Origin: an uncultured virus (IMG/VR IMGVR_UViG_3300038461_000154)
Lineage: Duplodnaviria > Heunggongvirae > Uroviricota > Caudoviricetes
DNA: 64,000 bases
IMG/VR virus record: IMGVR_UViG_3300038461_000154
Reading direction: 5' to 3' (one strand)
Shown: piece by piece, positions 1 through 64,000 of the stretch
Layout: each line of letters starts with the position of its first letter
Numbering within the stretch: position 1 is the first letter of the stretch
Position numbers and translations under genes: made by a program
The notes under the pieces: generated by a model
Told to the model about the DNA's origin: nothing
Databases searched by the model: none
The model's input: the letters and a program-made list of their open reading frames with translations, nothing else

Positions 1-205
1 TGTATTCTAAAATGTAAGGACAATGATATGGCGGTTCACTTTTAAGATTAACTAGCTGATAAGTCGTACCACCATGACGACCATAACACATGGCAAATCC
101 AAGCGACCATATTTTGTTAAACTCTTTACAAGTGTCAGCTTTGCCATGGCCGTTACGTTGGCCAATTTCTGAACAGCACTTGAGACAAACATCGTACATT
201 AGCAT
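1..205 (-). CDS. MLNK/CPYxLE Cys-rich family member (runs off window edge)
   Basis: Manual translation MLMYDVCLKC...W..G..MC...PPYHCPYILEY. Confidence 0.8.
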   Translation of the reverse strand, partial: MLMYDVCLKCCSEIGQRNGHGKADTCKEFNKIWSLGFAMCYGRHGGTTYQLVNLKSEPPYHCPYILEY

Positions 206-480
206 GGTTCTATCACTTCCTCATCAGAAACGATGTGTTCTAAGGCATAAGGACAAGTTTCTGGTGGTGAAGATTCCGTAGACCAAAGAAAAGCATGGCC
301 ACGATGTTCACATTTGAAGATACCTGCATCAAAGTTGTGAATAAAATCTTCCACTGCCTCTTTGTAATTATGCACGACTAAAGATTTTGGAGCATTTACT
401 TCTGCCCATCCGAGAATAAATTCGTGGTGTTCATGATACCACTTTTCAAAACACTTCACACAAACGTCTCTATTCAACAT
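199..480 (-). CDS. MLNK/CPYxLE Cys-rich family member
   Basis: MLNRDVCVKC...PPETCPYALEH. Confidence 0.85.
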   Translation of the reverse strand: MLNRDVCVKCFEKWYHEHHEFILGWAEVNAPKSLVVHNYKEAVEDFIHNFDAGIFKCEHRGHAFLWSTESSPPETCPYALEHIVSDEEVIEPC

Positions 481-700
481 TGGTTTCTTCCATCGTGTGT
501 TCGAGCACGTAAGGGCACTTTTCCATATCAGCATGTAATTCCACAATGCCGAAGATACGACTATTGTAGCTCAAGTTCACGGTTGGTGCAAATCCTAAAC
601 ATGGAAGTAGTTCAGCTTTTTTGAACTGCCAAGGATGAGTCAATACAATATCTGTTTGATACGGTTTACAGTATTTAGTGCACACGGATTCAACTGGCAT
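470..700 (-). CDS. MLNK/CPYxLE family member (divergent N-term)
   Basis: VCTKYC...KCPYVLEH. Confidence 0.75.
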   Translation of the reverse strand: MPVESVCTKYCKPYQTDIVLTHPWQFKKAELLPCLGFAPTVNLSYNSRIFGIVELHADMEKCPYVLEHTMEETNVE

Positions 701-902
701 TCTTTTTTGTCCTTGTAAAAATCACTTGTTCAGTATAGTAAGGACAATCAGACGGCACACCCTTGTAATGCCCAATAGCCTTCATCATACAAATCTTGCC
801 CTTGACAAACTTCTGCATTTTACCGTTCTTGATGCTTATACCTATCATGCCTGAAAAGTACAGATGGCATTTGTCACAGACTTCTTTTTTAGGTCTTAGC
901 AT
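690..902 (-). CDS. MLNK/CPYxLE family member
   Basis: KEVCDKC...PSDCPYYTEQ. Confidence 0.8.
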   Translation of the reverse strand: MLRPKKEVCDKCHLYFSGMIGISIKNGKMQKFVKGKICMMKAIGHYKGVPSDCPYYTEQVIFTRTKKNAS

Positions 903-913
903 CGGCTCACCAT

Positions 914-1141
914 TTAGTCATCAACCTTTTCTTTCAAAACCATTTGTTCCACACAGTACCAACAGTTTTCAGGAATGACGTACAGACTTTGTGCTATCGG
1001 AAGATGTGGAGGACAAATGCAAAACCTTCTCACATCCCAAACCATATCCCAATGTTCATAGGCATTCGGGAACTTACCATCAGGATGCTGTTGCCACATG
1101 TAACTTTGGAAGCAGTGTTTGCAAAGCGTCTTGCTTAACAT
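914..1141 (-). CDS. MLNK/CPYxLE family member
   Basis: MLSKTLCKHC...PENCWYCVEQ. Confidence 0.8.
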   Translation of the reverse strand: MLSKTLCKHCFQSYMWQQHPDGKFPNAYEHWDMVWDVRRFCICPPHLPIAQSLYVIPENCWYCVEQMVLKEKVDD

Positions 1142-1347
1142 TGAATCACTTCTTTTTGTGCAAGAGTATGTTCTAAAAGAAAAGGGCAACAGTCTGGCGG
1201 TGGTTCATCAATACGCACAATTCCATATCCACCATGACCACGATACGGGCAATGAACCACCCCATTTCTTACCCAAAAATTTTCATCACCATCCGTCCAT
1301 GTGTCACACTTCTTGCAAAGCTCTTTTACCAACCGAAAGCTACCCAT
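1135..1347 (-). CDS. MLNK/CPYxLE family member
   Basis: KELCKKC...PPPDCCPFLLEH. Confidence 0.8.
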   Translation of the reverse strand: MGSFRLVKELCKKCDTWTDGDENFWVRNGVVHCPYRGHGGYGIVRIDEPPPDCCPFLLEHTLAQKEVIQC

Positions 1348-1348
1348 A

Positions 1349-1639
1349 TCACTTTTCCCAATCCTGCAATGGCGTATCTTTGTTCATTCCAAACCAATTG
1401 AACTCTCTGGCTTCTTTCATAAGCTTCTTTGCGCGTCCTAATTCATCTTGCGTACCTATCTTATTTACTGTGATTCTTTCACCTTCTGTTGTGGCAGATA
1501 CGATATTGTCAAATCTGATTTTGTGCTCATAGATGCCAACCAACGTCATGTAGCCTTGTTCTGGCTTAAACGTCCAAAGAACTCCCTTGAATGTCTTCCC
1601 GTCTTTCGTCTTCACTGTCGTCACATGCATAAGCGCCAT
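1349..1639 (-). CDS. Hypothetical protein, possible Sm/LSm-like fold
   Basis: VKTKDGKTFKGVL...MTL resembles the Sm1 motif; RBS AAGGA; promoter motif upstream. Confidence 0.45.
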   Translation of the reverse strand: MALMHVTTVKTKDGKTFKGVLWTFKPEQGYMTLVGIYEHKIRFDNIVSATTEGERITVNKIGTQDELGRAKKLMKEAREFNWFGMNKDTPLQDWEK

Positions 1640-1654
1640 TCCTTTCCACCACTA

Positions 1655-1663
1655 TATCGTCAA
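1655..1663 (-). promoter_or_regulatory. TTGACGATA promoter motif
   Basis: TTGACGA-TATAGT about 15 nt upstream of ATG 1639. Confidence 0.7.
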
Positions 1664-1737
1664 GAATGAGAAGTTCTATCACCATTCTTTGAAAAGTGAT
1701 GTTAGGTCATATTAGGGTAGTTGGTATATACAAGTTA

Positions 1738-1762
1738 TAAGTCGTTTGTGCTATTTGGCTTA
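1738..1762. promoter_or_regulatory. 25-bp imperfect palindrome TAAGTC-N13-GGCTTA
   Basis: Between divergent promoters; same geometry at 16717, 20805, 42311. Confidence 0.45.
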
Positions 1763-1789
1763 CATAATTGTTTATAAAATCGGCCCGTT

Positions 1790-1798
1790 TTGACGATA
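1790..1798 (+). promoter_or_regulatory. TTGACGATA promoter motif
   Basis: Followed by AGGAGG and ATG 1822. Confidence 0.7.
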
Positions 1799-1821
1799 TA
1801 TAAGCAGGAGGATTTGGAGTC

Positions 1822-2079
1822 ATGCCGGATACAGGATGGAAATGGGATGAATCGTTCGAGTGCTACTTCTGTGGCGAGAAGGGCGATGGTTGTGGTGTCT
1901 ATCAAGTTAAAGAAGCCTTTGTTCCCGAAGACGCTGGCCATATTGGTGAATGGACCGGCAATGTGGTTTTGGGAGATACCATTGAAGGTATCCGGCACTA
2001 CAAGACGCCCGAAGAGGCACAGGCAGCGGCTTTTAAGCATTGGCAGGAAAAGCGTAAAGTTCTTGGCTATGCTGAATAA
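1822..2079 (+). CDS. Hypothetical protein, paralog of 5576..5818
   Basis: Shared W.W....CY..G...DGCGV...WTG...IR.Y.T.EEA...W. Confidence 0.8.
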   Translation: MPDTGWKWDESFECYFCGEKGDGCGVYQVKEAFVPEDAGHIGEWTGNVVLGDTIEGIRHYKTPEEAQAAAFKHWQEKRKVLGYAE

Positions 2080-2091
2080 TCTGAGCTTGTT

Positions 2092-2100
2092 TTGACGATA
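2092..2100 (+). promoter_or_regulatory. TTGACGATA promoter motif
   Basis: Followed by AAGGAG and GTG 2123. Confidence 0.7.
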
Positions 2101-2122
2101 CAAGAACTAAGGAGAATGAACT

Positions 2123-2470
2123 GTGGCTAAGTTTTCGGACTACATCAAGGATGAGAAGCAGCTTGCACAGGCAAAACGCATGAAAGCTTTTGCTAACGAG
2201 AACAAGTATCCTATTACCTCTATGGATTGTTCAAAAGATGTGCACATGCCGCGAATCATTGTGACTGTGTGGTTCAACGACACCTTGCCAGAGAGCATTT
2301 GGGAAAGGCAAAGCATTACCCACGGCACTTGGTACTTCAACCTTCCTCAGACCAAAGAAAACAAAGACTGCGGCACGGTGGAAGAGAGAATTGTGCGGGA
2401 ATACGCTAGGGAGTACAAGAATTTCGAGCGGTTCTTTGCCCGAATGCAAGAACACAAGCGGAATCCTTAG
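2123..2470 (+). CDS. Hypothetical protein
   Basis: ORF with RBS AAGGAG and promoter. Confidence 0.75.
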   Translation: MAKFSDYIKDEKQLAQAKRMKAFANENKYPITSMDCSKDVHMPRIIVTVWFNDTLPESIWERQSITHGTWYFNLPQTKENKDCGTVEERIVREYAREYKNFERFFARMQEHKRNP

Positions 2471-2485
2471 AGAAAGGAAATAGGG

Positions 2486-2809
2486 ATGAAATCGTTGACT
2501 TTACTTGATTGTTTGGCTCATGGGGATATAGTCACGGCAGCGAAAGCCGAAGACAAGATTGCTTGTTGTTGGCTAGTGACAGATGAAAAAATCAAGGAAG
2601 AAGGACGTGCCAAGATTTTGAAGATGTTCAACGACAAGTTGCTTCCAGCGGGAGTTGTGTTTTTTCCATTGACGGAAGAGACATTCGATGAAAAAGTGTT
2701 TAGTATTCTGCCAACGGTGAGGCCCATGTACACTGATTGGGTCAGGGCAGAAGAGGAATTTCGTAAGGCGCGAGAGGCCGGGAATCCAAGGGCGTTTTTC
2801 GTTGCATAA
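2486..2809 (+). CDS. Hypothetical protein
   Basis: ORF with RBS AAGGA, in gene run. Confidence 0.7.
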   Translation: MKSLTLLDCLAHGDIVTAAKAEDKIACCWLVTDEKIKEEGRAKILKMFNDKLLPAGVVFFPLTEETFDEKVFSILPTVRPMYTDWVRAEEEFRKAREAGNPRAFFVA

Positions 2810-2827
2810 TACAAGGAGAACATACCA

Positions 2828-3052
2828 ATGCTGCCCGTTTTCATGGTAAGGTCCAAGTTGGTCAAACGCACTCATCTGCCCATAGCTGTTGTTAGGGCAG
2901 TGAGTGAAAGCACTGCGGTAGACATGTTTTGGGATATGTATTCCAAAAGTCTATCAAGTGATTTGGAGAAGTCAGATTTCAGTGCCGTTGAAATCCTTGG
3001 CAGTGACAAAGACATTCAGCAGTTTCACATGTGGGCACAAATCAAAGGGTAG
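2828..3052 (+). CDS. Hypothetical protein
   Basis: RBS AAGGAG, in gene run. Confidence 0.7.
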   Translation: MLPVFMVRSKLVKRTHLPIAVVRAVSESTAVDMFWDMYSKSLSSDLEKSDFSAVEILGSDKDIQQFHMWAQIKG

Positions 3053-3058
3053 TAGCCA

Positions 3059-3247
3059 ATGCTAAAGATACAAGGCGTGAAAGCAAAAGTCGGCATGAAG
3101 GTACACGATTCTTGGTGGCCTTGGCAGATGGGTAAGGTTGCCAAGGTGCTCAAGACTCGCGTTAAGATTGTGATGTCTTCTCCATATGCAAGCTCTGAGG
3201 TTATGACTTATGATAAAGCGCACCTACAGTTTTTGAAGATTGGGTAA
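3059..3247 (+). CDS. Hypothetical small protein, SH3/KOW-like pattern
   Basis: KVGMKV...GKVAKV...VKI. Confidence 0.55.
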   Translation: MLKIQGVKAKVGMKVHDSWWPWQMGKVAKVLKTRVKIVMSSPYASSEVMTYDKAHLQFLKIG

Positions 3248-3252
3248 GTGCC

Positions 3253-3465
3253 ATGTTGAAGTTTGAAGTATGCCTACGCTGTCACATGACTCACAAATGC
3301 ACTCCTGAGTATATTTATGCTTACCCTAATCCGCAGGAACCATTTTTTCGTGCAGTATGGGAGAGAAATAAACAATGCGCTTGCCCAATCAGCGGTGAAG
3401 ATTTATCAATAACAGGCGAGCCTCCAAAAAATTGTCTCTTTATTTTGGAGCAAGTCATATGCTAA
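3253..3465 (+). CDS. MLNK/CPYxLE family member
   Basis: MLKFEVCLRC...PPKNCLFILEQ. Confidence 0.85.
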   Translation: MLKFEVCLRCHMTHKCTPEYIYAYPNPQEPFFRAVWERNKQCACPISGEDLSITGEPPKNCLFILEQVIC

Positions 3466-3665
3466 AATTTGAAGTCTGTCTACGATGTTATAGAAAAGCA
3501 TTGAGAACAGACCAACGCTTCTTCATACCCCCAGAAGAATACTTCGTCAGATTATGGGAAGATGAAAAAAGATGTCATTGCCCTTATTGTGCTTTGTGGG
3601 GTTCTAATAAAGTAGACATAAAACCTCCAAAAGAATGTCCTTATGTTTTGGAGCAAATTGTATGA
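3459..3665 (+). CDS. MLNK/CPYxLE family member
   Basis: MLKFEVCLRC...PPKECPYVLEQ. Confidence 0.85.
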   Translation: MLKFEVCLRCYRKALRTDQRFFIPPEEYFVRLWEDEKRCHCPYCALWGSNKVDIKPPKECPYVLEQIV

Positions 3666-3874
3666 TGAATCACAATATCTGTCTACGCTGTTATCTTGCT
3701 ACTGGTGGAAAAAGTCTTGGTGTTAAACCGCCCAAAGAAGTTTTAGCATTTGAAAAGTTGTGGAAAGAAAGACAGCTTTGCTTATGTTTTACGAGTATCG
3801 GTCTTCCTTCTGTTAAAAGTAGACCACCAAAAAATTGCCCTTACATCCTAGAACAGATGGTGAGCCAATGCTAA
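3662..3874 (+). CDS. MLNK/CPYxLE family member
   Basis: MMNHNICLRC...PPKNCPYILEQ. Confidence 0.85.
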   Translation: MMNHNICLRCYLATGGKSLGVKPPKEVLAFEKLWKERQLCLCFTSIGLPSVKSRPPKNCPYILEQMVSQC

Positions 3875-4074
3875 ACAAAGAGATTTGCTTAAAGTGCCAT
3901 TTTTCTCGCCATAAGGTTTGGAGCGATAAAAATACAAAGGTATATTTCAATCCGCGTTGGGAAGCTGGTTGGGTCATGTGTCCGTCGCCAGAAGGTGGTT
4001 ACTCAGTAGAGATAGCAGAACCACCACCGCCAATTTGTCCTTATGTTTTGGAACATGCGGTGAACCAATGCTAA
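3868..4074 (+). CDS. MLNK/CPYxLE family member
   Basis: MLNKEICLKC...PPPICPYVLEH. Confidence 0.85.
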   Translation: MLNKEICLKCHFSRHKVWSDKNTKVYFNPRWEAGWVMCPSPEGGYSVEIAEPPPPICPYVLEHAVNQC

Positions 4075-4304
4075 ACTACAAAATTTGCCATAGATGCTGG
4101 CATGAATTCGTATACGGGATAGCGAGCGATAAAGAATTGGCAAAGCAAGCCAAACGTCTTAAGGCTAATTGGTCAAAAGGTAAATGCTTTTGCATACACC
4201 CTGATACCGGCCCCTACTCTGCCGCTTTTATAGAAGTAGAAAGTCAACCACCAAAAAATTGTCCTTACGTTTTGGAACACATGGTAACGGCCAATGCTAA
4301 ATAG
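4068..4304 (+). CDS. MLNK/CPYxLE family member
   Basis: MLNYKICHRC...PPKNCPYVLEH. Confidence 0.85.
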   Translation: MLNYKICHRCWHEFVYGIASDKELAKQAKRLKANWSKGKCFCIHPDTGPYSAAFIEVESQPPKNCPYVLEHMVTANAK

Positions 4305-4536
4305 AACACTTTGTTGGAAGTGCTTTTTCCAGTTCCACCATTCAACTCACGAAGATGGATGGCATTACATAACACTCACAGAAGATAAGACATTTGAGAA
4401 ATATTTTAAGGACGGCAAATGTGCTATCTACCCGTTCAATATACCATTGAAAGCAAGAGGCAATCCACCAGAAGATTGTCCTTTTCTCTTAGAACAAACG
4501 CTAGTTTCTGACGATATAAGAGAGGAGAGGATATAA
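4294..4536 (+). CDS. MLNK/CPYxLE family member
   Basis: MLNRTLCWKC...PPEDCPFLLEQ. Confidence 0.85.
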   Translation: MLNRTLCWKCFFQFHHSTHEDGWHYITLTEDKTFEKYFKDGKCAIYPFNIPLKARGNPPEDCPFLLEQTLVSDDIREERI

Positions 4537-4538
4537 CA

Positions 4539-4787
4539 ATGCTGAGTAGTGCGATTTGTCTACGGTGTGTAATAGAACATCTTAAAAAAGAAGATGCAGA
4601 ACTATGTCTCAAGAAGAAAGGCAAGGAAATTAGCATTACAGAGTATATAGGAATGCTCAAACAGAAAAACAAGAGACACGAAACCTGTCCTCTTGTCTCT
4701 ATTTTGAGTTTCGAACATGGGGCACTTGATAATGGTGTTCCAGAAGACTGTGATTACAGGCTTGAACAAATGGTACAGCAACAATGA
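4539..4787 (+). CDS. MLNK/CPYxLE family member
   Basis: MLSSAICLRC...PEDCDYRLEQ. Confidence 0.85.
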   Translation: MLSSAICLRCVIEHLKKEDAELCLKKKGKEISITEYIGMLKQKNKRHETCPLVSILSFEHGALDNGVPEDCDYRLEQMVQQQ

Positions 4788-5008
4788 TTACTAATAAAAA
4801 AGCGTGTCTAAGATGCCGATTAACCAGACTGAAAGAGTTTGGTTTTTCTGAAGACGATTTAAAGATTATGCAAAACGGCTTTAACCATGATTGGAAATAT
4901 GGGCATGTTTTCTGTTACAAATGGCTTGGACGTGTTTCAATTAAAAGATGCCCACCTGATGGTTGCCCGTACATACTTGAGCAGATGGTGAGCCAAGATG
5001 TTAAATAA
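4784..5008 (+). CDS. MLNK/CPYxLE family member
   Basis: NKKACLRC...PPDGCPYILEQ. Confidence 0.85.
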   Translation: MITNKKACLRCRLTRLKEFGFSEDDLKIMQNGFNHDWKYGHVFCYKWLGRVSIKRCPPDGCPYILEQMVSQDVK

Positions 5009-5243
5009 AAAAATATGCCGACGCTGTTACAAAGACCACAACCGTACATGGAATGGCATAAGCCCCTTTACAGGCAAATCTTTCAAAAAGGAATGGACTT
5101 TGGGAAGAATTTGGTGCCCTATTTACAGTACCCGTTTTAACATAACGCTTTCCACTGAAACAAAAGACATCATTTTTGATTGCCCTTACCTATTAGAACA
5201 AACGGTTAATACAGAAATACTTGATAAAAAGCCCACCGCTTGA
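4998..5243 (+). CDS. MLNK/CPYxLE family member
   Basis: MLNKKICRRC...DCPYLLEQ. Confidence 0.85.
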   Translation: MLNKKICRRCYKDHNRTWNGISPFTGKSFKKEWTLGRIWCPIYSTRFNITLSTETKDIIFDCPYLLEQTVNTEILDKKPTA

Positions 5244-5248
5244 CGATA
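5240..5248 (+). promoter_or_regulatory. TTGACGATA promoter motif
   Basis: TTGATA-N20-TACATT geometry; AGGAGG and ATG 5273 follow. Confidence 0.7.
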
Positions 5249-5272
5249 CATTCTACAGGAGGATGAACCACA

Positions 5273-5563
5273 ATGGCATTTGACACGAAGCTGAGTCGCA
5301 ATGGCATTTACTGTACCTGTGACTGGCCTACATCCAACGAAATCACTGCATTGGGTTTTAAGGGAGACATTGGAGTAATCAGACGGCAGGCACATAATAT
5401 CGGTGCAGTATGGACTGGCGAAAAGCGATGCCCAAAGAAAGGTGAGTGGTATCTTTCTGGTGCCGAAGTTGGAGCTTATCGTGCTCCAAACGACTTGACG
5501 ACAGAATATCACATTGCTAAGCTTGTTGCAGTTGAACACAAGACGGTGACAGTGCGTGTTTAA
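5273..5563 (+). CDS. Hypothetical phage protein
   Basis: RBS AGGAGG, promoter upstream. Confidence 0.75.
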   Translation: MAFDTKLSRNGIYCTCDWPTSNEITALGFKGDIGVIRRQAHNIGAVWTGEKRCPKKGEWYLSGAEVGAYRAPNDLTTEYHIAKLVAVEHKTVTVRV

Positions 5564-5575
5564 GGATTTGCCTCT

Positions 5576-5818
5576 ATGACATCAAAATGGATTTGGTCTG
5601 AACGAGAAAGCTGCTACCTCATCGGTAATTCAGATGATGGCTGCGGTGTCCAATGGGAAGGCAATGGTTGGACAGGGCAAGCCATAGTCAAAAACGAAAC
5701 AGAAAACATCCGTGATTATCCTACGGCAGAAGAAGCCAAAGAAGTAGTAATGGAAGTTTGGCTTGCTTTGCGGGAAAAGTTGGGCATAATGGGGCAGACG
5801 CCTGTTACTGAGATGTGA
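5576..5818 (+). CDS. Hypothetical protein, paralog of 1822..2079
   Basis: Shared DGCGV...WTG...Y.T.EEA motifs. Confidence 0.8.
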   Translation: MTSKWIWSERESCYLIGNSDDGCGVQWEGNGWTGQAIVKNETENIRDYPTAEEAKEVVMEVWLALREKLGIMGQTPVTEM

Positions 5819-5831
5819 GGAGAATTTTGTC

Positions 5832-6224
5832 GTGAGTGACCATAGAGATACATGTGATGTGAAACGCTGGTGGAATAGAGTAGACTCCAACCACATGCTT
5901 GCAGAAGCCACTTTGCCTACAGAAGATGGCGAAGAGGAAGTTGAAGCGAAAGTCCATTTTGAGGTTTGCCCGACTTGTGAAGGTCGTGGCAAATATGTGA
6001 ATCCTAATGTTGACCGTGAAGGACTCACTGCCGATGACTTTTCTGAAGACCCTGATTTTGCAGAAAACTACCATTCTGGTTTGTATGATGTTGGGTGTGT
6101 GCATTGTCAAGGCCAGCGGGTAGTTCCTGTGGCCGATGATGCCGCCATTCGTGAGCGCATTGAAAATCACGTTAATGAGCAGTTGGCGTATAGGTGTGAA
6201 TGTGCTGCTGAAAGAGGATTTTAG
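5832..6224 (+). CDS. Hypothetical protein with DnaJ-type CxxCxGxG zinc motifs
   Basis: CPTCEGRG and CVHCQGQR; RBS GAGGAG. Confidence 0.7.
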   Translation: MSDHRDTCDVKRWWNRVDSNHMLAEATLPTEDGEEEVEAKVHFEVCPTCEGRGKYVNPNVDREGLTADDFSEDPDFAENYHSGLYDVGCVHCQGQRVVPVADDAAIRERIENHVNEQLAYRCECAAERGF

Positions 6225-6226
6225 TT

Positions 6227-6454
6227 ATGTCTAAGCCAAAGAACAAGATTCGGGAAGTGAATATCAATTGGAAAACAGGCGATATCACTTTCTATTTCGA
6301 AGGTTCTAAAGAGCCTTGGGGTTCAAACGAATTTGACCCAGAAAGTCTAACTCGTTCTCGTCTAAAAAGGATTGAGTCTCACATAACAGCTATGCTTGTG
6401 CAAATTGAACTTGAAGATAAAGCTATTGCTAGGTTTCTTGGCAAGAAGGGATAA
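6227..6454 (+). CDS. Hypothetical protein
   Basis: ORF in gene run. Confidence 0.65.
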   Translation: MSKPKNKIREVNINWKTGDITFYFEGSKEPWGSNEFDPESLTRSRLKRIESHITAMLVQIELEDKAIARFLGKKG

Positions 6455-6459
6455 CGATT

Positions 6460-6912
6460 ATGGGACTTCATATAGTCAATCACGTCTCACAATCTAAGAT
6501 ACCATCACATAGTCTCTTTGGTGGCAAATCTAAGTCCAAATACGAGACAATAATAGTTCCAGCAGTGAATGAACCATTGGCAGGAACAGTTTTACCCAAT
6601 CCCAAAGCAAAGGCTGGCGTACCGGCTTTGCCCAATCCTAATCCAGCCAACTACGAGATTGTGCGTTCCAAAGAGATTGGGCCGTTTGTGATTCTTGAAA
6701 TTCGCTATCCCGACTGCACCAACTACGAAGGCCACAAAATCCTTGTCTTCGATAGCGGTGCGTCATTGGAGAAAATGAAAAAAGCGAAACGAATTGACCC
6801 TCATTTTTGTGAAGACAAAAGATACAGTCCGATTGCGCGGTTTGTTCCTACGCTGCGTGGTTGGGAAATGGCTGTCAACATGTGCGAAGAAGAAAGCAAA
6901 GGGTATTCGTAA
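6460..6912 (+). CDS. Hypothetical phage protein
   Basis: ORF in gene run; YPDCTNYEG.KILV / IDPHF / PIARF.PT motifs. Confidence 0.7.
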   Translation: MGLHIVNHVSQSKIPSHSLFGGKSKSKYETIIVPAVNEPLAGTVLPNPKAKAGVPALPNPNPANYEIVRSKEIGPFVILEIRYPDCTNYEGHKILVFDSGASLEKMKKAKRIDPHFCEDKRYSPIARFVPTLRGWEMAVNMCEEESKGYS

Positions 6913-6913
6913 G

Positions 6914-7288
6914 ATGATTTGTGAAGCCAAGATAGCAACTAATTTGCTTGATGATGTAGAAACAATGTTCAAGCGTTTTGAAGGACGTGAAACAACTATT
7001 GTGACTGTACGCCGCAATGGTGCTATCACAACCGAAGCTGTGAAGGTTGGCTACATTGGACGTTCTGCACAACTGATACATATTCATACTGATACGGGAA
7101 CCTATACAGATATTCAGCCTGAACTTGTACAGGCGCTTCCGGCCAACTTGATGATTCCTAGCAGTCAAATACACATTCGGGCATTGGCGTCTGAAACAGA
7201 TGTCATGCCACGGGGTATCATGGTTGGGTATCCGCCAAGCAATTTCACTGACGGCATGGTGATGTACCGTCTGTTTTTGGTAGCTTAG
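6914..7288 (+). CDS. Hypothetical protein
   Basis: ATG 6914 directly after upstream stop. Confidence 0.65.
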   Translation: MICEAKIATNLLDDVETMFKRFEGRETTIVTVRRNGAITTEAVKVGYIGRSAQLIHIHTDTGTYTDIQPELVQALPANLMIPSSQIHIRALASETDVMPRGIMVGYPPSNFTDGMVMYRLFLVA

Positions 7289-7302
7289 AAAGGATTACGC
7301 AA

Positions 7303-7539
7303 ATGAAAAAGTCAAAGAAAGAAAAAGGTATCGGCATTAGGTTCACAGAAATCAAGCTGGCGAGTAAAACAACTCTGCCTCATGACCCCTCTTATGCGCG
7401 AGCCGACTATATCTTGTTTCTGTTAAGGGCTGCAACAGAAAAATTAGAAGCCTGTCTACATGCTCCTAATACGCGGGTTGTACGTCAAATTATCAATCGG
7501 GAAGAATGGATTAAAGATAAGGAGAAGACCAATGGATAG
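7303..7539 (+). CDS. Hypothetical protein
   Basis: RBS AAGGA. Confidence 0.65.
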   Translation: MKKSKKEKGIGIRFTEIKLASKTTLPHDPSYARADYILFLLRAATEKLEACLHAPNTRVVRQIINREEWIKDKEKTNG

Positions 7540-7789
7540 TCCGATGATTTCGTTCAAGACTACAAAGACGATAAGGGAATACTTGGCGGAAAACGCTTCA
7601 AGTGTGATTGCTACGCTAGAAGAAGTAGCTAGAATTCCTCATCAGAGCGTTCCGATTAAGTACCGCAAGGCCATTTCTTTTGCGCGGAATACTCTTTACA
7701 ACAGTCAAGATTCGGAATTGATGCACTTCGTCCATGATTGTGACGCTTTTGAGAGGAACAACAGAAAGAAAGTTGCCAAAAAGAAATGA
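7532..7789 (+). CDS. Hypothetical protein
   Basis: RBS AAGGAG before ATG 7532. Confidence 0.65.
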   Translation: MDSPMISFKTTKTIREYLAENASSVIATLEEVARIPHQSVPIKYRKAISFARNTLYNSQDSELMHFVHDCDAFERNNRKKVAKKK

Positions 7790-8004
7790 AGCCTAATCTG
7801 AAGATTTGTAAGAAGTGTGAGAGGGTATTATACACGCCGAAAGACCCTACTACGTTTTTCTGGTGTCAAATTGGCAACTTTCTTCATCCATTGCAATTCA
7901 GAAAAGACATGACGTTTGAAGTACCTCATACGTATATAATAACTGTGCCCGAAGAATGTGAGTTTTACATGGAGCACATGGTTTCTCAGAAGGCAACAGT
8001 ATGA
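7786..8004 (+). CDS. MLNK/CPYxLE family member
   Basis: LKICKKC...PEECEFYMEH. Confidence 0.8.
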   Translation: MKPNLKICKKCERVLYTPKDPTTFFWCQIGNFLHPLQFRKDMTFEVPHTYIITVPEECEFYMEHMVSQKATV

Positions 8005-8207
8005 GAAGAGTTAAGGCGATTTGTGAAATGTGTGCTGCTAAAGCTAGAATGCGTTTGGCAAAATTAATACCGATGCCTACTGAACAATTCGACATTGCCA
8101 TGTTACAAATTAAATGCAATACGGGGTTTGAAGAAATTGATGAAGAAGTTTGTAACTATACTTTAGAATTGGCTGTCAATCAAAGGATAGCCAATGAGAA
8201 GAGTTAA
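8001..8207 (+). CDS. MLNK/CPYxLE family member (divergent)
   Basis: KAICEMC...VCNYTLEL; close to 8194 gene. Confidence 0.7.
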   Translation: MRRVKAICEMCAAKARMRLAKLIPMPTEQFDIAMLQIKCNTGFEEIDEEVCNYTLELAVNQRIANEKS

Positions 8208-8430
8208 AAAGATTTGTATTCAGTGTGCAGATAAAGCCAAAAAGGTTTTAGCGCGACCAATGCCAAGGCCCAAAGACAAAGATGTTGGATTTTCTATAAA
8301 AGAATTAGTAGAAGTGATGAATAGAACGACTTTTGCCTCAAGGTGTCTCAGATGCAGTCAAGGCAAAGATAAAATCCCCGAAGATTGTCCTTACGTAACA
8401 GAGTTGACCATTCATCAAAATAGGAGATAA
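8194..8430 (+). CDS. MLNK/CPYxLE family member
   Basis: KKICIQC...PEDCPYVTEL. Confidence 0.8.
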   Translation: MRRVKKICIQCADKAKKVLARPMPRPKDKDVGFSIKELVEVMNRTTFASRCLRCSQGKDKIPEDCPYVTELTIHQNRR

Positions 8431-8432
8431 AA

Positions 8433-9410
8433 GTGCGGCTGAATGAGATAGGTTTTTATACCTTAAACGATGAGAGAGCGCAGAACATAAGCACAAGTTC
8501 TCCTCTTTGGAGAGCCTGTTTTTTAGTAACTTCTCGTTGTAATTTTTCTTGTGCCTATTGCAACGGTCTTAGTTGTGACAAAGACCTAGACTTCGATGTT
8601 TTCAAAACCATTCTGGCTGATATGTGTAATAACCACAGTCTCAAGAACATCCGTTTTTCAGGAGGTGAACCAACACTTCATCCCCAACTTTTAGATATGG
8701 TCAAAGAAGCGCGCAGCTATAAGTGCATTGACAGAATTGCTGTCTCCACTAACGGTTCTGCCGATTTGAATTACTACAAACAAATCATAGCTGCCGGTGT
8801 AAATGACTTCTCCATTTCTTGTGATACGTGTGACTCAGTTGTGGGCAGAGAATTAGCCGGTTGTCAAGATACTACGTGGCACAAAGTCATTTCTAATATC
8901 ACAGAGTTGAGTAAGCTGACGTATGTGATACTTGGCATTACCATCAATGAAAAGAACTGCCACAACATAAAACAGATTCTTGAATTTGCCGATTCCCTTG
9001 GTGTGGCAGATATGAAACTATCTACTTCAACCCATTGGAACAAGCCAATCCCGAACCTTGAAACCATACCCGAACAAATACTTAATAGGCATCCGATTTT
9101 GAAGTACCGCGTTTCACACTTCAAGAAAGGGCGTAATGTACGTGGCTTGACAGAACATGATTGCCATAAATGCTTGTTAGTACAAGATGATATTATCATT
9201 GTGGGTGATAAGCATTACGCCTGTATCGTTCAAGCCCGCGAAAGGGCGTCTGCTATTGGAAAACTAGCCTCAGTTGCTCAAATGCGCAAGGAACGCTTAG
9301 AATGGGCTATGGCGAGAGATACCTTTGAAGACCCTGTTTGTAAGCATTTTTGTATGGATATTTTCATTGACTGCAACAATAGGATTTGCGAACTTCAAGG
9401 AAAAGTTTAG
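8433..9410 (+). CDS. Radical SAM protein (MoaA-like core)
   Basis: CxxxCxxC (CNFSCAYC), FSGGEP, STNG; extra C-terminal Cys. Confidence 0.9.
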   Translation: MRLNEIGFYTLNDERAQNISTSSPLWRACFLVTSRCNFSCAYCNGLSCDKDLDFDVFKTILADMCNNHSLKNIRFSGGEPTLHPQLLDMVKEARSYKCIDRIAVSTNGSADLNYYKQIIAAGVNDFSISCDTCDSVVGRELAGCQDTTWHKVISNITELSKLTYVILGITINEKNCHNIKQILEFADSLGVADMKLSTSTHWNKPIPNLETIPEQILNRHPILKYRVSHFKKGRNVRGLTEHDCHKCLLVQDDIIIVGDKHYACIVQARERASAIGKLASVAQMRKERLEWAMARDTFEDPVCKHFCMDIFIDCNNRICELQGKV

Positions 9411-9424
9411 AATTTGGTGAGTAG

Positions 9425-9433
9425 TTGACGATA
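9425..9433 (+). promoter_or_regulatory. TTGACGATA promoter motif
   Basis: AAGGAG and ATG 9460 follow. Confidence 0.7.
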
Positions 9434-9459
9434 CAAAGGCAGAAAAGGAGAAGTTTACA

Positions 9460-9957
9460 ATGGCCACGATAGCGATTACATTTGACGAAGCGAAGAGAGA
9501 TTTTCCCAACGCTGTCCAACAAATTCTTAACGAAATACAGGCATCTAAGACCAAAGCTAAGACTACTTCACCTGATAAGTACAAGTGGAGCATCCGATGG
9601 TGTACGAGAATTGAATGTAGCCCGAATCCTTTTCAACCGGGATATGACCATGCAGCCGAATTGAAAAAAGACGAAGAAGAACGCAAGTGGACGGTTCAAC
9701 AGCGCGTGGATGATTATGTGAAGCGTTCTAGTTTCGGGTTGGAAGCTATATGTAAGCGAAGCTGGTATGCAGAGCTTGATTCAACACCGAAGCAAGCTAT
9801 TGACAAAATCACTGCCATGTTTGTAGAGGAAGTGGCCGAAGAGCAGCACGTTGATTCTTTGACGCCAGAACAACGCGAAGCCGAAGTAGCCGACATTCTT
9901 CAAAAGCTTACAGGCCAGCCGGGTTTCATGGCTGTACGGATTCCTACTAAACCGTAA
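9460..9957 (+). CDS. Hypothetical protein
   Basis: RBS and promoter. Confidence 0.75.
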   Translation: MATIAITFDEAKRDFPNAVQQILNEIQASKTKAKTTSPDKYKWSIRWCTRIECSPNPFQPGYDHAAELKKDEEERKWTVQQRVDDYVKRSSFGLEAICKRSWYAELDSTPKQAIDKITAMFVEEVAEEQHVDSLTPEQREAEVADILQKLTGQPGFMAVRIPTKP

Positions 9958-9973
9958 TAGAGGGATAAGACAA

Positions 9974-10276
9974 ATGTACGTGGTTCTTCAAGTTTCTATG
10001 AATGTCAGTCCTGTCTATATTTCATACGGGCCGATGTCAGAACAAGAGGCCGCAGTTTTGGAATTTGAAGCAAAGCGACGGCAGGAAGAATCTGACCCGG
10101 AACATAGGGTTTGGAGTTGGAACACAAAAGATAAACCAGCTAGTGACTACATAATTCATTCAAAAGAAGAACTCGTTGAAGAGTTGAAAGCCGAACAAAA
10201 AGAAAACGAAACAAAGTCTAATCGGCTCAAAGATGTTCTAAAGACGTTAAACCTTCGCGGATACTGTGTGTTCTAA
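9974..10276 (+). CDS. Hypothetical protein
   Basis: RBS GAGG; converges on minus-strand cluster. Confidence 0.65.
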   Translation: MYVVLQVSMNVSPVYISYGPMSEQEAAVLEFEAKRRQEESDPEHRVWSWNTKDKPASDYIIHSKEELVEELKAEQKENETKSNRLKDVLKTLNLRGYCVF

Positions 10277-10477
10277 GACGTATGGGCAATCATCGGCAAT
10301 TTCCATGTGGTAAAACCATTCGCTTACATATCCATTTTCTATTGTGCTTTCCCCTGCTATATATTGAAAATACTTTTTCTTCCCGCAAATCCAATACGTT
10401 AACCCCACATTTGGCTTATCTATTTCAAGATGATGACAGCGAATACAGATTTGTCTTTCAGCTATAACGTTTCTCAT
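10247..10477 (-). CDS. MLNK/CPYxLE family member
   Basis: QICIRC...DDCPYVLEH. Confidence 0.8.
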   Translation of the reverse strand: MRNVIAERQICIRCHHLEIDKPNVGLTYWICGKKKYFQYIAGESTIENGYVSEWFYHMEIADDCPYVLEHTVSAKV

Positions 10478-10481
10478 AGTT

Positions 10482-10787
10482 TTAATCCCAAAAGTCTAAC
10501 CTAATCCAGCAATATCGGTAGTAATAATAGACAACCAAATCAAAAAAATTAGGCTTATAGACTGTTTGTTCTAAGAGATAACAGCAGTTCTCTGGTGGTG
10601 TTTCGGTTACTGATAAGCTTTGGTAAAAATCGTTTGACAGATAGCAGGGGCATTTACCTTCGGCCCACATATCGTAGAAGAATCTGAATTCTGTTTTCCG
10701 GTCAAGATACATGCCTGGACCATACCGTGCATCTTCTTCTTCAATGTGGCGAAGGTAACAGCGTTTACAAAGCTTCTTGTTTAACAT
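10482..10787 (-). CDS. MLNK/CPYxLE family member
   Basis: MLNKKLCKRC...PPENCCYLLEQ, aromatic tail. Confidence 0.85.
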   Translation of the reverse strand: MLNKKLCKRCYLRHIEEEDARYGPGMYLDRKTEFRFFYDMWAEGKCPCYLSNDFYQSLSVTETPPENCCYLLEQTVYKPNFFDLVVYYYYRYCWIRLDFWD

Positions 10788-11040
10788 ATTCTTGTCCCTG
10801 TAGCATTTGTTCAAGCAAGTACGGACATTTCATAGGCGGTTCGTTTTGAATAGGGAGTGCATCACAATGAGTAGTTGGTTCACCATTAACAGAACTAAAA
10901 AAAGAACATGCGCATATCCCCTTCAACCAATTTTTATTGAAATTTGTTGTCCAATGTTCTTCCCAACTATTATGAAATTTTGGGTATTGCGCGATACTCG
11001 TTTTCATAAAACATTTGAAGCATATTTTTTTATTTAACAT
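10765..11040 (-). CDS. MLNK/CPYxLE family member
   Basis: MLNKKICFKC...PPMKCPYLLEQ. Confidence 0.85.
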   Translation of the reverse strand: MLNKKICFKCFMKTSIAQYPKFHNSWEEHWTTNFNKNWLKGICACSFFSSVNGEPTTHCDALPIQNEPPMKCPYLLEQMLQGQEYVKQEAL

Positions 11041-11285
11041 ATTTTGTCCCCCTGTAGCATTCGTTCAAGAATATAAGGGCATTCCTTTGGTGGCTCCTCA
11101 TAAATATCTATCAAAACCGGCTGTAGCTTCGTGTCGTTTATAAGGTCACAAGTACATTTGCCTTCATACCATCGTCTCTCAAAAGATTCAACATGCGTCT
11201 TTGCAAAGCTCTTATCAAATATATTACCAAACCACTCTTGGCGAGATTTCATAAAGCATTTCTGGCACAATTTTTTGTTTAACAT
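11034..11285 (-). CDS. MLNK/CPYxLE family member
   Basis: MLNKKLCQKC...PPKECPYILER. Confidence 0.85.
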   Translation of the reverse strand: MLNKKLCQKCFMKSRQEWFGNIFDKSFAKTHVESFERRWYEGKCTCDLINDTKLQPVLIDIYEEPPKECPYILERMLQGDKIC

Positions 11286-11302
11286 GGCTTATTTAACCTT
11301 GC

Positions 11303-11527
11303 TTATTGTATCGTCTTTTTCTTCGATTCTTCTAGTGTCTGTTCAAGAATGAAAGGACATTTTACAGGAACGGCATCTGCAAATGCTTCTTCTAGTGTTT
11401 GTTTAAAACACATGATTCTTCTCTCAATAGGTTCTGGATTACCAAGAATGCGAGTCTCCGTTCCCCAATGATGAAGACACTTGCTACAGATATCCGGTTG
11501 GCGTTTCAATATCTCAATCATCGGCAT
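11303..11527 (-). CDS. MLNK/CPYxLE family member
   Basis: DICSKC...PVKCPFILEQ. Confidence 0.8.
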   Translation of the reverse strand: MPMIEILKRQPDICSKCLHHWGTETRILGNPEPIERRIMCFKQTLEEAFADAVPVKCPFILEQTLEESKKKTIQ

Positions 11528-11741
11528 TCACCATTTGTTCCATAAGATACTGGCATCCTTCTGGAATTTTACCATCAATGCTAATTCGTTTTCCCGCCAC
11601 ATGACAATGTAGCACCCGGTCATTCCAATTGATTTGAAACAAAATGTTCCCAAGACCACTGCTAGTGCCGTCGTTCTTTCGGTGCGGCCTATTGTTTTCA
11701 TGCCTTTTTCGGCATTTAGAACAAATCTGTTTCACCAACAT
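11514..11741 (-). CDS. MLNK/CPYxLE family member
   Basis: MLVKQICSKC...PEGCQYLMEQ. Confidence 0.85.
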   Translation of the reverse strand: MLVKQICSKCRKRHENNRPHRKNDGTSSGLGNILFQINWNDRVLHCHVAGKRISIDGKIPEGCQYLMEQMVNADD

Positions 11742-11811
11742 TCGTTTTACCTTTCTCTAAACCCTTGAACTTCCTTACCTTATGTATCGTACAAATTCAA
11801 GAGATTTTTCA

Positions 11812-11900
11812 GTGAACTACGACAAATTAATTACTACGTCGCTTCTTCTCTTCACAGGGCTTAGTTGACTACCTAAATCCCTCCGAGAAGCTTTGTTTAT
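11812..11900 (-). ncRNA. TnpB omega/reRNA scaffold, 3' part (5' end undefined)
   Basis: Over 50 nt identical between the two tnpB copies at the CDS end; hairpin before the right end. Confidence 0.65.
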
Positions 11901-13010
11901 CCTCTGTCCGCATTCCAGCAGATGGAGTAATGCAAATTGTTTGATATTCTTAGCTGCATTCACATCCCTATCATGTTTGGCACCACAAATAGGGCAAATC
12001 CATTCTCTCTGGTTTAAAGTCAATTGGTTATTCACAAAGCCGCAATTAGAACACATCTTAGACGAAGGCTCAAATCGGCCTATCATTAGAATGTTCTTGC
12101 CATACCAATCAGCCTTGTATTCTAACTGCCTCCTGAACTCAGACCATGCTATATCAGAGATGAATTTTGCTAAACAATGATTTTTGAGCATGTTGCCTAC
12201 AGCAAGGTCTTCCAAACAAATAGATTGGTTCTCTCTTATCAGTTTAGAAGATGCCTTGTGCAAGAAATCTTTTCTTTGGTTTTTAATCCTTTCGTGTATG
12301 AGAGCTAGTTTTAGTTTTTGTCTCGCGTAATTTTTACTGCACTTTTTCTTTTTGCTTAACTTGCGTTGATGATGTTTTACCCTTTGTTCTCTGCTTTTTT
12401 TGAATTCGGGGTTATAAATTTTATTACCGTCAGAAGTAATACAAAAATCTTTAATTCCAAGGTCTAAACCTATTGTCTTATTTGGATTGACTTTTGGCTT
12501 ACTAGGCAATTCTCTACTATTATCCACAAGAATAGAAACGAAATATTTACCAGTGGAAGTTTTGTTTACCGTTGTGGTTTTAATAGTGCCTTCAAACTTG
12601 CGATGAAGAATAGCTGGTATATTTGGAAGTTTAGGCAAAGTAATCAAGTTATTATCGAAGTCAACTCTAACAGCTTGCGGACATTGGAACCTACGAACTG
12701 AACGACTCTTCGATTTGAATTTGGGGAAAGCAGTTCTCTTTTGAAAGAATGAAGTAAAAGCATTGTCTAAGTTTCTTAATGGCATTTGGAGAGATTGCGC
12801 ATTGACTTCTTTTAACCAAGGATTTTGTTCTTTTAACTCTGGCAACTGATTCATCAAAGTCATGCAAGTGAGTTTTTTACCTTGGCTATGAGCTTTTATA
12901 CGTTGTTCAAGACCCCAATTATAGATGAACCTTGAACACCCAAAATGTTGTTCCATAAGAGCCTTCTGAGGCTCGGTTGGATAAATCTGGTATTTATAAG
13001 CCTTTAACAT
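11817..13010 (-). CDS. tnpB: RNA-guided endonuclease TnpB
   Basis: N-terminal KAYKYQIYPT HTH; RuvC D (GLDLG), E (LEDL), D (DRDVNAA); CSNC/CPIC zinc finger. Confidence 0.95.
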   Translation of the reverse strand: MLKAYKYQIYPTEPQKALMEQHFGCSRFIYNWGLEQRIKAHSQGKKLTCMTLMNQLPELKEQNPWLKEVNAQSLQMPLRNLDNAFTSFFQKRTAFPKFKSKSRSVRRFQCPQAVRVDFDNNLITLPKLPNIPAILHRKFEGTIKTTTVNKTSTGKYFVSILVDNSRELPSKPKVNPNKTIGLDLGIKDFCITSDGNKIYNPEFKKSREQRVKHHQRKLSKKKKCSKNYARQKLKLALIHERIKNQRKDFLHKASSKLIRENQSICLEDLAVGNMLKNHCLAKFISDIAWSEFRRQLEYKADWYGKNILMIGRFEPSSKMCSNCGFVNNQLTLNQREWICPICGAKHDRDVNAAKNIKQFALLHLLECGQRINKASRRDLGSQLSPVKRRSDVVINLS

Positions 13011-13137
13011 AATTTGTTTCCTACACAATCATTGTACACTCTGTAGTTATAAAATATCAAAAAATTATGAAAATTAACTTTTTTCAATAGAAAAATGGAA
13101 AAATTACGATACATTAGTGGCACAAGGAGGCTGGAAC

Positions 13138-13302
13138 ATGCCATTGGTTTACTTGATGGATAAGGCAAAAGAGTACCGTGACAGCTACGCACGAAGTGGC
13201 GTTACGGATGTTGCAACTCTTGAAGCCATTTACGTTTCTCATTTGGCTTGGCTCATCAATGACGTGATTCGAAAGAGCCGGGAAAGGGAAAACAATGGCT
13301 AG
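13138..13302 (+). CDS. Hypothetical protein
   Basis: Variant promoter TTACGATACATT at 13104, RBS AAGGAGG. Confidence 0.7.
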   Translation: MPLVYLMDKAKEYRDSYARSGVTDVATLEAIYVSHLAWLINDVIRKSRERENNG

Positions 13303-13555
13303 GCATCCTGAAAGAAACGACGTGATTGGAATGGAAACCAACAATTTCGCCAATATGTTGTTCAGACGACTAAGCGAAAAAATTACTGACGCTAGTGTTC
13401 AAGCCATTTGCGCCAAGCACAATCTCAAAGAGCTTCCTGAAAATCTTGAAGCACCTGAGAACATTATAATTGTAGATGATTTCTTTACCGAAATGCATAA
13501 GCGGGAAAACAATCTACTTGCAGCCTTGTTAAAAATCGCGGAAGGAAGTGGCTAA
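13295..13555 (+). CDS. Hypothetical protein
   Basis: Overlapping gene run. Confidence 0.65.
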   Translation: MARHPERNDVIGMETNNFANMLFRRLSEKITDASVQAICAKHNLKELPENLEAPENIIIVDDFFTEMHKRENNLLAALLKIAEGSG

Positions 13556-13836
13556 TGCGTAAAACAATCAGAGAGCTTGAAGAGAATGCCAAAAACGCAG
13601 CAAGGGCACAGGCAGCTAAGCGCGCAAAGCTGGAAAAAAAGCACGCCGAGCAGTTCAATCGTTGCCGCTGTATGAGTTTCGTTTCTAAGCCTCAGACGGA
13701 ATGTGATTACTGTGTTTTAGCAAAATATGGTTTGTCTAAACACATCACATACGATTCATTAGACCATTTGTGTATGAAAGAATTGTTGCCATTTGATGAG
13801 GTAGTTGCGGCATTGCGGAAGGCTGAAAGTAAATAG
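13555..13836 (+). CDS. Hypothetical protein
   Basis: TAATG overlap. Confidence 0.65.
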   Translation: MRKTIRELEENAKNAARAQAAKRAKLEKKHAEQFNRCRCMSFVSKPQTECDYCVLAKYGLSKHITYDSLDHLCMKELLPFDEVVAALRKAESK

Positions 13837-13866
13837 TCTTCACATTTTTAGAAAGGGTTAAAGCAC

Positions 13867-14505
13867 ATGTCAAAAGAGAGCGTAGACCTTTATTTCCAAG
13901 AAGGTACGAGCGACAAGCAATACAAATGTTCCATTGATGAACAAGGTAGCGGGTTCGTTGTGAACTTCGCTTTTGGCAGGCGTGGCAGCGTCCTCAAAGA
14001 AGGAACTAAAACACCTTCGCCTGTCTTGTTTGATGAAGCCAAGAGAATCTACGATAAGATTGTTGGCGAAAAGACAGCAAAGGGATACTCTGCCGGTGGT
14101 GCTACTGCTCAAAATAGCGGCAGTGCTTTTTCATACAAGACGCTCACACAGGCACAAATTGATGCTGCTCTTGATGACAATGGCGAATCAGAAGACGGAT
14201 ATGCAGCCATTGAAACTACGGTTGCTGACCTTGCCGCTAATGGAATCGGAACTTCTTGTGGCAAAGTCGGGAACAAGTGTTTTGCTGCACTCCTCAAAGC
14301 TGGTTTTGGTGCTCGAAAATGCCGTGGATGGTATGATGACGGCTCAAGACATGATGAAAAAGCAGTCTGTGGTATGTTCCACATTGAATGTTCAAGTGAT
14401 GCCGAAGCAGAAAAGATTTGTCACATTGCCGACAAAGGTGATGGTTCGTTGCGTCCTGATGGTCCTTCGTTGTGGAAAGGCTTTTACGAGTTTGAAATTG
14501 AGTGA
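13867..14505 (+). CDS. WGR-domain protein
   Basis: LYFQEGTSDKQY...VNFAFGRRG...G..KT...EA...YDK...EK..KGY. Confidence 0.8.
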   Translation: MSKESVDLYFQEGTSDKQYKCSIDEQGSGFVVNFAFGRRGSVLKEGTKTPSPVLFDEAKRIYDKIVGEKTAKGYSAGGATAQNSGSAFSYKTLTQAQIDAALDDNGESEDGYAAIETTVADLAANGIGTSCGKVGNKCFAALLKAGFGARKCRGWYDDGSRHDEKAVCGMFHIECSSDAEAEKICHIADKGDGSLRPDGPSLWKGFYEFEIE

Positions 14506-14539
14506 GACACAAAAGGGAAACAAACCCAAGGAGAATCAG

Positions 14540-14752
14540 ATGTCACAGAAAGATATGCCCGAAGGAGCAAAAGCTGCCATCGGTGCAGGTACAGGAGCAG
14601 CCGCAGGAGCAGTAACCGCAGCAGCAGTCGGCAACGGTGGACTCGTAATTGCTGGTACGGCTGTTGCTGTGACTGCTACACCAATCATTGCCGCTGGTGT
14701 TATAATCGGACTGGCAAGTTATGGTGTTGGAAAAGTGTTTAAGTGGTGGTGA
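14540..14752 (+). CDS. Small Gly/Ala-zipper membrane protein
   Basis: RBS AAGGAG; GAGTGAAAG... hydrophobic stretch. Confidence 0.7.
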   Translation: MSQKDMPEGAKAAIGAGTGAAAGAVTAAAVGNGGLVIAGTAVAVTATPIIAAGVIIGLASYGVGKVFKWW

Positions 14753-14783
14753 GAAAAACAGAAACCAATACAAAGGAACTAGA

Positions 14784-15083
14784 ATGACTCTCTCTATTTG
14801 GAAGTTTGAACTGCCGGTTACCGATTCTTTTGCGCTTGAGATGCCCAAAGGCGCTGTGATTCTAACCGTTCAATGCCAACGCGATGAACCAATGTTTTGG
14901 GCCAAGGTAAATCCCAAAGCTCCAAAAGAACTACGGTACTTCAGAATCATTGGTACAGGTCATCCCTTTTCTTCTGACGAGAACCTGAAGTATGTTGGTA
15001 GTTGTCAACAAGGAGGCGGCTGTCTTGTTTGGCATGTGTTTGAATCACCTGTCGCCAGTTCTACAAAGCCGTCAAATAACTAA
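14784..15083 (+). CDS. Conserved phage hypothetical protein (IWKF...MP.GA.IL.V...GTGH...YVG...VWHVFE)
   Basis: Motif pattern recognised from phage proteins; RBS AAGGA. Confidence 0.75.
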   Translation: MTLSIWKFELPVTDSFALEMPKGAVILTVQCQRDEPMFWAKVNPKAPKELRYFRIIGTGHPFSSDENLKYVGSCQQGGGCLVWHVFESPVASSTKPSNN

Positions 15084-15124
15084 GGAAGGCGATTTTTCTT
15101 TCCCAAAATGAAAGGGCAGTTACA

Positions 15125-15607
15125 ATGAAACGAAAATTGAAAAAGTGTCTGATTGCCGATGGTCAAGTCTATGAGCGGAAGAAGTGGATTTCGGCTAACC
15201 ATGCCAACAAGATGGTAGTTGTCCTCTTCAGCTTTTATTCTGAAAACCTTCCAATTAAAGAAGCTGCCATTTGTCTATTGGAAGTCGAAAAGATTGCACT
15301 CAAAAAGGGCTATAAGGACATCCGTTTACAAAGGCATCAAACCGATTGCGGAACTGTTGTTTGCTTGCCCGATGGAAAGTCAATGAATTTTTCAATGCCT
15401 GAAGTTTGTGTCATTGGTTACCGCAATTTTAGCAAAGAAGAAAAAGCAGAGCAGAAAACTAAAGAAGAAAAAGCACGACTCGCAGAAATAGCATGGCGTG
15501 ATGATGTTTGCAACAAGATGGGATTTTACCCCGGCCATGGCAAAGATAAGAGAATTGTGCTGGTTGGTGGTGAACGACTTGAGAGCGGAAAGGTAAAGCG
15601 ATTGTGA
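15125..15607 (+). CDS. Hypothetical protein
   Basis: 160-aa ORF in gene run. Confidence 0.65.
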   Translation: MKRKLKKCLIADGQVYERKKWISANHANKMVVVLFSFYSENLPIKEAAICLLEVEKIALKKGYKDIRLQRHQTDCGTVVCLPDGKSMNFSMPEVCVIGYRNFSKEEKAEQKTKEEKARLAEIAWRDDVCNKMGFYPGHGKDKRIVLVGGERLESGKVKRL

Positions 15608-15770
15608 GAACGCATTGTTGGATGTGTGAAATTGCTAAAAGTAAACCAGTGCTAGGCTCTGATGGTTTTCACTATCATGGAAGAAGTCGTTGCAAAAATC
15701 GTAAATGGCGTGGTAAAGTCTATTACGGGAAAGACGACAAGTACCACAAAGCGAAAAAGGATAGCTAACA

Positions 15771-16004
15771 ATGATGCCTCTTACTGACGAACAACTACAG
15801 AAGCTTTCAACACAGCGATTGTTGAATCTTCTCGCTATAGCCCGTACTTTCAATAGCGGCTTTGAGTGGGAAGAAACCGATGATGACAAAGAAGAACGTT
15901 TGAATTATTTCGAGCGTATCAAGCGAGTCCTTGATACACGTCCTCACCATAACCGCGAAAAACGGAAGCCTTCAAAGTATGATAGAGTGACAAGGATGCG
16001 CTGA
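15771..16004 (+). CDS. Hypothetical protein
   Basis: RBS AAGGA. Confidence 0.65.
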   Translation: MMPLTDEQLQKLSTQRLLNLLAIARTFNSGFEWEETDDDKEERLNYFERIKRVLDTRPHHNREKRKPSKYDRVTRMR

Positions 16005-16005
16005 C

Positions 16006-16716
16006 ATGCTTGCTCCCGGCCAAGTGTGGATGAAGAAAAAACATTCGGTGGCTGTAGTACGCCAAATAATTAGCATTGAAGGCAAAAGGGTTCACTACCA
16101 AGTTTTGCACAATCCAACCAGAAGTCAACAAAAAAATGGAACCTGTCGCCTACAAACTTTCACTAGAGACTTTCATCAAATAGAACCTATGAAGGATTAC
16201 ACCCTTCTTGACGGTGCGAAACAATTTGATACTTATGTAGTGAACGCTACTTCCGGCAAACCTCTGTTCCGTTGCAATGAAAAACGTGCCCTATGGTATC
16301 TGAATAAAGGCTACGTGACTCAAGCTGGTGACCATCAACTTCAATTCAATAATGATGTGACAGAACAAAAGTTGCAACAGATATACAAAGGCAACTTCTC
16401 AGATTTCTTCATGGCAGTCAAAAATGACAAGTGCAATTGCTGTGGTAAAAAAGGAAGATTGAGCCGTCATCATATTATTCCACAGTGCTATAAGAAAAAG
16501 ATACCATTAGAGTGGCGGAAGCGCATTTCCAATGTGCTGTTTATCTGCATCGAATGCCATAAGAGTTATGACCACGAATGGGAACCACAAGAGCCAAACG
16601 TAAAAGAAGGAGAATTGTGGGAAGACTATATTTTGGCTTGGAAAAATCACTTTATGGAGGTAATGAAGCCCAAGTTCTTGCCAGCCGGTTGGGACATATT
16701 CACACAGCCAGTTTAG
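16006..16716 (+). CDS. HNH endonuclease-like protein (EXD2 C-terminal-like)
   Basis: CNCCG..GRLSRHHIIP..Y...NVLFICIECH; upstream C.EKRALWYL.KG. Confidence 0.75.
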   Translation: MLAPGQVWMKKKHSVAVVRQIISIEGKRVHYQVLHNPTRSQQKNGTCRLQTFTRDFHQIEPMKDYTLLDGAKQFDTYVVNATSGKPLFRCNEKRALWYLNKGYVTQAGDHQLQFNNDVTEQKLQQIYKGNFSDFFMAVKNDKCNCCGKKGRLSRHHIIPQCYKKKIPLEWRKRISNVLFICIECHKSYDHEWEPQEPNVKEGELWEDYILAWKNHFMEVMKPKFLPAGWDIFTQPV

Positions 16717-16741
16717 TAAGCCTATATCACACAATGATTTA
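16717..16741. promoter_or_regulatory. 25-bp imperfect palindrome TAAGCC-N13-GATTTA
   Basis: Intergenic, upstream of promoter 16776. Confidence 0.45.
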
Positions 16742-16775
16742 TAAGTTTCATTTTCATTGATAAAATCCTTACTTT

Positions 16776-16784
16776 TTGACGATA
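16776..16784 (+). promoter_or_regulatory. TTGACGATA promoter motif
   Basis: TTGATA-N20-TATATA; AAGGAGG and ATG 16812 follow. Confidence 0.7.
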
Positions 16785-16811
16785 TATAAAATAGAGCAAA
16801 AGGAGGTTTCA

Positions 16812-17237
16812 ATGCCAGTTAAACTGCCCATTTCACGACTACGAAAGCATTGTGACCCTTTTGTCAATTGTCCTTGGCACTGTGCTAAGATAACAAAAGA
16901 AGATGTTGCCAAAGCAATAACAGAAAAACGCTTTATTGACCATCCCGTAAAAGACGTATCCTCAAAAATGCACATTGAACGAATTGCATGGCTAGTCGTA
17001 AATTCGTGGAACGATGCTATTGAATTGGACATTGGAATACCTTCAATGGGTTGTTATGTCAATTGGTTCGTACAAGATGGAAACCACCGATTGGCAGCGG
17101 CTATTTATCGCCGGGATAAGAATATCCTATCTGGTGTTACTGGCAGTTTGGAGTATGCGCTAGAACTTTTTGGAGTAGATTGTGACGAGCGAAAAGCAAA
17201 AAGAAGCATAAGGATTTCAACGCGAAAGGTTTGCTAA
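16812..17237 (+). CDS. ParB/Srx-like domain protein
   Basis: VQDGNHRLAAA motif. Confidence 0.7.
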   Translation: MPVKLPISRLRKHCDPFVNCPWHCAKITKEDVAKAITEKRFIDHPVKDVSSKMHIERIAWLVVNSWNDAIELDIGIPSMGCYVNWFVQDGNHRLAAAIYRRDKNILSGVTGSLEYALELFGVDCDERKAKRSIRISTRKVC

Positions 17238-17239
17238 AA

Positions 17240-17731
17240 ATGGACTACAACAAAGTGCGGGAGAAGTGCAACGAAATCAAGAAACAGATTGAGGCGGCTG
17301 TTCTTGTTCTCGGAATCAATTTAAAAGAAGAGGGCGAGAATGGCGTTTACATCCATCTCAATGTTGACCCTATTCGCAAACATAGATATGGCGGCGAAGA
17401 CAAGGAATACGGAAGCCGCTTCTATGTCACAGTCGGCTATTATCGGCACAACAAAATCTTCCGAAAGAATCCGCTTCCCATTGATGAAATTGCTGCATTC
17501 ATCAAAGAGCGAATCTTTTATGGAAGAGAGAGCGTAAAAACTCAGAAAAAAGCAGATGACAGCCGTGAAGCGAATGACAAGCTTGCCAAAGAAATAAGCG
17601 AGAAGCATGGTCTTCGCTACGGTGTTTTGGATAGCGATTCAAGCGGTCTGATTATCAAGCTCGATTCTCTGAATGCTGAAAACGCCAACAAAGCTCTGAA
17701 TCTTCTCAAAGTGGCCGGAATCATAGAGTAG
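17240..17731 (+). CDS. Hypothetical protein
   Basis: RBS AAGG, in gene run. Confidence 0.7.
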   Translation: MDYNKVREKCNEIKKQIEAAVLVLGINLKEEGENGVYIHLNVDPIRKHRYGGEDKEYGSRFYVTVGYYRHNKIFRKNPLPIDEIAAFIKERIFYGRESVKTQKKADDSREANDKLAKEISEKHGLRYGVLDSDSSGLIIKLDSLNAENANKALNLLKVAGIIE

Positions 17732-17736
17732 ATTGA

Positions 17737-17777
17737 AGGAACATCTAGGAGTAATCTGATTCACCCTAGATGTTCCT
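17737..17777. terminator. 13-bp perfect inverted repeat between convergent genes
   Basis: AGGAACATCTAGG ... CCTAGATGTTCCT. Confidence 0.6.
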
Positions 17778-17785
17778 GTATGATT

Positions 17786-18142
17786 TTACGGCCAAAGTTT
17801 CTTTTCAACCGGACATCCACGCGATTTCTTCCATTCCAAAACAGGATGACCACGTGTTTTGCGAATTGGATGTTTCTCAGATGGAACAATCTGACTTTCA
17901 GGCTCTTTGATGGCTTCTTTGTAATACTTGACTTCTTTCTTACGTTGTTTGTTGGGCATCAGTTCCTTCACCAGCGCCCAAAAGCGGTTGTTGCTTAACT
18001 GACCCACATTGGCCTCTATTAGCTGTAGGTTGACTGTGTACCAACCTTTTTGCAGCCACTTGAAAACAATGTCCTTCTTTAGTTCTGAACATCGTTGGTT
18101 GTCTTCCTTTGAACGACCTTTCCTGCCCCACTTTCTTTCCAT
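17786..18142 (-). CDS. Hypothetical basic protein
   Basis: RBS AAGGAG before ATG 18142; ends at the hairpin. Confidence 0.55.
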   Translation of the reverse strand: MERKWGRKGRSKEDNQRCSELKKDIVFKWLQKGWYTVNLQLIEANVGQLSNNRFWALVKELMPNKQRKKEVKYYKEAIKEPESQIVPSEKHPIRKTRGHPVLEWKKSRGCPVEKKLWP

Positions 18143-18277
18143 GTGCTTCTCCTTCTCTTTGTTCCCTACCGCAGCCCCACCAAGGACTGCCAAATCCCGA
18201 ATCACGTCATATCACGAAAAAACAATTTTGCAATATTTTTCTGAAAAATCCCATATCCCTAACAATTTCTTGCCACT

Positions 18278-18286
18278 TTGACGATA
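18278..18286 (+). promoter_or_regulatory. TTGACGATA promoter motif
   Basis: TTGACGA-TACATT then AGGAG. Confidence 0.7.
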
Positions 18287-18303
18287 CATTCAACAGGAGA
18301 TAA

Positions 18304-18585
18304 ATGACGAGTTTGCGGAGAAGAAATAGAATGACACCCGAAGAAAATAAAGTTGTAGAACGCTGTATTGCGCTATCTGCAAAGAAGATTCCAATGTCTG
18401 CAAAGAATTATTGCTGGATTGTAAATTCAGCGGGTCAAGGATTATGTGCATCTTGTGATAAGTTCTGGACTGACAACGGCGACATGACACGAATGATTGA
18501 TAGAGAATTTGCCGAAAAATTGTTCCACGATTTTCCCAAACTCTTTGAAGGTTGTGATATAAAGACTTATAATTGGAATAGTTAG
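18304..18585 (+). CDS. Hypothetical protein
   Basis: ORF after promoter; start may be 18331. Confidence 0.65.
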   Translation: MTSLRRRNRMTPEENKVVERCIALSAKKIPMSAKNYCWIVNSAGQGLCASCDKFWTDNGDMTRMIDREFAEKLFHDFPKLFEGCDIKTYNWNS

Positions 18586-18603
18586 CCAAAAAGGATTGAC
18601 AAA

Positions 18604-18948
18604 ATGGAAAAAATGTATACGATTGCTACCTTGTGGTTCGATGTGCCTGAGAAGCATGAAATTCTACGTGCTCAGTTCATCAAAGAATGGCAAGAAGTCA
18701 TGAAGGGACAATTAAGCAAAAACCCTAACGATACCGATGAATTAGCAAGGACAGCAGTATTGGGAACTGGTTTGTGGGCAATACTTGGGTTTGCTAATTG
18801 TCCTGGCTATTTTAGTTACTTCGGTCATAATTGGGCAGACCAATCAGAAATTTGGGAATACGGCTTGAAGAAACTTTATGAATACAAAAATGGGCCAATG
18901 AGTGACTGGACTTTTATGACTCGTCCTTTTAGCCATAAGGAGTGGTAA
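18604..18948 (+). CDS. Hypothetical protein
   Basis: RBS AAGGA. Confidence 0.7.
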   Translation: MEKMYTIATLWFDVPEKHEILRAQFIKEWQEVMKGQLSKNPNDTDELARTAVLGTGLWAILGFANCPGYFSYFGHNWADQSEIWEYGLKKLYEYKNGPMSDWTFMTRPFSHKEW

Positions 18949-18954
18949 TCAAAA

Positions 18955-20718
18955 ATGAAGCTCGCTACAGAAGACTGTATTGCCAAGATTGTTGACTACT
19001 TCAAGAGCCAAACCAAAGTTCCTTTTGATAAGGCTGCTTTGATGGACCCGAAGCAATGGAAGCGTATTAAGAAGAGCGGGAACAAGAAAGACGGCTTCAT
19101 TCGTCTGTTTGTTCATCGCGGCCTTGACGACACCTGTAACAAAGCCAACGTGAACAATCTTGACGTACAGTGGGTATTTGTGGTGAAGTCTACTGAAACA
19201 GATATCACTGAACTGCATCCTGCTGCGCTTGTGGCTGGCAAGCTAGTAGAGAAGCAAGAAGATTTCCCTTCATTCTTGCCGATTAAAGGCGAGAAAGATG
19301 AGGCTCCCGAAGTTGATTTCATTAAAGAGCTTGCTGAGAGTCCTGAAACGCTGCCCACGAAGAAAAAGAAGGTGTACTACTTTGAACTTTGCCCTCCAAT
19401 GTATAACTTTCCTAGCAAATTTGACAGCATTCCAATAGTCCAAATTGTCTCAAAAACGTATTGGGAAAAGCATCACGGATTTGATGATAGCATTACTTCA
19501 GAGAATACAGAATTACCTGAAGGATTTTGTGACGGCGATGACGGCCATTTTGAATATGAAGGCACCAAAGAAGAAGCCACAGAGAAACTTTTGAAGGCCG
19601 GATTTGTACCGTTGCCAAAATGTAATTGCAAAGACTGCAACAATTGGCGACGTAATGAAAACAACAATCCTGTTCCAAATCCGCAAAATTCTAATTCTGC
19701 CAATACGGTTCAGAACAAGAATATTAAGCATCCTACATTGGCCGAACTGAAAGCCAATCCTATCACTGTGCCACTTGGTCTACAGCCGAATAAGAAAGAA
19801 GATTTGAGTGGACGTGTGATTTATGATTTGGGCGGCGATGGTTTGAAATGCCGTAATATCTCATTCCATTGTGGACCGGAACAGGAAGACGGCGCACTTG
19901 ATGACCGCGAAGGTGGTTTTGGAAATGATGAAAGGCTTGAAAAACTGTTTGCTGATTTTGGCAAGCATATCTTTATTGGTGCTGCCGAAAATTATCACAC
20001 AGCTAAATTGATTCCCGGTATTTCGGCTAAAGAATTGTGGGAAGTGATTGTAGAGCGTTTGAAGCGTAGCGGTGCCGTTCTTATGGAAGGCGGTCATGAC
20101 GGCAGTAATGAAGACGACGAAGATGACTATGATGAAGACGAAGAAGATGACGATAGCAATGATACGGAAGCCAAATTTCAAGTGAATGCGTTTGACGGCA
20201 AAGTATCGGTTCAATTTTACGTGCCAGCAGAAGGTGAATATCTTGACAAAGCTGCGCTGTCAAATCTTAACATTCCTTCGTCCAAGTTCTCTGTTCCAAT
20301 GCTTAATCCTTGTGGCATTGCTTATCTGGACTTCAATGGCGCGGTTGCTGATTGTAAGACGCTTCTGATTTCATACGGCTATCACGAATACTTTGCCGGT
20401 TCAGAAGAGCGCAAGTTGGCAGAGCAGATTAAAAATGCCAAGTTCAATGCCGCTGATTGGGTTTTCGGTTTCAAGGCAGACGAAGGCGAATACGGAGAAG
20501 GCTACATCTATCTCATTAAGAAAGCCTTTTGGGATAAAGAGAAATAGTATGACCCTGATGGACTTGATAATGAATTGGAGATTTACGGTTTCCCTGAAGA
20601 ATTCACTTGCGAACAAGAATCCTGTTACACATGGCAAGGTCAAGGCAAAAATAAAGCTGGCCTTGAATGGCTCCGCAATAGTGGCATCAAAGAAGTAAAG
20701 CTGACACATAAGAGTTAG
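18955..20718 (+). CDS. Large acidic protein with internal domain repeats, interrupted by in-frame TAG at 20545-20547
   Basis: 530-aa ORF; the frame stays open for 56 codons after the TAG and completes a repeat. Confidence 0.7.
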
Positions 20719-20731
20719 AATATACATGGTA

Positions 20732-20907
20732 CATACAGAGTAATACAATCTAATATATGTTAGTAAAATGTGCCAATATGCAAAACCCTATGTTTATGAT
20801 TTTGTAAAGCAATAACCTATAAGGACTTAGTAATCATAAATTCTGTGCGGCATTTGATGCTTTTCTAAGATATACTAGACTGTATTATTATGTATGTACT
20901 CTGTATG
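20732..20907. repeat. AT-rich non-coding element with imperfect terminal inverted repeats
   Basis: CATACAGAGTA 20732-42 / TACTCTGTATG 20897-907; 20741-58 vs 20870-87 (2 mismatches); contains TAAAGC-N13-GACTTA. Confidence 0.5.
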
Positions 20908-20911
20908 CAAT

Positions 20912-21142
20912 CTAAAGGCAGATGACGTGTTCAAGTTCGTAAGGACAATACTTTGGCGGTGAACCAAGAATAGAAATGTGTCCATGATTTACGCAATAAA
21001 CTTGTTGTCTCTCGTTCCAATATCGCTCGTCTTCTTTGCCCCACCAATCTTCTGGATTTTCCATAACAATTTCACCAACTTCATCGTTAATACCACGAAA
21101 GTTGGCAATCGTGCATCGCTTGCATACTTCTTTACTCAGCAT
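20912..21142 (-). CDS. MLNK/CPYxLE family member
   Basis: MLSKEVCKRC...PPKYCPYELEH. Confidence 0.85.
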   Translation of the reverse strand: MLSKEVCKRCTIANFRGINDEVGEIVMENPEDWWGKEDERYWNERQQVYCVNHGHISILGSPPKYCPYELEHVICL

Positions 21143-21160
21143 GACGATTCCTTAAAAACG

Positions 21161-21391
21161 CTATTTCAGATTCACCGTTTGTTCAAGGAAGTATGGACAA
21201 TCTCTTGGTATACGATTGTCACATATAACCTCTGTCAAATAGGCATTGTTTGGTTGCGAGAAACAACACGCCGGGAGCTTAGTTTTTTTCCAAGTGTCGT
21301 CAAAGTAATGTTCAGCTTCACGCTTTATGATGAAGCGCCTTTGTGTTTCCAAAAAGCACTTACGACAAATTTTACGGTTTAGCACAAGCAT
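21161..21391 (-). CDS. MLNK/CPYxLE family member
   Basis: LNRKICRKC...PRDCPYFLEQ. Confidence 0.85.
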   Translation of the reverse strand: MLVLNRKICRKCFLETQRRFIIKREAEHYFDDTWKKTKLPACCFSQPNNAYLTEVICDNRIPRDCPYFLEQTVNLK

Positions 21392-21560
21392 TTTCTTCGT
21401 AAACCCTATGTCTCTCTAAAATTTTGACACAATCAGAACAGAGCTTCAAGGAAGGGTCTTTATCGTACTTCCCCTTTATGACTCTACCGCTGCCCACCCA
21501 TTGCTCGCCAACAGGTTTGCCACAAAGGCTCTTGTCTTCAGCAACAATGTGTATTTTCAT
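21372..21560 (-). CDS. Small H..LCG..CxxC zinc-finger protein
   Basis: IHI...SLCG...LCSDC. Confidence 0.65.
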   Translation of the reverse strand: MKIHIVAEDKSLCGKPVGEQWVGSGRVIKGKYDKDPSLKLCSDCVKILERHRVYEENACAKP

Positions 21561-21790
21561 CTATGTGCCTCACAAGTATGAGTGTCACTACAGGTACACA
21601 CATAATCATATTCACCCATTTGTGCCAATACCGCATCGCGCACTCTTTCGTAACGCTTGTTGTATTTGTCTAGTCTTGCTCTGTTTGCTGGATTGCATGA
21701 TGACATCCACACATGCCAAGCTACTTCAAGTCTGCATGATATCTTTTCAAACAGATTAAGCAATTTTTCATTCCGACTCAGCTTTTCCAT
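21557..21790 (-). CDS. Hypothetical protein
   Basis: RBS AAGGAG before ATG 21790. Confidence 0.65.
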   Translation of the reverse strand: MEKLSRNEKLLNLFEKISCRLEVAWHVWMSSCNPANRARLDKYNKRYERVRDAVLAQMGEYDYVCTCSDTHTCEAHR

Positions 21791-21801
21791 CTTGTTCTCC
21801 T

Positions 21802-22068
21802 TTAAGCATCTACCGTATGTTCTGTAATGTACGGGCATTCTTCCGGTACTTGAAAATCTTCATTGTAATCAGCAGTGCCATCTAAACCTAAATCGTCATT
21901 CAGAACCCCAATAGTAATGATGGTTTTGTGGTAACTGTTTTTTATATCTTCGACTGTATCCCATTCCCCGTATGCTTTGCGGCAAAAGAAAATTACTTGT
22001 ACAACCCCTTCGCTTGTAAATTTCTGAAAGTCTAGTTCTTTACACTTTTTGCATACACTCTGTTTCAT
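21802..22068 (-). CDS. MLNK/CPYxLE family member
   Basis: SVCKKC...PEECPYITEH. Confidence 0.8.
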   Translation of the reverse strand: MKQSVCKKCKELDFQKFTSEGVVQVIFFCRKAYGEWDTVEDIKNSYHKTIITIGVLNDDLGLDGTADYNEDFQVPEECPYITEHTVDA

Positions 22069-22321
22069 TACTCTGCCCCTCTAATACCTGCTCAAGTATA
22101 TACGGACACCTTGACATTATACGCTCATTTCCTTTCTCTGTTTTTCTTTTGCTCGTCCAACTGTAACTTCCGTCAATTTCCATTGTGGCTTCTAATACCG
22201 GGCACCATATCGTGGCATATTTTTTCCAATTACTGTTAAACAATTCCTCAGAAAAACTACCCCGTATCTCATCGAAGTGTCTTTTGTTGCACTCTAAACA
22301 TATCTCATATAGCAGTTTCAT
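22040..22321 (-). CDS. MLNK/CPYxLE family member
   Basis: YEICLEC...RCPYILEQ. Confidence 0.85.
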   Translation of the reverse strand: MKLLYEICLECNKRHFDEIRGSFSEELFNSNWKKYATIWCPVLEATMEIDGSYSWTSKRKTEKGNERIMSRCPYILEQVLEGQSNETECMQKV

Positions 22322-22584
22322 TGGCTCACCGTATGCTCCAAAAAGTAAGGGCATTTCTCTGGTATCGGGTCAAAAATGTTTAGATTCCCGTTTATTACAG
22401 AAAACGCCTTGTTTTTGGTGTTGCATCTTCTTGAAATCCAAAGATGTTGCAAACAAGCAGCACACCAAATCAAGTTACATTCCCAACGAGCTTCAAAGGC
22501 ATTATCAGCATTCAAAGACAATGAGAGATACCCTTCTTGCTCCAAACGAAGCCAACACTTCCGGCATATCTCTTTGTTAAGCAT
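22318..22584 (-). CDS. MLNK/CPYxLE family member
   Basis: MLNKEICRKC...PEKCPYFLEH. Confidence 0.85.
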   Translation of the reverse strand: MLNKEICRKCWLRLEQEGYLSLSLNADNAFEARWECNLIWCAACLQHLWISRRCNTKNKAFSVINGNLNIFDPIPEKCPYFLEHTVSQ

Positions 22585-22811
22585 GTGACACCATATGTTC
22601 CAAAAGATAGGGGCATGTCTCTGGCGGTGGTTCTTCTATTGGCCGAAGCATAAACAAATGTCCATCCACCATCGGGAAATGCTCACAATGCACTTGCCCA
22701 TCTCTCCAATCAAGGTCAAACATATACACAGAAAATTCACGATTTTTCCCTTTTCTAAAATAGTATTCCATGTAACACTTGAAACAAAGTTCTTTATTCT
22801 TTATTCTTCAT
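22577..22811 (-). pseudogene. Family member frameshifted by a 7-bp tandem duplication
   Basis: ATG AAG AATAAAG AATAAAG AA CTT TGT; removing one copy restores MKNKELCFKC...PPETCPYLLEH. Confidence 0.8.
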
Positions 22812-23101
22812 TCGTCGTCTTCTTGTAATATCGTCTTCTTACAATGAGGGCATTTTACATCAATGCTCTTTGGAAGTACAGCTATAGTTTTTTGAGCCTT
22901 CCGCGTCAGCAATGTGTTATTCGCACCCAAGATAGACTTCTTGCCTAAACCAACAATGCCACAATCTAGCTCGCCAGCCATCTTCCACAATATCTTGCGC
23001 TGCTTATCGCTATTGCCTTCTTTCAAAGCACACCCAAACAAATACGCGGCTACGTATTTGCACATGGGGATAATTTCTTCGATTGTTTGACTGTTCTTCA
23101 C
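22808..23101 (-). CDS. Hypothetical protein with C-terminal CPHC
   Basis: GTGA overlap start, RBS AAGGAG. Confidence 0.6.
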   Translation of the reverse strand: MKNSQTIEEIIPMCKYVAAYLFGCALKEGNSDKQRKILWKMAGELDCGIVGLGKKSILGANNTLLTRKAQKTIAVLPKSIDVKCPHCKKTILQEDDE

Positions 23102-23367
23102 GTTGTAGCTCCTTCTAAAGTGTGTTCCAAAACGTAAGGGCACTGGCGTATCAATTTTTCGTTTTGTGCATCGTCAAATGTCAACAGAGTGCTTTGCGCA
23201 TTCTCTCTATTTTTCATCCAAGCTTGTTGTTTCTCGCACCACAAAATACCAAACTCTTTCCAATCATAGCGGAACACTTCTGTATATTGTTTAATACCAC
23301 CACAGTCATATTTGTGGCGTGTTCGTAGGCAACATCGTAAACAGATATTTTTATTTAGATAAGTCAT
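23098..23367 (-). CDS. MLNK/CPYxLE family member
   Basis: LNKNICLRC...QCPYVLEH. Confidence 0.85.
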   Translation of the reverse strand: MTYLNKNICLRCCLRTRHKYDCGGIKQYTEVFRYDWKEFGILWCEKQQAWMKNRENAQSTLLTFDDAQNEKLIRQCPYVLEHTLEGATT

Positions 23368-23600
23368 TGCCCTATCACATGCTCCAAAAAATAAGGGCAA
23401 TCTTTTGTCAAATCTTCATCACTCTTGTAGTAGAAATATCTCCACCTCTTTAGCGTTTCACAATATACCTCACCCCGCGTCCAATTTTTATCAAAATACA
23501 TCCTGAATGATGATTCGCTTGCTTCATAGAATTCATATTTATTAACTCTTGCGGTTTTTACAACGCATCTCCAACAAAGCTCTTTATTAAGCACCAGCAT
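23364..23600 (-). CDS. MLNK/CPYxLE family member
   Basis: LNKELCWRC...DCPYFLEH. Confidence 0.85.
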   Translation of the reverse strand: MLVLNKELCWRCVVKTARVNKYEFYEASESSFRMYFDKNWTRGEVYCETLKRWRYFYYKSDEDLTKDCPYFLEHVIGQ

Positions 23601-23889
23601 TGACTGTATGCTCCACAATGTACGGACACTCGCCAAGCAACTTCTCATTTACTGTATCGTCAAAAAGACCACTTCCTGCGTCATAAAAAATGTCACCCGG
23701 CTTTGTTTTTCGTTCTCTCACCTTTCCTTTTATCCGTATCCATCTCTCTCTAGCCTCACACCACATCTGGCCATGAGTTTCCCAATCCTCATTAAATATC
23801 TTCACATATGTTGCCCGTTCAACTTCCATATGTTGGGGGGTAGCTCTTACCTTCTGGCAACAGTGTAAGCAAATCTCTTTGTTTAACAT
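23587..23889 (-). CDS. MLNK/CPYxLE family member
   Basis: MLNKEICLHC...ECPYIVEH. Confidence 0.85.
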   Translation of the reverse strand: MLNKEICLHCCQKVRATPQHMEVERATYVKIFNEDWETHGQMWCEARERWIRIKGKVRERKTKPGDIFYDAGSGLFDDTVNEKLLGECPYIVEHTVNAGA

Positions 23890-24146
23890 GACACAGTATG
23901 CTCCAACAAATACGGGCATTTGTTAAGCATTGATAAATAAACTTGTCGTACTGATTCATCTGCTTTTGTATGCCCCTTCTTTTCAAGATGTTTGAAAGCT
24001 ATGTGCACTTCCCATCTCGTGCACCAAACTGTTCCTTTTTCCCAATCTTCATCGAAGTCTTTTTCTAAATCAAAATATAATCGGAGACTTCTGTTCCGTT
24101 TCTCATTCTTTTTTTGGCATTGTCTACATACCTCTTTGTTAAGCAT
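23883..24146 (-). CDS. MLNK/CPYxLE family member
   Basis: MLNKEVCRQC...KCPYLLEH. Confidence 0.85.
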   Translation of the reverse strand: MLNKEVCRQCQKKNEKRNRSLRLYFDLEKDFDEDWEKGTVWCTRWEVHIAFKHLEKKGHTKADESVRQVYLSMLNKCPYLLEHTVSC

Positions 24147-24375
24147 TGACAATGTGCTCCAAGTAATACGGGCATTTTTCAAGCAACTCACTGTCCTTCA
24201 CTTCTTTCAATCCAAAATTCAAATTCCACAAACCACATAAAAGCATTCCGGCGCTCCAATCATCGTCAAAATCATGCCTTTGCGCCCATATATTATCTTC
24301 CTTATGCCTTTGTTCAATATCTGCAATATTCTTTTTTCGTACAGAACATTGCCTGCATACTTCTTTATTTAGCAT
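24139..24375 (-). CDS. MLNK/CPYxLE family member
   Basis: MLNKEVCRQC...KCPYYLEH. Confidence 0.85.
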   Translation of the reverse strand: MLNKEVCRQCSVRKKNIADIEQRHKEDNIWAQRHDFDDDWSAGMLLCGLWNLNFGLKEVKDSELLEKCPYYLEHIVNA

Positions 24376-24593
24376 GACACAATATGCTCCAAAATGTATG
24401 GACAGTCATCAGGCGGCATTGTTTTTGGTAGCGATGTGTTTGGACACGTATGTTGTCCTTTTTTCCAAGCACTATCAAAACCAGAATTAAAATCAATGTT
24501 AATGCCTTGGAAACTTGAACGATACTTTTTCACATACTTGGCAACAAGCGTCTCAAAAAAACACTTCCGACATATCTCTTTGTTCGGTTTCAT
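24369..24593 (-). CDS. MLNK/CPYxLE family member
   Basis: NKEICRKC...PPDDCPYILEH. Confidence 0.85.
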   Translation of the reverse strand: MKPNKEICRKCFFETLVAKYVKKYRSSFQGINIDFNSGFDSAWKKGQHTCPNTSLPKTMPPDDCPYILEHIVSC

Positions 24594-24895
24594 ATTACGC
24601 CTTTCTGCGCAAACCTGTCTACATACTCGTAATCGCTTTTGCCCTCCTGAACCACAAACAATTCTCCTGCACTGCTCAGCCGCACAAACAGCACATCCAT
24701 GTTTGGGAAGGAACGTATCTTGCCCCGCATTGTATATCTAATCTTGCTTTGAATCAGCTTCGCCACATGTTCACAAAACTTAATGTGCCGCTGCCGCTCT
24801 TCCTCTGTGCTGCCAATTTTAGGTTTGTAGGCAACCCGGTCTTTGGCAATGGTAAGCTTGTGTGCTGTCTTTTCGCCATCAATTGTGATTTTCAT
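24590..24895 (-). CDS. Hypothetical protein
   Basis: RBS GGAG before ATG 24895; promoter 24940-48. Confidence 0.65.
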   Translation of the reverse strand: MKITIDGEKTAHKLTIAKDRVAYKPKIGSTEEERQRHIKFCEHVAKLIQSKIRYTMRGKIRSFPNMDVLFVRLSSAGELFVVQEGKSDYEYVDRFAQKGVI

Positions 24896-24919
24896 GACTA
24901 TCTCCAAAAAGTCTTATCA

Positions 24920-25171
24920 TTACACCTTCTCCATCTTTGTATCGTCAAAAACCGCACTTTTTTCGTCTGTTAAAGCCAAAAGTTGCTCCAAAAGATACGG
25001 GCATCGGTCTGGTGGTTCTTCATACGACGGGAATTCGTTTTGAACGGAACAATAGACCGTGCCCCCTTCCCATTTGCCTTTGAAATACCCGGCCACAAAT
25101 TCCTTGCTTTGCACATTCAAAAATCCAATGTGGCCTTGAACACATTTCCAACAAATGGCTTTATTTAGCAC
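24920..25171 (-). CDS. MLNK/CPYxLE family member
   Basis: MLNKAICWKC...PPDRCPYLLEQ. Confidence 0.85.
   Translation of the reverse strand: MLNKAICWKCVQGHIGFLNVQSKEFVAGYFKGKWEGGTVYCSVQNEFPSYEEPPDRCPYLLEQLLALTDEKSAVFDDTKMEKV
24940..24948 (-). promoter_or_regulatory. TTGACGATA promoter motif
   Basis: Within the 3' end of the upstream gene, ahead of 24895. Confidence 0.6.
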
Positions 25172-25424
25172 ATTTCTTTCCTTTCATCAAGGTATGTTCC
25201 AAAATGAAAGGACACCAATCGGCTGGTTCTTTTCTCTCCCACTCATTCGTTTTTAGAGAATCATTTACTATCAATGTATAATTCGGTCCACAAAAAGTGT
25301 AACCATTTTCCCAATGGTCATTAAATCGGCGTTCTACATCTTCATATGAGGTATGAGGATTTTCACGTAGTTCTCTTGCTCTACGTTCTTGACGGCACCT
25401 CCAACAAAGATTCTTATCAAACAT
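25161..25424 (-). CDS. MLNK/CPYxLE family member
   Basis: MFDKNLCWRC...PADWCPFILEH. Confidence 0.85.
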   Translation of the reverse strand: MFDKNLCWRCRQERRARELRENPHTSYEDVERRFNDHWENGYTFCGPNYTLIVNDSLKTNEWERKEPADWCPFILEHTLMKGKKCAK

Positions 25425-25665
25425 GGTTCACTTCCTTCGCCGTTATAAGATGCTCCAAAATATACGGGCAATTTTTTGGCGGGGCAGTTTTGATATTCTT
25501 TAATGCATCAACTGCATCTTGAAGTGGATATGGGCAAATGATAAAGCCAATTTTCCAGGCTTGCTCAAAATTTGTCACCTTCTTGATTTTCTTTTTGCTA
25601 ATATAGAAAGCATAAGCCTGCGAATGCTTTTTTGTACATCGTTTGCAACATTCTTTGTTAAGCAC
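25417..25665 (-). CDS. MLNK/CPYxLE family member
   Basis: MLNKECCKRC...PPKNCPYILEH. Confidence 0.85.
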   Translation of the reverse strand: MLNKECCKRCTKKHSQAYAFYISKKKIKKVTNFEQAWKIGFIICPYPLQDAVDALKNIKTAPPKNCPYILEHLITAKEVNHV

Positions 25666-25879
25666 TGGATTTCCCTTTCGTCAGCACATGTTCCAAAAGG
25701 AAAGGGCACCAATCAGGAGGTTCGGTATACATTGATGAAAAAATAGACGGAAGTGTTTTACAGTTTCCAAACCCCTGTTCAAACACATGGTCTGGTCCAC
25801 AAAACGGATAGTCATTATGGCCTATACCTTTTACTTTGCGCTCTTTTCGACACTTCAAGCAAAGTTTCTTGTTAAACAT
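25658..25879 (-). CDS. MLNK/CPYxLE family member
   Basis: MFNKKLCLKC...PPDWCPFLLEH. Confidence 0.85.
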   Translation of the reverse strand: MFNKKLCLKCRKERKVKGIGHNDYPFCGPDHVFEQGFGNCKTLPSIFSSMYTEPPDWCPFLLEHVLTKGKSSA

Positions 25880-25921
25880 CGGCTTTCAACCTCTTTTCAC
25901 AATAGCCAATCCTACCGTTTG

Positions 25922-25930
25922 TATCGTCAA
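25922..25930 (-). promoter_or_regulatory. TTGACGATA promoter motif
   Basis: GTGATA-N20-TACAAA; ahead of ATG 25879. Confidence 0.7.
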
Positions 25931-26033
25931 AATACAGCCTTTTTATCACAAACCTCACCCAGAATGCCTTTATGCGGTAAAAGCTCACTACAGGCTTAGG
26001 AAATGGCCGCAAAAGGCATTTCTAGCCGTTGTT

Positions 26034-26288
26034 CTAAGCCTTTACTAGCTCATTTAATATGTTATCTTTTTCGTGTTCTATTAGGGTATGTTCTAAAAGG
26101 TAAGGGCAATCATTGGGTGGGCCTTTTCGTATGTCTGCATGATAATGCTGGTCGCGTTTGTAATTATGCTGGCACCAAACGAAGTGACTCTCATCTGACC
26201 AACTGAACCATTTATCAATGTTTACCGAATTTGGAACAGAAAGAGCGTATTGTCTTGAACACTTTTGACAAATTTCTTTGTTCAACAT
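26034..26288 (-). CDS. MLNK/CPYxLE family member
   Basis: MLNKEICQKC...PPNDCPYLLEH. Confidence 0.85.
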   Translation of the reverse strand: MLNKEICQKCSRQYALSVPNSVNIDKWFSWSDESHFVWCQHNYKRDQHYHADIRKGPPNDCPYLLEHTLIEHEKDNILNELVKA

Positions 26289-26291
26289 GAT

Positions 26292-26528
26292 TTACTTCTC
26301 ATCAAGCAACTGTTCCAAAACAAACGGGCAACCTTCTGGCGCTTCTGCATCCGGCAACAACTTATACTTCTTACGTGTTATAATTCCAATGGGATTTCCA
26401 AAATAGTTACCATCTAAAAAATTGCCATGTGTTTTTAAGGTGCAATAAATATGCTGTGGATAAAGATGTCCACGTTCAACACTAGTATGACTATGATTAC
26501 AAAGTTTGCAATATCTCAGATTCATCAT
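26292..26528 (-). CDS. MLNK/CPYxLE family member
   Basis: MMNLRYCKLC...PEGCPFVLEQ. Confidence 0.85.
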   Translation of the reverse strand: MMNLRYCKLCNHSHTSVERGHLYPQHIYCTLKTHGNFLDGNYFGNPIGIITRKKYKLLPDAEAPEGCPFVLEQLLDEK

Positions 26529-26734
26529 TGTCTCTCTAACAATTTTTCTAAAACGTATGGACAATCTTCTGGAGGTTGTATCTGATTGGTCTTTGAAGAA
26601 AACGACAATTCACCATAAGGCACCAAACAAACTTTTTTAGACTCGCGGAAACCTCTAAAGCCTTTGCTTTGGAAATGCAAATAAACTTGAGCACGAGAAC
26701 AAGCAATGCAAACCTTATTATGCTGTTTTTTCAT
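26525..26734 (-). CDS. MLNK/CPYxLE family member
   Basis: NKVCIAC...PPEDCPYVLEK. Confidence 0.85.
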   Translation of the reverse strand: MKKQHNKVCIACSRAQVYLHFQSKGFRGFRESKKVCLVPYGELSFSSKTNQIQPPEDCPYVLEKLLERQ

Positions 26735-27025
26735 CTATGCGTTCTCTAATAACAGCAATTGTTCTAAAAGAAACGGGCAAAAATTTGGTGGGGGTAGCAG
26801 CCACTCACCACGGATATATGCTTCTTTCAGTATACCCTTGTCAGGTAACTTATGTACGAAATCTTCTTCTTTCATCGTGAGTGTCCTTTTTGTAGTTTGG
26901 TTGCGCACAGAAGGACACCAAACCAAATGTCGTTTCCAATCGTATTCGTCTCCACCATTCCAAATACAACCAAATTCAATAACACATCGTTTACAAAGTT
27001 TTTTGTATAGCGAACTCATATTCAC
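26735..27025 (-). CDS. MLNK/CPYxLE family member
   Basis: KKLCKRC...PPNFCPFLLEQ. Confidence 0.85.
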   Translation of the reverse strand: MNMSSLYKKLCKRCVIEFGCIWNGGDEYDWKRHLVWCPSVRNQTTKRTLTMKEEDFVHKLPDKGILKEAYIRGEWLLPPPNFCPFLLEQLLLLENA

Positions 27026-27345
27026 ACTGCTTCCTCATTGACCGCATGTTCCAAAATATATGGACAATTTTCAGGCACTACAAATTGAGAATTGCGTTCG
27101 ATGAGAGTAAAGTTATTCAACGAATGCTGCCAAACCTGTACCGTCTGAGCTATTTCTTCCGCCTTCCATCCACCTTGTGGCGTCCATCCTAAATCGTATT
27201 TCAACCAACATTCATGTATGCAAAGCACTCTGTGGTGGATATCTTTATGAGGATATGACGGTTTAAGTTGTTCATAATGTCGGCATTGCTCACAAATAGC
27301 CAGCTTCTTTTCTTCTACTGTCATGTAAGCCTTTTTAGTAAGCAC
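27022..27345 (-). CDS. MLNK/CPYxLE family member
   Basis: AICEQC...PENCPYILEH. Confidence 0.85.
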   Translation of the reverse strand: MLTKKAYMTVEEKKLAICEQCRHYEQLKPSYPHKDIHHRVLCIHECWLKYDLGWTPQGGWKAEEIAQTVQVWQHSLNNFTLIERNSQFVVPENCPYILEHAVNEEAV

Positions 27346-27598
27346 GTATCATATCCTCATACGATTCGACTTCGTTTAAGGTGTGTTCCAAAACGTAAGG
27401 ACAATCTTTTGGAGGATTGACGTGAATGTAAATGTCAGAACCAATACAAACACACATTACTTTCCGGTACTTATCCCAATGCACATCGAACAGAGCCACT
27501 TGCAAAGCGATGTAATTCTCAGGCCAAGGCTTCTTAACAGTAGTGAGGCCGTTATAACGGTGTATGAGACATTGTTTACAGACTTGTTTGTTCAGCAT
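27335..27598 (-). CDS. MLNK/CPYxLE family member
   Basis: MLNKQVCKQC...PPKDCPYVLEH. Confidence 0.85.
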   Translation of the reverse strand: MLNKQVCKQCLIHRYNGLTTVKKPWPENYIALQVALFDVHWDKYRKVMCVCIGSDIYIHVNPPKDCPYVLEHTLNEVESYEDMIRAY

Positions 27599-27610
27599 GG
27601 CTCTTACCGC

Positions 27611-27814
27611 CTACTTATTAGCAATTGTTTTACAAGCCTTCTCTTTTTCGTATTGGCACACACAAACAGCACACCAACTAGCTTTCTGTTCAACTTCTGC
27701 GTTTTGTTCCTTTACATCTGGTAAGCCAACCCATTTATGGTCAACGGGCCATTCACACGGAAGTCCTGCCTGTCCGCACAACGCTTTTCCATGCCAAAGA
27801 ATGTGGACTATCAT
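27611..27814 (-). CDS. Small H..LCG..CxxC zinc-finger protein
   Basis: VHI...ALCG...CAVC; RBS GGAGG. Confidence 0.65.
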
Positions 27815-27844
27815 ATTCACCTCCAAAAAAACAATGACTCCACA

Positions 27845-28129
27845 TCACTGTATATCAGAAAGGCTCACGTTTTTCAAGTCAATTGTTTCAGGACACAATG
27901 TATGTTCTAAAATGTATGGGCACCAATCAGGCGCGTCTTTTTCAATGAGAAATACAGTTGAAAGTAATTTTTGTACACCAAACTTCCTATCTTTTAAACT
28001 CTTATCATGAAGATAGCAACAAAAACAAGCGCCACTATTCCAATACTTTTTGAACCTGTCATATATCAGGCGCGATTGCATGTGGCCTTTATGTTTCCAA
28101 CAAAGATAACAGACCTTTTCACTCAGCAT
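27845..28129 (-). CDS. MLNK/CPYxLE family member
   Basis: MLSEKVCYLC...PDWCPYILEH. Confidence 0.85.
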   Translation of the reverse strand: MLSEKVCYLCWKHKGHMQSRLIYDRFKKYWNSGACFCCYLHDKSLKDRKFGVQKLLSTVFLIEKDAPDWCPYILEHTLCPETIDLKNVSLSDIQ

Positions 28130-28134
28130 TGGAT

Positions 28135-28353
28135 TCACCGCGTGTCCAAATATGTTTGGTTCACCACATGTTCAAGTATATATGGGCACTGTGGAGGAGG
28201 TTCACTTCTATGGATGAAGAGAATCACAAGAGGCAAGCTTCCAACAGGGCATGTAACTATTTGTCTCTTTTCCCAACGGTAATCAAACTGGTCACGGCTT
28301 GCACCTTTGAACCTTTTCGATTTGCACTTCCAACAGACTTCTTTATTCAGCAT
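28135..28353 (-). CDS. MLNK/CPYxLE family member
   Basis: MLNKEVCWKC...PPPQCPYILEH. Confidence 0.85.
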   Translation of the reverse strand: MLNKEVCWKCKSKRFKGASRDQFDYRWEKRQIVTCPVGSLPLVILFIHRSEPPPQCPYILEHVVNQTYLDTR

Positions 28354-28579
28354 GAACAATATGCTCCGTTAAATAAGGGCATTCATCCGGTATGCAAAAA
28401 TGTTTATTAATTGCAATTAAATTTTCCATATGCCAAGCAAAATATCTCTCCGAATCTTCTTTCATTGGTATTACTTTTATAATCGAACAAACAAAACCCT
28501 TATATGATGTATATTTATGTTTACAATCGAAACATATCCTAAGCTGTGGAAGAAGATTTTGTTTATTCGTCTCCATCAT
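28343..28579 (-). CDS. MLNK/CPYxLE family member
   Basis: RICFDC...PDECPYLTEH. Confidence 0.8.
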   Translation of the reverse strand: MMETNKQNLLPQLRICFDCKHKYTSYKGFVCSIIKVIPMKEDSERYFAWHMENLIAINKHFCIPDECPYLTEHIVHAE

Positions 28580-28955
28580 CAAACCCCTTACAATTACCAA
28601 TAGTCAGATGATAACTATTTCTCCACCATGGATACGGTGCTAATCCCAATTCCACCCGTATCTCTTTCAATCGTTCACATTGTACATTCAGCCAATAGTA
28701 AGTTGTGTCATTTTTTACTTCAACGTCATAGAAAAATTTTATACGTTCCCCTTCATAAATCCCCCACACATCGGTATATAACGGTGTTTCCCAACGCACA
28801 ACACTGACATGCGCTTGATGTTTTTGAGGATTCGTTCTTATCCATTTAGGCAAAAGATTACGGTAGTAATCCACAATGCCTTGGTCTGCATTTAAGGCAA
28901 TACGGATACCGGGGCCATAAGTGAGCGTGCCTGTAGATGAAAACAAGTTATCCAT
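28563..28955 (-). CDS. 2H phosphoesterase superfamily protein
   Basis: Two Hx[ST]h motifs: AHVSV and YHLTI. Confidence 0.75.
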   Translation of the reverse strand: MDNLFSSTGTLTYGPGIRIALNADQGIVDYYRNLLPKWIRTNPQKHQAHVSVVRWETPLYTDVWGIYEGERIKFFYDVEVKNDTTYYWLNVQCERLKEIRVELGLAPYPWWRNSYHLTIGNCKGFDDGDE

Positions 28956-29187
28956 TTACTATGTGCTCCAAAGCATATGGACAACCTTCTGGCGGTGGAT
29001 TCTCTATTTTATGTATGTGGTCAAAATGGTTTGAGCTAGGCACAGGACAACATCGGCACATTCCCATGTTCCAAAAATGGTAGAAATCAGAAGTGAGATA
29101 TATCCGTTGTGCAGAACCTTTGAAACGTTCATCTATACACCCTTCTGATTTCAAATAGCAGTATAGACAAATCTTCTTAGTCAGCAT
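28948..29187 (-). CDS. MLNK/CPYxLE family member
   Basis: MLTKKICLYC...PPEGCPYALEH. Confidence 0.85.
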   Translation of the reverse strand: MLTKKICLYCYLKSEGCIDERFKGSAQRIYLTSDFYHFWNMGMCRCCPVPSSNHFDHIHKIENPPPEGCPYALEHIVNG

Positions 29188-29399
29188 GTTGACTTACCGT
29201 ATGCTCCAAAAGATACGGGCATTTGAGTGGCGGTTTAGACTTTACGCCTATTGTCCTATCCAAACCGCTGTTTTCTTCTGAGAGCTTGCAAAGGCACTGG
29301 TTGTTCATTGACCAAACCAGCTTAAAGCCCGTCAACATAATAGCCTTATTTTTGGCGTCAAAACTGTCTTGGGCTAAAGTTCCTTCGTAGCATTTTATG
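29177..29399 (-). pseudogene. 5'-truncated family member
   Basis: KCYEG...VWSMNNQCLC...PPLKCPYLLEH; in-frame stop upstream, no MLNK/first Cys. Confidence 0.7.
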
Positions 29400-29453
29400 G
29401 TGTATAATGTTTATGGCAGTGCAATGCTGCTCCTATTCGTAGTACAGAATTAC

Positions 29454-29487
29454 CCGCTCCTGACGCCATGCAGGAGCGGTTTTATTT
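29454..29487. terminator. GC-rich hairpin terminator
   Basis: CCGCTCCTG-N8-CAGGAGCGG then TTTTATTT on +. Confidence 0.65.
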
Positions 29488-29704
29488 ACCTTCCTTCCCT
29501 GAAATCAAATTGACGCTGTGTTTCATTATTAATATCTCTGATGGAACGTTTTTCTGACTCAATCCATCCATAGGCACCTAAAATAGCAATGCCTATCACA
29601 ATCACCACCAAAAACATACTTAGGTTTTTAATAGGTGATTCCTCTTTTTCGGTCTTAAAACAGACCTTATTGCCTTCACTATCTGTATAAAAAATCTTTT
29701 CCAT
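29486..29704 (-). CDS. Single-TM hypothetical protein
   Basis: RBS AAGGAG; hydrophobic segment; variant promoter 29752-61. Confidence 0.7.
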   Translation of the reverse strand: MEKIFYTDSEGNKVCFKTEKEESPIKNLSMFLVVIVIGIAILGAYGWIESEKRSIRDINNETQRQFDFREGR

Positions 29705-29891
29705 TTGCCTTTCTCCTTTTCAAAAACCATTCAAAAACCATCACCATTACATGTATCGTAACATCTACAAGTGTTTTTTAATCAAAGTTCCATTTTTATA
29801 AAAAATATGTTTTGGCAAATCCCGACCGCGCAAACTATATAAAAAACGCACATATTCCATTTCGAAACACAACTCTTGTTTCAACATTGGC

Positions 29892-30104
29892 TCAATCCTG
29901 TCTATCAAGATTATTTTTCTTAGCACTTTGAATTGCCTCTACCGCACTACTACAAGTTTCAGCAATGTCATTGGCGTATCCTTCACATACATCATAAACG
30001 TCACCATCTTCTTTTTTCAAAGCCAATGTTGCATCTTGAAGCTTTTCAGCAGCAACCATCATAGCTTTGAAATGTTTTTCAAAAGTGTTTAATTTCTTTG
30101 ACAC
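29892..30104 (-). CDS. Hypothetical helical protein
   Basis: RBS GAGG, GTG start. Confidence 0.6.
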   Translation of the reverse strand: MSKKLNTFEKHFKAMMVAAEKLQDATLALKKEDGDVYDVCEGYANDIAETCSSAVEAIQSAKKNNLDRQD

Positions 30105-30131
30105 TTTACACCATCCTCTTTTAAAGTTTAA

Positions 30132-30327
30132 TGGCGCGGGCCGGATTCAAACCGGATTTCGGGGCTACGCTAAGACGGTAAGGTGCCCCCTACCATCACT
30201 GAGAGCCAAACCCCTTGCGGACGAGTATCGAGCCTAATCCCGGTCTCACATGTCTGCACCGTCGTGCTCGACTTGGCCCGCTTCTGCTTACCAGTCTCGC
30301 AGCGTGTTCTCACCACGCCGCCGCGCC
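30132..30327 (-). ncRNA. tRNA-like structured RNA (196 nt) with a large domain replacing the anticodon arm
   Basis: Acceptor GGCGCGG/CCGCGCC+A, D-arm GCGTG/CACGC, T-arm CCGG-TTTGAAT-CCGG, nested helices; promoter TACGA-TACAAT 8 nt upstream. Confidence 0.8.
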
Positions 30328-30363
30328 ACTTAACTATTGTATCGTATTTTCCAGCCCGCGCTA

Positions 30364-30579
30364 TTACTTTTTTTTATTTGTTAGGTGTTCAAGAAGATAA
30401 GGGCAATTTTTGGGTGGGTCTAATTTGATTTGAACATTCTGGCAGTCCTGTGTGTCGCAAGGAGCCAAACCGGACTTCCATAGGTCTTTAAAATGGCGGA
30501 TATGGGTTTTCTCTAAATGAGCAGCCCATTCATCACGCTTGCCTAAATAGCATTTGTAGCACACGTCTTTATTTAGCAT
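30364..30579 (-). CDS. MLNK/CPYxLE family member
   Basis: MLNKDVCYKC...PPKNCPYLLEH. Confidence 0.85.
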   Translation of the reverse strand: MLNKDVCYKCYLGKRDEWAAHLEKTHIRHFKDLWKSGLAPCDTQDCQNVQIKLDPPKNCPYLLEHLTNKKK

Positions 30580-30754
30580 TTTTTGTTTTACTCACCGTTT
30601 GTTCAACAATATACGGACACCATTCTGGCAGATTACCATGTTTGTCTTCTTTACAAGACAATTTCACGGCAGAAAAATCGGGGTTAATAATAGCCTTTTT
30701 CAAGCTCCCCAATATAGCATTGATTTGGCACGTTCTACAAATCTTTTTATTCAT
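30569..30754 (-). CDS. MLNK/CPYxLE family member
   Basis: MNKKICRTC...PEWCPYIVEQ. Confidence 0.85.
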   Translation of the reverse strand: MNKKICRTCQINAILGSLKKAIINPDFSAVKLSCKEDKHGNLPEWCPYIVEQTVSKTKNAK

Positions 30755-30981
30755 TTTTTGTTCACCATGTGTTCCAACAAATAAGGACAATTCTTTGGTG
30801 GATGTTTTTTGGCGTACATAAAGATGTTCCAATCGCCAGTAGACATGCAAAAAACCATATTTTTACTCCACAAACAATCAAAGAATTTTTTTGCCTCTAT
30901 CTTGTTAGCCAGAGTCCATTTATTTACAAAACATCTGTAGCATACTTCGCTACTAAGGAAGACTTGGTTTGTTGATGTCAT
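30751..30981 (-). CDS. MLNK/CPYxLE family member
   Basis: LSSEVCYRC...PPKNCPYLLEH. Confidence 0.85.
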   Translation of the reverse strand: MTSTNQVFLSSEVCYRCFVNKWTLANKIEAKKFFDCLWSKNMVFCMSTGDWNIFMYAKKHPPKNCPYLLEHMVNKK

Positions 30982-31195
30982 GTTCTGCCACAATCTGTTC
31001 AAGTATGTATGGACACTTATCCACTGGTTTACAGAATACACTAATTTTGGTGCTTGTCAACGTACAATAACACTGATGTTCTTTTTCCCAAGTAGTATGA
31101 AAATCATGAATGCGTCTATCAATTATCTCTTTGGGGTATTTTGCTTGACGGTAATGACTCACACGGCACTTTCTGCACACCAACCTATTAAGCAT
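30953..31195 (-). CDS. MLNK/CPYxLE family member
   Basis: MLNRLVCRKC...DKCPYILEQ. Confidence 0.85.
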   Translation of the reverse strand: MLNRLVCRKCRVSHYRQAKYPKEIIDRRIHDFHTTWEKEHQCYCTLTSTKISVFCKPVDKCPYILEQIVAEHDINKPSLP

Positions 31196-31409
31196 CGTTT
31201 GCTCCCTGAGTGACAGTTTGTTCCAAGATGTACGGACACTTTTTCGGCGGGACGGAGTTGGTGTGAATAAATCGTTTCTGGTGATAAATACAGAGACATT
31301 GTTTATGCCGCTCCCACATAGTGTTGAATGACCCGTTTGTTTCAGGGCTTTCCGGCTTGATAGCGTAGCGGTCCTTCAGGCATTTGTAACAGATTGTCTT
31401 GTTTAACAT
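31188..31409 (-). CDS. MLNK/CPYxLE family member
   Basis: MLNKTICYKC...PPKKCPYILEQ. Confidence 0.85.
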   Translation of the reverse strand: MLNKTICYKCLKDRYAIKPESPETNGSFNTMWERHKQCLCIYHQKRFIHTNSVPPKKCPYILEQTVTQGANDA

Positions 31410-31484
31410 TTGAAAAGCAAGTCCTTACGACTATAATACACGGTGAAGTCAAAGGTTTACAAGAGATTTTGGGAGAATAAAATT

Positions 31485-31802
31485 ATGATGAGCGTCAATA
31501 TGAAGAGAATCTACGAAATGGCCAAAGCATACGATAAAAAACTGCTGGCTACAGACCCGCGTTTCCAACGCAGTATTAAAATCATTCATGAAGACGGTAG
31601 CGTTTTCTTTATACGGAATGCCTTTCTTATGAAATACAAAGACAAAACCATAGAACATAGAGAGCACGACGCTGATAATTTTAATGAGTGGTTGATTTTC
31701 TTTTCTGAGCATAATGGCTTTGATGTTTTTCATGCGGACGATATCATAGGCTATTTTCAATTCAAAGACGTGAGAAGAATTGAGATGTTGGAGCCGGAAT
31801 AA
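31485..31802 (+). CDS. Hypothetical protein
   Basis: RBS GGGAG; TATAAT upstream. Confidence 0.7.
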   Translation: MMSVNMKRIYEMAKAYDKKLLATDPRFQRSIKIIHEDGSVFFIRNAFLMKYKDKTIEHREHDADNFNEWLIFFSEHNGFDVFHADDIIGYFQFKDVRRIEMLEPE

Positions 31803-32200
31803 TGGAATCTGCAAAACTTCCGTCAGATGCTTTTCTTGAAGCCTTTGCCTCATCTCATGGTTCGTGCCGTATGATTTGTGTATGCGGTAGAGAACATTAT
31901 GATGGTTCGTATCATGGTGGTTGGGATTGGGAACCGGGAGAATTAGAAGCTCTCCAAGCCGACAAAAAGGCCATAGACCATAACTGTACGGTGCAAAGCA
32001 TTATGTTCCATGGCAAAGAATATGTAATGGGTTGCCCTTGTACAGTAACTCTCACTATTTGGGAAGAGATACTAAAAAAGAATACACGGGCTTGTGCTGA
32101 CTATCTGTGTGCCCTAGCCAAAGAACGCGCCGAACAAGCCAAACATATACATGACACTTACACAGATATGAAAAAGAACTTAGGGAACGTGCTGAAATAA
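31802..32200 (+). CDS. Hypothetical Cys-containing protein
   Basis: TAATG overlap; CVCGREH, CPC. Confidence 0.7.
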   Translation: MESAKLPSDAFLEAFASSHGSCRMICVCGREHYDGSYHGGWDWEPGELEALQADKKAIDHNCTVQSIMFHGKEYVMGCPCTVTLTIWEEILKKNTRACADYLCALAKERAEQAKHIHDTYTDMKKNLGNVLK

Positions 32201-32201
32201 T

Positions 32202-32630
32202 TTACATTGTCTCCCATGGAAAAATAATCCACGCATTAGGCTTTTCGGAAATATAAAAATCTGGAACAAATAACGAATTCTTGTTCCAAAACAGTACGGC
32301 TACCGCATTCCCTTCTAGTCCATATACTTCATCAAACGCCTTCAGAGTATTGCCTTCGTCTATCAAATCATCTACAATGAGAACGTTCTTGGTAGGCTTA
32401 TCAGTCAAGGTAATTTTTGGCTCTTTGCGTTTTACTGTACCATCATAAAAGCTTATATGAACACTGGAATGCGGCAACTCCAAACTTGCTGCTACTTTGG
32501 TACTTATATTCAAACCACCATTGGCTATTCCGACAACCCCTTGAAACTTACGCTGGCTTTTGAAAACCTTGCATACCAGCAAGCTTATCATTTCGTTTAT
32601 AGAATACTCAGTGTAGTAAATCTTATCCAT
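32202..32630 (-). CDS. Type I phosphoribosyltransferase (Gpt/Hpt-like)
   Basis: PRPP motif VLIVDDLIDEGNT, GIANGG, C-terminal WIIFPWE. Confidence 0.9.
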   Translation of the reverse strand: MDKIYYTEYSINEMISLLVCKVFKSQRKFQGVVGIANGGLNISTKVAASLELPHSSVHISFYDGTVKRKEPKITLTDKPTKNVLIVDDLIDEGNTLKAFDEVYGLEGNAVAVLFWNKNSLFVPDFYISEKPNAWIIFPWETM

Positions 32631-32663
32631 GCTTTATTATATACCAAAACAAACTGGAATTTG

Positions 32664-32915
32664 CTAAAGAGACGGTCTGTTTACTATATGTTCAAGCGCA
32701 TAGGGACAATTTTCAGGCGGTATATCTTCAATTTTAAGGGGTTGATAGGTCTGAATTACATAATCAGTGTCTTCAACGATTTTTACTCGTTTTTCAAAAG
32801 GGCACCAACATACATCTTCATCCCACCGCTTTTCAAAATCATACCGTGCTTTGACAACATCACCATGTTTCAATTTTTCAATATAGCAGCGCAAGCATAT
32901 CTCTTTTTTCAACAT
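32664..32915 (-). CDS. MLNK/CPYxLE family member
   Basis: MLKKEICLRC...PPENCPYALEH. Confidence 0.85.
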   Translation of the reverse strand: MLKKEICLRCYIEKLKHGDVVKARYDFEKRWDEDVCWCPFEKRVKIVEDTDYVIQTYQPLKIEDIPPENCPYALEHIVNRPSL

Positions 32916-33490
32916 TGTGGAGCCACCGTTTGTAGCTTCTTAATGGAATCTCTTATGTTCCTTCTGGCTTGTTGTTCATAAGTCTGGATGAAGTAATCGC
33001 TGCAAAAAATGGTTGGTCTGCCCAACATTTTTTCAAGAAAGGCAATGCGGCCTTTGGCAAAATCTGCATCAAACATCCAATCGTATTCAAGCCGAATATA
33101 CGTTTCATACCTGCCATAGTTGAACTCGTTTTGGCCAAGAATAGACAAATCGCAATCCACCATCAGCTTGCCACTTAGGTCAGTTGCATTTTCATGGTAC
33201 TTTGTTAAGAGGATAAGCCGTTCAACTTCTTGAATCATAAACACGTCTTCGTCTTGAGAACTAAGCATTTCTCTCGCCAAGGCAGCACTCTTTTCCTCAT
33301 TGTCTTTGGCGTGAGTATCATATACAGCATCATGAAACCACAAAGCTACTCTTACAAATTCCATGTTCTCTAGGCGCAAAAACTGTTTTGCTTTGTTGAA
33401 CTCACTTAGGCACTGCATAACATGGGCAACATTATGATAATGCCTGCCAAAATACATTGGCATGAGTTGTTTCACAAAGTCAAAGTTCAT
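32909..33490 (-). CDS. HD-superfamily metal-dependent phosphohydrolase
   Basis: RHYHN..H, WFHDAVYD, NEEKSA, DCDLSILG, IRLEY. Confidence 0.85.
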   Translation of the reverse strand: MNFDFVKQLMPMYFGRHYHNVAHVMQCLSEFNKAKQFLRLENMEFVRVALWFHDAVYDTHAKDNEEKSAALAREMLSSQDEDVFMIQEVERLILLTKYHENATDLSGKLMVDCDLSILGQNEFNYGRYETYIRLEYDWMFDADFAKGRIAFLEKMLGRPTIFCSDYFIQTYEQQARRNIRDSIKKLQTVAPQC

Positions 33491-33759
33491 GGTGCCACTT
33501 CTTTCATTTTTTCTTGTTCGCGCCTTGCATCCACCACAGCGTAACAATGTGCCAAGAGACTATGAAATCTGCGCGATGAAGCGGCAGAAAGATGACAAGC
33601 ATTCAAACAAATCAGCGAATCTTTGGCCAGATTCGCTCCACATTCAGGGCAGCACCATTCACTGAGACAATCAAGCAAAGGCTTTTTGTTTGACTTAACA
33701 GCCTTCTTACCGTTAATGTACGGCACACTATCAATGATTTCGGCACCAATTACAGACAT
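33487..33759 (-). CDS. Zinc-ribbon hypothetical protein
   Basis: CPECGANL...CLNAC. Confidence 0.6.
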   Translation of the reverse strand: MSVIGAEIIDSVPYINGKKAVKSNKKPLLDCLSEWCCPECGANLAKDSLICLNACHLSAASSRRFHSLLAHCYAVVDARREQEKMKEVAP

Positions 33760-33765
33760 TTCTTT

Positions 33766-34011
33766 TCATCCTTTCCTTTGTCTTGTATTCACTGCATGTT
33801 CCACTAGATACGGGCAATCAGAAGGAGGAAGACGCTTAACGCTGCGGTGGAATCCTGTTGTGCTGAAATAACACAAACACTTATTATGGTCTTTCCAATA
33901 AATGTCAAACAGGAATACCGCTTCATCTACCGTATGATGGACAGGAAGCATCCCGTCAACAATTCTATGCCGCTTCTTAAAACACTGCTGGCATATTGCT
34001 TTTTTCAGCAC
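33766..34011 (-). CDS. MLNK/CPYxLE family member
   Basis: MLKKAICQQC...PPSDCPYLVEH. Confidence 0.85.
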   Translation of the reverse strand: MLKKAICQQCFKKRHRIVDGMLPVHHTVDEAVFLFDIYWKDHNKCLCYFSTTGFHRSVKRLPPSDCPYLVEHAVNTRQRKG

Positions 34012-34103
34012 TGTTCACCGTCCTATTCTCCCGCTCTCCCGTCTTCATTGTGCTCTACTGTATATCGCAAATTCTCGAAATTACTACAACTTTTTGAGAA
34101 AAA

Positions 34104-34349
34104 TTATCGGACATTTGCACCAGCATTCTCCAACAATTGCTCTAGCATGTAAGGACAAGCTTCTGGTGGGTCAGATGCAACAGGAAGGTCATCAGCATAT
34201 AGAGTTTTCCGCACCAATGAAGGAACCCATTGTCTTGCCCAAAAACAAGCACAAACACTCCGATATTGCCAAGCATCATCAAACAACGAAAGCCCGAAAT
34301 CACCCCCATATTCAAAATAGCACTTGCGACAGATTTCTTTACTCAACAT
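34104..34349 (-). CDS. MLNK/CPYxLE family member
   Basis: MLSKEICRKC...PPEACPYMLEQ. Confidence 0.85.
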   Translation of the reverse strand: MLSKEICRKCYFEYGGDFGLSLFDDAWQYRSVCACFWARQWVPSLVRKTLYADDLPVASDPPEACPYMLEQLLENAGANVR

Positions 34350-34720
34350 GACATCACTTTTTTCTCGTGTGCAACCGCTAAAGTTTGTTCGAGTAAATAC
34401 CGGCACTTCTCAGGAAGCGGGCCGGTGATGTACAAAGGATTATGGCCATAACGGCACAGGCAGGAACCAACAGCCCAATACAAATCAAACCTGCGGTCCC
34501 AATTGTTATTGAGTTTGAAATCGAAATCAAACAAGCAGTCACGTGGATTTTCAGGCTGATATTCTTTGGTGTATCTTAAAAAGCAACGTTTACAAATCTT
34601 CTTGCTGAAATTGATTGGCTTGCCTTTGTCATCGTCAAGCAAACCAAGCTCTTTGACGGTTTTTTCTACCGACTTCATCAACTTAGACTTTCTGCTCACG
34701 ATGCTTCCTCTTAAAATCAC
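34343..34720 (-). CDS. MLNK/CPYxLE family member with N-terminal extension
   Basis: FSKKICKRC...PEKCRYLLEQ. Confidence 0.8.
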   Translation of the reverse strand: MILRGSIVSRKSKLMKSVEKTVKELGLLDDDKGKPINFSKKICKRCFLRYTKEYQPENPRDCLFDFDFKLNNNWDRRFDLYWAVGSCLCRYGHNPLYITGPLPEKCRYLLEQTLAVAHEKKVMSC

Positions 34721-34729
34721 ACATCATTG

Positions 34730-34738
34730 TATCGTCAA
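34730..34738 (-). promoter_or_regulatory. TTGACGATA promoter motif
   Basis: TTGACGA-TACAAT. Confidence 0.7.
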
Positions 34739-34759
34739 AAAAGCAAGGTGCAATAAACT

Positions 34760-34987
34760 TTATTTGCTTTTTTTGTAAAGCGTATGTTCCAAAACGTATG
34801 GGCAATTTATCGGGTAGTCATCCACAATGGGTCTGAACAACAAATCACGTGGCACCGGGAAACAATAGACGAATCCCTTTTCCCAAGCTTGCGCAAATCC
34901 ACGGCACAATCTTTTCGCCCATTTTTGATTGGGTTGAAGTGTCGCGGCTCGTTGAAGACATTTCCGGCATACTTTTTTGTTCAGCAT
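34760..34987 (-). CDS. MLNK/CPYxLE family member
   Basis: MLNKKVCRKC...PINCPYVLEH. Confidence 0.85.
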   Translation of the reverse strand: MLNKKVCRKCLQRAATLQPNQKWAKRLCRGFAQAWEKGFVYCFPVPRDLLFRPIVDDYPINCPYVLEHTLYKKSK

Positions 34988-35234
34988 GATGATAGACCCA
35001 CTGTTCCATGAAATAAACACAGTCTTCCGGTGGTTGTTCGTCAATATGAGCTACAAGTTTTCGAGAACATATATTAGCTTTGTATTTTGGGTAATCTCTG
35101 TATAGCTTTGTTTGTTCCTCTAAAGCATACTTCCAACATTTTTCAAACCATTTATCGTCGTCTTTATCATAACGATAGTGCTTCTCTGCGTGCCAATCCA
35201 CATAACAACGGTAACACATCTTCTTACTAAGCAT
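34845..35234 (-). CDS. MLNK/CPYxLE family member (tail reads far into next gene)
   Basis: MLSKKMCYRC...PPEDCVYFMEQ. Confidence 0.8.
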   Translation of the reverse strand: MLSKKMCYRCYVDWHAEKHYRYDKDDDKWFEKCWKYALEEQTKLYRDYPKYKANICSRKLVAHIDEQPPEDCVYFMEQWVYHHAEQKSMPEMSSTSRDTSTQSKMGEKIVPWICASLGKGIRLLFPGAT

Positions 35235-35236
35235 CT

Positions 35237-35503
35237 TCAAAAACTCCACCAATGCGGAGTTACCATATACGCTTTGAATTGCTCCCATGACTTTCGTAAT
35301 CGTATTCGCCAAGGTGCTTTTTTACGAATCAAAGTCTGTTCCAAAAGATATGGACAATTCATAGGTGGTTTGTCTGTTTCTTTCAACCAATTCAAACCAT
35401 CATCTTTGGCATGTGGACAAAATATGTCGTCCCATTCCCAACAGGCATCAAAAGCCCACAGCGTCTCTTTTTGGCATGTCTTGCAAATATGATAGTTCAA
35501 CAT
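35237..35503 (-). CDS. MLNK/CPYxLE family member
   Basis: MLNYHICKTC...PPMNCPYLLEQ. Confidence 0.85.
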   Translation of the reverse strand: MLNYHICKTCQKETLWAFDACWEWDDIFCPHAKDDGLNWLKETDKPPMNCPYLLEQTLIRKKAPWRIRLRKSWEQFKAYMVTPHWWSF

Positions 35504-35712
35504 TTAGATACCGTATGTTCTACAATATAGGGGCATTTGTCTGGTGCATCTACAACTCCGACTTCCAAAATCATATGGGCAAGAGCACAATACACAAAAC
35601 CTTCCCGCCAACGGTCATCGAACATTTCTTGTGATAGCCAAGAGCCATCCGCTTTTTCTAGTTGCGAGTAGTATTCCTGCCAACATTTCGCACAAACCTC
35701 CGCATTAAGCAT
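35497..35712 (-). CDS. MLNK/CPYxLE family member
   Basis: MLNAEVCAKC...PDKCPYIVEH. Confidence 0.85.
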   Translation of the reverse strand: MLNAEVCAKCWQEYYSQLEKADGSWLSQEMFDDRWREGFVYCALAHMILEVGVVDAPDKCPYIVEHTVSKC

Positions 35713-35976
35713 TTATTCCATCTCATCATCAAGCGGTTTGTTTACCATCTGTTCCAATATGAAAGGGCATACATTTGGCACTGTCGTTAATTGTGTAAAA
35801 ATACAGATGCGCCTTTGAATACAAGCTGCCACATTAGCTTCATAATCCGCGTCTCTACAAGTCCATTGTCCAGCCCAACCGAAACGCGACACAAATACAG
35901 GCTTTTGGATTGGTTCAGCCATGTAGCCCAAGCGATACTCTTTAGCACATTTCTTACAGATTATCGGGTTCAACAT
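35713..35976 (-). CDS. MLNK/CPYxLE family member
   Basis: MLNPIICKKC...PNVCPFILEQ. Confidence 0.85.
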   Translation of the reverse strand: MLNPIICKKCAKEYRLGYMAEPIQKPVFVSRFGWAGQWTCRDADYEANVAACIQRRICIFTQLTTVPNVCPFILEQMVNKPLDDEME

Positions 35977-36223
35977 CGTCGCGCTCTTCGTTTAAGATAT
36001 GCTCTAACTGAAACGGGCAATTGTCAGGCACTTCAGAATAGATGCTCTTACGCCTTCTATCAGTAGGGCAAGGTCTATCTTTTTTATCAGTATTCTCGCA
36101 CATAACCTCATTTTCATCCCATTGCATATCGAACCACGCTTCATGCTCAAAGTTCCATTTTATGTTTCTTCCATACAAATATTCTTTAAAACAGCATTCA
36201 CAAGCTCTTTTATTCAGCATCAA
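35954..36223 (-). CDS. MLNK/CPYxLE family member
   Basis: MLNKRACECC...PDNCPFQLEH. Confidence 0.85.
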   Translation of the reverse strand: MMLNKRACECCFKEYLYGRNIKWNFEHEAWFDMQWDENEVMCENTDKKDRPCPTDRRRKSIYSEVPDNCPFQLEHILNEERDDVEPDNL

Positions 36224-36500
36224 AATTCCCTTCTGGTTCTTGATTCACAGCTTGCTCGGCTAAATACCAACAATTTTCTGTTGGTGGTAAAGTTATACAA
36301 CGACAGAAAGTTGTTCCGTTGGGCAAATGACACAATACTACCTTCTCTTCCCACATAGCATCAAAAAGTTGTTCGCCGGTCCTTTTTTGAGATTCATCCG
36401 GCTCTAATAAAAATGCCATGTGAACGGCATCTCTTACCATCGCATAAGCTCTGAAATTATTTTTTCTGCAACAATACAGACATATATCTCTATTCAACAT
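36210..36500 (-). CDS. MLNK/CPYxLE family member
   Basis: MLNRDICLYC...PPTENCWYLAEQ. Confidence 0.85.
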   Translation of the reverse strand: MLNRDICLYCCRKNNFRAYAMVRDAVHMAFLLEPDESQKRTGEQLFDAMWEEKVVLCHLPNGTTFCRCITLPPTENCWYLAEQAVNQEPEGNFDAE

Positions 36501-36508
36501 AGCTGATA

Positions 36509-36877
36509 CTATTCTACTGAAACGACGTGCTCTTTTTCGTGTCTTTCTGATATGACGTGCTCCAAAATATATGGGCAAGTTGGAGGTATATCATCAATCA
36601 TCAAATAGTCATAATACAAACCATAGTCTTCTGTCACATGATAGTATGAACTAAAGATGTCTTTATAACGATATTTGTTAGCCAATAAAAAACATCCTAC
36701 ATAGCCCATTCCAGTATTAGCAACGACTTCTAGGTTTTCTTCAAACCAATCATCAAATCTTTTGGGATGATTGTCCTGTATGTATTGGTATTCGCTGTTA
36801 TCACCAACAGGCAACCGTCGCGCAAAGTGATTGTAAATGCACTTCCGGCAGACTTCAATACTAAGCGTTTGCATCAC
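36509..36877 (-). CDS. MLNK/CPYxLE family member
   Basis: LSIEVCRKC...PPTCPYILEH. Confidence 0.85.
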   Translation of the reverse strand: MMQTLSIEVCRKCIYNHFARRLPVGDNSEYQYIQDNHPKRFDDWFEENLEVVANTGMGYVGCFLLANKYRYKDIFSSYYHVTEDYGLYYDYLMIDDIPPTCPYILEHVISERHEKEHVVSVE

Positions 36878-37163
36878 AGACTAGATGCTCCAAAATACAA
36901 GGGCAACTGTTTGGTGGAGTCGTAATCCAATCATATGTATAGCCACGATGAAATGGCGTATACTTCACTATATGCTGCCGTGGAATGCTTTTGAAACATG
37001 GCGCAGCACCAGAAAGAGTATAGCACCAAAGATTCTCAAACCAGCCTTCAAATACCCTTTCGTGCATTTCCATACACTCTTTGTGAGTATCGTTTAAGGC
37101 GATAAGGGCATGTTCTCTTTCCAAATGAGCCTTAATACAATCTCTGCAAAGCTGCTTAATCAT
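36861..37163 (-). CDS. MLNK/CPYxLE family member
   Basis: KQLCRDC...PPNSCPCILEH. Confidence 0.85.
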   Translation of the reverse strand: MIKQLCRDCIKAHLEREHALIALNDTHKECMEMHERVFEGWFENLWCYTLSGAAPCFKSIPRQHIVKYTPFHRGYTYDWITTPPNSCPCILEHLVCDANA

Positions 37164-37173
37164 AGTCCACTTC

Positions 37174-37524
37174 TTATTCTATCCCGCTCTTGCCCTTCTT
37201 TGTATCGTTAATTGCAAGTGTATGTTCTAAAATGAATTTGCAATTTTCAGGCGGCTCACTAGAATCAGAACACCAGCACAAAAAATCCAACGGGTCATAA
37301 TTTAATATTCTGGATTTGCAATCGCTGTGCAAACAAGGCACAAGCCCATGTGTCTTCTTCAATATTTTTTGAAACCACTTGCTGAAATGCCGTTCATGCA
37401 TTTGTAGCCGTTTTTTGATTCTGCGTTCTACTTTAGACGTTCTTTCTTCTTCTGAAAATTGTTCCAGATAACGTTTTTGCAACTCTCTATAAAGGCAGTA
37501 ACCGCAAAGTGTTTTGTTTAACAT
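37174..37524 (-). CDS. MLNK/CPYxLE family member (start codon straddles the IS right end)
   Basis: MLNKTLCGYC...PPENCKFILEH. Confidence 0.85.
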   Translation of the reverse strand: MLNKTLCGYCLYRELQKRYLEQFSEEERTSKVERRIKKRLQMHERHFSKWFQKILKKTHGLVPCLHSDCKSRILNYDPLDFLCWCSDSSEPPENCKFILEHTLAINDTKKGKSGIE

Positions 37525-37612
37525 GAACTACGACATCCTAATTGTTACATCGCTTCTTCTCTTCACAGGGCTTAGTTGACTACCTAAATCCCTCCGAGAA
37601 GCTTTATTTATC
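37523..37612 (-). ncRNA. TnpB omega/reRNA scaffold, 3' part
   Basis: Block identical to copy 1 at the CDS end. Confidence 0.65.
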
Positions 37613-38721
37613 CTCTGCCCATGTTCCCATAGGTGGAGTAATCCGTATTGTTTAATGTTTTTGGCCGCATTAACATCTCTATCGTGTTTGGCACCACAAA
37701 CAGGGCAAATCCATTCTCGTTGGTTTAAAGTCAAAGTATGGTTGGCATACCCGCAATTAGAACACATTTTAGATGAAGGTTCAAATCGGCCTATCGTCAA
37801 TATGTTCTTACCGTACCAATCGGCTTTGTACTCTAATTGTCTTCTAAATTCAGACCAAGCTGCATCAGAAATGGACTTGGCCAAGCAATGATTTTTGAGC
37901 ATGTTACCTATAGCCAAATCTTCCAAACAGATAGATTGGTTCTCTCTTATTAGTTTGGTAGAAGTTTTATGCAGGAAATCTTTTCTTTGGTTTTTAATCC
38001 TTTCATGTAAGAAGGCCAGTTTAAGTTTTTGTTCTGCATAATTCTTGCTGTACTTTTTCTTTTTACTTAGTTTTCTTTGATGATGCTTTAATCGTTTTTC
38101 AGCAGTTTTTAAATGCTTTGGATTTTCTGTTTTATCGCCGTCAGAGGTAATACAAAAATCTTTGATGCCAAGGTCTAATCCTATAGATTTAGATGGATTC
38201 ACTACTGGCTTTTGAGGAAGCTCCTTGCCGTCTTCAACAAGAATAGATACAAAATATCGGTTTGTTGAAGTTCTGTTTATCGTAATAGTTTTAGCAATGC
38301 CTTCAAATTTCCTATATAAGACAGCAGGTATATTTGGAATTTTAATAAGTGTAATTGTGTTGTTTTCAAAATCAACTTGAACATGCTGCGGACATTGAAA
38401 TTTAGGACGTGAACGATGCTTCGATTTAAACTTTGGAAAACCAGCTTTTTTATTGAAGAACAAGGTGAAGGCATTATCAAGATTTCTTAATGGCATTTGG
38501 AGAGATTGGCTATTTACTTCTTTTAACCATGGATATTGTTCTTTAAGTTGGGGAAGAAGATTGGCAAGGTCAATACAAGAAAGCTTTTTGCCTTGACTAT
38601 GAGCCTTAATACGCTGTTCCAAACCCCAATTATAAATAAATCTTGAACAACCGAAATGTTGTTCTATGATAACTTGTTGAGGCTCTGTAGGGTATATTTC
38701 GTACTTGTAAGATTTTAACAT
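37528..38721 (-). CDS. tnpB: RNA-guided endonuclease TnpB
   Basis: RuvC D/E/D intact (GLDLG, LEDL, DRDVNAA); zinc finger; 397 aa like copy 1. Confidence 0.95.
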
Positions 38722-38792
38722 AACTTTTATAAAACCAATTCCTTTCTATAAATATAGAATATAAAAAAATTATGACTCTGTATAATTCAAAC

Positions 38793-38993
38793 ATGCTAAA
38801 AAAACAAGTCTGTTGGCTTTGTTTCACTTTGCACTTCAAACCTGCTTTTATTACAGCGGCAAAATATGACTTTGATAAACTGTGGTACGACTACAAAACC
38901 GTCTCTTGCTGGTATGCACAAACAGGCTTGTTACAAATACACCATAACCCGCCAGATAAGTGCCCCTATATCCTAGAACACATCATTCGTTGA
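38793..38993 (+). CDS. MLNK/CPYxLE family member (isolated, + strand, probably leaderless)
   Basis: MLKKQVCWLC...PPDKCPYILEH; TATAAT 6 nt before ATG. Confidence 0.85.
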   Translation: MLKKQVCWLCFTLHFKPAFITAAKYDFDKLWYDYKTVSCWYAQTGLLQIHHNPPDKCPYILEHIIR

Positions 38994-39345
38994 CAGGCTC
39001 ATTTGTACGGTTGAACTGTTTTGAATTCGTTTCAGCAACTTTTTGTTCTACTTGTTGCTCTGTCACATAGAAGCATTCCTGAAACGGGGCACTACCTACT
39101 GGCCGCAACCAAAATCGGTGTAGCATTGTAGAACCGGACGAAATTTGAATAGGTATCTCTCGGTACGGCATCTTTTCCGCAATCTGACTACAAAGACAAA
39201 AGCATTCATTCCATGTATTGTGGAATACTTTGTTCAATTGTTCATGCCCGTAGTTATAAACCCTATCGTTATCATGTGTAGCGTCTAAGACATGCGTTTT
39301 AAAAGCATTCCAAAAGCACAAATGGCAAATCTGTTTATTAAGCAT
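38983..39345 (-). CDS. MLNK/CPYxLE family member
   Basis: MLNKQICHLC...PFQECFYVTEQ. Confidence 0.8.
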   Translation of the reverse strand: MLNKQICHLCFWNAFKTHVLDATHDNDRVYNYGHEQLNKVFHNTWNECFCLCSQIAEKMPYREIPIQISSGSTMLHRFWLRPVGSAPFQECFYVTEQQVEQKVAETNSKQFNRTNEPVNE

Positions 39346-39349
39346 CGGC

Positions 39350-39829
39350 TCAGAGTCCTTTCAACTTCCTAGGCACACTCATCATACAATAGCGAGTGCA
39401 GAGTTTCGCAGCCATTTTGGCTTTGAACGTTTTGCGATTGAAATATAGAGATTCCAAGTATTCCCTGTACGTCCTCCACTTCGTTATATCGCCCTTCCAC
39501 TTTTCATCAATGCCTTCATCAGACATTATACCGTTATACTTCACTGCCAAGTAATTACGGACACGCATTTGTGCCCATATAGCCCAATCACGGTGAGGAG
39601 AAGAGAATTCAAGCCGCTTCTTATTCTTGTACCAAACCGTGAAAAAAAGCATGTTGTCATCACACTCTTTGAACGTAAAAGTCCATTCACGGGTCTTGTC
39701 TCCCCACACTTCCGGCCCTTCAACCGTGAGCAAACCCTTAAAGAGCTTGCCATTCAATTCTCGTAAATAGACATCAATTTCATCAACGTTCATTTGTTTG
39801 GCCATAGATACACAAGTGCTATGAGACAT
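39350..39829 (-). CDS. Hypothetical protein
   Basis: 159-aa ORF in gene run. Confidence 0.7.
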   Translation of the reverse strand: MSHSTCVSMAKQMNVDEIDVYLRELNGKLFKGLLTVEGPEVWGDKTREWTFTFKECDDNMLFFTVWYKNKKRLEFSSPHRDWAIWAQMRVRNYLAVKYNGIMSDEGIDEKWKGDITKWRTYREYLESLYFNRKTFKAKMAAKLCTRYCMMSVPRKLKGL

Positions 39830-40061
39830 GTGGGAATTCTCCTTGACTCATTGCCCAACGCCATCCTTGGTCATCAAAACGAAGAACCCATTTCTTACCA
39901 CGTCTAAAAACACCTTGTGTAGTATATTCCCCGTTGTGAATGCCGTGCTTAATACTCATACCCCACATTGTTCCGAAAGGGTTCGGTGCCTTGATATAAA
40001 GCATCATTACAGGCATTTCAGCCCAAGTTTCTTCACTGCCGTTAGGGTAAGCCTTCTTCAT
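39819..40061 (-). CDS. Hypothetical protein
   Basis: ATGA overlap. Confidence 0.65.
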   Translation of the reverse strand: MKKAYPNGSEETWAEMPVMMLYIKAPNPFGTMWGMSIKHGIHNGEYTTQGVFRRGKKWVLRFDDQGWRWAMSQGEFPHVS

Positions 40062-40354
40062 TTCTTTTCTTGTTCCTTCTTCAAAACGTACTCACCCATG
40101 CGACAGTTCGTATTGCCACGCTCAATTTGAGAGTGTGCATAGCATGGCGTTTTCTTGTACCACTTCTTGTCATGCAGAGCGCAACTGTATTCACCCGGCT
40201 TAATGCCTTGAAGATGCTTGCAAGGTCCATTGCCTTCGTGACAAACAAGATTGTCTTCGCGGATGCCCTTAGCCGGGTCATCTACAATAACAACCATATA
40301 AGTCTTACAGCATGTGCCACAATGTAAACAAATCACGTTTAAGCACTCCCTCAA
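40058..40354 (-). CDS. YkgJ-like CxxCxxCC cysteine-cluster protein
   Basis: CLHCGTCC...CKHL...CALH...C. Confidence 0.75.
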   Translation of the reverse strand: MRECLNVICLHCGTCCKTYMVVIVDDPAKGIREDNLVCHEGNGPCKHLQGIKPGEYSCALHDKKWYKKTPCYAHSQIERGNTNCRMGEYVLKKEQEKK

Positions 40355-40362
40355 CCTACATA

Positions 40363-40371
40363 TATCGTCAA
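40363..40371 (-). promoter_or_regulatory. TTGACGATA promoter motif
   Basis: Intergenic, ahead of the 40354 gene. Confidence 0.7.
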
Positions 40372-40380
40372 ACGCGGTAG

Positions 40381-40656
40381 TTATTTGAAGATTTCGTGGA
40401 ACGTTTCTTCAAATTGATTTTGGTTTTCTTTAGGTAGGGCAATTTTGATACACGAAATCATAGACACTAAATTAACTATCACGTCTTCGGTCTGCCCCGC
40501 TTCAATCATAGTTTTTGCTATTTCAAATTCCTTCTGTGCCGCATGAAGGGCATACTTAACAATGCGCTCTCTGTTGGGCTTCTTCATCCCCATTTCTTTA
40601 CTGAGAGCGGCTACTACAAAATTCTTCTCTTTTGTCAATCCTTCAAGTGTGCCCAT
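40381..40656 (-). CDS. Hypothetical protein
   Basis: RBS GGGAG. Confidence 0.65.
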   Translation of the reverse strand: MGTLEGLTKEKNFVVAALSKEMGMKKPNRERIVKYALHAAQKEFEIAKTMIEAGQTEDVIVNLVSMISCIKIALPKENQNQFEETFHEIFK

Positions 40657-40983
40657 TTAGCTCTCCCTTGTAGTATTCTCACCGTTTTGCTTAAACTTTT
40701 CAATGGCTTCGGCTTGCTGCCGCTTCGATTCTTCAATGACGCTGTTGTAGTATTCAATTTTCTCTTGACAACGTGCCATAGAACGCTTATGGCGCTCTAT
40801 TTTAATACGTAATAATGCTTCTACTCTTTTTGCATACTTTTTCGTATCATCAAAACCACCGTCCATGGCTTTCGAAAGCGGATAGTTTCGTGTCCAACGC
40901 CAAAATGTGCCGTAAAAACAAATGTAAAACAAATGAACTAAATAGGCTCTATCTGCAAACCAAAGCCTTATTTCAGAGAGCAT
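40657..40983 (-). CDS. Hypothetical coiled-coil protein
   Basis: ORF in gene run. Confidence 0.65.
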   Translation of the reverse strand: MLSEIRLWFADRAYLVHLFYICFYGTFWRWTRNYPLSKAMDGGFDDTKKYAKRVEALLRIKIERHKRSMARCQEKIEYYNSVIEESKRQQAEAIEKFKQNGENTTRES

Positions 40984-41006
40984 AGAGTCACCAAGTAAAT
41001 CCTTTT

Positions 41007-41228
41007 CTAGTCATCCTTATTCCGCAAGTCCACATTCGCCAATACAAACTCTTCAAACTGGTCGTCAAGCTTCATCTTTTTGATGAACCAAAAGGCAACG
41101 TTGCGCTGGTCTTCAAAATCAACCTTATCAGCCCACATTGCATAATGGCCATACAACTCAGGCGGATTACGGTAATTAACCGGATGCCTAGTTTTTTTGA
41201 CTCTCTTGCCCTTCTTTGTCGTCTGCAT
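41007..41228 (-). CDS. Hypothetical protein
   Basis: ORF in gene run. Confidence 0.6.
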   Translation of the reverse strand: MQTTKKGKRVKKTRHPVNYRNPPELYGHYAMWADKVDFEDQRNVAFWFIKKMKLDDQFEEFVLANVDLRNKDD

Positions 41229-41442
41229 TATTCGAACCCTTTTTCCCTGTTTCTAATGGCCCTGTAATGTACTTCCGTGGCTTCCTGGTATAAATTCTGC
41301 GCAGAAGCTTTTCATCTGCACTAGAATGCTTATAGACTGCTGGTGGTTTTTTCATCTGGCAACTTTCACATTCACTGATAGGGAATACTCCACCGTGAAT
41401 GAAAATCTCTCCACAAGTCTTACAAGTCGTCTCAATTACCAT
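41188..41442 (-). CDS. Zinc-ribbon hypothetical protein
   Basis: CKTCG...CESC; RBS AGGAGG. Confidence 0.65.
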   Translation of the reverse strand: MVIETTCKTCGEIFIHGGVFPISECESCQMKKPPAVYKHSSADEKLLRRIYTRKPRKYITGPLETGKKGSNNADDKEGQESQKN

Positions 41443-41674
41443 CGGTTTTATCCTCCTGCAAATCATCTATTTCTGTCTTTAATTCCCTTGATGCTCGCAG
41501 CTTGAGTTTCACTTTAGCTTTATCACGAATGATTCTTCGCCATACTTTAACTTCTTTTACAGTCGTGATATGACCCATCGGAGAAACAACACCTTCATTG
41601 CGCTCCATCATCTTAATTTTAATGCGTTTCGGAACGTCACCGGGGAGCATCCCAAATTTTGCTTTAGTCGCCAT
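41432..41674 (-). CDS. Hypothetical protein
   Basis: RBS GGAG. Confidence 0.6.
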   Translation of the reverse strand: MATKAKFGMLPGDVPKRIKIKMMERNEGVVSPMGHITTVKEVKVWRRIIRDKAKVKLKLRASRELKTEIDDLQEDKTDGN

Positions 41675-41676
41675 TA

Positions 41677-42237
41677 TCAATCTCCATCGTAAATCTTCTT
41701 CTCTCGGAACGGCTGCTTGAATTCGATTCTTTCACGCGGAACAAAATTCAAAGCATGATTCAAAGCTTCTGTTTCAGTATCGAATTTCTCTGGCACAAAG
41801 ATTCTACCCTTGCTGCTGACAAGATAGTAATGTATGCCATCAGGATAGCGTGATAGAGTAATCTTTTCGTCTGCGTAAGCACCGGGCCAATGTAAATCAC
41901 CCGAAGTGATTTCCTTATGAATATGAATACCAGAAGGCGGCACGAAACCACCTACAGCATTCACAAAAATGTGGTCAAACATTCCAAAGAAACGTTCCAC
42001 GCTCATTACCCACTTCGCACCCAAGGCAATTGGGTTCATGATGACTGCCATTTCGCATGTGGGTTCGCCACTTTTGTTGAACATGTGCGGGTCATTGCCG
42101 TCTCTCAAAAATAGCTTCGTGGTAACAGACTTGTGTAAGCGCATCATCAAGTCTATATCTTCTTTGGGCAGCTTGAGATACCATGCTTTGTTATCCACAA
42201 AGCGTTTATCAGGTGCGATTTCAGCAAATGTATACAT
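41677..42237 (-). CDS. Hypothetical protein
   Basis: RBS GGGAG; promoter 42265-73. Confidence 0.75.
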   Translation of the reverse strand: MYTFAEIAPDKRFVDNKAWYLKLPKEDIDLMMRLHKSVTTKLFLRDGNDPHMFNKSGEPTCEMAVIMNPIALGAKWVMSVERFFGMFDHIFVNAVGGFVPPSGIHIHKEITSGDLHWPGAYADEKITLSRYPDGIHYYLVSSKGRIFVPEKFDTETEALNHALNFVPRERIEFKQPFREKKIYDGD

Positions 42238-42264
42238 CTAGTCTCTCCCTTTCCGCTTTCAATA

Positions 42265-42273
42265 TATCGTCAA
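42265..42273 (-). promoter_or_regulatory. TTGACGATA promoter motif
   Basis: TTGACGA-TATATT ahead of ATG 42237. Confidence 0.7.
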
Positions 42274-42337
42274 AACGGAGAGAAAATAGTCTCGATTTTC
42301 AAAATTGTTGTAAATTGTTATGTATTAAGTATTTATG

Positions 42338-42553
42338 CTACCACGTTTTACCACAAAGGCTGCATTCAAAATAACTCTCTGAAGAATCACCAGCCGGGTC
42401 AACATGTAATGTCACTTTGGATTTTGGATGCTTACATTCGTCACGTAAATCGTACAATTTCCTCTCCAATTTTTCATAGTCGTTATCATACTTGCCTAAG
42501 AGCTTCCGCATAGACTTTTTAATTGCTTTGGCTTTCTTCTCTACATTGCTCAT
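42338..42553 (-). CDS. Hypothetical protein (CxH...CxxC)
   Basis: ATGA overlap; CKHP...CSLCG. Confidence 0.65.
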   Translation of the reverse strand: MSNVEKKAKAIKKSMRKLLGKYDNDYEKLERKLYDLRDECKHPKSKVTLHVDPAGDSSESYFECSLCGKTW

Positions 42554-42738
42554 AATGTTTGCTCCAAAATGAAAGGACAATTGGCCGGTGGTTGACTCGT
42601 TATCTTCCTTGCCTTATATTCATTGATTGAAACACAAACCACATAACCAAAATTCCAACATACCTCAAAAGTATCCGGCGTCACTTGATTACCTATTTTA
42701 CAACACTTCTTGCATAACCGTTTGCGTAGCTTTTTCAT
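42550..42738 (-). CDS. MLNK/CPYxLE family member
   Basis: KRLCKKC...PPANCPFILEQ. Confidence 0.85.
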   Translation of the reverse strand: MKKLRKRLCKKCCKIGNQVTPDTFEVCWNFGYVVCVSINEYKARKITSQPPANCPFILEQTL

Positions 42739-42947
42739 AGGATGTATTTGTTCAATTCATCTTTGCTGATGTCTTTCTTTGGAACAATTGGTTCTGTAAA
42801 GGTAATGAGAGTGCATAAAAAAGACTTGTTGGAAAAAGACTGAACCCCAACGACATTGATTTTCTTATTGGCACTAAGCCACTTATTCACCTGTTTCTCA
42901 AGCGTCACAGGCGACTTGTACGAGAAGATTTTGACCTTGTATTCCAT
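42735..42947 (-). CDS. Hypothetical small protein
   Basis: KVKIF...LEKQVNKWL pattern; ATGA overlap. Confidence 0.6.
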   Translation of the reverse strand: MEYKVKIFSYKSPVTLEKQVNKWLSANKKINVVGVQSFSNKSFLCTLITFTEPIVPKKDISKDELNKYIL

Positions 42948-43060
42948 TTTTAAGATAGCTCAAAGCCCATCTAGTTTGTGTTCTTGACAATAGCCATTTA
43001 TCCAACTTTTCTGTTGCATTTGGCCCTTAGCATTATACAATCATGTAATGGAGGATTGGC

Positions 43061-43297
43061 ATGTTAAACAGCGAAATATGTTTGCGATGTGGTGTGGAAG
43101 CCGCTAAAGAACGTCTTAGAACGCACCAAGAATCTTTTGTACTTAAATCATGGATAGATGAACAACAAAAATCTGTTACCGATTATGAATCATTGTGGTG
43201 TCCAGCAATAAAAAAGTTCATCCATTTAAGAACTAAACCACCGGAGAACTGCACGTATATTCTTGAACAAACCTTTCAACACAAAGTCATGGCTTAA
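43061..43297 (+). CDS. MLNK/CPYxLE family member (isolated, + strand)
   Basis: MLNSEICLRC...PPENCTYILEQ; RBS GGAGG. Confidence 0.85.
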   Translation: MLNSEICLRCGVEAAKERLRTHQESFVLKSWIDEQQKSVTDYESLWCPAIKKFIHLRTKPPENCTYILEQTFQHKVMA

Positions 43298-43544
43298 CTA
43301 AATTGTTCACCAAATGTTCCATGTAATACGGGCATTCATCAAAGTTCCTTTTGAAAATGTCTATGCCCGCCAACGCGAATCTTTCTCGTTTTTCTTCCAA
43401 GTCTATTTCCATGCAATAGTATTCTTCGCTATCCCAAACCAACAAAGCACAATGCATGTGCGGAACAATTTTACCATCAATACGCTTTTCTCTACGAAAG
43501 CTGTAATGCTGACACTTCTGGCAAATACCTTTGAAGACAATCAT
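43287..43544 (-). CDS. MLNK/CPYxLE family member
   Basis: KGICQKC...DECPYYMEH. Confidence 0.8.
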   Translation of the reverse strand: MIVFKGICQKCQHYSFRREKRIDGKIVPHMHCALLVWDSEEYYCMEIDLEEKRERFALAGIDIFKRNFDECPYYMEHLVNNLVKP

Positions 43545-44206
43545 CGAAGCACCCAATCATTTGTGTCTAGCTCATAAAAACTACCCTCTTTGCCGGGAAA
43601 ATCAATAAGCGTATTATTGTAATAAAATTTAGTTCCAAGCACGTCATGCAAATGCCCACAGACGCATAGAATTGGCTTCACACTATTAAGCACGTCACGA
43701 ATGGACTGAAATGCCCACCCCTCTTTGTTTCCCGGTTCTCCAGTCAAAGGCGGCACTAATGGCGCGTAATGAGTCAAGACAATGGACATATCACCGTCTT
43801 TCATCTTGAAACAACACTGCCGTAAGACATCGGCACAAATTTTATTCATAATGTCGTTGGTTGGTAACTCGTAAAATACATTGCCAGACCAACCAAGCCC
43901 AATTAAAAATAGCTTCGGAGCAATCTGGCTAACAAAACCTGTTGCGTCGTTTTTCGAAGTGATTTGATAAGGGTCAAAGGTATCGTGGTTGCCCTTGACA
44001 AAATTGGCAGGGCACTTCAACGACTTATACCACTTTGTCAAACTTTGTTCGTTGTTAAGGACTTTCTGGCTGTCCATCTTACTAAGACCTTTGATGTTAC
44101 CACCAAGACGATTATAGAAATCGCCCGCGTGTAAAACCAAATCAGTCTTAGGTGGGATAGACGGTGGAGCCTTACCGTGAGTGTCCGTCAGGCAAAACAG
44201 GTTCAT
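43541..44206 (-). CDS. Calcineurin-like metallophosphoesterase
   Basis: DTHG, AGDF, GNHD, THY, GHLH. Confidence 0.9.
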   Translation of the reverse strand: MNLFCLTDTHGKAPPSIPPKTDLVLHAGDFYNRLGGNIKGLSKMDSQKVLNNEQSLTKWYKSLKCPANFVKGNHDTFDPYQITSKNDATGFVSQIAPKLFLIGLGWSGNVFYELPTNDIMNKICADVLRQCCFKMKDGDMSIVLTHYAPLVPPLTGEPGNKEGWAFQSIRDVLNSVKPILCVCGHLHDVLGTKFYYNNTLIDFPGKEGSFYELDTNDWVLR

Positions 44207-44393
44207 CTTCAACACCTTCTTCAATGTATTTTTTCAGGCCGTTGAGAATAGGTTTCACAAAGAGAAATTCCAAAAAGATGAACTGAAGAATGATAGCGCC
44301 AAGCATTACAAGCCCAACATAAGGCTTGTATGCCGCAACAATGGCACTCACCAACAGAGCGAAACTAATCAGGATGAGATATGCGCTCTTCAT
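44172..44393 (-). CDS. Small two-TM membrane protein
   Basis: Two hydrophobic helices; RBS GAGG. Confidence 0.65.
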   Translation of the reverse strand: MKSAYLILISFALLVSAIVAAYKPYVGLVMLGAIILQFIFLEFLFVKPILNGLKKYIEEGVEDEPVLPDGHSR

Positions 44394-44686
44394 GTTTTCC
44401 TCTTTCGCTTCTTGGGAATCTTGTATGTCTGCTCTTGAACCACATGCACATTGTTGCAAGTAGGACACTTACAGGTCACGGCTGGCTCTTTGATTTCTAA
44501 TTTAATGTAGCCGTCTATTCTTTGTCCATCCACATCAAAAGAACCGTTGGTAAGGTCAACTTGATTCTCCCATGCTTTAGGCTCACCACAAACAGGGCAC
44601 TTAAATGTCTCGCTTTCCCCATAGGCATCTTCTGTGGACTGATGACCTTTTCTACAAAGGATTTGGGTGTAGCCTTCGTAAGACAT
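44390..44686 (-). CDS. Zinc-ribbon protein
   Basis: CRKGH, CPVCG, CPTC; RBS AAGGAG. Confidence 0.7.
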   Translation of the reverse strand: MSYEGYTQILCRKGHQSTEDAYGESETFKCPVCGEPKAWENQVDLTNGSFDVDGQRIDGYIKLEIKEPAVTCKCPTCNNVHVVQEQTYKIPKKRKRKT

Positions 44687-44690
44687 ATGG

Positions 44691-45074
44691 CTATCTCCTT
44701 TTTGGCGGATTACTAAATTTCTTGTCGTGCTTTTCTATCGCGTCCTCAATTCTTGCTACTTCAAGTTTATCATAGTAGCTCAAAAGTTCCCCGGTAACCT
44801 TCAGCTTGAATTCTACACCAAGACCAAACATAATATCGGCAAAATCCCTCATGGAAATGTCGTGGGCCTTGTCTGCCAAAAAGTCAGTGATGAACTTCTT
44901 ACTCTTGCCGCTTTTATTCACCACTTCATCAAGAGTAATCTTCTTTTGCTCCATCAACATAACAATGGCTTCGGTACACTCGCACAAAGAGCATTCCTGA
45001 TGGTACACACGTCGCTGTTGGACATTTTTGAACAGCTTGTCAAACAGAGTTTCGTCTTTCTTGATTTTACCCAT
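44691..45074 (-). CDS. XRE-type HTH protein
   Basis: IVMLMEQKKIT...ITDFL...ISMRDFADIMFGLG; RBS AAGGAGG; variant promoter at about 45097. Confidence 0.65.
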   Translation of the reverse strand: MGKIKKDETLFDKLFKNVQQRRVYHQECSLCECTEAIVMLMEQKKITLDEVVNKSGKSKKFITDFLADKAHDISMRDFADIMFGLGVEFKLKVTGELLSYYDKLEVARIEDAIEKHDKKFSNPPKRR

Positions 45075-45132
45075 TCTCAAATTCCTCCTTATTAACTGTA
45101 TCGTTACATCGTACACAAGACTTGAGCCTTTT

Positions 45133-45873
45133 TCAATCATTTTTCTGCAAATTCATCGGAACCTGAATAGTAATCTTCAAGTCATTCCCGTCTGTATCTG
45201 AGTGATGATAAATCTCTTCAAGAATATCGGCAGCGGCTATTTCATCACCCTTCTTTGCCTTTTCAAGCCGCCCCACCAAACGTTTCATCCCTTTGTAATA
45301 CTTCGTGTTCCTCTCAAAATCTTCCTTTGATTCTTCTTGCATCCTTTCAATTTGTTCTCTGGCGTATTTAGGTATCTTTGCCAATTCTTCTTTAGGCAGA
45401 GTCCAAGCCGGTTCTGGCTCTTCCGGGTCTTCAATCCAAATAAGACCTTCCTCAATATCTTGGAAAATCTGCAATGCAATTTTACCCATATCTTCATGCT
45501 TATTGACAAGATAAAATGTTGTGCCGTATTCACTCTTTACGCCGATAACCTTTGGCAAACGATAATAACCATCTTGCAGCCGCGCAAGCAGGTTATCGGC
45601 CAAGTCCCTATAGGCAAAGTCCATCAAAATCAAGTTGGGAGCTTTTGGCTTAGGATTCTGTTCCTGATATTTTTTCTCAAACGATATGCTGTCTTCCCGC
45701 GAGATATCAGTCTTACCAAATTTCTTGTCGCGTGTTTTGTAGTATTCATCAAACCACGTCATCCATTCAACATAGAAAGCATAGAGTTTTTGTTCAACTT
45801 CGTTTGAGGGCTTGAAACTCCTACTCTTTTCTATGACTTTTGCAATGTTTCTTGCCATGTTTTTAGTCCTCAC
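45133..45873 (-). CDS. Hypothetical protein
   Basis: 246-aa ORF. Confidence 0.75.
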   Translation of the reverse strand: MRTKNMARNIAKVIEKSRSFKPSNEVEQKLYAFYVEWMTWFDEYYKTRDKKFGKTDISREDSISFEKKYQEQNPKPKAPNLILMDFAYRDLADNLLARLQDGYYRLPKVIGVKSEYGTTFYLVNKHEDMGKIALQIFQDIEEGLIWIEDPEEPEPAWTLPKEELAKIPKYAREQIERMQEESKEDFERNTKYYKGMKRLVGRLEKAKKGDEIAAADILEEIYHHSDTDGNDLKITIQVPMNLQKND

Positions 45874-46084
45874 ATTTCTGTGTATTAACCACCGCCAAAA
45901 AACCCTTTTCTGCTGCTGCTTGTAAACACTTCAAACACGTCACATCTTTCAAATTTTCTGACAGTATGGGAGCCATTTCACCACACAACGCGGTAGCATC
46001 AAAAGACATTTGCTTTGGACGCTTGAAGTAATGCGTCTTCAGCTTCGCTATACGCGCATGGTCAAGTGGTTTATATATCTCCAC
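45863..46084 (-). CDS. Small H..LCG..CxxC zinc-finger protein
   Basis: KTHY...ALCG...VTCLKC. Confidence 0.65.
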   Translation of the reverse strand: MEIYKPLDHARIAKLKTHYFKRPKQMSFDATALCGEMAPILSENLKDVTCLKCLQAAAEKGFLAVVNTQKCED

Positions 46085-46436
46085 GGCTCTTTTGCCTTTC
46101 TCCTAACTCCTTGCTTTTCTGACAGGCCAATTCAAACGAAGAACCTATCGCCTTGTATATATCGTTAGGATGATAACCTTCTTTAAACAATTTTTCACCA
46201 GAATAATGCCACTCTTCTGCTAGTTCATGACATTTCTTACAAAGTGTTGCACCGTTTTCCTTTACAGAACCACCAGCCATAATTGAGCGGTCCATGATGT
46301 GATGCGCGTCAAGTTCTTCTTTGGCTTTTTCTGGTGACGAAACGAAACCACACTTCACGCAACGGTATTTATCACGACTGAAAACAGCGTATCTAAAGTT
46401 GTTTCTGATTTGTTTTTTCGTCTTAGAGATATCCAT
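46071..46436 (-). CDS. HNH endonuclease
   Basis: VFSRDKYRCVKCG...LDAHHI...NGATLCKKCH. Confidence 0.85.
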   Translation of the reverse strand: MDISKTKKQIRNNFRYAVFSRDKYRCVKCGFVSSPEKAKEELDAHHIMDRSIMAGGSVKENGATLCKKCHELAEEWHYSGEKLFKEGYHPNDIYKAIGSSFELACQKSKELGERQKSRGDI

Positions 46437-46737
46437 GTTCTTTACCCCACTTCAACCAATCTTCCCGAATGTCTCCATACTTACCAGCGTGTTCCTTTAG
46501 TATGGGTTGGGCACCAGTGATGGCTGTCAATGCAGGACTCCACCAACCGCTTTGGTAATGTTCTTGCCACTCTTTCAGGATTATCGGCACCATACGCGGG
46601 CCTAGTGCGATAATCATTTGATAGGCCGGATGCTTTATCATGGCCTTATGAGAAGCACAGAGAATCACTTTTCTATCGGTTGCCCATAGACGATGTAGCT
46701 TCTTGAATAGCCTTTGTAACTCTGCATCATTTTGCAT
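46423..46737 (-). CDS. Conserved hypothetical protein
   Basis: HPAYQ.II.LG...VP.IL...W..AL.AITG..P...W..WG pattern. Confidence 0.7.
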   Translation of the reverse strand: MQNDAELQRLFKKLHRLWATDRKVILCASHKAMIKHPAYQMIIALGPRMVPIILKEWQEHYQSGWWSPALTAITGAQPILKEHAGKYGDIREDWLKWGKEHGYL

Positions 46738-46900
46738 TCTTAAAAATCCAAGTCACACTTTTCCTCTAAACCACTAGGCGGCTGGACTATGTTTTGCTCT
46801 TGCATTATCATCCAATCGTAATCATGAAGCGCCGGTTCATGCATTACCCTAACGGAATAACAGCCAGTCAAAAACGGAAGTAGAAAAAAAATCAAACTTC

Positions 46901-47509
46901 TCATATTGCGGTTGCCTCACTTTCAATTTTCTCTTCAACCAACCGGAAACCAGTAACCTTGATTTTTGAAATGGCTGCGAACTTCTTGGCACGCTCTTTC
47001 ATGAAGTCTATCTCTTTATCTGTCGGCTTTCGAGAACAGAAAATAGCCACAGACAGGTAAGCGGGCCATTTATGAACCTTTTTCAACTTCATGGCATCGT
47101 TGATTTTTTTCTCATACCGTTTGATTTCACTCTTCTTATCGGCTTCACTCCAATAAGAACGCTTTGCTTGCTTTATGTATCCACCAGTAATCTCTTTCGC
47201 TGCTTTGCGGTAATCTACTAATGCTTCGGCTTCTTGACCATCCTTAAAATGCCCGCCGTCACCGTGATTAAACCATCCCGGTGTTGGATAAATATTGACT
47301 GGCCGCATACAAGGGCAGTCATCACTACCATCAACACGGTTTTCTATAAAATCAAGAGGCTGTTTATGAGTTTCTTTCTTGTATTGCACCGCTTCTTCTT
47401 GCCCTACACCACATTCACCAATTTGACCAGTAATATAAGCGCACATCTGCCGCTCAAAGTTTCCAGCGTATTGTTCAGTATCAATGACAAACATATAATT
47501 TTTACTCAC
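46901..47509 (-). CDS. Hypothetical phage protein
   Basis: FVIDTEQYAGNFERQMCAYITG; RBS AAGGAG, GTG. Confidence 0.7.
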   Translation of the reverse strand: MSKNYMFVIDTEQYAGNFERQMCAYITGQIGECGVGQEEAVQYKKETHKQPLDFIENRVDGSDDCPCMRPVNIYPTPGWFNHGDGGHFKDGQEAEALVDYRKAAKEITGGYIKQAKRSYWSEADKKSEIKRYEKKINDAMKLKKVHKWPAYLSVAIFCSRKPTDKEIDFMKERAKKFAAISKIKVTGFRLVEEKIESEATAI

Positions 47510-47876
47510 GTTTTGCTCCTTTTTCGTGTAACCACTCACAAATTAAAGGAACGAACTTAGCGTCAGGCAATGTCCCAAAAAACTCCCAACCGGAACCTTT
47601 GCCCGTTGTCTTTCCATCACTGTACAGAACGAAATCAAGCACTTTGTCATCAAGTGTAGCCCTAAAACAATAACATCTGTACAAGAACTCTCCACTGAAA
47701 GACCAATCCGACTTACCCCACAACTTTCTGCAAACATCATGGTGTAAATCATACATGTTTTGGTAATCCAACAAATGCAGACAATCCATATGAGCACTAT
47801 GATTAAGCCAATGAAAGCTGTTTTCATCTTTATGAAGTTTGCGGCCATTTTGTAACCGTTCTATTTTGAAAGCCAT
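47502..47876 (-). CDS. Hypothetical protein
   Basis: RBS GGGAG. Confidence 0.65.
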   Translation of the reverse strand: MAFKIERLQNGRKLHKDENSFHWLNHSAHMDCLHLLDYQNMYDLHHDVCRKLWGKSDWSFSGEFLYRCYCFRATLDDKVLDFVLYSDGKTTGKGSGWEFFGTLPDAKFVPLICEWLHEKGAKRE

Positions 47877-47878
47877 AA

Positions 47879-48136
47879 TCAAACTCCCATAGAAGGCGCT
47901 ACAATGATGATGAAAGATTCGTCGCTAGTAACTGTGTTGATATCCTGAATCACGTCTGTCACTCTAAAGTAGTGAAGGAACACATCACCACATTCCTTTG
48001 CCATGCTATCTCTGGCGTGCTTCAAACGCAAGACAATTGTGGTTCCAATCTGTGGTATGGCTTTGACTTCAATACTAGAAGCAAAGACTTCCACACTACT
48101 TTTCCCACACTCTTTTTCAGCAAATGCAACCCACAT
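47879..48136 (-). CDS. Hypothetical protein
   Basis: RBS AAGGAG. Confidence 0.6.
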   Translation of the reverse strand: MWVAFAEKECGKSSVEVFASSIEVKAIPQIGTTIVLRLKHARDSMAKECGDVFLHYFRVTDVIQDINTVTSDESFIIIVAPSMGV

Positions 48137-48530
48137 CGCAAGCTCCTTTATCAAAAAGCTGTTGGACTTTGCCTTCCGAAATTACAAACATCGGCAACTT
48201 TAACAACTTAGCATCCCATTCAATGTGTTTACCATCACGAAAAGGTACATTGATTTTGCCATCATTCTCCATTTGCGTTGCACAGGGGCCGGTACATTTA
48301 GTCCAACCAAACGGCGCTTTTAGATATGTTTCTTTGTTCTCTTCCAAACGAATATCACCTTTGGAGAGTGGCACGTTTAAGTAATAATAGCATCGCCAAA
48401 CAAAGTTCGTAACTTCTTTCCCAAGAAAATTGATAAGAGGTTCCTTCCGTCTTTCCTTGCCTTCAAAGCTCCACTCTAAAATCAAACAAGGAATTTTGTG
48501 TACCTTTTTAACCGTCAATGCTTTCTTCAT
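48117..48530 (-). CDS. Hypothetical protein
   Basis: RBS AAGGA; variant promoter TTACGATACAAT 48560-71. Confidence 0.7.
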   Translation of the reverse strand: MKKALTVKKVHKIPCLILEWSFEGKERRKEPLINFLGKEVTNFVWRCYYYLNVPLSKGDIRLEENKETYLKAPFGWTKCTGPCATQMENDGKINVPFRDGKHIEWDAKLLKLPMFVISEGKVQQLFDKGACDVGCIC

Positions 48531-48613
48531 CGCAGCATCCTTTTATCCAATCACCGCTCATTGTATCGTAATAATAGCGGGAGATTCTTATAATATAGAA
48601 AGGAATTTGTATT

Positions 48614-48871
48614 TTAGGTAGATTTTAAGTTTACAGCATGTTCCACATCATAAGGGCAGCATTCAGGCGGATTTCTGTAGCGGCTTGTATATTCATCTCT
48701 CATATTATCATCAAAGAGCGTTTTTGTCATAACCCAAATATTGTAACACTCTTGAATCTTCTTAGCTTTATAAATACACCATATTGTGCCTTGTTTATCC
48801 CATTTATGTTGGTCTATGGTAAGGCCATTTATCTCATAGCATTTCTTACAAACTATAAGGGAAAGAGGCAT
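48614..48871 (-). CDS. MLNK/CPYxLE family member
   Basis: LIVCKKC...PPECCPYDVEH. Confidence 0.85.
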   Translation of the reverse strand: MPLSLIVCKKCYEINGLTIDQHKWDKQGTIWCIYKAKKIQECYNIWVMTKTLFDDNMRDEYTSRYRNPPECCPYDVEHAVNLKST

Positions 48872-49186
48872 TTAATCACACCCTTGGTTAACGAGTTGTT
48901 CCAAAGGATATTGGCAATGCTTTGGTATTTCTACTTGACGAATGTTTTTTGGCATCCATCTTGTTTCATTGTGTATTATCTTCGTATCAAGAACTTTTCT
49001 TCCAAAGTTCTGATACGGGCATGGCACAAAGTGTGGGAAAATAGCAATCTCAAGCCATTCATCCAATTCGGTGTCAAATCTTTTTGCTGCATTCTGATGC
49101 CACTGATACCACGCAGACGACTTACAATGTTCGCGGATACACTTTTTACAAATAGGAATGTTAAACTTAAATGGTTGCTTTAGCAT
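48872..49186 (-). CDS. MLNK/CPYxLE family member
   Basis: PICKKC...PKHCQYPLEQ. Confidence 0.8.
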   Translation of the reverse strand: MLKQPFKFNIPICKKCIREHCKSSAWYQWHQNAAKRFDTELDEWLEIAIFPHFVPCPYQNFGRKVLDTKIIHNETRWMPKNIRQVEIPKHCQYPLEQLVNQGCD

Positions 49187-49584
49187 TCTTGATGCACCAA
49201 CTGTTCTAACATATACTCACAATGAACCGGAATTGAATCTCCATCTATTTGCCGTTGTGACATTGATGACACACTCACCCTATGCCAAGCGTCTAGCTCG
49301 TATTCTACCAAACTACCAAATGTAATGTACGGACAAGGATAAACACTTTTTTCCCACCATCGCTGTAACCAAATCTCAAAAGTGCAGTTAGAATTGAACT
49401 GCAACTTGATGGTTTCTTTTCTGTCGGTTGGAAAACGAGAGCCATAATCTGTCAAACAAGGATTAATTAAATAAGGATTATTTGGGCTAAGAGAAAACCA
49501 ACCTTTCATAGATAAGGTATCACTTGCCAACTTCTGGCTTAAATGTTCATGCAAACATTTTTTACAAATTACAAGATTTATCAT
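49180..49584 (-). CDS. MLNK/CPYxLE family member (long insert)
   Basis: MINLVICKKC...PVHCEYMLEQ. Confidence 0.8.
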   Translation of the reverse strand: MINLVICKKCLHEHLSQKLASDTLSMKGWFSLSPNNPYLINPCLTDYGSRFPTDRKETIKLQFNSNCTFEIWLQRWWEKSVYPCPYITFGSLVEYELDAWHRVSVSSMSQRQIDGDSIPVHCEYMLEQLVHQEC

Positions 49585-49775
49585 ACTTGAAACATTTTCA
49601 TATCTTGAGGATAGAGCAAGCCGTTTTCAACGCCAAACTGTGTAAGTGTTTTGATTTGTATGGCCAAATCCTTTTCTTCTTCGGTTTGACTTATTCTCCT
49701 TTTTTTCTCTAACTGATTCAGGGAAACAATTAGCCTTGCTCTGACTTGCCCCATTGATTCAGTAGTTGCAGTCAT
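49581..49775 (-). CDS. Hypothetical protein
   Basis: RBS AAGGAG; ATGA overlap. Confidence 0.6.
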   Translation of the reverse strand: MTATTESMGQVRARLIVSLNQLEKKRRISQTEEEKDLAIQIKTLTQFGVENGLLYPQDMKMFQV

Positions 49776-49818
49776 CTCTTGAACATTCTCCTTATCTATG
49801 CAGCACCTTAAAACAAAC

Positions 49819-50075
49819 AGCCCCTTCCCCTGCCTTCCAATGCGTTACTTTCCAGTGCTTTCCAGTGCTGTTCCCTTCCGCTCCCATTCACTTCAATGGG
49901 GAACTACGAATCTGGAAAAATGGCCTTTCCTCTCCGATAGCGTCCTTTCATATCCATTGCTCTCCTCTACCTTGATTGCATTCAACAACAATTACAAATC
50001 TGAAAAGAGCCTTCCCTTTCGGTCCTGTGCATTGCTCTCATCTCCACTTCCATAACATTGCTTTCCCTTACTTCC
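49819..50075 (-). ncRNA. Array of three (GNA-NN)n pentamer tracts, candidate guide RNAs
   Basis: Tracts about 50008-50075, 49923-49984, 49819-49896; linkers CAGATTTGTAAT (49991-50002) and CAGATTCGTAGT (49903-49914). Confidence 0.75.
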
Positions 50076-50127
50076 ATTTTATACAGAAACAACCAATAGT
50101 TATGAAGACTTTTCGGTATAATCTTGT

Positions 50128-50889
50128 ATGGACTTGACACCGTTCCTAGACAAAATCATCTGTGCCGATTGTAAAACAGTCTTGCCTGATATCCCAAGCG
50201 AGTCAGTAGATTTGACTGTGATTGACCCGCCTTATTTCGGCGTCACTAAAGAAGAATGGGATGTAGAGGCTTTAGACGAAAATCTTGTCAAAGAACTGCA
50301 TCGTATCCTTAAACCCACCGGCAACATTTACATTTGGTGCGGCATTGGTGAAAAATCCCAAAGTCTCATACGATGGTTTCCATTGTTCTCTAAATTGTTT
50401 CACTTCAAAGACTTAATCACATGGAAGAAAAATCGCGGTATAGGAATGCGGAAAGGCTGGCTCTATACGCGAGAAGAGTGTATGTGGTTTGTCAAAGACA
50501 ACAGCCAATTCGTCTGGAATGTTGCGGAACAATACAGTACCGAAAAGCGGCCTTGGAACGTCTATAAAAAAGGCGGGGCAATGGTCAACAAATCTGAATT
50601 TAAACGTTTTACAAATGTGTGGACAGATATCAACGAAGTTGGCTTTGGCACCTGTCCTAAAAAATATCATCAAGAACGTTGGAAGTTTAACCACTTCACA
50701 CCAAAACCAGTTGAAGCCATAGAACGCATCATAAAACTGCATACAAAAGAAGGCGATGTGGTACTTGATTGTTTTTTGGGAAGTGGAACAACAACAGTAG
50801 CGGCTAAGACTTTAAACCGCCACTACATTGGTATCGAAAAAAATCCTGAATACTGCAAAATAGCTCAACAAAGAACTGAAGAAAGTTAA
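50128..50889 (+). CDS. DNA N6-adenine/N4-cytosine methyltransferase, beta class
   Basis: DPPY before HFTPKP and VLDCFLGSGTT...YIGIE. Confidence 0.92.
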   Translation: MDLTPFLDKIICADCKTVLPDIPSESVDLTVIDPPYFGVTKEEWDVEALDENLVKELHRILKPTGNIYIWCGIGEKSQSLIRWFPLFSKLFHFKDLITWKKNRGIGMRKGWLYTREECMWFVKDNSQFVWNVAEQYSTEKRPWNVYKKGGAMVNKSEFKRFTNVWTDINEVGFGTCPKKYHQERWKFNHFTPKPVEAIERIIKLHTKEGDVVLDCFLGSGTTTVAAKTLNRHYIGIEKNPEYCKIAQQRTEES

Positions 50890-51136
50890 CCCTTTCAATG
50901 CTCTACAATCCGCTCCTTTACATTGCTCTTCTCTTCAGTCCTCTCCGTTGTTGACTACAAATCTGATTAAAAACCTTTTCCTTACAATCCACTCTGTTAC
51001 TTTGCTTTGCTTTACGGTCCTCTCCTTTTATTGACTGCGAATCTGATAAATAGCCTCTTCCTTCCAATCCTTTACAGTCATATCCACTAGGCATCCGTTT
51101 CTTTCCATTTGTTTCCATTACCATCCACTGCAATCC
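50889..51136 (-). ncRNA. Array of three (GNA-NN)n pentamer tracts, candidate guide RNAs
   Basis: Tracts 51053-51136 (16 units), 50973-51025 (10), 50889-50946 (11 perfect); linkers CAGATTCGCAGTC (51033-45) and CAGATTTGTAGTC (50953-65). Confidence 0.8.
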
Positions 51137-51138
51137 TC

Positions 51139-51345
51139 TTATTTATTGCATGGAATGGGCTTTAATTTGGAAAGCCGTACAATTGAATCAAGTTGTTTCT
51201 TTACTTCTTTTGGAGATTTATAGACCATAGCAGAGCAGATTAAAATTCCGTTTCCATCACGCAAAGTAACGTTTTCAAGATTCCAAACACCATCAGGAAC
51301 AACTGCCATTCCAACAACAAGACGGTTTAATTTTAGTGTTTCCAT
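51139..51345 (-). CDS. Hypothetical protein in the RAMP-like operon
   Basis: RBS GAGGAGG. Confidence 0.7.
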   Translation of the reverse strand: METLKLNRLVVGMAVVPDGVWNLENVTLRDGNGILICSAMVYKSPKEVKKQLDSIVRLSKLKPIPCNK

Positions 51346-51356
51346 CTTACCTCCTC

Positions 51357-51620
51357 TTAACCTTGTGCGCCAGTGTTGCCAGTGCCTTGAATCTTGTATG
51401 GCTTTAAAAACACTCTCAAAAATTCCACGTCAAAATCAGCAATATCAACTAAAAGCATTTGTTCTTTGCTTAATGGAGTTGCACCACCGCTAAAACCAGT
51501 TCCATCATTGCGTGACCCTTGGTTGTACACCATGTGCCCTTTGTAAAAAACTTCTGTTTCCACGCAATTTGGATTGACCACAATACGAATTTCACCAAGA
51601 TGTGGCTTGCGGGACTTCAT
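51357..51620 (-). CDS. Hypothetical protein in the RAMP-like operon
   Basis: ATGA overlap with upstream gene. Confidence 0.65.
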   Translation of the reverse strand: MKSRKPHLGEIRIVVNPNCVETEVFYKGHMVYNQGSRNDGTGFSGGATPLSKEQMLLVDIADFDVEFLRVFLKPYKIQGTGNTGAQG

Positions 51621-52120
51621 TTTTTATTTTCCAATTGCGGCTGATTATGTTTTCCAGAGAGTGCCAAAATGCCCATTGCTTGTCTGCGGATAGCTTTTTC
51701 CAAAGAAAATTGGCTCTCTGCTGTAAGATGATTCCGGTCAATCTCGCATGTTCTGGCGTGGTTGCCGATGTAGCGAGTGACGATTTTTGCTTCTCTGAAC
51801 TCACGGTATTGTAACGCTTGTTCATCAGTCAAACAGCACAAATCGCCCCGGATTACACGGCAAGTAAGAGGTTGGCTCCTATCGGCAAAATAAGACTCTA
51901 CACGCTTGGCCAACAACATGGATTCAAACCTATATTCAGGTTGCTCCACTTGAAAACCAAACATCTTCTCCAAGTAGGATGCAGGAACAGTAGCACCCTT
52001 GTAGAGCTTATCAAATTCAATGGAATACTTCTGTAGCGACACTGGCACTACAGGGGTAATCGAAGTCTCTGTCTGTGTTCCAGTTACATTAATATCAACG
52101 TCTGGTTGACTCACATCCAC
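51617..52120 (-). CDS. Hypothetical accessory protein downstream of the RAMP-like gene
   Basis: RBS AGGAGG; 167-aa ORF. Confidence 0.75.
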   Translation of the reverse strand: MDVSQPDVDINVTGTQTETSITPVVPVSLQKYSIEFDKLYKGATVPASYLEKMFGFQVEQPEYRFESMLLAKRVESYFADRSQPLTCRVIRGDLCCLTDEQALQYREFREAKIVTRYIGNHARTCEIDRNHLTAESQFSLEKAIRRQAMGILALSGKHNQPQLENKK

Positions 52121-52140
52121 CTCCTGTTTATACCAAAACT

Positions 52141-52785
52141 CTATTTATTTTGTAGACTGAGAGATTCAGTCTCACTAATAACACCAGCGCCTTCCTTATA
52201 GCGAACATGCTCTGCTTTTTCGATTTTGAAAAGCCCGTATCTCGGACGCCAATCGCTCAAGCCGATGAATCTTCCTGCGTTCTTTGCCGCTTCAAGAATT
52301 TGGTTGAATTCTATGACATCCGGCAAGAAGTTAATGGTCAACGTGGCAGACCACGAATGGAAAATTGGACGAGTACGCATAATTCTAGAACGATTGATGA
52401 CAACACCAGTCGTCAAACGGAAATTAAGGTTCTCGAAAAGTTGTTTGGAATTCTTTGGACCTTCATACTCCAAAAGAGTATCTTCACAAAGAATGCCGGT
52501 TGTGGCTTGAACACCTAGACGATTTCTTTTCGCGCCTGCCACAATCATTGCCTGAATGTTATCATCAGGCCAGATTACTTGGCTCTTTTCATTCAAGTAC
52601 AACGAACCTTCATGTTCGATTCGCGCCATATCTTCATGGTCTTTGTCTGTCTTCTTTCTCTTTGATGTTATTTCCTTGAGTTTCTTTGAGTAAACATCAA
52701 GAGGATTTGCCAAGCGCCCGTTGTGTTGAATGGTAGGTGTCATGCCCGTGATGCGAATGATGGCCATATCGTAGCCCGGTATCAT
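52141..52785 (-). CDS. Stand-alone RAMP/Cas7-like protein (Vipr-like candidate)
   Basis: IRITGMTPTIQH (beta1-TP), VIWPDDNIQAMIVAGA (P-helix), C-terminal Gly loop AGRFIGLSDWRPRYGLF; RBS AAGGAGG. Confidence 0.65.
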   Translation of the reverse strand: MIPGYDMAIIRITGMTPTIQHNGRLANPLDVYSKKLKEITSKRKKTDKDHEDMARIEHEGSLYLNEKSQVIWPDDNIQAMIVAGAKRNRLGVQATTGILCEDTLLEYEGPKNSKQLFENLNFRLTTGVVINRSRIMRTRPIFHSWSATLTINFLPDVIEFNQILEAAKNAGRFIGLSDWRPRYGLFKIEKAEHVRYKEGAGVISETESLSLQNK

Positions 52786-52813
52786 CTTCTTCCTCCTTTT
52801 TGAGAGAAAACGA

Positions 52814-52852
52814 ACCTCTCCCTTGCCTTGCCTTCGGTTGCCTTCCAAGTCC
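52814..52852 (-). repeat. Short (GNA-NN)n tract in the 5' leader of the RAMP-like gene
   Basis: GGA AG GCA AC CGA AG GCA AG GCA AG GGA GA GGT then T-run. Confidence 0.7.
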
Positions 52853-52861
52853 CATTCTGCG

Positions 52862-52869
52862 ATTATACA
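52862..52869 (-). promoter_or_regulatory. Sigma70-type -10 box (TG-TATAAT) for the RAMP-like operon
   Basis: Perfect TATAAT just upstream of the leader tract. Confidence 0.6.
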
Positions 52870-52950
52870 GAGAAGCCCTATATGCTTTTGAGAAAAAATT
52901 TTCTATTTTGTGATTGTGAGCAGAAGCTTTTCCGGTTTCTGCAATTGAGA

Positions 52951-53901
52951 TTATTTATTGTCGTATGAGTATTCGAATTCGGCAAATGGAGAATACACCT
53001 TGTCGTTTCCCATATTCATATAACATCTTACGCGATACCGCCACGACATTCCACTGTCATCAATAAAGGAAGTTTGTTTTGTACAATCAATCACAGAAAA
53101 ATCTCCCGCCGTTAAAGGAGCACGTTGGACTTCATATTTTTCTGCGTGTGTTGAATTATTTTGCCACATCAGTTTTATTTGGTTTTCTGAAAGTACCGCA
53201 ACGTTTAGACTACTAGGTGCTTGAAGTAATGTTGTAATGTTTGTTTGTATTGAAGGCGACAAATTGTTTCTATAAAAAGCCACAACACAATATGAATATG
53301 TTGTTCCTTCAAGAGTAGTTGTGTCTGTAAAACTACAACGAGTAATGGTAGCCAACAATACAGCAGGTTGATTGCCTTCGCTTCTGAAAATTCTAAAAGC
53401 TTCTGTTCGTTTGTCTGTTTTTTCCCACTGTAAGATTACTTTTTTAAACATAACCGTAGCAGTAAAATTGGTTGGTGCAGATAATAGTTCGCCGTCAACA
53501 ATTCTCGTATTGCTTACCGCATAAATTGATTCTTCTTCCCCTGCCGTAGCTTTAATACGATATTGATAAATATTACCTATAATAACCGTTTCATCTTTCC
53601 ATGTGATAGCTTTGGCAGCAGCATTACCAGCTTTCTTAAAATCCCCATCATTAACCTTTTTTTCAATAGTAAAAGACCACAAAGTATTTGACCTGTTTTT
53701 CCAAGATAATTCTATAGTATGGTCAGATACTTGCCTGATTTTTACATGACTCGGTTCCACCAGTGTTTCGTTTATCCCAACATATTCTTCGTGGATAGGT
53801 TGCTTGCTAATTTCTACATCGTTCGGCTCTGCAATTTTTTCATGCGTTTTTGCGCACGTATTAGAATTTTTTCTACCAAAACGAACACCATTTAATACCA
53901 T
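52951..53901 (-). CDS. Fibronectin type III repeat protein
   Basis: Repeated P..L...I.L.W...F.I.R...D......Y.YRV.A. Confidence 0.85.
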   Translation of the reverse strand: MVLNGVRFGRKNSNTCAKTHEKIAEPNDVEISKQPIHEEYVGINETLVEPSHVKIRQVSDHTIELSWKNRSNTLWSFTIEKKVNDGDFKKAGNAAAKAITWKDETVIIGNIYQYRIKATAGEEESIYAVSNTRIVDGELLSAPTNFTATVMFKKVILQWEKTDKRTEAFRIFRSEGNQPAVLLATITRCSFTDTTTLEGTTYSYCVVAFYRNNLSPSIQTNITTLLQAPSSLNVAVLSENQIKLMWQNNSTHAEKYEVQRAPLTAGDFSVIDCTKQTSFIDDSGMSWRYRVRCYMNMGNDKVYSPFAEFEYSYDNK

Positions 53902-53911
53902 GACTTTATCC

Positions 53912-54589
53912 TTAAATATAATCAATTTTTGTAAGGCTATCCACAGTTCCAGAGTGCGTAATCATGTTAATACCTATCCTTGATAGCTCGGCAGCAACGT
54001 ATGGTGGAAACTTTTCTGCTATTACTGTTCCCACTACTATATCATACAATCCAAGGCACATGTTCAATTCTAAAGCTAAAACATATTTATCAATTTGGCT
54101 CACAACACTGCTTGGTGCTTCACCCATTTTTACTTCGACAGCACGAATGATACGGTTGTCTCTCGCCAAAATATCGCATCGGCCAAACTCTCTCATTTCT
54201 TCTTCACGCCCAACTAAAGCAGTTGGGCTGGCTTGTAAAATATACAAAAGCTTTGTCTTTTGTCTAACCAATTCTTTACAAAACTCCAATTCAGGCCCGC
54301 TCTTTTGAACAGGCGCAAAGTTCTGTTCAAAAATTGGCGTCTGATACCCTTCTCCATAAAGACGGCCAAACAGATTTTGTTCAATGCGTCGTTGGATAGT
54401 TTTGAATCTCTCGAAATGGATTGGGTGCAATTCAGATAAAATTTCTCGCTCGGTATAAGTATTAAGCATTCCTAAAAATTTCTTTGCTTCATCACGCCTG
54501 TTGCGTAAGAAAGATGTATGAAGACGCCAATAAATTGCATCTAAAATACCTCTTGGTCTTTTTAGAATCGCCTTTTTAGGAGTTAACAT
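53912..54589 (-). CDS. PD-(D/E)XK endonuclease, NucS/EndoMS-like C-terminal domain
   Basis: GRCDILARD...VEVK.G.A....V.QI.KY. Confidence 0.75.
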   Translation of the reverse strand: MLTPKKAILKRPRGILDAIYWRLHTSFLRNRRDEAKKFLGMLNTYTEREILSELHPIHFERFKTIQRRIEQNLFGRLYGEGYQTPIFEQNFAPVQKSGPELEFCKELVRQKTKLLYILQASPTALVGREEEMREFGRCDILARDNRIIRAVEVKMGEAPSSVVSQIDKYVLALELNMCLGLYDIVVGTVIAEKFPPYVAAELSRIGINMITHSGTVDSLTKIDYI

Positions 54590-55112
54590 TGATATACTCG
54601 CTAAAAGTGTATATTTTTATGTCTTGAAAACCACTTGGTAGAATACCTTTATTAAATGCTTTTTTTAAATTACAATTAAAACACAACAATTGATAACGTT
54701 CTTTAGGATATTTTAAAATTTTCAATTTGCGATAAAAACCTGCACCATGACGTGAACCAGCTTTCGCTTTTTCACGCTCCGCTTTACCATCATTAAAAGT
54801 ATGGTCAACGGTCAATTTATCGGAATCGCGCTCTCCACAACAAATACACTGACTCCCATAAGCTTTTATAGCTTCAATTTTCAATCCTTGTTGATATTTT
54901 TTGGCTAATTTTTTGAATACATCACTGTTTCGCTTGTAGCGAAGTTTCGATTTTTTTAAACTTTTTTGATGATTTGAATAATATTTTTTCATTACAAATT
55001 TATTATGACATTTAGCACAACGCGAGGATACGCCGTATTTGCCCGTCTTATGTTTATAAAAATCGCTTATTGGTTTACTTATATGACATATTGTACAAGT
55101 TTTTATATTCAT
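54576..55112 (-). CDS. HNH-type (homing) endonuclease with N-terminal zinc finger
   Basis: CTIC..K...FY...CAKC; YG..CICCGE..LTVDH...QLLCFNCN. Confidence 0.8.
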   Translation of the reverse strand: MNIKTCTICHISKPISDFYKHKTGKYGVSSRCAKCHNKFVMKKYYSNHQKSLKKSKLRYKRNSDVFKKLAKKYQQGLKIEAIKAYGSQCICCGERDSDKLTVDHTFNDGKAEREKAKAGSRHGAGFYRKLKILKYPKERYQLLCFNCNLKKAFNKGILPSGFQDIKIYTFSEYINVNS

Positions 55113-55158
55113 TTGTGGAAGCTCCAATACGTTCCACAAATGTTAGAGTATAGAAAAA

Positions 55159-55401
55159 TTATGAAGGTTGATTGCTATCTTGTTTATTTTTACGTTTCAA
55201 AAGGAATTCATATATTTCTAAAGCCATCATCGGAATACATACTGTAATCGTCAATAATAGCATCAACATGAATACTTGATATTGTGCTGGTTGCCCGTGA
55301 AGATTAGTCGGCATCGCTACCAATGCTATTAGCTGGAAAATAATTAACAAAGCTAACCCAATATACTTCCAACGTTTTAAATTCATGGTTATTATCTGCA
55401 T
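55159..55401 (-). CDS. Small two-TM membrane protein
   Basis: Two hydrophobic helices. Confidence 0.6.
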   Translation of the reverse strand: MQIITMNLKRWKYIGLALLIIFQLIALVAMPTNLHGQPAQYQVFMLMLLLTITVCIPMMALEIYEFLLKRKNKQDSNQPS

Positions 55402-55601
55402 TTATGGTTAGAGAAGTGTTTTTCGCAAAGCTGTTTAAAACACTTTGGACACTGAACGATATGTTTCTTACAGATGAACCCGCCACAGAGCTTACATTTA
55501 TAGCCGGTCTGTAAATTTCCTTTACTTTGGCAAATTACGCAAGTGCATGTTTGGGCGATGGAACTGCGATATTCAATTTTTTTCTTTTGATAAAATGGCA
55601 T
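55392..55601 (-). CDS. Cys/His-rich zinc-finger protein (B-box/AN1-like pattern)
   Basis: CVIC..CKLC..IC..H..CPKC..LC..H. Confidence 0.65.
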   Translation of the reverse strand: MPFYQKKKIEYRSSIAQTCTCVICQSKGNLQTGYKCKLCGGFICKKHIVQCPKCFKQLCEKHFSNHKCR

Positions 55602-55655
55602 AGTACCTCTCCTTGAGCACTTCGTATTATACAGGAGCGGCGCTATGATTTGAAG

Positions 55656-56270
55656 CTATTCCTTACCAACAGAGCGAAAATATGCGTCCATTACCTGCTT
55701 CACATCGTCTGGTATTGTGTCTCCGGTTTTCTTGTATTCTATCTGCTCATCCTTCTCTTGTTCATATCGCCCACCTTCAACGCCAGTTATGGTTAAAGAA
55801 ATACACTTCATTGTTTCGTTATTTTTCACCATCTTAATGCCCCTACAGTAACTAATAAGGAAATCAACATCAACACCATCAACACCAGCAGGCTTATAAA
55901 ACCCTCCCGTAGACCTGTAACAGCTACCCTGATAGACAAGATTACCATTGTTGGGGTCTTTGAATCTTTCACGAGTGACTATACAGTCCTCAGTAATGTA
56001 AAACTCAATAGTGCAGTCGTCTGGAAGATTCTGCTCAGGTTTAGACGATTTCCATACCCCCATGATGCCAAACTTCTTCATTAGCTCCTCTGGCACAGGC
56101 TTGAGACTCTTATCAGCATTTTCCGTCCACTGTTTATACTTCTTCTTTTCTTCTTTAATTCGTGTCTTTTCTTCTACAAGTTGTTTCTTTTCTGCAATTG
56201 ATTTATCCCCTTCGCCAGAAAACGAATATGCAGAACATATAAGCATAATGAACAAAAGACAGGATTTCAT
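55656..56270 (-). CDS. Putative exported protein
   Basis: Signal-peptide-like N-terminus; RBS AAGGAG; promoter 56305-13. Confidence 0.7.
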   Translation of the reverse strand: MKSCLLFIMLICSAYSFSGEGDKSIAEKKQLVEEKTRIKEEKKKYKQWTENADKSLKPVPEELMKKFGIMGVWKSSKPEQNLPDDCTIEFYITEDCIVTRERFKDPNNGNLVYQGSCYRSTGGFYKPAGVDGVDVDFLISYCRGIKMVKNNETMKCISLTITGVEGGRYEQEKDEQIEYKKTGDTIPDDVKQVMDAYFRSVGKE

Positions 56271-56304
56271 GTAGTTCTCCTTTCAGAACCAATGCCTGTT
56301 TATG

Positions 56305-56313
56305 TATCGTCAA
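56305..56313 (-). promoter_or_regulatory. TTGACGATA promoter motif
   Basis: Ahead of ATG 56270. Confidence 0.7.
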
Positions 56314-56347
56314 ATTTTGGAATAATTATTGTAAAAATTTAAAATAA

Positions 56348-57340
56348 TTATGGGGTGTAATCTAAGTACGGGCCAGAAGCTTCAGACGAGAAAATTTTTC
56401 CATGTATTGTTGCAACACTGAAAGTTGTCATTTGAAGATACGAAAGAAAAGGAACTCCATTTATTGGGGCACTGGACCCGTTTAATCCTACGTTTCCAAG
56501 CGTATAAGCTAAATTTGTTCCACCATTCAGTTTATGGTTGGGGTCATACGGTATGAAAGTACCAGCATCATCGCTATATTGAGAATAATAACAATATCCT
56601 ACTGGACTGCGTAAACTATTCGATTTTAATAAAATTAAAACATTCTTTTTATTTGCATGTTGAATGACCTTTATATCTTGCCCAATCGGTGTGGGATTTT
56701 CACAATAACTAGGTGCCAATGGGAGCATCGTTGGACCTATTATATCAGTATAAGCATTTATAGCGTCTTTGTTGATATAGGTAGTGTTATTCTTATAACC
56801 TACAGCATATATAAAATATGCATAATACGCAGCATCATACATTCTGTCAGGGCTTGGTGGAGTAACGTTATTAGAATGAGTGTCTAGCCAATAAACATAG
56901 TTACCCTGAACAATAACATCTGCATCACCTGGAGCAACATCAATACCTGATGGTGTAGGAGGAAGCCCTGCACTCGGTCCCAAATCTGATTTCCAATCTG
57001 CACTACCAAAATCTTTACGATAACGTTTTATGTGCCACCTTACTACAGGAAACTCAGTTAAATCAGACTGTTCCCAACTGAGCAATATGCTATTTGAGTC
57101 GGCTATTGTAGATGGCTGTGGTACTGGTTTTTCCGGTCCAGAAGGAGAAGGTCCAATTTCTGGCTTATTTGGTGCTCCGCATGGGTCATCATTGGTTGGA
57201 AAAGGTGGTTTTACTTTATCAGCAGGGTTATTTGTGTTATCTGTATGTGATTTGGGGTTGCCTGCATACGTTGGATGACCGTCCCCACCTAAATATGGTC
57301 CAGTACCAATTCCAAATCCGCCAATTCCACCAAGACCCAT
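56348..57340 (-). CDS. Gly/Pro-rich protein with an FN3-like segment
   Basis: ILLSW...WHIKR...WLD...YAYFIYAV; RBS GGAGG. Confidence 0.65.
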   Translation of the reverse strand: MGLGGIGGFGIGTGPYLGGDGHPTYAGNPKSHTDNTNNPADKVKPPFPTNDDPCGAPNKPEIGPSPSGPEKPVPQPSTIADSNSILLSWEQSDLTEFPVVRWHIKRYRKDFGSADWKSDLGPSAGLPPTPSGIDVAPGDADVIVQGNYVYWLDTHSNNVTPPSPDRMYDAAYYAYFIYAVGYKNNTTYINKDAINAYTDIIGPTMLPLAPSYCENPTPIGQDIKVIQHANKKNVLILLKSNSLRSPVGYCYYSQYSDDAGTFIPYDPNHKLNGGTNLAYTLGNVGLNGSSAPINGVPFLSYLQMTTFSVATIHGKIFSSEASGPYLDYTP

Positions 57341-57391
57341 AACGTCCTCCAAATCTCGTAACGTGCCTATAGTTGTATTACTATAAAATTT

Positions 57392-58903
57392 TTATACTGC
57401 TTGTACCACGTTGCTATAACTATATTCGCAGTTTGAATGTGCTCGTATCCTATAAAAACATGTACAAGAATCATTTTGCGTATCAGTACAATTGCAATGT
57501 TCTGAATCTAAACCAGCTATTGTTTCATATTTGTTTCCATCACTTGAACGCTCAACATTAAAACTATCTATTTTTCCACCGTTATAAGTCCACTGTAAAA
57601 CAATCATGGTATATTCAATATAGGATGTTAATTTTGGGCTATCAATAAGCATGTCATTTTTTTGTATTATTTGGTTCGGTTTTATATCAAAAAATGTCAT
57701 ATGAGTATCGCTGTACTTAATTTCACTACCTTTATAAGCCTTGATACGATAAAAATAAATTGCCACAGTATCTTCCAACTTTTTATCCACGTATTCAAAA
57801 TTTGCAGCAATGTTGACTCCGCTTTTCCTTGCAGAAACAGTAGCTATCCCTGTATAACCACTATCATGGCTCGTAGACCGTTCGATTACAAATCCATCCA
57901 ATGCACAACCATCATAGAACCACTCCAAATACACCATATTATTGTGTGACATACAAGTTACTTCTGGAGTATCCATGGGCTTTGGTACTTCAGGCACAAA
58001 TGTATTCACTCCAAACTCGTACCAAGCAGCATAAATCGTTTTATCATTATCAGCTTTGTATGCTCGTATGCGATAACAGTATTGCTTATTTGGTCCTGCA
58101 TTTTTATCCAAATACGTTAAGGTAGTCTCCTCACCTTTGAGAACTTTTGCTACCACTCCATAAAAACCAAGAGCACCTTCTTTCTTTTCTATCTCATAAC
58201 CGTTGGCTAATTCAGAAGTGACTGCCCACTTCAATTCAACTCCGCTGTTTGGAATTGCCTTAGCATTGACAGAAACTAATTCCTGTAAGACAGGACTAAG
58301 ATTATTACTTTCATTGCTGAAGTCCGAGCACTCTGTGAATCTCTTGTTTTGGACTTTGTATTTGTAGTCCTTGCCATATTCCACAGCGGAATCAATATAG
58401 CTAGATACTGCTGGAATAAGCGCAATTAGATGTTCATAGTCTTGTTTGTCTACGCTACGCTCTATACACACGCTTGTTATGTTTGAAGAATTGAGTTTCC
58501 AATCCAATTTTATACCTGCCTCTTTGAATTTTGTAGCTGTCAAACCACTAGGAACAAGTATACCGTTCATGGTTACTATTGCTGTGTTGCTGAATCCAGA
58601 AACTTGGTCATAGTAGTAAGCTTGCACTCTGTAATAATAAGTCTCACCTTCTTTCATATCAGAATCAAACCACGACATGCTCAAAAGTCTATCTTGACTT
58701 GATGAATCTACTTTTACAGGTGGCGACGTAAACTCTGTTGTTTGTGATTTGAAAACGCAAAAGCCGGTAGGATGAACTGGATACAACTTACCACCATCAT
58801 ATTTCCACGTAAGCTTTATCTGGCTACCACACAATCTAGCTTCCAAATTCGTTGGCTGCTTTATCCAACCCCTTGGCCTCACTTTGGAATTATTGCCAAC
58901 CAT
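57392..58903 (-). CDS. Fibronectin type III repeat protein (about 5 repeats)
   Basis: Repeated L.W...F.IERS...Y.D...Y.YRI.AY. Confidence 0.88.
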   Translation of the reverse strand: MVGNNSKVRPRGWIKQPTNLEARLCGSQIKLTWKYDGGKLYPVHPTGFCVFKSQTTEFTSPPVKVDSSSQDRLLSMSWFDSDMKEGETYYYRVQAYYYDQVSGFSNTAIVTMNGILVPSGLTATKFKEAGIKLDWKLNSSNITSVCIERSVDKQDYEHLIALIPAVSSYIDSAVEYGKDYKYKVQNKRFTECSDFSNESNNLSPVLQELVSVNAKAIPNSGVELKWAVTSELANGYEIEKKEGALGFYGVVAKVLKGEETTLTYLDKNAGPNKQYCYRIRAYKADNDKTIYAAWYEFGVNTFVPEVPKPMDTPEVTCMSHNNMVYLEWFYDGCALDGFVIERSTSHDSGYTGIATVSARKSGVNIAANFEYVDKKLEDTVAIYFYRIKAYKGSEIKYSDTHMTFFDIKPNQIIQKNDMLIDSPKLTSYIEYTMIVLQWTYNGGKIDSFNVERSSDGNKYETIAGLDSEHCNCTDTQNDSCTCFYRIRAHSNCEYSYSNVVQAV

Positions 58904-58949
58904 AGCCACACTCCTTTAATCTATTATGTGATGGCTTATTCAGAAAATG

Positions 58950-59372
58950 TCAGACTTGTTGGCTGTTGGAAACAGGCAGGCTACCATCTTCTGGAGGGAA
59001 CATTTTATTCCACGAAGTCTTTACAGCCTTTACCACTGTATCTTTATGTGCTTCCCATTCTTCTCGTGTACTGTGATAGTTGTAGAACTTGTGTGGGTAG
59101 ACATAAAATTTACCTGCTTTGTCAGTTGAGTCTATCCGCATTTTTGAATTAAAACTACAGGCTTCTTCACAAGCTTTATAAAAGTCATCCGGGTGCATAG
59201 AGCCGCAGAACGAACAAACTCTCTTACCGTCACGCATTTCCCAATCATCAAGATTTTCTTTAGCTTCAAAAGATGGATGAAAGCCGTATAATCGTTCAGG
59301 GCATGTCATCATGAAAGTTTTTCCATATAGCAATACAGGGCCAGTTCTAATCAAACTGGCCCTGTATTTCAC
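58950..59372 (-). CDS. Hypothetical phage protein
   Basis: CSFCGSMHPDDF motif. Confidence 0.65.
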   Translation of the reverse strand: MKYRASLIRTGPVLLYGKTFMMTCPERLYGFHPSFEAKENLDDWEMRDGKRVCSFCGSMHPDDFYKACEEACSFNSKMRIDSTDKAGKFYVYPHKFYNYHSTREEWEAHKDTVVKAVKTSWNKMFPPEDGSLPVSNSQQV

Positions 59373-59388
59373 ACCACAGGCTTATACA

Positions 59389-59652
59389 CTATTCGATTTT
59401 CTTCAAATGACCACTCACCAGCTTAGTCATTTCAAACATGTCTACCTGTTTCTTGCCGTTGAAGACTGGCTTGAGTTTTTCATCAGCAATAATGACACGC
59501 TTGTTCTTTTCGTCTTGCAGGTTGTTAGCTTTGATGTATTCCCAAAGCTTCTTGACTACTTGGGGTCTTGGAATAGGCTTATCCCCCACAACTGCCGCCA
59601 ATGCTTCATCTGGTTGAAGCGGTGCCTGAAGCCCTAAACCTTTCTTTGCCAC
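59389..59652 (-). CDS. Stand-alone SWIB/MDM2 domain protein
   Basis: LAAVVG....RPQVVKKLWEYIK.NNLQD.KNKR.I.AD.KL..VF...V.MFEM.K....HL. Confidence 0.93.
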   Translation of the reverse strand: MAKKGLGLQAPLQPDEALAAVVGDKPIPRPQVVKKLWEYIKANNLQDEKNKRVIIADEKLKPVFNGKKQVDMFEMTKLVSGHLKKIE

Positions 59653-59784
59653 AGTTTTTCTCCTTTGTGCTTATGGTTTAACAACTCAACTCAAATACTA
59701 TTATACCGTTAATGACCATAAATTTTGCGTATCGTTCATAAAAATTTTATAGGCAGTCATAAAGAGAGACATGGGAGATTGTGT

Positions 59785-60387
59785 ATGAATCATAGGTTTA
59801 TAGCTTCTGAACTTGTCAAAGTTGCCAATATTCTAATTGCTGATAGTGCCTTGACTAGCAAAAAAGCTTTTGAATTTCCTAACAAAACAGAGTTAAGAAA
59901 GTATTTAGATAACCATCCCAAAGCAGATAAAAGAAATCATTGGATTAAAAATGAAAAACGCTCTGGCCCTAATGACCAAGATTCAAAAAGTACAAAATTA
60001 GAACAGGAACAAATAAAGAAACCTGCCAAAACAATCATTGTTCCTAAAGAAAAATGGCCTAAAGGGAAAGAAGACCCAACTCAATATAGTTCTGATAAAC
60101 ATGCGATTATGGTTAGAAAAGACTATGACATAAAAGCTGACCCCGCTGGCTGGATGGTGCATGAGCGTGTTCATGCTTCTGGAAATATCAAAGATGACAA
60201 CAAACCATATCCAGAAAATGCTGTTGAACGTGCTGCCTATACTAAACAGTTTGAGCATTTGATTAAAAAAGGATATAAGACATTGGCAGATATACTAAAA
60301 ATCAAAACAGTGGAACATAAAGCTGACCATGCCACTGTATTAACCAAATATTTTCAACAAGCTATGAAGAATATAGGTAAAAAATAA
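59785..60387 (+). CDS. Protein with zincin-like HExxH motif
   Basis: VHERVHA plus downstream E..AY; N-terminal IASELVKVA helix. Confidence 0.6.
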   Translation: MNHRFIASELVKVANILIADSALTSKKAFEFPNKTELRKYLDNHPKADKRNHWIKNEKRSGPNDQDSKSTKLEQEQIKKPAKTIIVPKEKWPKGKEDPTQYSSDKHAIMVRKDYDIKADPAGWMVHERVHASGNIKDDNKPYPENAVERAAYTKQFEHLIKKGYKTLADILKIKTVEHKADHATVLTKYFQQAMKNIGKK

Positions 60388-60398
60388 ATTCAGATTTT

Positions 60399-60704
60399 TT
60401 ATGCTTTGTGTAAATTTTCTTCAATGAGGTGATTCGCCTTTCTGTAATACTGTAAACCTTTGTCAGTAACAGCTAGGTTATCTCTTTCCCGCGTCAAACA
60501 ACCAGCATATATCTCTTTATTTATAGCAATCTCAAAAGATTCCTGCGTTTCATATATCAATATGGCATTCTTAATTGGCAACTTTCGTTCTCTCAATTCT
60601 TTGATTGTGAAAAACAAGCGGCCTTGTTTAAGGAATAATGCAACCTTCATTGCAATCATTACAGTGCCGATGCTATCCAATAAACTTTCTTCACTCTCAG
60701 ACAT
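60399..60704 (-). CDS. Hypothetical protein, possible winged helix
   Basis: G.L.......VT.KG pattern. Confidence 0.55.
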   Translation of the reverse strand: MSESEESLLDSIGTVMIAMKVALFLKQGRLFFTIKELRERKLPIKNAILIYETQESFEIAINKEIYAGCLTRERDNLAVTDKGLQYYRKANHLIEENLHKA

Positions 60705-60737
60705 AGCAATTCCTACGTTGCATTTTTATGAATCTTG

Positions 60738-61274
60738 TTAAGCATTTTCAGACATGGTTTCACGTATCTTTTCATCCTGCCCTTTAAGAATTTTACTCAC
60801 TTTGCAATGTGTGGAAATCCGTTCTCCCTCTGCCTCATCGTCTTCATCTTCACTGTTTTTGTAAAGCTCGAAATGCCGTTCTACAGCCGTGATAATAGTT
60901 GGATGGATATTACACTTTTCCATGTACTCTTTCCATCCATCTTTTGGCACATCACCATCGCCCCAACTTTTACCATTACCTACGTAGAACTCAGCAGGCT
61001 TTGAATAGACAATTTGACCATCAGCAAGCTTAATGTATGGCCGTATAATCAAAGCAGCATCACGACAACAACCACACGAATGATTCCGTTCATATTCTAC
61101 GGCGATGGCATTAACCGCAGTAGTACCATAACGCACATTGCCCCACCTGTCTGGATAACGTGTCAAATCTGAATATTGCGAGATTAGCGCCTTGATTTTA
61201 TTCAAAGCGCCAATCTTCGCATTGTACTCAACAATGTCTTTGTTTAACTCGGCAAGTAGTTCTTCACCTTCCAT
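60738..61274 (-). CDS. Hypothetical protein
   Basis: RBS GGAG; HSCGCC motif. Confidence 0.7.
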   Translation of the reverse strand: MEGEELLAELNKDIVEYNAKIGALNKIKALISQYSDLTRYPDRWGNVRYGTTAVNAIAVEYERNHSCGCCRDAALIIRPYIKLADGQIVYSKPAEFYVGNGKSWGDGDVPKDGWKEYMEKCNIHPTIITAVERHFELYKNSEDEDDEAEGERISTHCKVSKILKGQDEKIRETMSENA

Positions 61275-61277
61275 CTT

Positions 61278-61838
61278 TTAATTCTCCGCAATGATTTTGA
61301 CATGCTTCTTCATGGTTTCCAAAGTCTCAAACAAGTCAGTAATGGCACTGAGCCTGTTTCTATTCTCATTATACTTAGTCCGAAGCTGCTTTATCACTTT
61401 TCCTGAATCATCCACATGCGCAACACAAATAATTCCTTCTGGTGCATTACTTCTACAATACAAACCAGCACCCCAAATATGTGCAAACAATCCACCTTTC
61501 ATATTGCTTGATTTCGTCTCTATATCTAGCACATCACGGTCCATCTTCCTAAAAATTGCATACGCCTTCGCGTGCATAACCACATGTGTTACTCTCAAAT
61601 TTTCTTCTTCAATGTCAGAGAATACATTTGTCATTGAATACAGAATGGAACTGTTCGATTCACGTACTACACAAGATGTGTCTTTCAACATCTCGTCGGC
61701 AGCTTTGGCCATTACTTGTTGTCTGTTGCCGCCAACAGTACGATATTCCTTCACTGCATCAATTGCAACTCTGGCTTCCGCCGAATTGCAATCGAAAAAT
61801 GACTGGCCCTTATCGTCTAAAAACTTTACGGTATTCAT
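61278..61838 (-). CDS. Protein with a major-capsid-like (HK97 A-domain-like) segment
   Basis: F..IE...LRV..VVMH...YA.FRK.DRD.LDIET.....GL...IWGA......PEG. Confidence 0.5.
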   Translation of the reverse strand: MNTVKFLDDKGQSFFDCNSAEARVAIDAVKEYRTVGGNRQQVMAKAADEMLKDTSCVVRESNSSILYSMTNVFSDIEEENLRVTHVVMHAKAYAIFRKMDRDVLDIETKSSNMKGGLFAHIWGAGLYCRSNAPEGIICVAHVDDSGKVIKQLRTKYNENRNRLSAITDLFETLETMKKHVKIIAEN

Positions 61839-61990
61839 AGTACGCTTCCTCCATTGCGGAGAGAGTCGCACTTTCTTTTTTGACAAAGAAAGGTATTATC
61901 GAAACCTACAGATTTCAATACTCTCCGATAGTCTGCGGAGGTGCAGTATAAAGTATTATATACCAACAATAAAAATTTCTAAAATAATTT

Positions 61991-62521
61991 CTAACGATGC
62001 CCGCCATGCCCACCAAAACTGTGTCCAGAACCACCGCGTGAACCATAACCATAACTAGAGAATCCAAAGCCTACAGAGAAGCTTGGGTAGTAATAAGGAC
62101 GATAGCAAGGATAGGAATAGTAAGGATAAGCAGAGGGATAGTCAGTATAGACATAACGTACTGTCGGCGCTTCTACAATTTCTACCTGTTGTATGGGTTC
62201 TTGTACCACTCGTACTGGCTGTGCTCTAATCGGCTCTGCTTTTGCCCTGATTACAATTGGTTGACGTTCTGCAATGACTTCATGCGCAACCGGCTTACAA
62301 TGCTTCAAGATAGCCACAACGACTTCCTTTGACACCTTTGCATCTTTGAGTTTGAGAATGTCATCAGCAGTCAATGTAACAGGCTCAGATGTTTCCACAA
62401 AGGCAAGCATCACTTCATCACCAACACCTTTTTGAGTCAATGTCACAACATCTTCTACCGTTGCAGCCTGGATGAAGCCACTACCAATAAGCAATACAGC
62501 AGAAATAAACCATTTCCACAT
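61991..62521 (-). CDS. Exported protein with DV..L...GV.DEV repeats and Tyr/Gly-rich tail
   Basis: Signal peptide; VEDVVTLTQKGVGDEVM / ADDILKLKDAKVSKEVV; RBS AAGGAGG. Confidence 0.75.
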   Translation of the reverse strand: MWKWFISAVLLIGSGFIQAATVEDVVTLTQKGVGDEVMLAFVETSEPVTLTADDILKLKDAKVSKEVVVAILKHCKPVAHEVIAERQPIVIRAKAEPIRAQPVRVVQEPIQQVEIVEAPTVRYVYTDYPSAYPYYSYPCYRPYYYPSFSVGFGFSSYGYGSRGGSGHSFGGHGGHR

Positions 62522-62577
62522 GGTTAATCCTCCTTGTCAAGCGTCCATATTATTGACGGCTATTCAAAAACTATTAT

Positions 62578-62841
62578 TCAAGTTGGTCTATTGAAATACT
62601 TCGGCAAGGCTTCTTCTGGACATTGCTTGATGAATTCCAACGCCTCTGGACTATTAAGTACAGCAGTAATGGCACCAATCAGCATCGGAGAGCCTTTGGT
62701 TTTGCAGTGCCATTGTTCGCCTTTTGGCCCAATACCTATCGTAGCCAACGTACAGGCGAAACTACGGCGCTGTAGCTCTGCCATTAGCTCGTCTATGCTG
62801 GCTTCCTGAATTGGAGCCATGGTTACTTGACACTTTTTCAT
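62578..62841 (-). CDS. Hypothetical protein
   Basis: RBS GGGAG. Confidence 0.6.
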   Translation of the reverse strand: MKKCQVTMAPIQEASIDELMAELQRRSFACTLATIGIGPKGEQWHCKTKGSPMLIGAITAVLNSPEALEFIKQCPEEALPKYFNRPT

Positions 62842-62922
62842 CGGTTTCTCCCAATAAGCCTACTGCCATTGTACAGGCTTGCGGCCACTTTTTGACAATT
62901 TTTATAAATCTTATAAGTCTTT

Positions 62923-63306
62923 TTACTGTTTGATGTTACGATAATGTTTTTTACATAAACCCTTGGCGTGGAACTGTCCCTCACAGCCTTCAATTGAGCA
63001 AAACCTTTCATTAGGGTTACGTTTAAACACATTTTTGTAATAATGTTGCTTGCAATACCCTTTCGCGTGAGGCTCTTCGTTACATCCATCTACTTGGCAT
63101 TTTCTTATTTCTTCGGGGGGAATGTCTTCGTGCAGCACATGTTCTAGGCAATATGGGCAAGCATCTGGCGGGTCATGTGTAATGAAAACACTGCATAATA
63201 CTTCAGGACATTCAATGACACCAAGTTTCCAAAGACGTTTCCTAATCTGACTCCACTTTCTTCCTTGAACTTCAATACATTTTCGACAGACTTTTTTGTT
63301 CAACAT
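62923..63306 (-). CDS. MLNK/CPYxLE domain fused to two CxxxGC...AKGxCxxHY zinc fingers
   Basis: MLNKKVCRKC...PPDACPYCLEH then CQVDGC..AKGYCKQHY, CSIEGC..AKGLCKKHY. Confidence 0.85.
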   Translation of the reverse strand: MLNKKVCRKCIEVQGRKWSQIRKRLWKLGVIECPEVLCSVFITHDPPDACPYCLEHVLHEDIPPEEIRKCQVDGCNEEPHAKGYCKQHYYKNVFKRNPNERFCSIEGCEGQFHAKGLCKKHYRNIKQ

Positions 63307-63782
63307 TTGAAATCTGATTCATCATCTTTTGACAAGACGTGCTCTAGTTCATAAGGACAACTTTCTGGCGGATTGTCCTTCCACACAAACAGGATTTTAC
63401 ACGTCTTGTGGCAGAAAATACACTTCTTTTTGTAAACTTCTTGCACATCTAAATGAACTTCTGTTGATTGCTTACAGACCGCACAAACCTTGGCATTGAT
63501 TTTTCTTGGGAACTGCGTGTAAGATAATTGTTCAACAAGCCAACCAAAGTTCTCAAAGAATATCTCGTAGTCTGGAATAGCGAAGCTATAGTTGCCACTG
63601 GTACTAGTAGTTACTGTGCCTATCGGAATAGAAGTGGACCCGATGCCATAGAGAGACTGGTTGGCATACACAGGGTAGATGTTAGAATTGTTGGGAGAGC
63701 TATACGTGATAGTGCCCGAATTGTTGGTGCTGGTTGTAATTGTATTCCAATTTGTATTAGGTGAAAGTGGGAGAGCCGCCAT
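63300..63782 (-). CDS. MLNK/CPYxLE domain with S/T/N-rich N-terminal extension
   Basis: INAKVCAVC...PPESCPYELEH. Confidence 0.8.
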   Translation of the reverse strand: MAALPLSPNTNWNTITTSTNNSGTITYSSPNNSNIYPVYANQSLYGIGSTSIPIGTVTTSTSGNYSFAIPDYEIFFENFGWLVEQLSYTQFPRKINAKVCAVCKQSTEVHLDVQEVYKKKCIFCHKTCKILFVWKDNPPESCPYELEHVLSKDDESDFKC

Positions 63783-63784
63783 AA

Positions 63785-64000
63785 TCAATGTTTCCTTGTA
63801 ACCAATTGTTCTATAAGATAAGGACACCATTTCGGTGGTTCTGCTTTGACTTCTATAAAACCAAAAATAGAAGTCAATAGGTTGTAATATCTCTCATCTG
63901 GTATTTTATTATGGCTAAGTAATTGACGCGGACAGGATATATAACCTTCTTTCCACGTCATATCAGTGTCATTGTTCCACGGTAATAATGATTGTCTATA
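63785..64000 (-). CDS. MLNK/CPYxLE family member (5' end outside window)
   Basis: ...EPPKWCPYLIEQLVTRKH*. Confidence 0.75.
   Translation of the reverse strand, partial: YRQSLLPWNNDTDMTWKEGYISCPRQLLSHNKIPDERYYNLLTSIFGFIEVKAEPPKWCPYLIEQLVTRKH

Follow-up and report, generated by a model that had tools for sequence, protein, structure and literature searches.

An undescribed, virus-restricted family of small four-Cys proteins arrayed in a large uncultured tailed phage

A 2021 survey of jumbo phages describes the roughly 35 zinc ribbon copies of Bacillus phage G as "unprecedented". The 64-kb stretch of DNA analysed here (the window) carries 80 copies of one four-Cys family, in keeping with an initial, sequence-only reading of the same DNA that had judged the expansion exceptional for a phage. 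The window is part of a 126,653-bp contig, and its source is a large uncultured tailed phage from peat metagenomes; the element is regarded as phage-like because it has PHROG matches, HNH endonucleases and IMG/VR relatives.

Census and distribution of the family

We built a seed HMM from 16 ORFs containing both motifs and iterated it over every stop-to-stop ORF of 30 aa or longer in the window (1,188 in all). Successive rounds gave 76, 80, 80 and 80 ORFs (E<1e-3), a convergence at 80, and a relaxed search added a probable 81st member (Table 1); at the threshold of the main search, none of 5,940 shuffled ORFs and none of 1,188 reversed ORFs scored. After start-codon assignment the family covered 19,812 nt (31.0% of the window), in 67 minus-strand and 13 plus-strand copies, and family ORFs crossed both window edges. 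Over 50 aa or more, identity between any two copies reached at most 42.3%. These results bear out the sequence-only reading, which had described about 81 paralogues on both strands, covering about a third of the window, with no two near-identical and the family running past both edges.

The copies were 48-134 aa long (median about 80, typically 65-100 aa), were enriched in Cys, Trp, His, Pro and Tyr, and shared the consensus MLNKxxCxxC...FxxxWxxGxxxC...PPxxCPYxLEHxV. In an alignment of 51 members, C7, C10, C57 and E62 were invariant, and W31 and C38 were at least 90% conserved. The information content of the profile peaked on the Cys residues, W34 and the CPYxLEH motif, and the four Cys, already singled out as conserved from the sequence, were its most conserved positions. 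The Cys and Glu of the third motif were unchanged in 80/80 copies, and all four Cys occupied their expected profile columns in 63/80. The column-41 Cys alone was missing at its column in 12/80 copies, which may reflect alignment offset, since the one copy inspected carries a Cys only a few residues off that position; the N-terminal CxxC was absent as called in 5/80, through truncation, loss at the window edge or a start assigned downstream. Cys spacings were broad (C10 to C41, 18-73 residues; C41 to C61, 10-45 residues).

Table 1. Copies of the four-Cys family in the window (family copies unless the remark says otherwise)
Coordinates	Strand	Length (aa)	HMM E	Remarks
2..205	-	68	2.5e-16	crosses left edge
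202..480	-	93	5.9e-18	
473..700	-	76	4.7e-05	degenerate; match is C-terminal half (profile 46-71), without CxxC
693..902	-	70	3.2e-09	
917..1141	-	75	1.6e-14	
1138..1332	-	65	1.5e-12	TTG start
3253..3462	+	70	1.2e-15	
3459..3662	+	68	1.3e-16	
3662..3871	+	70	2.4e-19	
3868..4071	+	68	5.4e-21	AlphaFold-modelled, pLDDT 90.9
4068..4301	+	78	8.4e-21	
4294..4533	+	80	2.1e-17	
4539..4784	+	82	3e-13	
4784..5005	+	74	4e-19	
4998..5240	+	81	6e-21	
7786..8001	+	72	7.2e-06	divergent
8001..8204	+	68	0.0058	probable 81st copy, very divergent; relaxed search
8194..8427	+	78	1.8e-08	divergent; radical SAM gene directly downstream
10250..10477	-	76	4.5e-10	
10485..10787	-	101	1.2e-21	
10768..11040	-	91	2.1e-21	
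11037..11285	-	83	3.7e-21	
11306..11509	-	68	6.9e-09	TTG start
11517..11741	-	75	3.3e-18	adjoins TnpB
20915..21142	-	76	1.6e-16	
21164..21385	-	74	4e-17	GTG start
21805..22068	-	88	4.9e-12	
22043..22321	-	93	6e-15	under RNA-library contig X10 22000-22479
22321..22584	-	88	3.8e-18	
22580..22771	-		5.2e-20	E on ORF 22577-22807; first ATG past CxxC; CxxC in frame upstream, no usual start there; start possibly broken
23101..23367	-	89	1.9e-15	
23367..23594	-	76	1.7e-17	GTG start
23590..23889	-	100	2.8e-17	long; AlphaFold-modelled, same core, insert after hairpin
23886..24146	-	87	4.8e-19	
24142..24375	-	78	2.6e-19	
24372..24593	-	74	8.4e-17	
24923..25171	-	83	1.6e-16	GTG start
25164..25424	-	87	2.7e-17	under RNA-library contig X10 25240-25419
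25420..25665	-	82	5.1e-20	GTG start
25661..25879	-	73	1.4e-16	
26037..26288	-	84	3.3e-20	
26295..26528	-	78	1.3e-09	
26528..26734	-	69	3.4e-11	
26738..27019	-	94	4.6e-10	
27025..27324	-	100	2.5e-13	
27338..27598	-	87	2.4e-19	
27848..28129	-	94	7.9e-17	
28138..28353	-	72	2e-19	
28346..28576	-	77	2.2e-10	
28951..29187	-	79	7.1e-19	L074 orthologue, 59% aa
29180..29338	-	53	1.3e-13	short, without N-terminal CxxC; L074 orthologue, 73% aa
30367..30579	-	71	7.2e-21	L074 orthologue, 87% aa
30572..30754	-	61	2e-09	L074 orthologue
30754..30981	-	76	1.4e-18	L074 orthologue
30956..31195	-	80	4.4e-18	L074 orthologue, 89% aa
31191..31409	-	73	9.4e-21	L074 orthologue
32667..32915	-	83	3.7e-21	
33769..34011	-	81	4e-18	GTG start
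34107..34349	-	81	4e-16	
34346..34642	-	99	1.3e-15	length as called; TTG start uncertain
34763..34987	-	75	1.7e-20	
34848..35234	-	129	5.9e-14	long tail, overlapping next copy by 140 nt in other frame; stop probably lost
35240..35503	-	88	2.8e-14	
35500..35712	-	71	1.1e-19	
35716..35976	-	87	1.4e-13	
35957..36220	-	88	2.1e-18	
36213..36500	-	96	7.2e-17	
36512..36874	-	121	2.5e-13	long inserts
36864..37163	-	100	3e-11	
37177..37524	-	116	4.9e-13	abuts TnpB
38793..38990	+	66	5.9e-19	
38986..39345	-	120	1.2e-15	L120 orthologue, 77% aa
42553..42738	-	62	1.9e-13	
43061..43294	+	78	1e-16	
43290..43544	-	85	2.4e-12	
48617..48871	-	85	1.4e-08	
48875..49186	-	104	1.4e-12	
49183..49584	-	134	2.1e-14	longest inserts
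62926..63306	-		7.3e-16	family domain (~residues 1-60) plus C-terminal extension of 65 aa bearing two Cys/His motifs (weak Zf_WRKY19 match, E 0.0016); L094 orthologue, 81% over 131 aa
63303..63830	-	176	1.2e-07	short C-terminal family domain (open-frame residues 133-189) after ~130 aa of unassigned sequence; L094 orthologue, 76% over 200 aa
63788..64000	-		1e-11	cut at right edge, 5' end beyond window; L094 orthologue

Searches of Pfam, PHROGs, NCBIfam, PADLOC and PDB sequences returned no match to the family, which the sequence-only reading had likewise failed to recognise. Metagenomes yielded about 2,487 cluster representatives (E<=1e-3), with arrays present in 66 of 78 metagenome loci, and IMG/VR held arrays in three records (83, 6 and 7 matches). 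Other large phage contigs also held dense arrays: on one of 338,312 bp, no fewer than 110 unique copies were packed into about 57 kb. Real matches were found at only 2 of 36 genome-collection loci and in 1 of 301 genomes of one phylum; the family is almost absent from cellular genomes. The four-Cys family is undescribed and virus-restricted. Natural two-domain ORFs of the family exist, a related phage carries one in-frame fusion of a member to a Methyltransf_24 domain, and two fused forms lie within the window (62926..63306 and 63303..63830); these arrangements hint at binding modules.

Predicted fold and cysteine site

The 68-aa member at 3868..4071 was modelled confidently by AlphaFold (pLDDT 90.9, pTM 0.76) as a small alpha/beta fold (H4-14, H20-32, E35-38, E45-48, H60-67). 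The 100-aa member at 23590..23889 repeated this succession of elements, its hairpin being followed by a 25-residue insert of low confidence. The shared scaffold proposed from the sequence thus reappears as one common predicted fold in both modelled members, and every copy would form one compact alpha/beta mini-domain of helix, helix, beta-hairpin and helix. Structure comparison found no solved structure like the predicted fold (best Z 3.1).

The predicted fold spreads the four Cys over four separate elements. Helix 1 carries the CxxC in its opening turns, the third Cys closes strand 1, and the fourth immediately precedes the last helix (CPYxLEH). Their pattern suggests that they hold a single metal ion, most likely zinc; iron, an Fe-S site or disulfide bonds may stand in its place. 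Such a metal staple would join the N-terminal helix to the C-terminal one, leaving two segments, one linking helices 1 and 2 and the other following the hairpin, free to vary in length and sequence. Length variation was limited to these two segments. The family members are small cytoplasmic proteins, and we infer that the copies are monomeric.

Selection, origin and expression of the arrays

Eleven orthologue pairs, all from three short related contigs (L074, L094 and L120), were 59-91% identical, compared with at most 42% between paralogues. Across these pairs dN/dS was 0.06 in the anchors (95% bootstrap 0.03-0.11; 204 codons) and 0.17 in the variable parts (95% bootstrap 0.12-0.23; 544 codons), values that are approximate because orthologue dS is about 0.9, near saturation. 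Both anchors and variable parts are under purifying selection. This selection in the 11 pairs speaks against neutral decay, which the initial reading had named as a point that would count against its own proposal. The interiors, which that reading had called hypervariable, are so between paralogues but not between orthologues, where they keep 73% identity; being conserved, they give no sign of ongoing diversification. The array is a stable repertoire of old, distinct, individually kept copies, not one under ongoing hypermutation.

On the relation of paralogues to position, raised as a question at the outset, the best paralogue lay no more than two positions away for 19/80 copies, compared with 4.8% expected. 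The best match fell inside the same genome for 79% of the window copies and 94% of the copies of the other phage. On the evidence of these near neighbours and same-genome matches, the arrays grew by tandem duplication within each phage lineage, to 80 copies in one and to over 110 in another.

Among 73 same-strand junctions, 39 overlapped, most commonly by 4-11 nt, and 16 more were 0-18 nt apart. The upstream stop fell within the next gene's ML(N/K) codons, purines were enriched at -8 to -12, and the upstream LEHxV codons give the next gene a purine-rich Shine-Dalgarno-like sequence. Sigma-70-like promoters were not in excess (41 found, 52.9 expected). Since the genes mostly overlap by 4-11 nt, their expression is probably coupled; the array would be transcribed in long units with coupled translation, so that many different copies are made together. 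In a metatranscriptome library, five contigs matched the array at 99-100% identity; their word depth was patchy (4-75), and they could be carried-over DNA.

A putative repertoire of specific binders

The reading that we favour, at a probability of roughly 0.45 and by analogy and exclusion, is that the copies are specific binders built on a zinc-stapled scaffold, a repertoire that would help the phage to take over its host or to counter its defences. The diversified binder repertoire first proposed from the sequence fits the old, distinct, selected paralogues and their two variable segments. As for its docking model, the constant termini need not be a docking surface: they look like the structural core, where a putative Zn site ties the first helix to the last, and in part they mirror signals at the gene junctions. 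For the shared partner that it suggested, the other arrays showed no conserved partner gene.

Nucleic-acid binding by the members would also be in keeping with the basic residues conserved close to the CxxC (K4, and K/R at column 9) and with the fusion of one member to small Cys/His fingers. The copies span a wide range of pI (median 7.6) and of net charge (-6 to +7), and so do not have a single uniformly basic nucleic-acid-binding surface in common.

Under the binder reading, each copy would bind its own target, mostly host proteins and, for some copies, possibly nucleic acids. We know of no precedent for the co-expression of 80-110 different inhibitors in equal amounts. Together the copies would form a fixed repertoire with which the phage takes over its host and counters defence, with about one third of a 64-kb stretch given over to one tiny protein family.

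Size, sequence and gene arrangement of the family

A two-motif regular-expression scan of the window flagged 67 open frames, 16 of which contained both motifs. These 16 ORFs were used to seed an HMM, which was iterated over all 1,188 stop-to-stop frames of 30 aa or longer until it converged. The results showed that 80 window ORFs belong to the family at E<1e-3, and none of 5,940 shuffled or 1,188 reversed frames was matched. A relaxed search of the remaining ORFs added one candidate (E 0.0058), in agreement with the sequence-only reading, which had counted about 81 copies by hand. With starts assigned (ATG in 71 of the 80), the copies span 19,812 nt, or 31.0% of the window, with 67 on the minus strand and 13 on the plus strand. 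ORFs of the family ran off both the left and the right end, so the family continues past both window edges, as that reading had also proposed.

The members share a four-Cys scaffold, as first recognised by eye, with the consensus MLNKxxCxxC...FxxxWxxGxxxC...PPxxCPYxLEHxV. In a 51-member alignment, C7, C10, C57 and E62 were invariant, and W31 and C38 were conserved in at least 90% of the members. Numbered by profile columns, information content was highest at the Cys, Met1, Tyr63 and Glu66; CxxC was kept in at least 75 of the 80 copies, and C61 and E66 in all 80. In 63 copies all four Cys fall on the profile columns expected for them; among these, the spacing was 18-73 residues from C10 to C41 and 10-45 residues from C41 to C61, and length variation is thus confined to two segments. 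The earlier remark that no two copies are near-identical held, with a top pairwise identity of 42.3% over at least 50 aa and a DNA identity of just 60-80%, over 40-60 nt coding for the motifs. Cys, Trp, His, Pro and Tyr were enriched in the copies, whose pI ranged from acidic to basic (median 7.6; <6 in 24%, >8 in 42%; net charge -6 to +7). Defective copies are listed in the table.

The copies are closely packed. Among 73 same-strand junctions, 39 overlapped, by 7 nt (12 junctions), 11 nt (9), 8 nt (6) or 4 nt (6) in the commonest cases, and a further 16 were spaced by 0-18 nt. The 7-nt overlap, ATGYTAA, contains the downstream start and the upstream TAA stop, and the upstream stop usually fell within codons 2-4 of the next gene (e.g. 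3868/4071, 24142/24375 and 30367/30579). Conservation of Met-Leu-Asn/Lys is therefore explained in part by the sharing of ATGYTAA between start and stop, but it is not merely a junction effect, because the motif persists where genes do not overlap. The upstream LEHxV codons (e.g. TTGGAGCA..GGTGAG) are purine-rich and Shine-Dalgarno-like, both at -8 to -12 and farther upstream, so that the junctions intertwine a protein motif with a translation signal. In the 19-kb main array, sigma-70-like promoters were no more frequent than by chance (41, compared with 52.9 ± 8.3 in shuffles). Together, the overlaps and the lack of a promoter excess suggest long polycistronic transcripts with likely coupled translation. 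Of the terminator-like hairpins in the array region, the strongest sits in a 150-nt gap between minus-strand copies (table).

Five contigs of one metatranscriptome library matched the array at 99-100% identity (the 99%-and-above bin, with no differing letters), at word depths of 4, 14, 38, 40 and 75 and with nothing in between. Such patchy cover suits RNA better than carried-over DNA, which is only a hint; 23 of 30 array bins were free of contigs from this library, which is not evidence of silence.

Predicted fold and occurrence of the family

We modelled two members with AlphaFold2. The 68-aa copy, predicted from the 51-member alignment with a mean pLDDT of 90.9 and a pTM of 0.76, forms a helix at residues 4-14 (C7, C10), a helix at 20-32 bearing the F/W motif, a strand at 35-38 that ends in C38, a second strand at 45-48, a Pro-rich loop with C57, and a final helix at 60-67 (YxLEHxV). 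The 100-aa copy (pLDDT 76) showed the same elements in the same order, with a 25-residue low-confidence insert after the hairpin, followed by an additional helix. Both members modelled thus share one predicted core, as expected from the common scaffold read from the sequence. The four Cys are placed on four separate predicted elements, the arrangement that a single cross-bracing metal site needs; they would then converge on one metal ion, presumably zinc. A homodimer prediction with zinc gave a score of 0.08 (mark 0.42), which speaks neither for nor against binding.

Like classical zinc ribbons and treble clefs (e.g. Pfam Zn_ribbon), the family is a small domain presumably held together by four Cys, two of them in a CxxC. 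However, classical zinc ribbons have two CxxC/CPxC knuckles on beta-hairpins, whereas the family has one CxxC, predicted in helix 1, and two single Cys. These remaining ligands lie about 30 and 20 residues apart, unlike those of zinc ribbons, and the predicted topology is helix-helix-hairpin-helix rather than two knuckled hairpins. No Pfam zinc family recurred among 100 members. Searches with the family model gave a best Foldseek E of 0.99 against PDB and 0.15 against BFVD, and the best VIA-align Z against 48,161 representative chains was 3.1, with none at or above 5, a scale on which small domains score low. For so small a modelled domain, the missing structural relatives are suggestive of a new fold and do not prove it.

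The sequence-only reading had not recognised the family, and Pfam, PHROGs, NCBIfam and PADLOC likewise returned no recurrent significant match to a characterised one. At E<=1, matches to any one Pfam family were limited to 2 of 100 members. DUF3258 (PF11646), which reached this level in 2 of 100 members, was rejected, as its best member scored 17.8 bits (E 0.0035) against a gathering cut-off of 25; in the literature searched, DUF3258 occurs only in papers on the Klebsiella T6SS. Among 51 members, none matched PHROGs at E<=0.001 (two families, one member each, at E 0.004-0.006), NCBIfam or PADLOC, and PDB sequences gave no match at E<=1. The HNH endonucleases (PF01844) were also rejected, since no member matches and the HNH matches fall in other ORFs of the window. 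The nearest ESM Atlas clusters are unnamed and viral (scores 0.86-0.88), and full-text literature searches found no published description of the family.

HMMER searches over 1.84 billion cluster representatives retrieved 2,487 proteins at E<=1e-3, of which 274 reached E<=1e-10. The metagenomic representatives are mostly 65-100 aa long, some with two domains; a word-index search for longer fused forms, which counts as weak evidence, found none. We located family loci with a degenerate DNA pattern for PPxxCPYxLE(H/Q), and 66 of 78 pattern-bearing metagenome loci gave a profile match, with a maximum of 36 per 10 kb. Three IMG/VR records carry the family: G001 (48.9 kb, CheckV completeness 14%) with 83 profile matches on a single strand, G002 (253 kb; 253,102 bp; CheckV 75%) with 6 matches near both contig ends, and G003 (50.8 kb; CheckV 15%) with 7. 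These completeness values point to genomes of roughly 340 kb. The copies of G002 lie at both ends of a linear contig (table), and its assembly may have been broken inside an array. G001 equals the metagenome contig Ga0180430_10000006 (338,312 bp) over 3,236 identical bp, and that contig holds at least 110 unique family ORFs within about 57 kb. In a related phage, stop-to-stop frames of family ORFs make up about half of a 49-kb stretch. No non-family protein of the window was found in the three IMG/VR records. Among 50,697 deposited phage records (INPHARED), no DNA match was obtained for 50-60 kb, and tblastn found nothing for a family member or for a 530-aa ORF; two other window proteins matched scattered, unrelated INPHARED phages, which is uninformative for taxonomy.

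Cellular genomes are almost without the family, which is virus-restricted. In 185,579 species genomes the pattern matched 36 times, and two matches were real. One, on contig L024 of a MAG titled Victivallis, is a single ORF that holds two family domains; its neighbours are an excisionase-like HTH_17 gene and a gene with Sel1 repeats, and this sole clear occurrence in a cellular genome probably represents an integrated element. The second real match falls on a contig end of a Lentisphaera-titled MAG. A sample of 301 Lentisphaerota genomes gave one match, to a MAG already found, and across 401 genomes the closest TnpB to those of the window was 40% identical. Lentisphaerota as the host is only a lead.

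Selection, duplication and surrounding genes

Three short contigs are syntenic with the window, L074 at 28.9-31.4 kb, L094 at 62.9-64.0 kb and L120 at 39.0-40.1 kb, and their copies are 59-91% identical to the window counterparts, far above any paralogue pair. We estimated dN/dS by the Nei-Gojobori method from 11 orthologue pairs on these contigs, at a dS of about 0.9 in both codon classes. At the conserved anchor columns (204 codons) dN/dS was 0.06 (95% bootstrap 0.03-0.11; amino acid identity 92%), and at all other codons (544) it was 0.17 (0.12-0.23; 73%). The interiors, which had been called hypervariable, are so between paralogues but not within orthologue lines, where they are conserved. 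The repertoire is fixed and maintained rather than decaying. Neutral decay, which together with lack of expression was named beforehand among the outcomes that would overturn the earlier interpretation, is refuted by this analysis, within the limits of 11 pairs and three contigs.

For 19 of 80 copies the nearest paralogue lay no more than two array positions away, compared with 4.8% expected; this proximity is the footprint of tandem duplication. The best match was inside the same genome for 79% of the window copies and for 94% of those of the other well-sampled phage, and much of the expansion therefore took place separately in each lineage. Diversity-generating retroelements or other targeted hypermutation were rejected: the Pfam-scanned ORFs include no reverse transcriptase, there are no template repeats, and the variable parts are conserved between orthologues. 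Recent gene conversion was rejected as well, the DNA repeats among copies being only 60-80% identical over 40-60 nt; the long DNA repeats of the window are the TnpB copies only. In two coded DNA runs from different studies, X4 and X6, contigs diverge from the window at the same two places within the array (table) and share the same foreign continuation, which suggests strain-level cassette replacement.

The window proteins are on record from a 126,653-bp contig. Window DNA was detected in ten peat-metagenome runs from seven studies, with at least half of the sampled words in six, two of which are possibly the source. The window has a GC content of about 40%, with a switch of coding strand near 20 kb. 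Beyond the family, the gene content is typical of a large tailed phage with accessory and structural parts: an N6/N4 DNA methylase, three HNH or endonuclease VII-like genes, a phosphoribosyltransferase, a phosphohydrolase, a metallophosphoesterase and several PHROGs without assigned function. Two TnpB genes, 80% identical to each other (DNA 73-84% over the stretches compared), stand inside or at the border of family arrays; no TnpA was seen in the window. A radical SAM gene lies directly 3' of a divergent family copy; the other arrays examined contained no homologue of it. A block in the right part of the window, whose fibronectin-type-III proteins have weak tail-fibre PHROG matches, is possibly the edge of a structural module. 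A 130-aa ORF inside the array has 31% identical relatives in two further array-bearing contigs, L104 and L083, and may represent a second small family that accompanies the arrays. The window contains no tRNAs and gave no Rfam matches.

Features of the window and of family-bearing contigs elsewhere
Position	Strand	Feature	Remarks
473-700		Defective copy	HMM match in C-terminal half only
3868-4071		68-aa copy	Modelled
8001-8204+		Candidate copy	From relaxed search
8433-9410	+	Radical SAM enzyme	MoaA/SPASM-like core; no NCBIfam cut-off reached
11817-13028	-	TnpB, IS200/IS605-type	NCBIfam IS200_TnpB E 7e-131
22580-22771		Defective copy	CxxC in frame, upstream of first usual start codon
23590-23889		100-aa copy	Modelled
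23596-23628		Divergence of X4 and X6 contigs
28563-28955	-	130-aa ORF	Inside array
29180-29338		Defective copy	Without CxxC
29454-29479	+	Terminator-like hairpin	9 pairs, 7 G-C; plus-strand T-run
34848-35234		Defective copy	Stop apparently lost; reads 140 nt into next copy
37528-38721	-	TnpB, IS200/IS605-type	NCBIfam IS200_TnpB E 7e-131
46071-46436		ORF with HNH match	One of several
50128-62521		Block	DNA methylase, endonuclease VII/HNH-like gene, two fibronectin-type-III proteins (324, 505 aa), weak major-head match
61278-61886		Weak major-head match	E 2e-4
62926-63306		Extended copy	Carries C-terminal extension
62926-63120	-	C-terminal extension	Two C..GC......AKG.C..HY-type Cys/His repeats; weak Pfam Zf_WRKY19 match, E 0.0016
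L024 2982-3452	-	Two-domain family ORF	Victivallis-titled MAG
L004 9821-10669	+	Family domain fused to Methyltransf_24	In G003; Methyltransf_24 E 3e-16
G002 2039-2248		Family copies	One end of linear contig
G002 246682-251045		Family copies	Other end of linear contig

Candidate functions of the copies

Our preferred reading, to which we assign a probability of roughly 0.45, is that the copies would form a repertoire of specific binders acting jointly in host takeover or counter-defence. It is favoured because the family is virus-restricted, lies among accessory genes, has expanded lineage by lineage, and consists of small, stable domains with conserved but differing parts. The copies diverged long ago, each is conserved, and they are probably expressed together. 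The domain also behaves as a portable module, as judged from fusions and extended forms. Natural two-domain fusions occur; in G003 a family domain runs on, in frame and without a stop, into a methyltransferase domain (table), with an internal Met at the boundary that could start the enzyme separately; the C-terminal extension of one window copy is conserved in its L094 orthologue; and another window member follows a 130-aa region of no assigned family. A stricter form of the proposal is possible but doubtful: a clade of large environmental phages (about 340 kb, a CheckV-based estimate) would carry a germline-encoded set of more than 100 co-expressed versions of a new zinc-stapled mini-fold, each matched to its own host target, be it a defence or a housekeeping protein.

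The main rival, which we regard as unlikely, holds that the copies are zinc proteins that bind nucleic acids, either sequence-specifically or structurally, namely transcription factors, nucleoid or packaging proteins, or RNA binders. Such a role has been proposed for a zinc-ribbon expansion in Bacillus phage G (about 35 copies), which was described as 'unprecedented' and suggested to consist of specific transcription factors or structural DNA-binding proteins (Iyer, Anantharaman, Krishnan, Burroughs and Aravind 2021, PMC7824862). K4 and the K/R at column 9 beside the CxxC, a pI above 8 in 42% of the copies, the two extra small Cys/His fingers on one member and the methyltransferase-domain fusion in one relative would all fit. 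However, the pI values run from acidic to basic (<6 in 24%), 100 members yielded neither a helix-turn-helix nor any known DNA-binding family, no fold match to DNA-binding zinc domains was obtained (best Z 3.1, on a scale where small domains score low), and a phage of about 340 kb would seem to have little use for as many as 80-110 regulators. The zinc ribbons of phage G were also rejected as homologues, as the 51-member profile gave a single weak match (E 0.024) in the 497,513-bp phage G record and hence no family relative there. Given the wide pI range and the copy number, nucleic-acid binding is disfavoured as a general role, not for individual members.

The phage G expansion resembles the present one in comprising many small, Cys-rich, presumably zinc-binding paralogues in a very large phage, proposed to be a diversified set. 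The two differ in Cys pattern (CxxC...C...C here, two knuckles in the phage G zinc ribbon), in the helix-rich predicted fold of the family, in copy number, which is two to three times that reported for phage G (80 per 64 kb here and at least 110 in a relative), and in the overlapping, probably coupled arrays found here.

If the copies were instead adaptors, the third option of the sequence-only reading, a conserved face made of the N-terminus and the CPYxLEH helix would dock on a shared hub, for instance a protease of the host or an enzyme of the phage, while the variable segments recruit different substrates. The invariance of E66 and near-invariance of H/Q67 exceed what a hydrophobic core requires, and the methyltransferase fusion shows that the module can couple to an enzyme. 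Yet the metal site, core packing and gene-junction signals can account for the conserved residues, and no non-family gene is common to the window arrays and the arrays examined in other phages, so that no phage-encoded hub is evident. We therefore hold this to be improbable.

Less probable again are packaged internal virion proteins, injected to act before phage gene expression. T-even phages have polymorphic internal proteins, large phages package numerous accessory proteins, the conserved N-terminus could serve as a targeting signal, and the invariant [ILV]-L-E resembles the L/I-x-E cleavage sites of the T4 prohead protease. That motif, however, is within a confidently predicted helix of a folded domain rather than an exposed linker, the N-terminus includes the structural CxxC, and the arrays lie among radical SAM, phosphoribosyltransferase, methylase, HNH and TnpB genes and not in the structural block at 50-62 kb.

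RiPP precursors matured by the radical SAM enzyme are highly improbable. Prochlorosin-type systems have dozens of precursors, and such families (prochlorosins, NHLP/Nif11 leaders) likewise consist of small genes in tandem by the dozen, each part constant and part hypervariable; the radical SAM gene, moreover, abuts one copy. In the family, however, conservation lies at both ends and in the middle and not in a leader alone, the constant parts extend over the full length as a domain predicted to be globular with high confidence, and one generic radical SAM gene, below peptide-maturase cut-offs and without a homologue in other arrays examined, would have to serve 80 copies; no conserved maturase was found. 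Non-functional repeated or decaying DNA, to which the truncated or degenerate copies (473-700, 29180-29338) and the lost stop (34848-35234) might point, is scarcely credible given a dN/dS of 0.06-0.17 between orthologues at a dS of about 0.9, the retained CxxC, C61 and E66, the lack of near-identical DNA repeats besides TnpB, and the presence of the family on many contigs.

Returning to the specific-binder reading, poxvirus ankyrin/BTB proteins and the MGF 110/360 families of ASFV are large, lineage-expanded paralogue sets located in variable parts of the genome, thought to counter defences and set host range. These eukaryotic-virus multigene families have unrelated folds and larger proteins, and the analogy is functional only. 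To our knowledge, paralogue expansion of comparable scale has been described in giant eukaryotic viruses and in no phage. Lineage-specific expansions of small Cys-rich proteins in very large phages are already known; what is new here is an undescribed family with no detectable structural relative, a copy number two to three times higher, and the long-term conservation of every tested copy.

The family has no name and no solved or similar structure, and it has thousands of metagenomic relatives. If the copies do form a counter-immune repertoire, no larger paralogous gene family would be known from a phage, and the set would be a natural library built on a binder scaffold of about 65 residues. 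As specific binders, they would represent a large, untapped set of phage proteins directed against host targets, including candidate anti-defence factors. They would also interest protein engineers as a small natural scaffold able to accommodate two variable segments. If they are nucleic-acid binders, they would constitute a new class of zinc domain that brings its own comparative series. In both cases the family offers a concrete handle on how very large phages use their 'extra' DNA.

What the first reader, a model, noticed from the sequence alone, without database searches (positions are those of the whole stretch)
49819..52869. Candidate RNA-guided system: stand-alone RAMP/Cas7-like gene plus arrays of 5-nt-period (GNA-NN)n RNAs
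Seen: on the minus strand a TATAAT promoter (52862-67) heads an operon of a leader tract, a 214-aa gene, three small genes and three non-coding tracts. Three more tracts lie beyond an inverted MTase. The tracts have strict period 5. For example 50946->50889 reads GGA GA GGA CT GAA GA GAA GA GCA AT GTA AA GGA GC GGA TT GTA GA GCA TT GAA AG GGT: 11 of 11 units are G-N-A plus a free dinucleotide, and every tract differs. Knowledge: the protein has RAMP-like landmarks (beta1-TP, P-helix, C-terminal Gly-rich loop), and Cas7-type RAMPs polymerise on RNA with a fixed period. From memory, recently described phage VIPR systems pair such a protein with GGY/NN RNAs. Inference: this is a VIPR-like programmable system with a different fixed triplet (GNA, mostly GGA/GCA/GTA/GAA), with no CRISPR repeats, Cas1/2, Cas5/6 or nuclease in the locus.
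Basis: partly seen in the sequence, partly recalled or inferred. Interest (0 to 1): 0.95.

Follow-up and report, generated by a model that had tools for sequence, protein, structure and literature searches.

The report
Phage VIPR system, G-x-A guides
A peat phage carries a genuine VIPR system, a CRISPR-related RNA-guided DNA silencer first described in 2026, whose guide RNAs fix only G and A in each five-base step and leave the base between them free instead of using the published GGY.

Summary
The 214-aa gene is a true Vipr. It matches SUSP1 Vipr (PDB 36pp) at E 1.2e-29 over its full length, and its model has a Cas7 (Csm3/Cmr4) fold. Seven period-5 tracts on its strand are its vrRNA candidates: one leader, three behind the operon and three beyond an inverted methylase.

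VIPR is already in print as 2026 preprints, and this scan has met variants on other DNA, so the kind is known.

What differs is the anchor, G-x-A rather than GGY.
- **Position 3:** A occurs in 13 of the 148 related sources with tracts. It tracks a Gly-to-Ser change in the G-loop: Ser 9 of 9 A, Gly 0 of 107 A. Only 2-3 independent events support this.
- **Position 2:** it is free. Against a relative with a 92% identical Vipr, it differs in 28 of 62 units. That is like 4-fold sites (133 of 361) and far above the guide letters (19 of 124).

No targets were found, and transcription is unshown beyond one weak RNA contig.

The parts
52862..52867 (-). -10 box TATAAT preceded by TG, heading the operon
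   Evidence: Read directly. It is conserved in L162. The consensus scan did not call it, because there is no good -35.
52802..52851 (-). T0, the leader vrRNA candidate: 7 pentamers at 52851-52817 (5 conform to G.A..), then a tail GGTTCGTTTTCTCTC
   Evidence: In L162 the only changes within its units are three GCA to GTA changes at position 2.
52141..52785 (-). vipr, 214 aa, a Cas7-like RAMP
   Evidence: phmmer against PDB 36pp_D (SUSP1 Vipr) gives E 1.2e-29, residues 9-190 against 5-189. phrog_4652 matches at E 2e-49. The AF2 model has pLDDT 92.6. Foldseek top hits are Cmr4/Csm3/Cas7-11, E 6e-6 to 4e-4. 265 homologs were found.
51617..52120 (-). orf167, a candidate vipr-accessory gene (vap)
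   Evidence: Homologs lie directly downstream of vipr in L141, L055, L011, L031, L001, L034 and L015 (E 7e-13 to 3e-6; alignment A2). It has no Pfam, PHROG or PDB family. The fold has no clear match: Foldseek E is at least 0.5 with winged-helix proteins among the weak rows, and VIA matches only the helical hairpin.
51357..51620 (-). orf87, a small gene of unknown role
   Evidence: ORF. Conserved in L162 at 71% aa identity. No family found.
51139..51345 (-). orf68, a small gene of unknown role
   Evidence: ORF. Conserved in L162 at 62% aa identity. No family found.
51031..51136 (-). T1, a vrRNA candidate that is a deletion fusion: 9 units, a phase break, 6 units, then a tail GGCTATTTATCAGATTCGCAGTCAA
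   Evidence: L162 holds about 103 extra bases here that make two separate vrRNAs. A 183-nt metatranscriptome contig is identical to 51045-51227.
50947..51025 (-). T2, a vrRNA candidate: 10 units (9 conform) plus a tail GGTTTTTAATCAGATTTGTAGTCAA
50860..50946 (-). T3, a vrRNA candidate: 11 of 11 G-N-A-N-N units. Its tail runs antisense into the 3' end of the methylase gene.
   Evidence: The tract ends at the methylase stop codon.
50128..50889 (+). Inverted N6/N4 DNA methylase that splits the arrays. It is a neighbour and is not shown to belong to the system.
   Evidence: PF01555, E 4.9e-43. It sits at the same place in L162 at 92.8% aa identity.
50076..50085 (-). TGTATAAAAT, a second -10-like box similar to the operon's TCTGTATAAT, heading T4-T6
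   Evidence: Read directly. Partly conserved in L162. Function is inferred.
49985..50075 (-). T4, a vrRNA candidate with internal phase breaks (about 5 + 7 units) and a tail GGCTCTTTTCAGATTTGTAATTG
49900..49970 (-). T5, a vrRNA candidate: 9 units (7 conform) plus a tail GGCCATTTTTCCAGATTCGTAGTTC. A hairpin CCCATT/AATGGG follows at 49900-49883.
   Evidence: In L162 the hairpin stem is kept and the loop is changed.
49795..49883 (-). T6, a vrRNA candidate: 12 units plus a tail GGGCTGTTTGTTTTAAGG
   Evidence: 6 of its 9 differences from L162 are at position 2.

Best explanation
This is a VIPR system (Viral Interference Programmable Repeat) of an uncultured peat phage. It has one vipr gene, a conserved accessory gene, two small genes, and seven vrRNA candidates in two transcription units split by an inverted methylase.

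By homology with SUSP1 VIPR, one Vipr protomer should bind each five-base unit of a vrRNA. Three bases would be flipped into protein pockets and the last two presented for pairing with DNA, skipping every third target base. The result would be silencing of a competing mobile element.

The peculiarity here is the anchor. G1 is kept. Position 3 is A instead of a pyrimidine. Position 2, the essential G2 of SUSP1, is free and most likely unread, so each unit is G-x-A-N-N.

- **Shown here:** the homology, the fold, the tracts, their family-wide association with vipr, and the pattern of constraint per position.
- **Inferred:** RNP formation, the skip rule, silencing, and the targets.
For: **Protein**
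- It matches SUSP1 Vipr (PDB 36pp_D) at E 1.2e-29 over the full length.
- The residues the cryo-EM paper names are conserved in that alignment: H17, D177, R138, W178, R179, K33, R39 and K82 correspond to H21, D178, R139, W179, R180, K37, R43 and K86 here.
- The AF2 model has pLDDT 92.6, and the top PDB folds are Cmr4, Csm3 and Cas7-11.

**Family**
- 148 of 161 sources scanned (160 homolog loci plus the window) have period-5 tracts. Their consensus on the vipr strand is mainly GGYnn (72), GGCnn (46), GGcnn (40), GGnnn (35) and GGAnn (24).
- The Felixounavirus wV8 locus serves as a positive control. It shows GGT-NN units and a hairpin tail.

**Architecture**
- One leader plus downstream arrays matches the published SUSP1 layout.

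**Constraint**
- The comparison is with L162, a syntenic relative whose Vipr is 92% identical.
- Over 62 aligned units, differences per position are: position 1, 8; position 2, 28; position 3, 2; position 4, 8; position 5, 11.
- 4-fold sites in 8 neighbouring genes differ at 133 of 361.
- Position 2 against 4-fold sites gives p 0.26. Positions 4+5 are below 4-fold sites at p 6e-6. Position 2 is above positions 4+5 at p 2.5e-5.
- So the anchors and the guide letters are under selection, and position 2 is not.
- The vipr gene itself is conserved: 92% aa identity while 28% of its 4-fold sites differ.

**Position 3**
- The residue aligned with SUSP1 G176 is Ser in 9 loci, and all 9 have A. It is Gly in 107 loci, and none has A.
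Against: - No target was found for any tract under any skip rule in the sequences I held. These were the window, L162, 160 homolog loci and the wV8 locus, and no hit rose above shuffled guides.
- Transcription is not shown. The only RNA evidence is one 183-nt contig at depth 2 from a metatranscriptome library, and it could be DNA carry-over.
- The tails have a shared sequence motif but no predicted conserved hairpin or pseudoknot like the SUSP1 tail, and there is no Rfam match.
- In SUSP1, GGY>GAY and GGY>GGA guides were among the substitutions whose perturbation abolished silencing. This protein must therefore read its anchor differently, yet R139 and W179, the counterparts of the G2 contacts, are unchanged. 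I found no residue that explains the free position 2. L185, in place of a 90% conserved Arg, also occurs in loci with strict G2.
- T1 and T4 have phase breaks, so some guides may be damaged.
- The Ser-A association rests on only 2-3 independent events, and the sign test cannot reach significance.
Confidence: 0.85

Rival explanations
1. Position 2 is a third guide letter. It would read the target base that SUSP1 skips, which is usually a codon's wobble base, so that each unit reads three consecutive DNA bases and the code becomes contiguous.
For: - Position 2 takes all four bases: A .22, C .18, G .35, T .25 over 65 units.
- It changes between the window and L162 while the adjacent NN letters stay. 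Tracking a target's fast-changing wobble base would give the same picture.
- A rate equal to the synonymous rate fits this reading as well as neutrality does.
Against: - In the solved SUSP1 complex, G2 faces the protein, and the skipped target base is extruded into a separate pocket.
- The contacts for both are conserved here (R139, W179, K37).
- G is still the commonest base at position 2 in the window and in L162 (26 of 50). That looks like decay from an ancestral GGA, the form used by most A3 relatives.
- The three-letter rule found no better hits than shuffled guides, though the search space was tiny.
Confidence: 0.07
2. The arrays are decaying leftovers. Loss of G2 and the phase breaks would mark guides that no longer load onto Vipr.
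For: - T1 is a deletion fusion of two guides.
- T4 has phase breaks in both phages.
- G2 is needed in SUSP1.
Against: - G1 and A3 differ in only 10 of 124 sites against 133 of 361 at 4-fold sites (p 7e-11). The NN letters are also constrained.
- Decay would hit all positions alike.
- vipr and orf167 are intact and conserved.
- The free position 2 is shared by both phages.
Confidence: 0.05
3. The tracts act as DNA or as something other than guides, for example protein-binding repeats, a coding repeat, or a regulatory leader.
For: A 71-aa ORF at 50918-51133 overlaps T1-T3.
Against: - That ORF is an accident of the purine-rich repeat and has no start-site support.
- Equivalent tracts flank vipr homologs across 148 of 161 sources.
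- Such tracts were shown to be RNAs bound to Vipr in SUSP1 and P. fulva.
Confidence: 0.02

Closest known systems
VIPR type II, Escherichia phage SUSP1 and the Pseudomonas fulva prophage (bioRxiv 10.64898/2026.04.26.720920; structures 10.64898/2026.04.26.720927; PDB 36pp)
   Same: - A homologous Vipr protein (E 1.2e-29) with the named RNA and DNA contact residues kept.
- Five-base units with two variable letters.
- One vrRNA ahead of vipr and arrays behind the accessory gene.
- A fixed tail after each tract.
- Phage-borne.
- 6-12 units per guide here, against 9-16 published.
   Different: - The anchor is G-x-A, not GGY.
- The tail is a short sequence motif (GGYYnTTTT..CAGATTyGyAGT) without the predicted pseudoknot.
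- The accessory gene is not similar to the gene at the vap1 position in the Felixounavirus wV8 (E 1.3).
- Two extra small genes are present.
- An inverted methylase splits the arrays.
- I could not assign a type. That needs the paper's tree and data S4, which I did not see.
VIPR systems with alternative repeats NNNGG, YNNNG and NNNNG (methods of 10.64898/2026.04.26.720920)
   Same: They show that the anchor can depart from GGY within the VIPR family.
   Different: In the paper's notation this locus is ANNGN, with a fixed G and a fixed A separated by a free base. That form, and ANNGG for its GGA relatives, is not named in the text I could read. The logos of fig. S17 are images that I could not see, so they may show it.
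CRISPR type III backbone subunits Csm3 / Cmr4 (Cas7 RAMPs)
   Same: The fold matches: Foldseek E 6e-6 to 4e-4, TM about 0.45-0.53. Polymerising on a guide RNA with a fixed step is established knowledge of Class 1 effectors.
   Different: - Sequence identity is only 8-13%.
- No CRISPR repeats or other cas genes were seen in the locus ORFs I scanned.
- The step is 5 nt, not 6.
- The guide is written in a gapped code.

Membership tests
VIPR (Vipr + vrRNA) | Protein homologous to an experimentally characterised Vipr | tested here: met
   phmmer against PDB 36pp_D 'SUSP1 Vipr protein', E 1.2e-29, 182 of 214 residues aligned.
VIPR (Vipr + vrRNA) | RAMP fold with an RRM core, a G-loop and a thumb | tested here: met
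   AF2 pLDDT 92.6. Top folds are Cmr4, Csm3 and Cas7-11. The G-loop GLSDWRPRYG aligns with SUSP1 GVGDWRPRFG.
VIPR (Vipr + vrRNA) | Residues that hold G1 and G2 and clamp the DNA (H17, D177, R138, W178, R179, K33, R39, K82, K88) | tested here: met
   8 of 9 are kept: H21, D178, R139, W179, R180, K37, R43, K86. K88 is V92 here.
VIPR (Vipr + vrRNA) | Tandem five-base repeats beside vipr, on its strand, with fixed and hypervariable positions | tested here: met
   Seven tracts. The same holds in 148 of 161 sources scanned (160 homolog loci plus the window).
VIPR (Vipr + vrRNA) | GGY as the fixed part of each unit | tested here: not met
   Over 65 units, position 1 is G at .91, position 2 is A .22 / C .18 / G .35 / T .25, and position 3 is A at .82. 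The paper allows 'a related consensus'.
VIPR (Vipr + vrRNA) | An invariable 3' tail after each tract, structured in the SUSP1 clade | tested here: inconclusive
   A sequence motif is shared among T1, T2, T4 and T5, and more loosely by T0, T3 and T6. No conserved fold is predicted.
VIPR (Vipr + vrRNA) | A vipr-accessory (vap) gene next to vipr | tested here: inconclusive
   The orf167 family lies directly downstream of vipr in 7 other loci. It has no similarity to the wV8 gene at the vap1 position and no clear fold match.
VIPR (Vipr + vrRNA) | Tracts transcribed into roughly 100-nt RNAs that co-purify with Vipr | not testable with these tools
   The only evidence is one 183-nt contig from an RNA library, identical to 51045-51227.
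VIPR (Vipr + vrRNA) | Natural DNA targets that match the NN letters with one base skipped | tested here: inconclusive
   No hit rose above shuffled guides in about 1.3 Mb of held sequence. Public collections were not searched with derived patterns.
CRISPR-Cas type III (Cas7 backbone) | A CRISPR repeat-spacer array and partner cas genes (Cas10, Cas5, Cas6, small subunit) | tested here: not met
   None are among the ORFs of 46-57 kb or the proteins scanned. The repeats are pentamers, not repeat-spacer units.

The most novel reading that the evidence does not exclude
In this lineage the middle anchor base has been freed from the protein and recruited as a third guide letter that reads the base SUSP1 skips. 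The VIPR code would then become contiguous: three DNA bases read per five-base unit, or 33 rather than 22 specified bases for an 11-unit guide. My data cannot separate this from neutrality, because a letter that tracks a target's wobble base would also change at the synonymous rate.
Probability: 0.07. Interest if true: 0.8.

Novelty: new variant of a known kind. Interest (0 to 1): 0.45.

Why it matters
VIPR is a months-old class, and its rules come from two closely studied type II systems that need GGY. This locus and its relatives show three things.
- The anchor is evolvable inside the same protein family. A replaces the pyrimidine together with a Gly-to-Ser change in the G-loop.
- Position 2 can be G, C, G/T, or any base.
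- A natural system keeps its guides under selection with only two fixed letters per unit.

That gives concrete, testable leads for how Vipr reads its anchor. It also suggests a route to mutually orthogonal VIPR tools, in which protein and guide pairs do not cross-load. Finally, callers that look only for GGY or YNNGG repeats will miss such arrays.

Tried and rejected
- **Whole genome.** None is held for this window, so there was no own-genome target search.
- **Target search.** I scanned the window, L162, 160 homolog loci and the wV8 locus under five rules: NN, xNN, xxNN, xxxNN, and position 2 + NN. Nothing rose above shuffled guides, and the only perfect hits were the guides themselves under xxxNN. 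I did not search IMG/VR, metagenomes or GTDB genomes with guide-derived patterns, because that needs typing a changed sequence. Targets therefore stay open.
- **Determinant of the free position 2.** The listed contact sites are identical to those of L020 and L034, which have strict GGA. L185, in place of a 90% conserved Arg, also occurs in L044, L049 and L126, which keep G2. No determinant was found.
- **Phylogenetic control of the Ser-A link.** It gives only 2 pairs on supported branches, or 3 on all branches. That tree used 77 of 154 distinct proteins: all 14 A3 rows, all 18 other non-Gly rows, and 45 of 102 Gly rows picked at random. The G-loop column was not removed. In a FastTree of all 154 proteins, the A3 loci fall in 7 groups with weak deep nodes.
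- **orf167.** There are no Pfam, PHROG or PDB sequence hits. Only 2 close homologs came from the word index. The Atlas lists only viral hypothetical clusters. Foldseek E is at least 0.5, and VIA reaches Z up to 7.9 on the generic helical hairpin only.
- **RNA and signals.** Rfam gives no match. The consensus promoter and terminator scan gives nothing above shuffles.
- **Sequencing runs.** The DNA contigs of three peat runs are identical to the window, so there is no population variation to use. The RNA run's other piece, at 50764-50797, runs on into unlike sequence.
- **Earlier notes of this scan.** None exist on this genome.
Full report
**What is there.** On the minus strand a TATAAT box (52867-52862) is followed within about 10 bases by a short purine-rich tract (T0). 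After it come a ribosome site and a 214-aa ORF (52785-52141), then ORFs of 167, 87 and 68 aa and three tracts (T1-T3, 51136-50860). An N6/N4 DNA methylase gene lies inverted at 50128-50889 (PF01555, E 4.9e-43). Its stop codon abuts the end of T3. Beyond it, a second TGTATAAAAT box heads three more tracts (T4-T6, 50075-49795).

**Is the rhythm real.** I counted G.A.. units in every run of ten consecutive pentamers, in all five phases and on both strands.
- Runs with 7 or more occur only on the minus strand between 49809 and 51146. Four runs score 10 of 10.
- The plus strand never exceeds 5.
- A detector that assumes no motif asks for at least 2 fixed and at least 2 variable positions over 9 units. 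It finds five tracts in the locus and one stray hit at 46334-46382.
- T3 is 11 of 11 perfect units.

The period is not strict everywhere. T1 and T4 break phase, T0 has 5 of 7 conforming units, and a few units have T, C or A at position 1.

**The protein.**
- It has no Pfam family but matches phrog_4652 at E 2e-49. 265 homologs exist in public data, mostly unnamed.
- Against PDB sequences it matches 36pp chain D, 'SUSP1 Vipr protein', at E 1.2e-29, residues 9-190 on 5-189.
- The AlphaFold2 model from 30 sequences has pLDDT 92.6.
- The Foldseek PDB copy ends on 2026-04-08 and so lacks 36pp. In it the best folds are Cmr4, Csm3, type VII Cas7 and Cas7-11 (E 6e-6 to 4e-4, TM about 0.45-0.53).

**What is in print.** I read three preprints.
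- *bioRxiv 10.64898/2026.04.26.720920* (outline, the whole Results, passages of the methods and legends, and the text of the PMC supplement PDF). It describes VIPR: a Vipr RAMP plus vrRNAs made of GGY/NN units with a fixed 3' tail. The NN letters pair with DNA while every third target base is skipped. SUSP1 has one vrRNA upstream and three downstream. Perturbing the GGY motifs abolishes silencing, and the constructs listed include GGY>GAY and GGY>GGA. There are seven types, 'or a related consensus', and the methods name the alternative repeats NNNGG, YNNNG and NNNNG.
- *10.64898/2026.04.26.720927* (outline and part 1 of the Results). It gives the contacts. G1 is held by H17 and D177. G2 sits between R138 and W178. 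Y3 lies in a narrow pocket made by E71, M72, R179, C173 and T175. K33, R39, K82 and K88 contact DNA.
- *10.64898/2026.10.15.759431* (search listing and passages). It shows that SUSP1 VIPR acts against a phage satellite.

In the alignment this protein keeps H21, D178, R139, W179, R180, K37, R43 and K86. The Y3 pocket differs: E71/M72 become D75/N76, C173 becomes I174, and the G-loop Gly before the Asp is Ser177.

**The family carries the tracts.** I fetched 80 IMG/VR loci and 80 GTDB genome loci around homologs.
- 148 of 161 sources (the window included) have period-5 tracts.
- With the two most variable adjacent positions placed at 4-5, the consensus on the vipr strand is GGYnn in 72 tracts, GGCnn in 46, GGcnn in 40, GGnnn in 35 and GGAnn in 24, plus rarer forms.
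- The Felixounavirus wV8 locus, from SUSP1's genus, shows GGT-NN units with a hairpin tail. It serves as a positive control.

This fixes the register of the window's units as G1-x2-A3-N4-N5.

**Position 3.** A dominates (0.68 or more) in 13 of the 148 sources with tracts, the window included.
- After I dropped 6 sources whose register was unclear, the residue at window position 177 sorts them as follows: Ser, 9 of 9 A; Gly, 0 of 107 A (106 pyrimidine, 1 other); Cys, 3 A, 19 pyrimidine and 1 other; Phe, 1 A.
- The link is striking in raw counts but thin in independent events. On an IQ-TREE quick tree of 77 of the 154 distinct proteins, Ser arises 3 times. Only 2 supported pairs (3 in all) can be formed. 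All go the same way, which cannot reach significance.
- In a FastTree of all 154, the A3 loci fall in 7 groups with weak deep nodes.

**Position 2.** In most A3 relatives it is G (GGA-NN). L055 uses GCA-NN (C .83), L015 uses G/C, and L007 uses G/T. The window is the most relaxed of all: A .22, C .18, G .35, T .25 over 65 units.

One metagenome contig, L162, carries a Vipr that is 92% identical. It is syntenic across 8.6 kb at 76-82% DNA identity. Aligning the arrays gives 62 gap-free units.
- They differ at position 1 in 8 units, position 2 in 28, position 3 in 2, position 4 in 8 and position 5 in 11.
- 4-fold degenerate sites of eight neighbouring genes differ at 133 of 361.
- By Fisher tests, position 2 is no different from 4-fold sites (p 0.26). 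Positions 4+5 are lower (p 6e-6), positions 1+3 lower still (p 7e-11), and position 2 is higher than positions 4+5 (p 2.5e-5).
- L162 shares the relaxed position 2: G 26, C 10, T 8, A 6 of 50 units.

So the two anchors and the two guide letters are under purifying selection, and the middle base drifts. The same alignment shows that the window's T1 is a fusion. L162 has about 103 more bases there that make two guides, which explains the phase break.

**Accessory genes and tails.**
- The orf167 family lies directly downstream of vipr in 7 other loci (L141, L055, L011, L031, L001, L034, L015). More distant or differently placed hits occur in L030 and L094.
- It is not similar to the wV8 gene at the vap1 position (E 1.3) and has no family or clear fold.
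- Weak Foldseek rows include winged-helix proteins. That would suit a DNA-binding vap but proves nothing.
- Tails share GGYYnTTTT..CAGATTyGyAGT without a predicted conserved structure, and Rfam finds nothing.

**Context.**
- The window has phage-like content: an HNH endonuclease, fn3 tail-like proteins and many small orphan ORFs.
- The locus is held by 8 peat-metagenome DNA runs at half or more of its sampled words. Two of these may be the source.
- One metatranscriptome contig of 183 nt is identical to 51045-51227. It spans the end of orf68 and T1. This is a weak hint of transcription only.

**Targets.** None were found in the roughly 1.3 Mb I held, under five pairing rules with shuffled controls. 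The published systems also show no self-targeting. Searching public collections needs guide-derived patterns, which I did not type.

**Verdict.** This is a real VIPR system and a new variant of a known kind. This scan has already met VIPR variants on other DNA, including GAY-NN, xGC-NN and GY-NNN (unchecked notes). The points worth keeping are the G-x-A anchor, the neutral-like middle base, and the Ser-A covariation.

Noticed in passing
window 11817-13028 (-) and 37528-38721 (-): Two paralogous genes of about 400 aa match phrog_506 'transposase' (E 5e-130 and 1e-132). They look like IS200/IS605-type OrfB/TnpB genes inside a phage-like region.
   Followed up: no
window 48614-49584 (-): Three adjacent small ORFs of 85, 104 and 134 aa just downstream of the T6 array share an N-terminal I/V-C-K-K-C motif and further Cys/His residues. 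They look like a tandem paralog family of small zinc-finger-like proteins with no family hit.
   Followed up: no
window 50860-50891 against 50128-50889: The tail of T3 is antisense to the last codons of the inverted methylase gene. The array and the methylase converge with no gap, and L162 has the same arrangement.
   Followed up: partly
L055 1196-1970; L015 3836-5034: Relatives have other anchors. L055 uses GCA-NN almost exclusively, and L015 mixes GCA and GGA units within one guide.
   Followed up: partly
L028 1898-2000; L079 566-702: Some homolog loci also carry a tract written on the strand opposite to vipr (the CC-form on the vipr strand), upstream of the gene.
   Followed up: no
window 8433-9410 (+): A radical SAM domain protein (phrog_13987, E 1.3e-14) lies in the phage-like region.
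   Followed up: no
window 49883-49900 (-): A hairpin CCCATT-GAAGTG-AATGGG lies between the T5 tail and the first unit of T6. In L162 the stem is kept while the loop changes. It may be a processing or boundary signal.
   Followed up: partly
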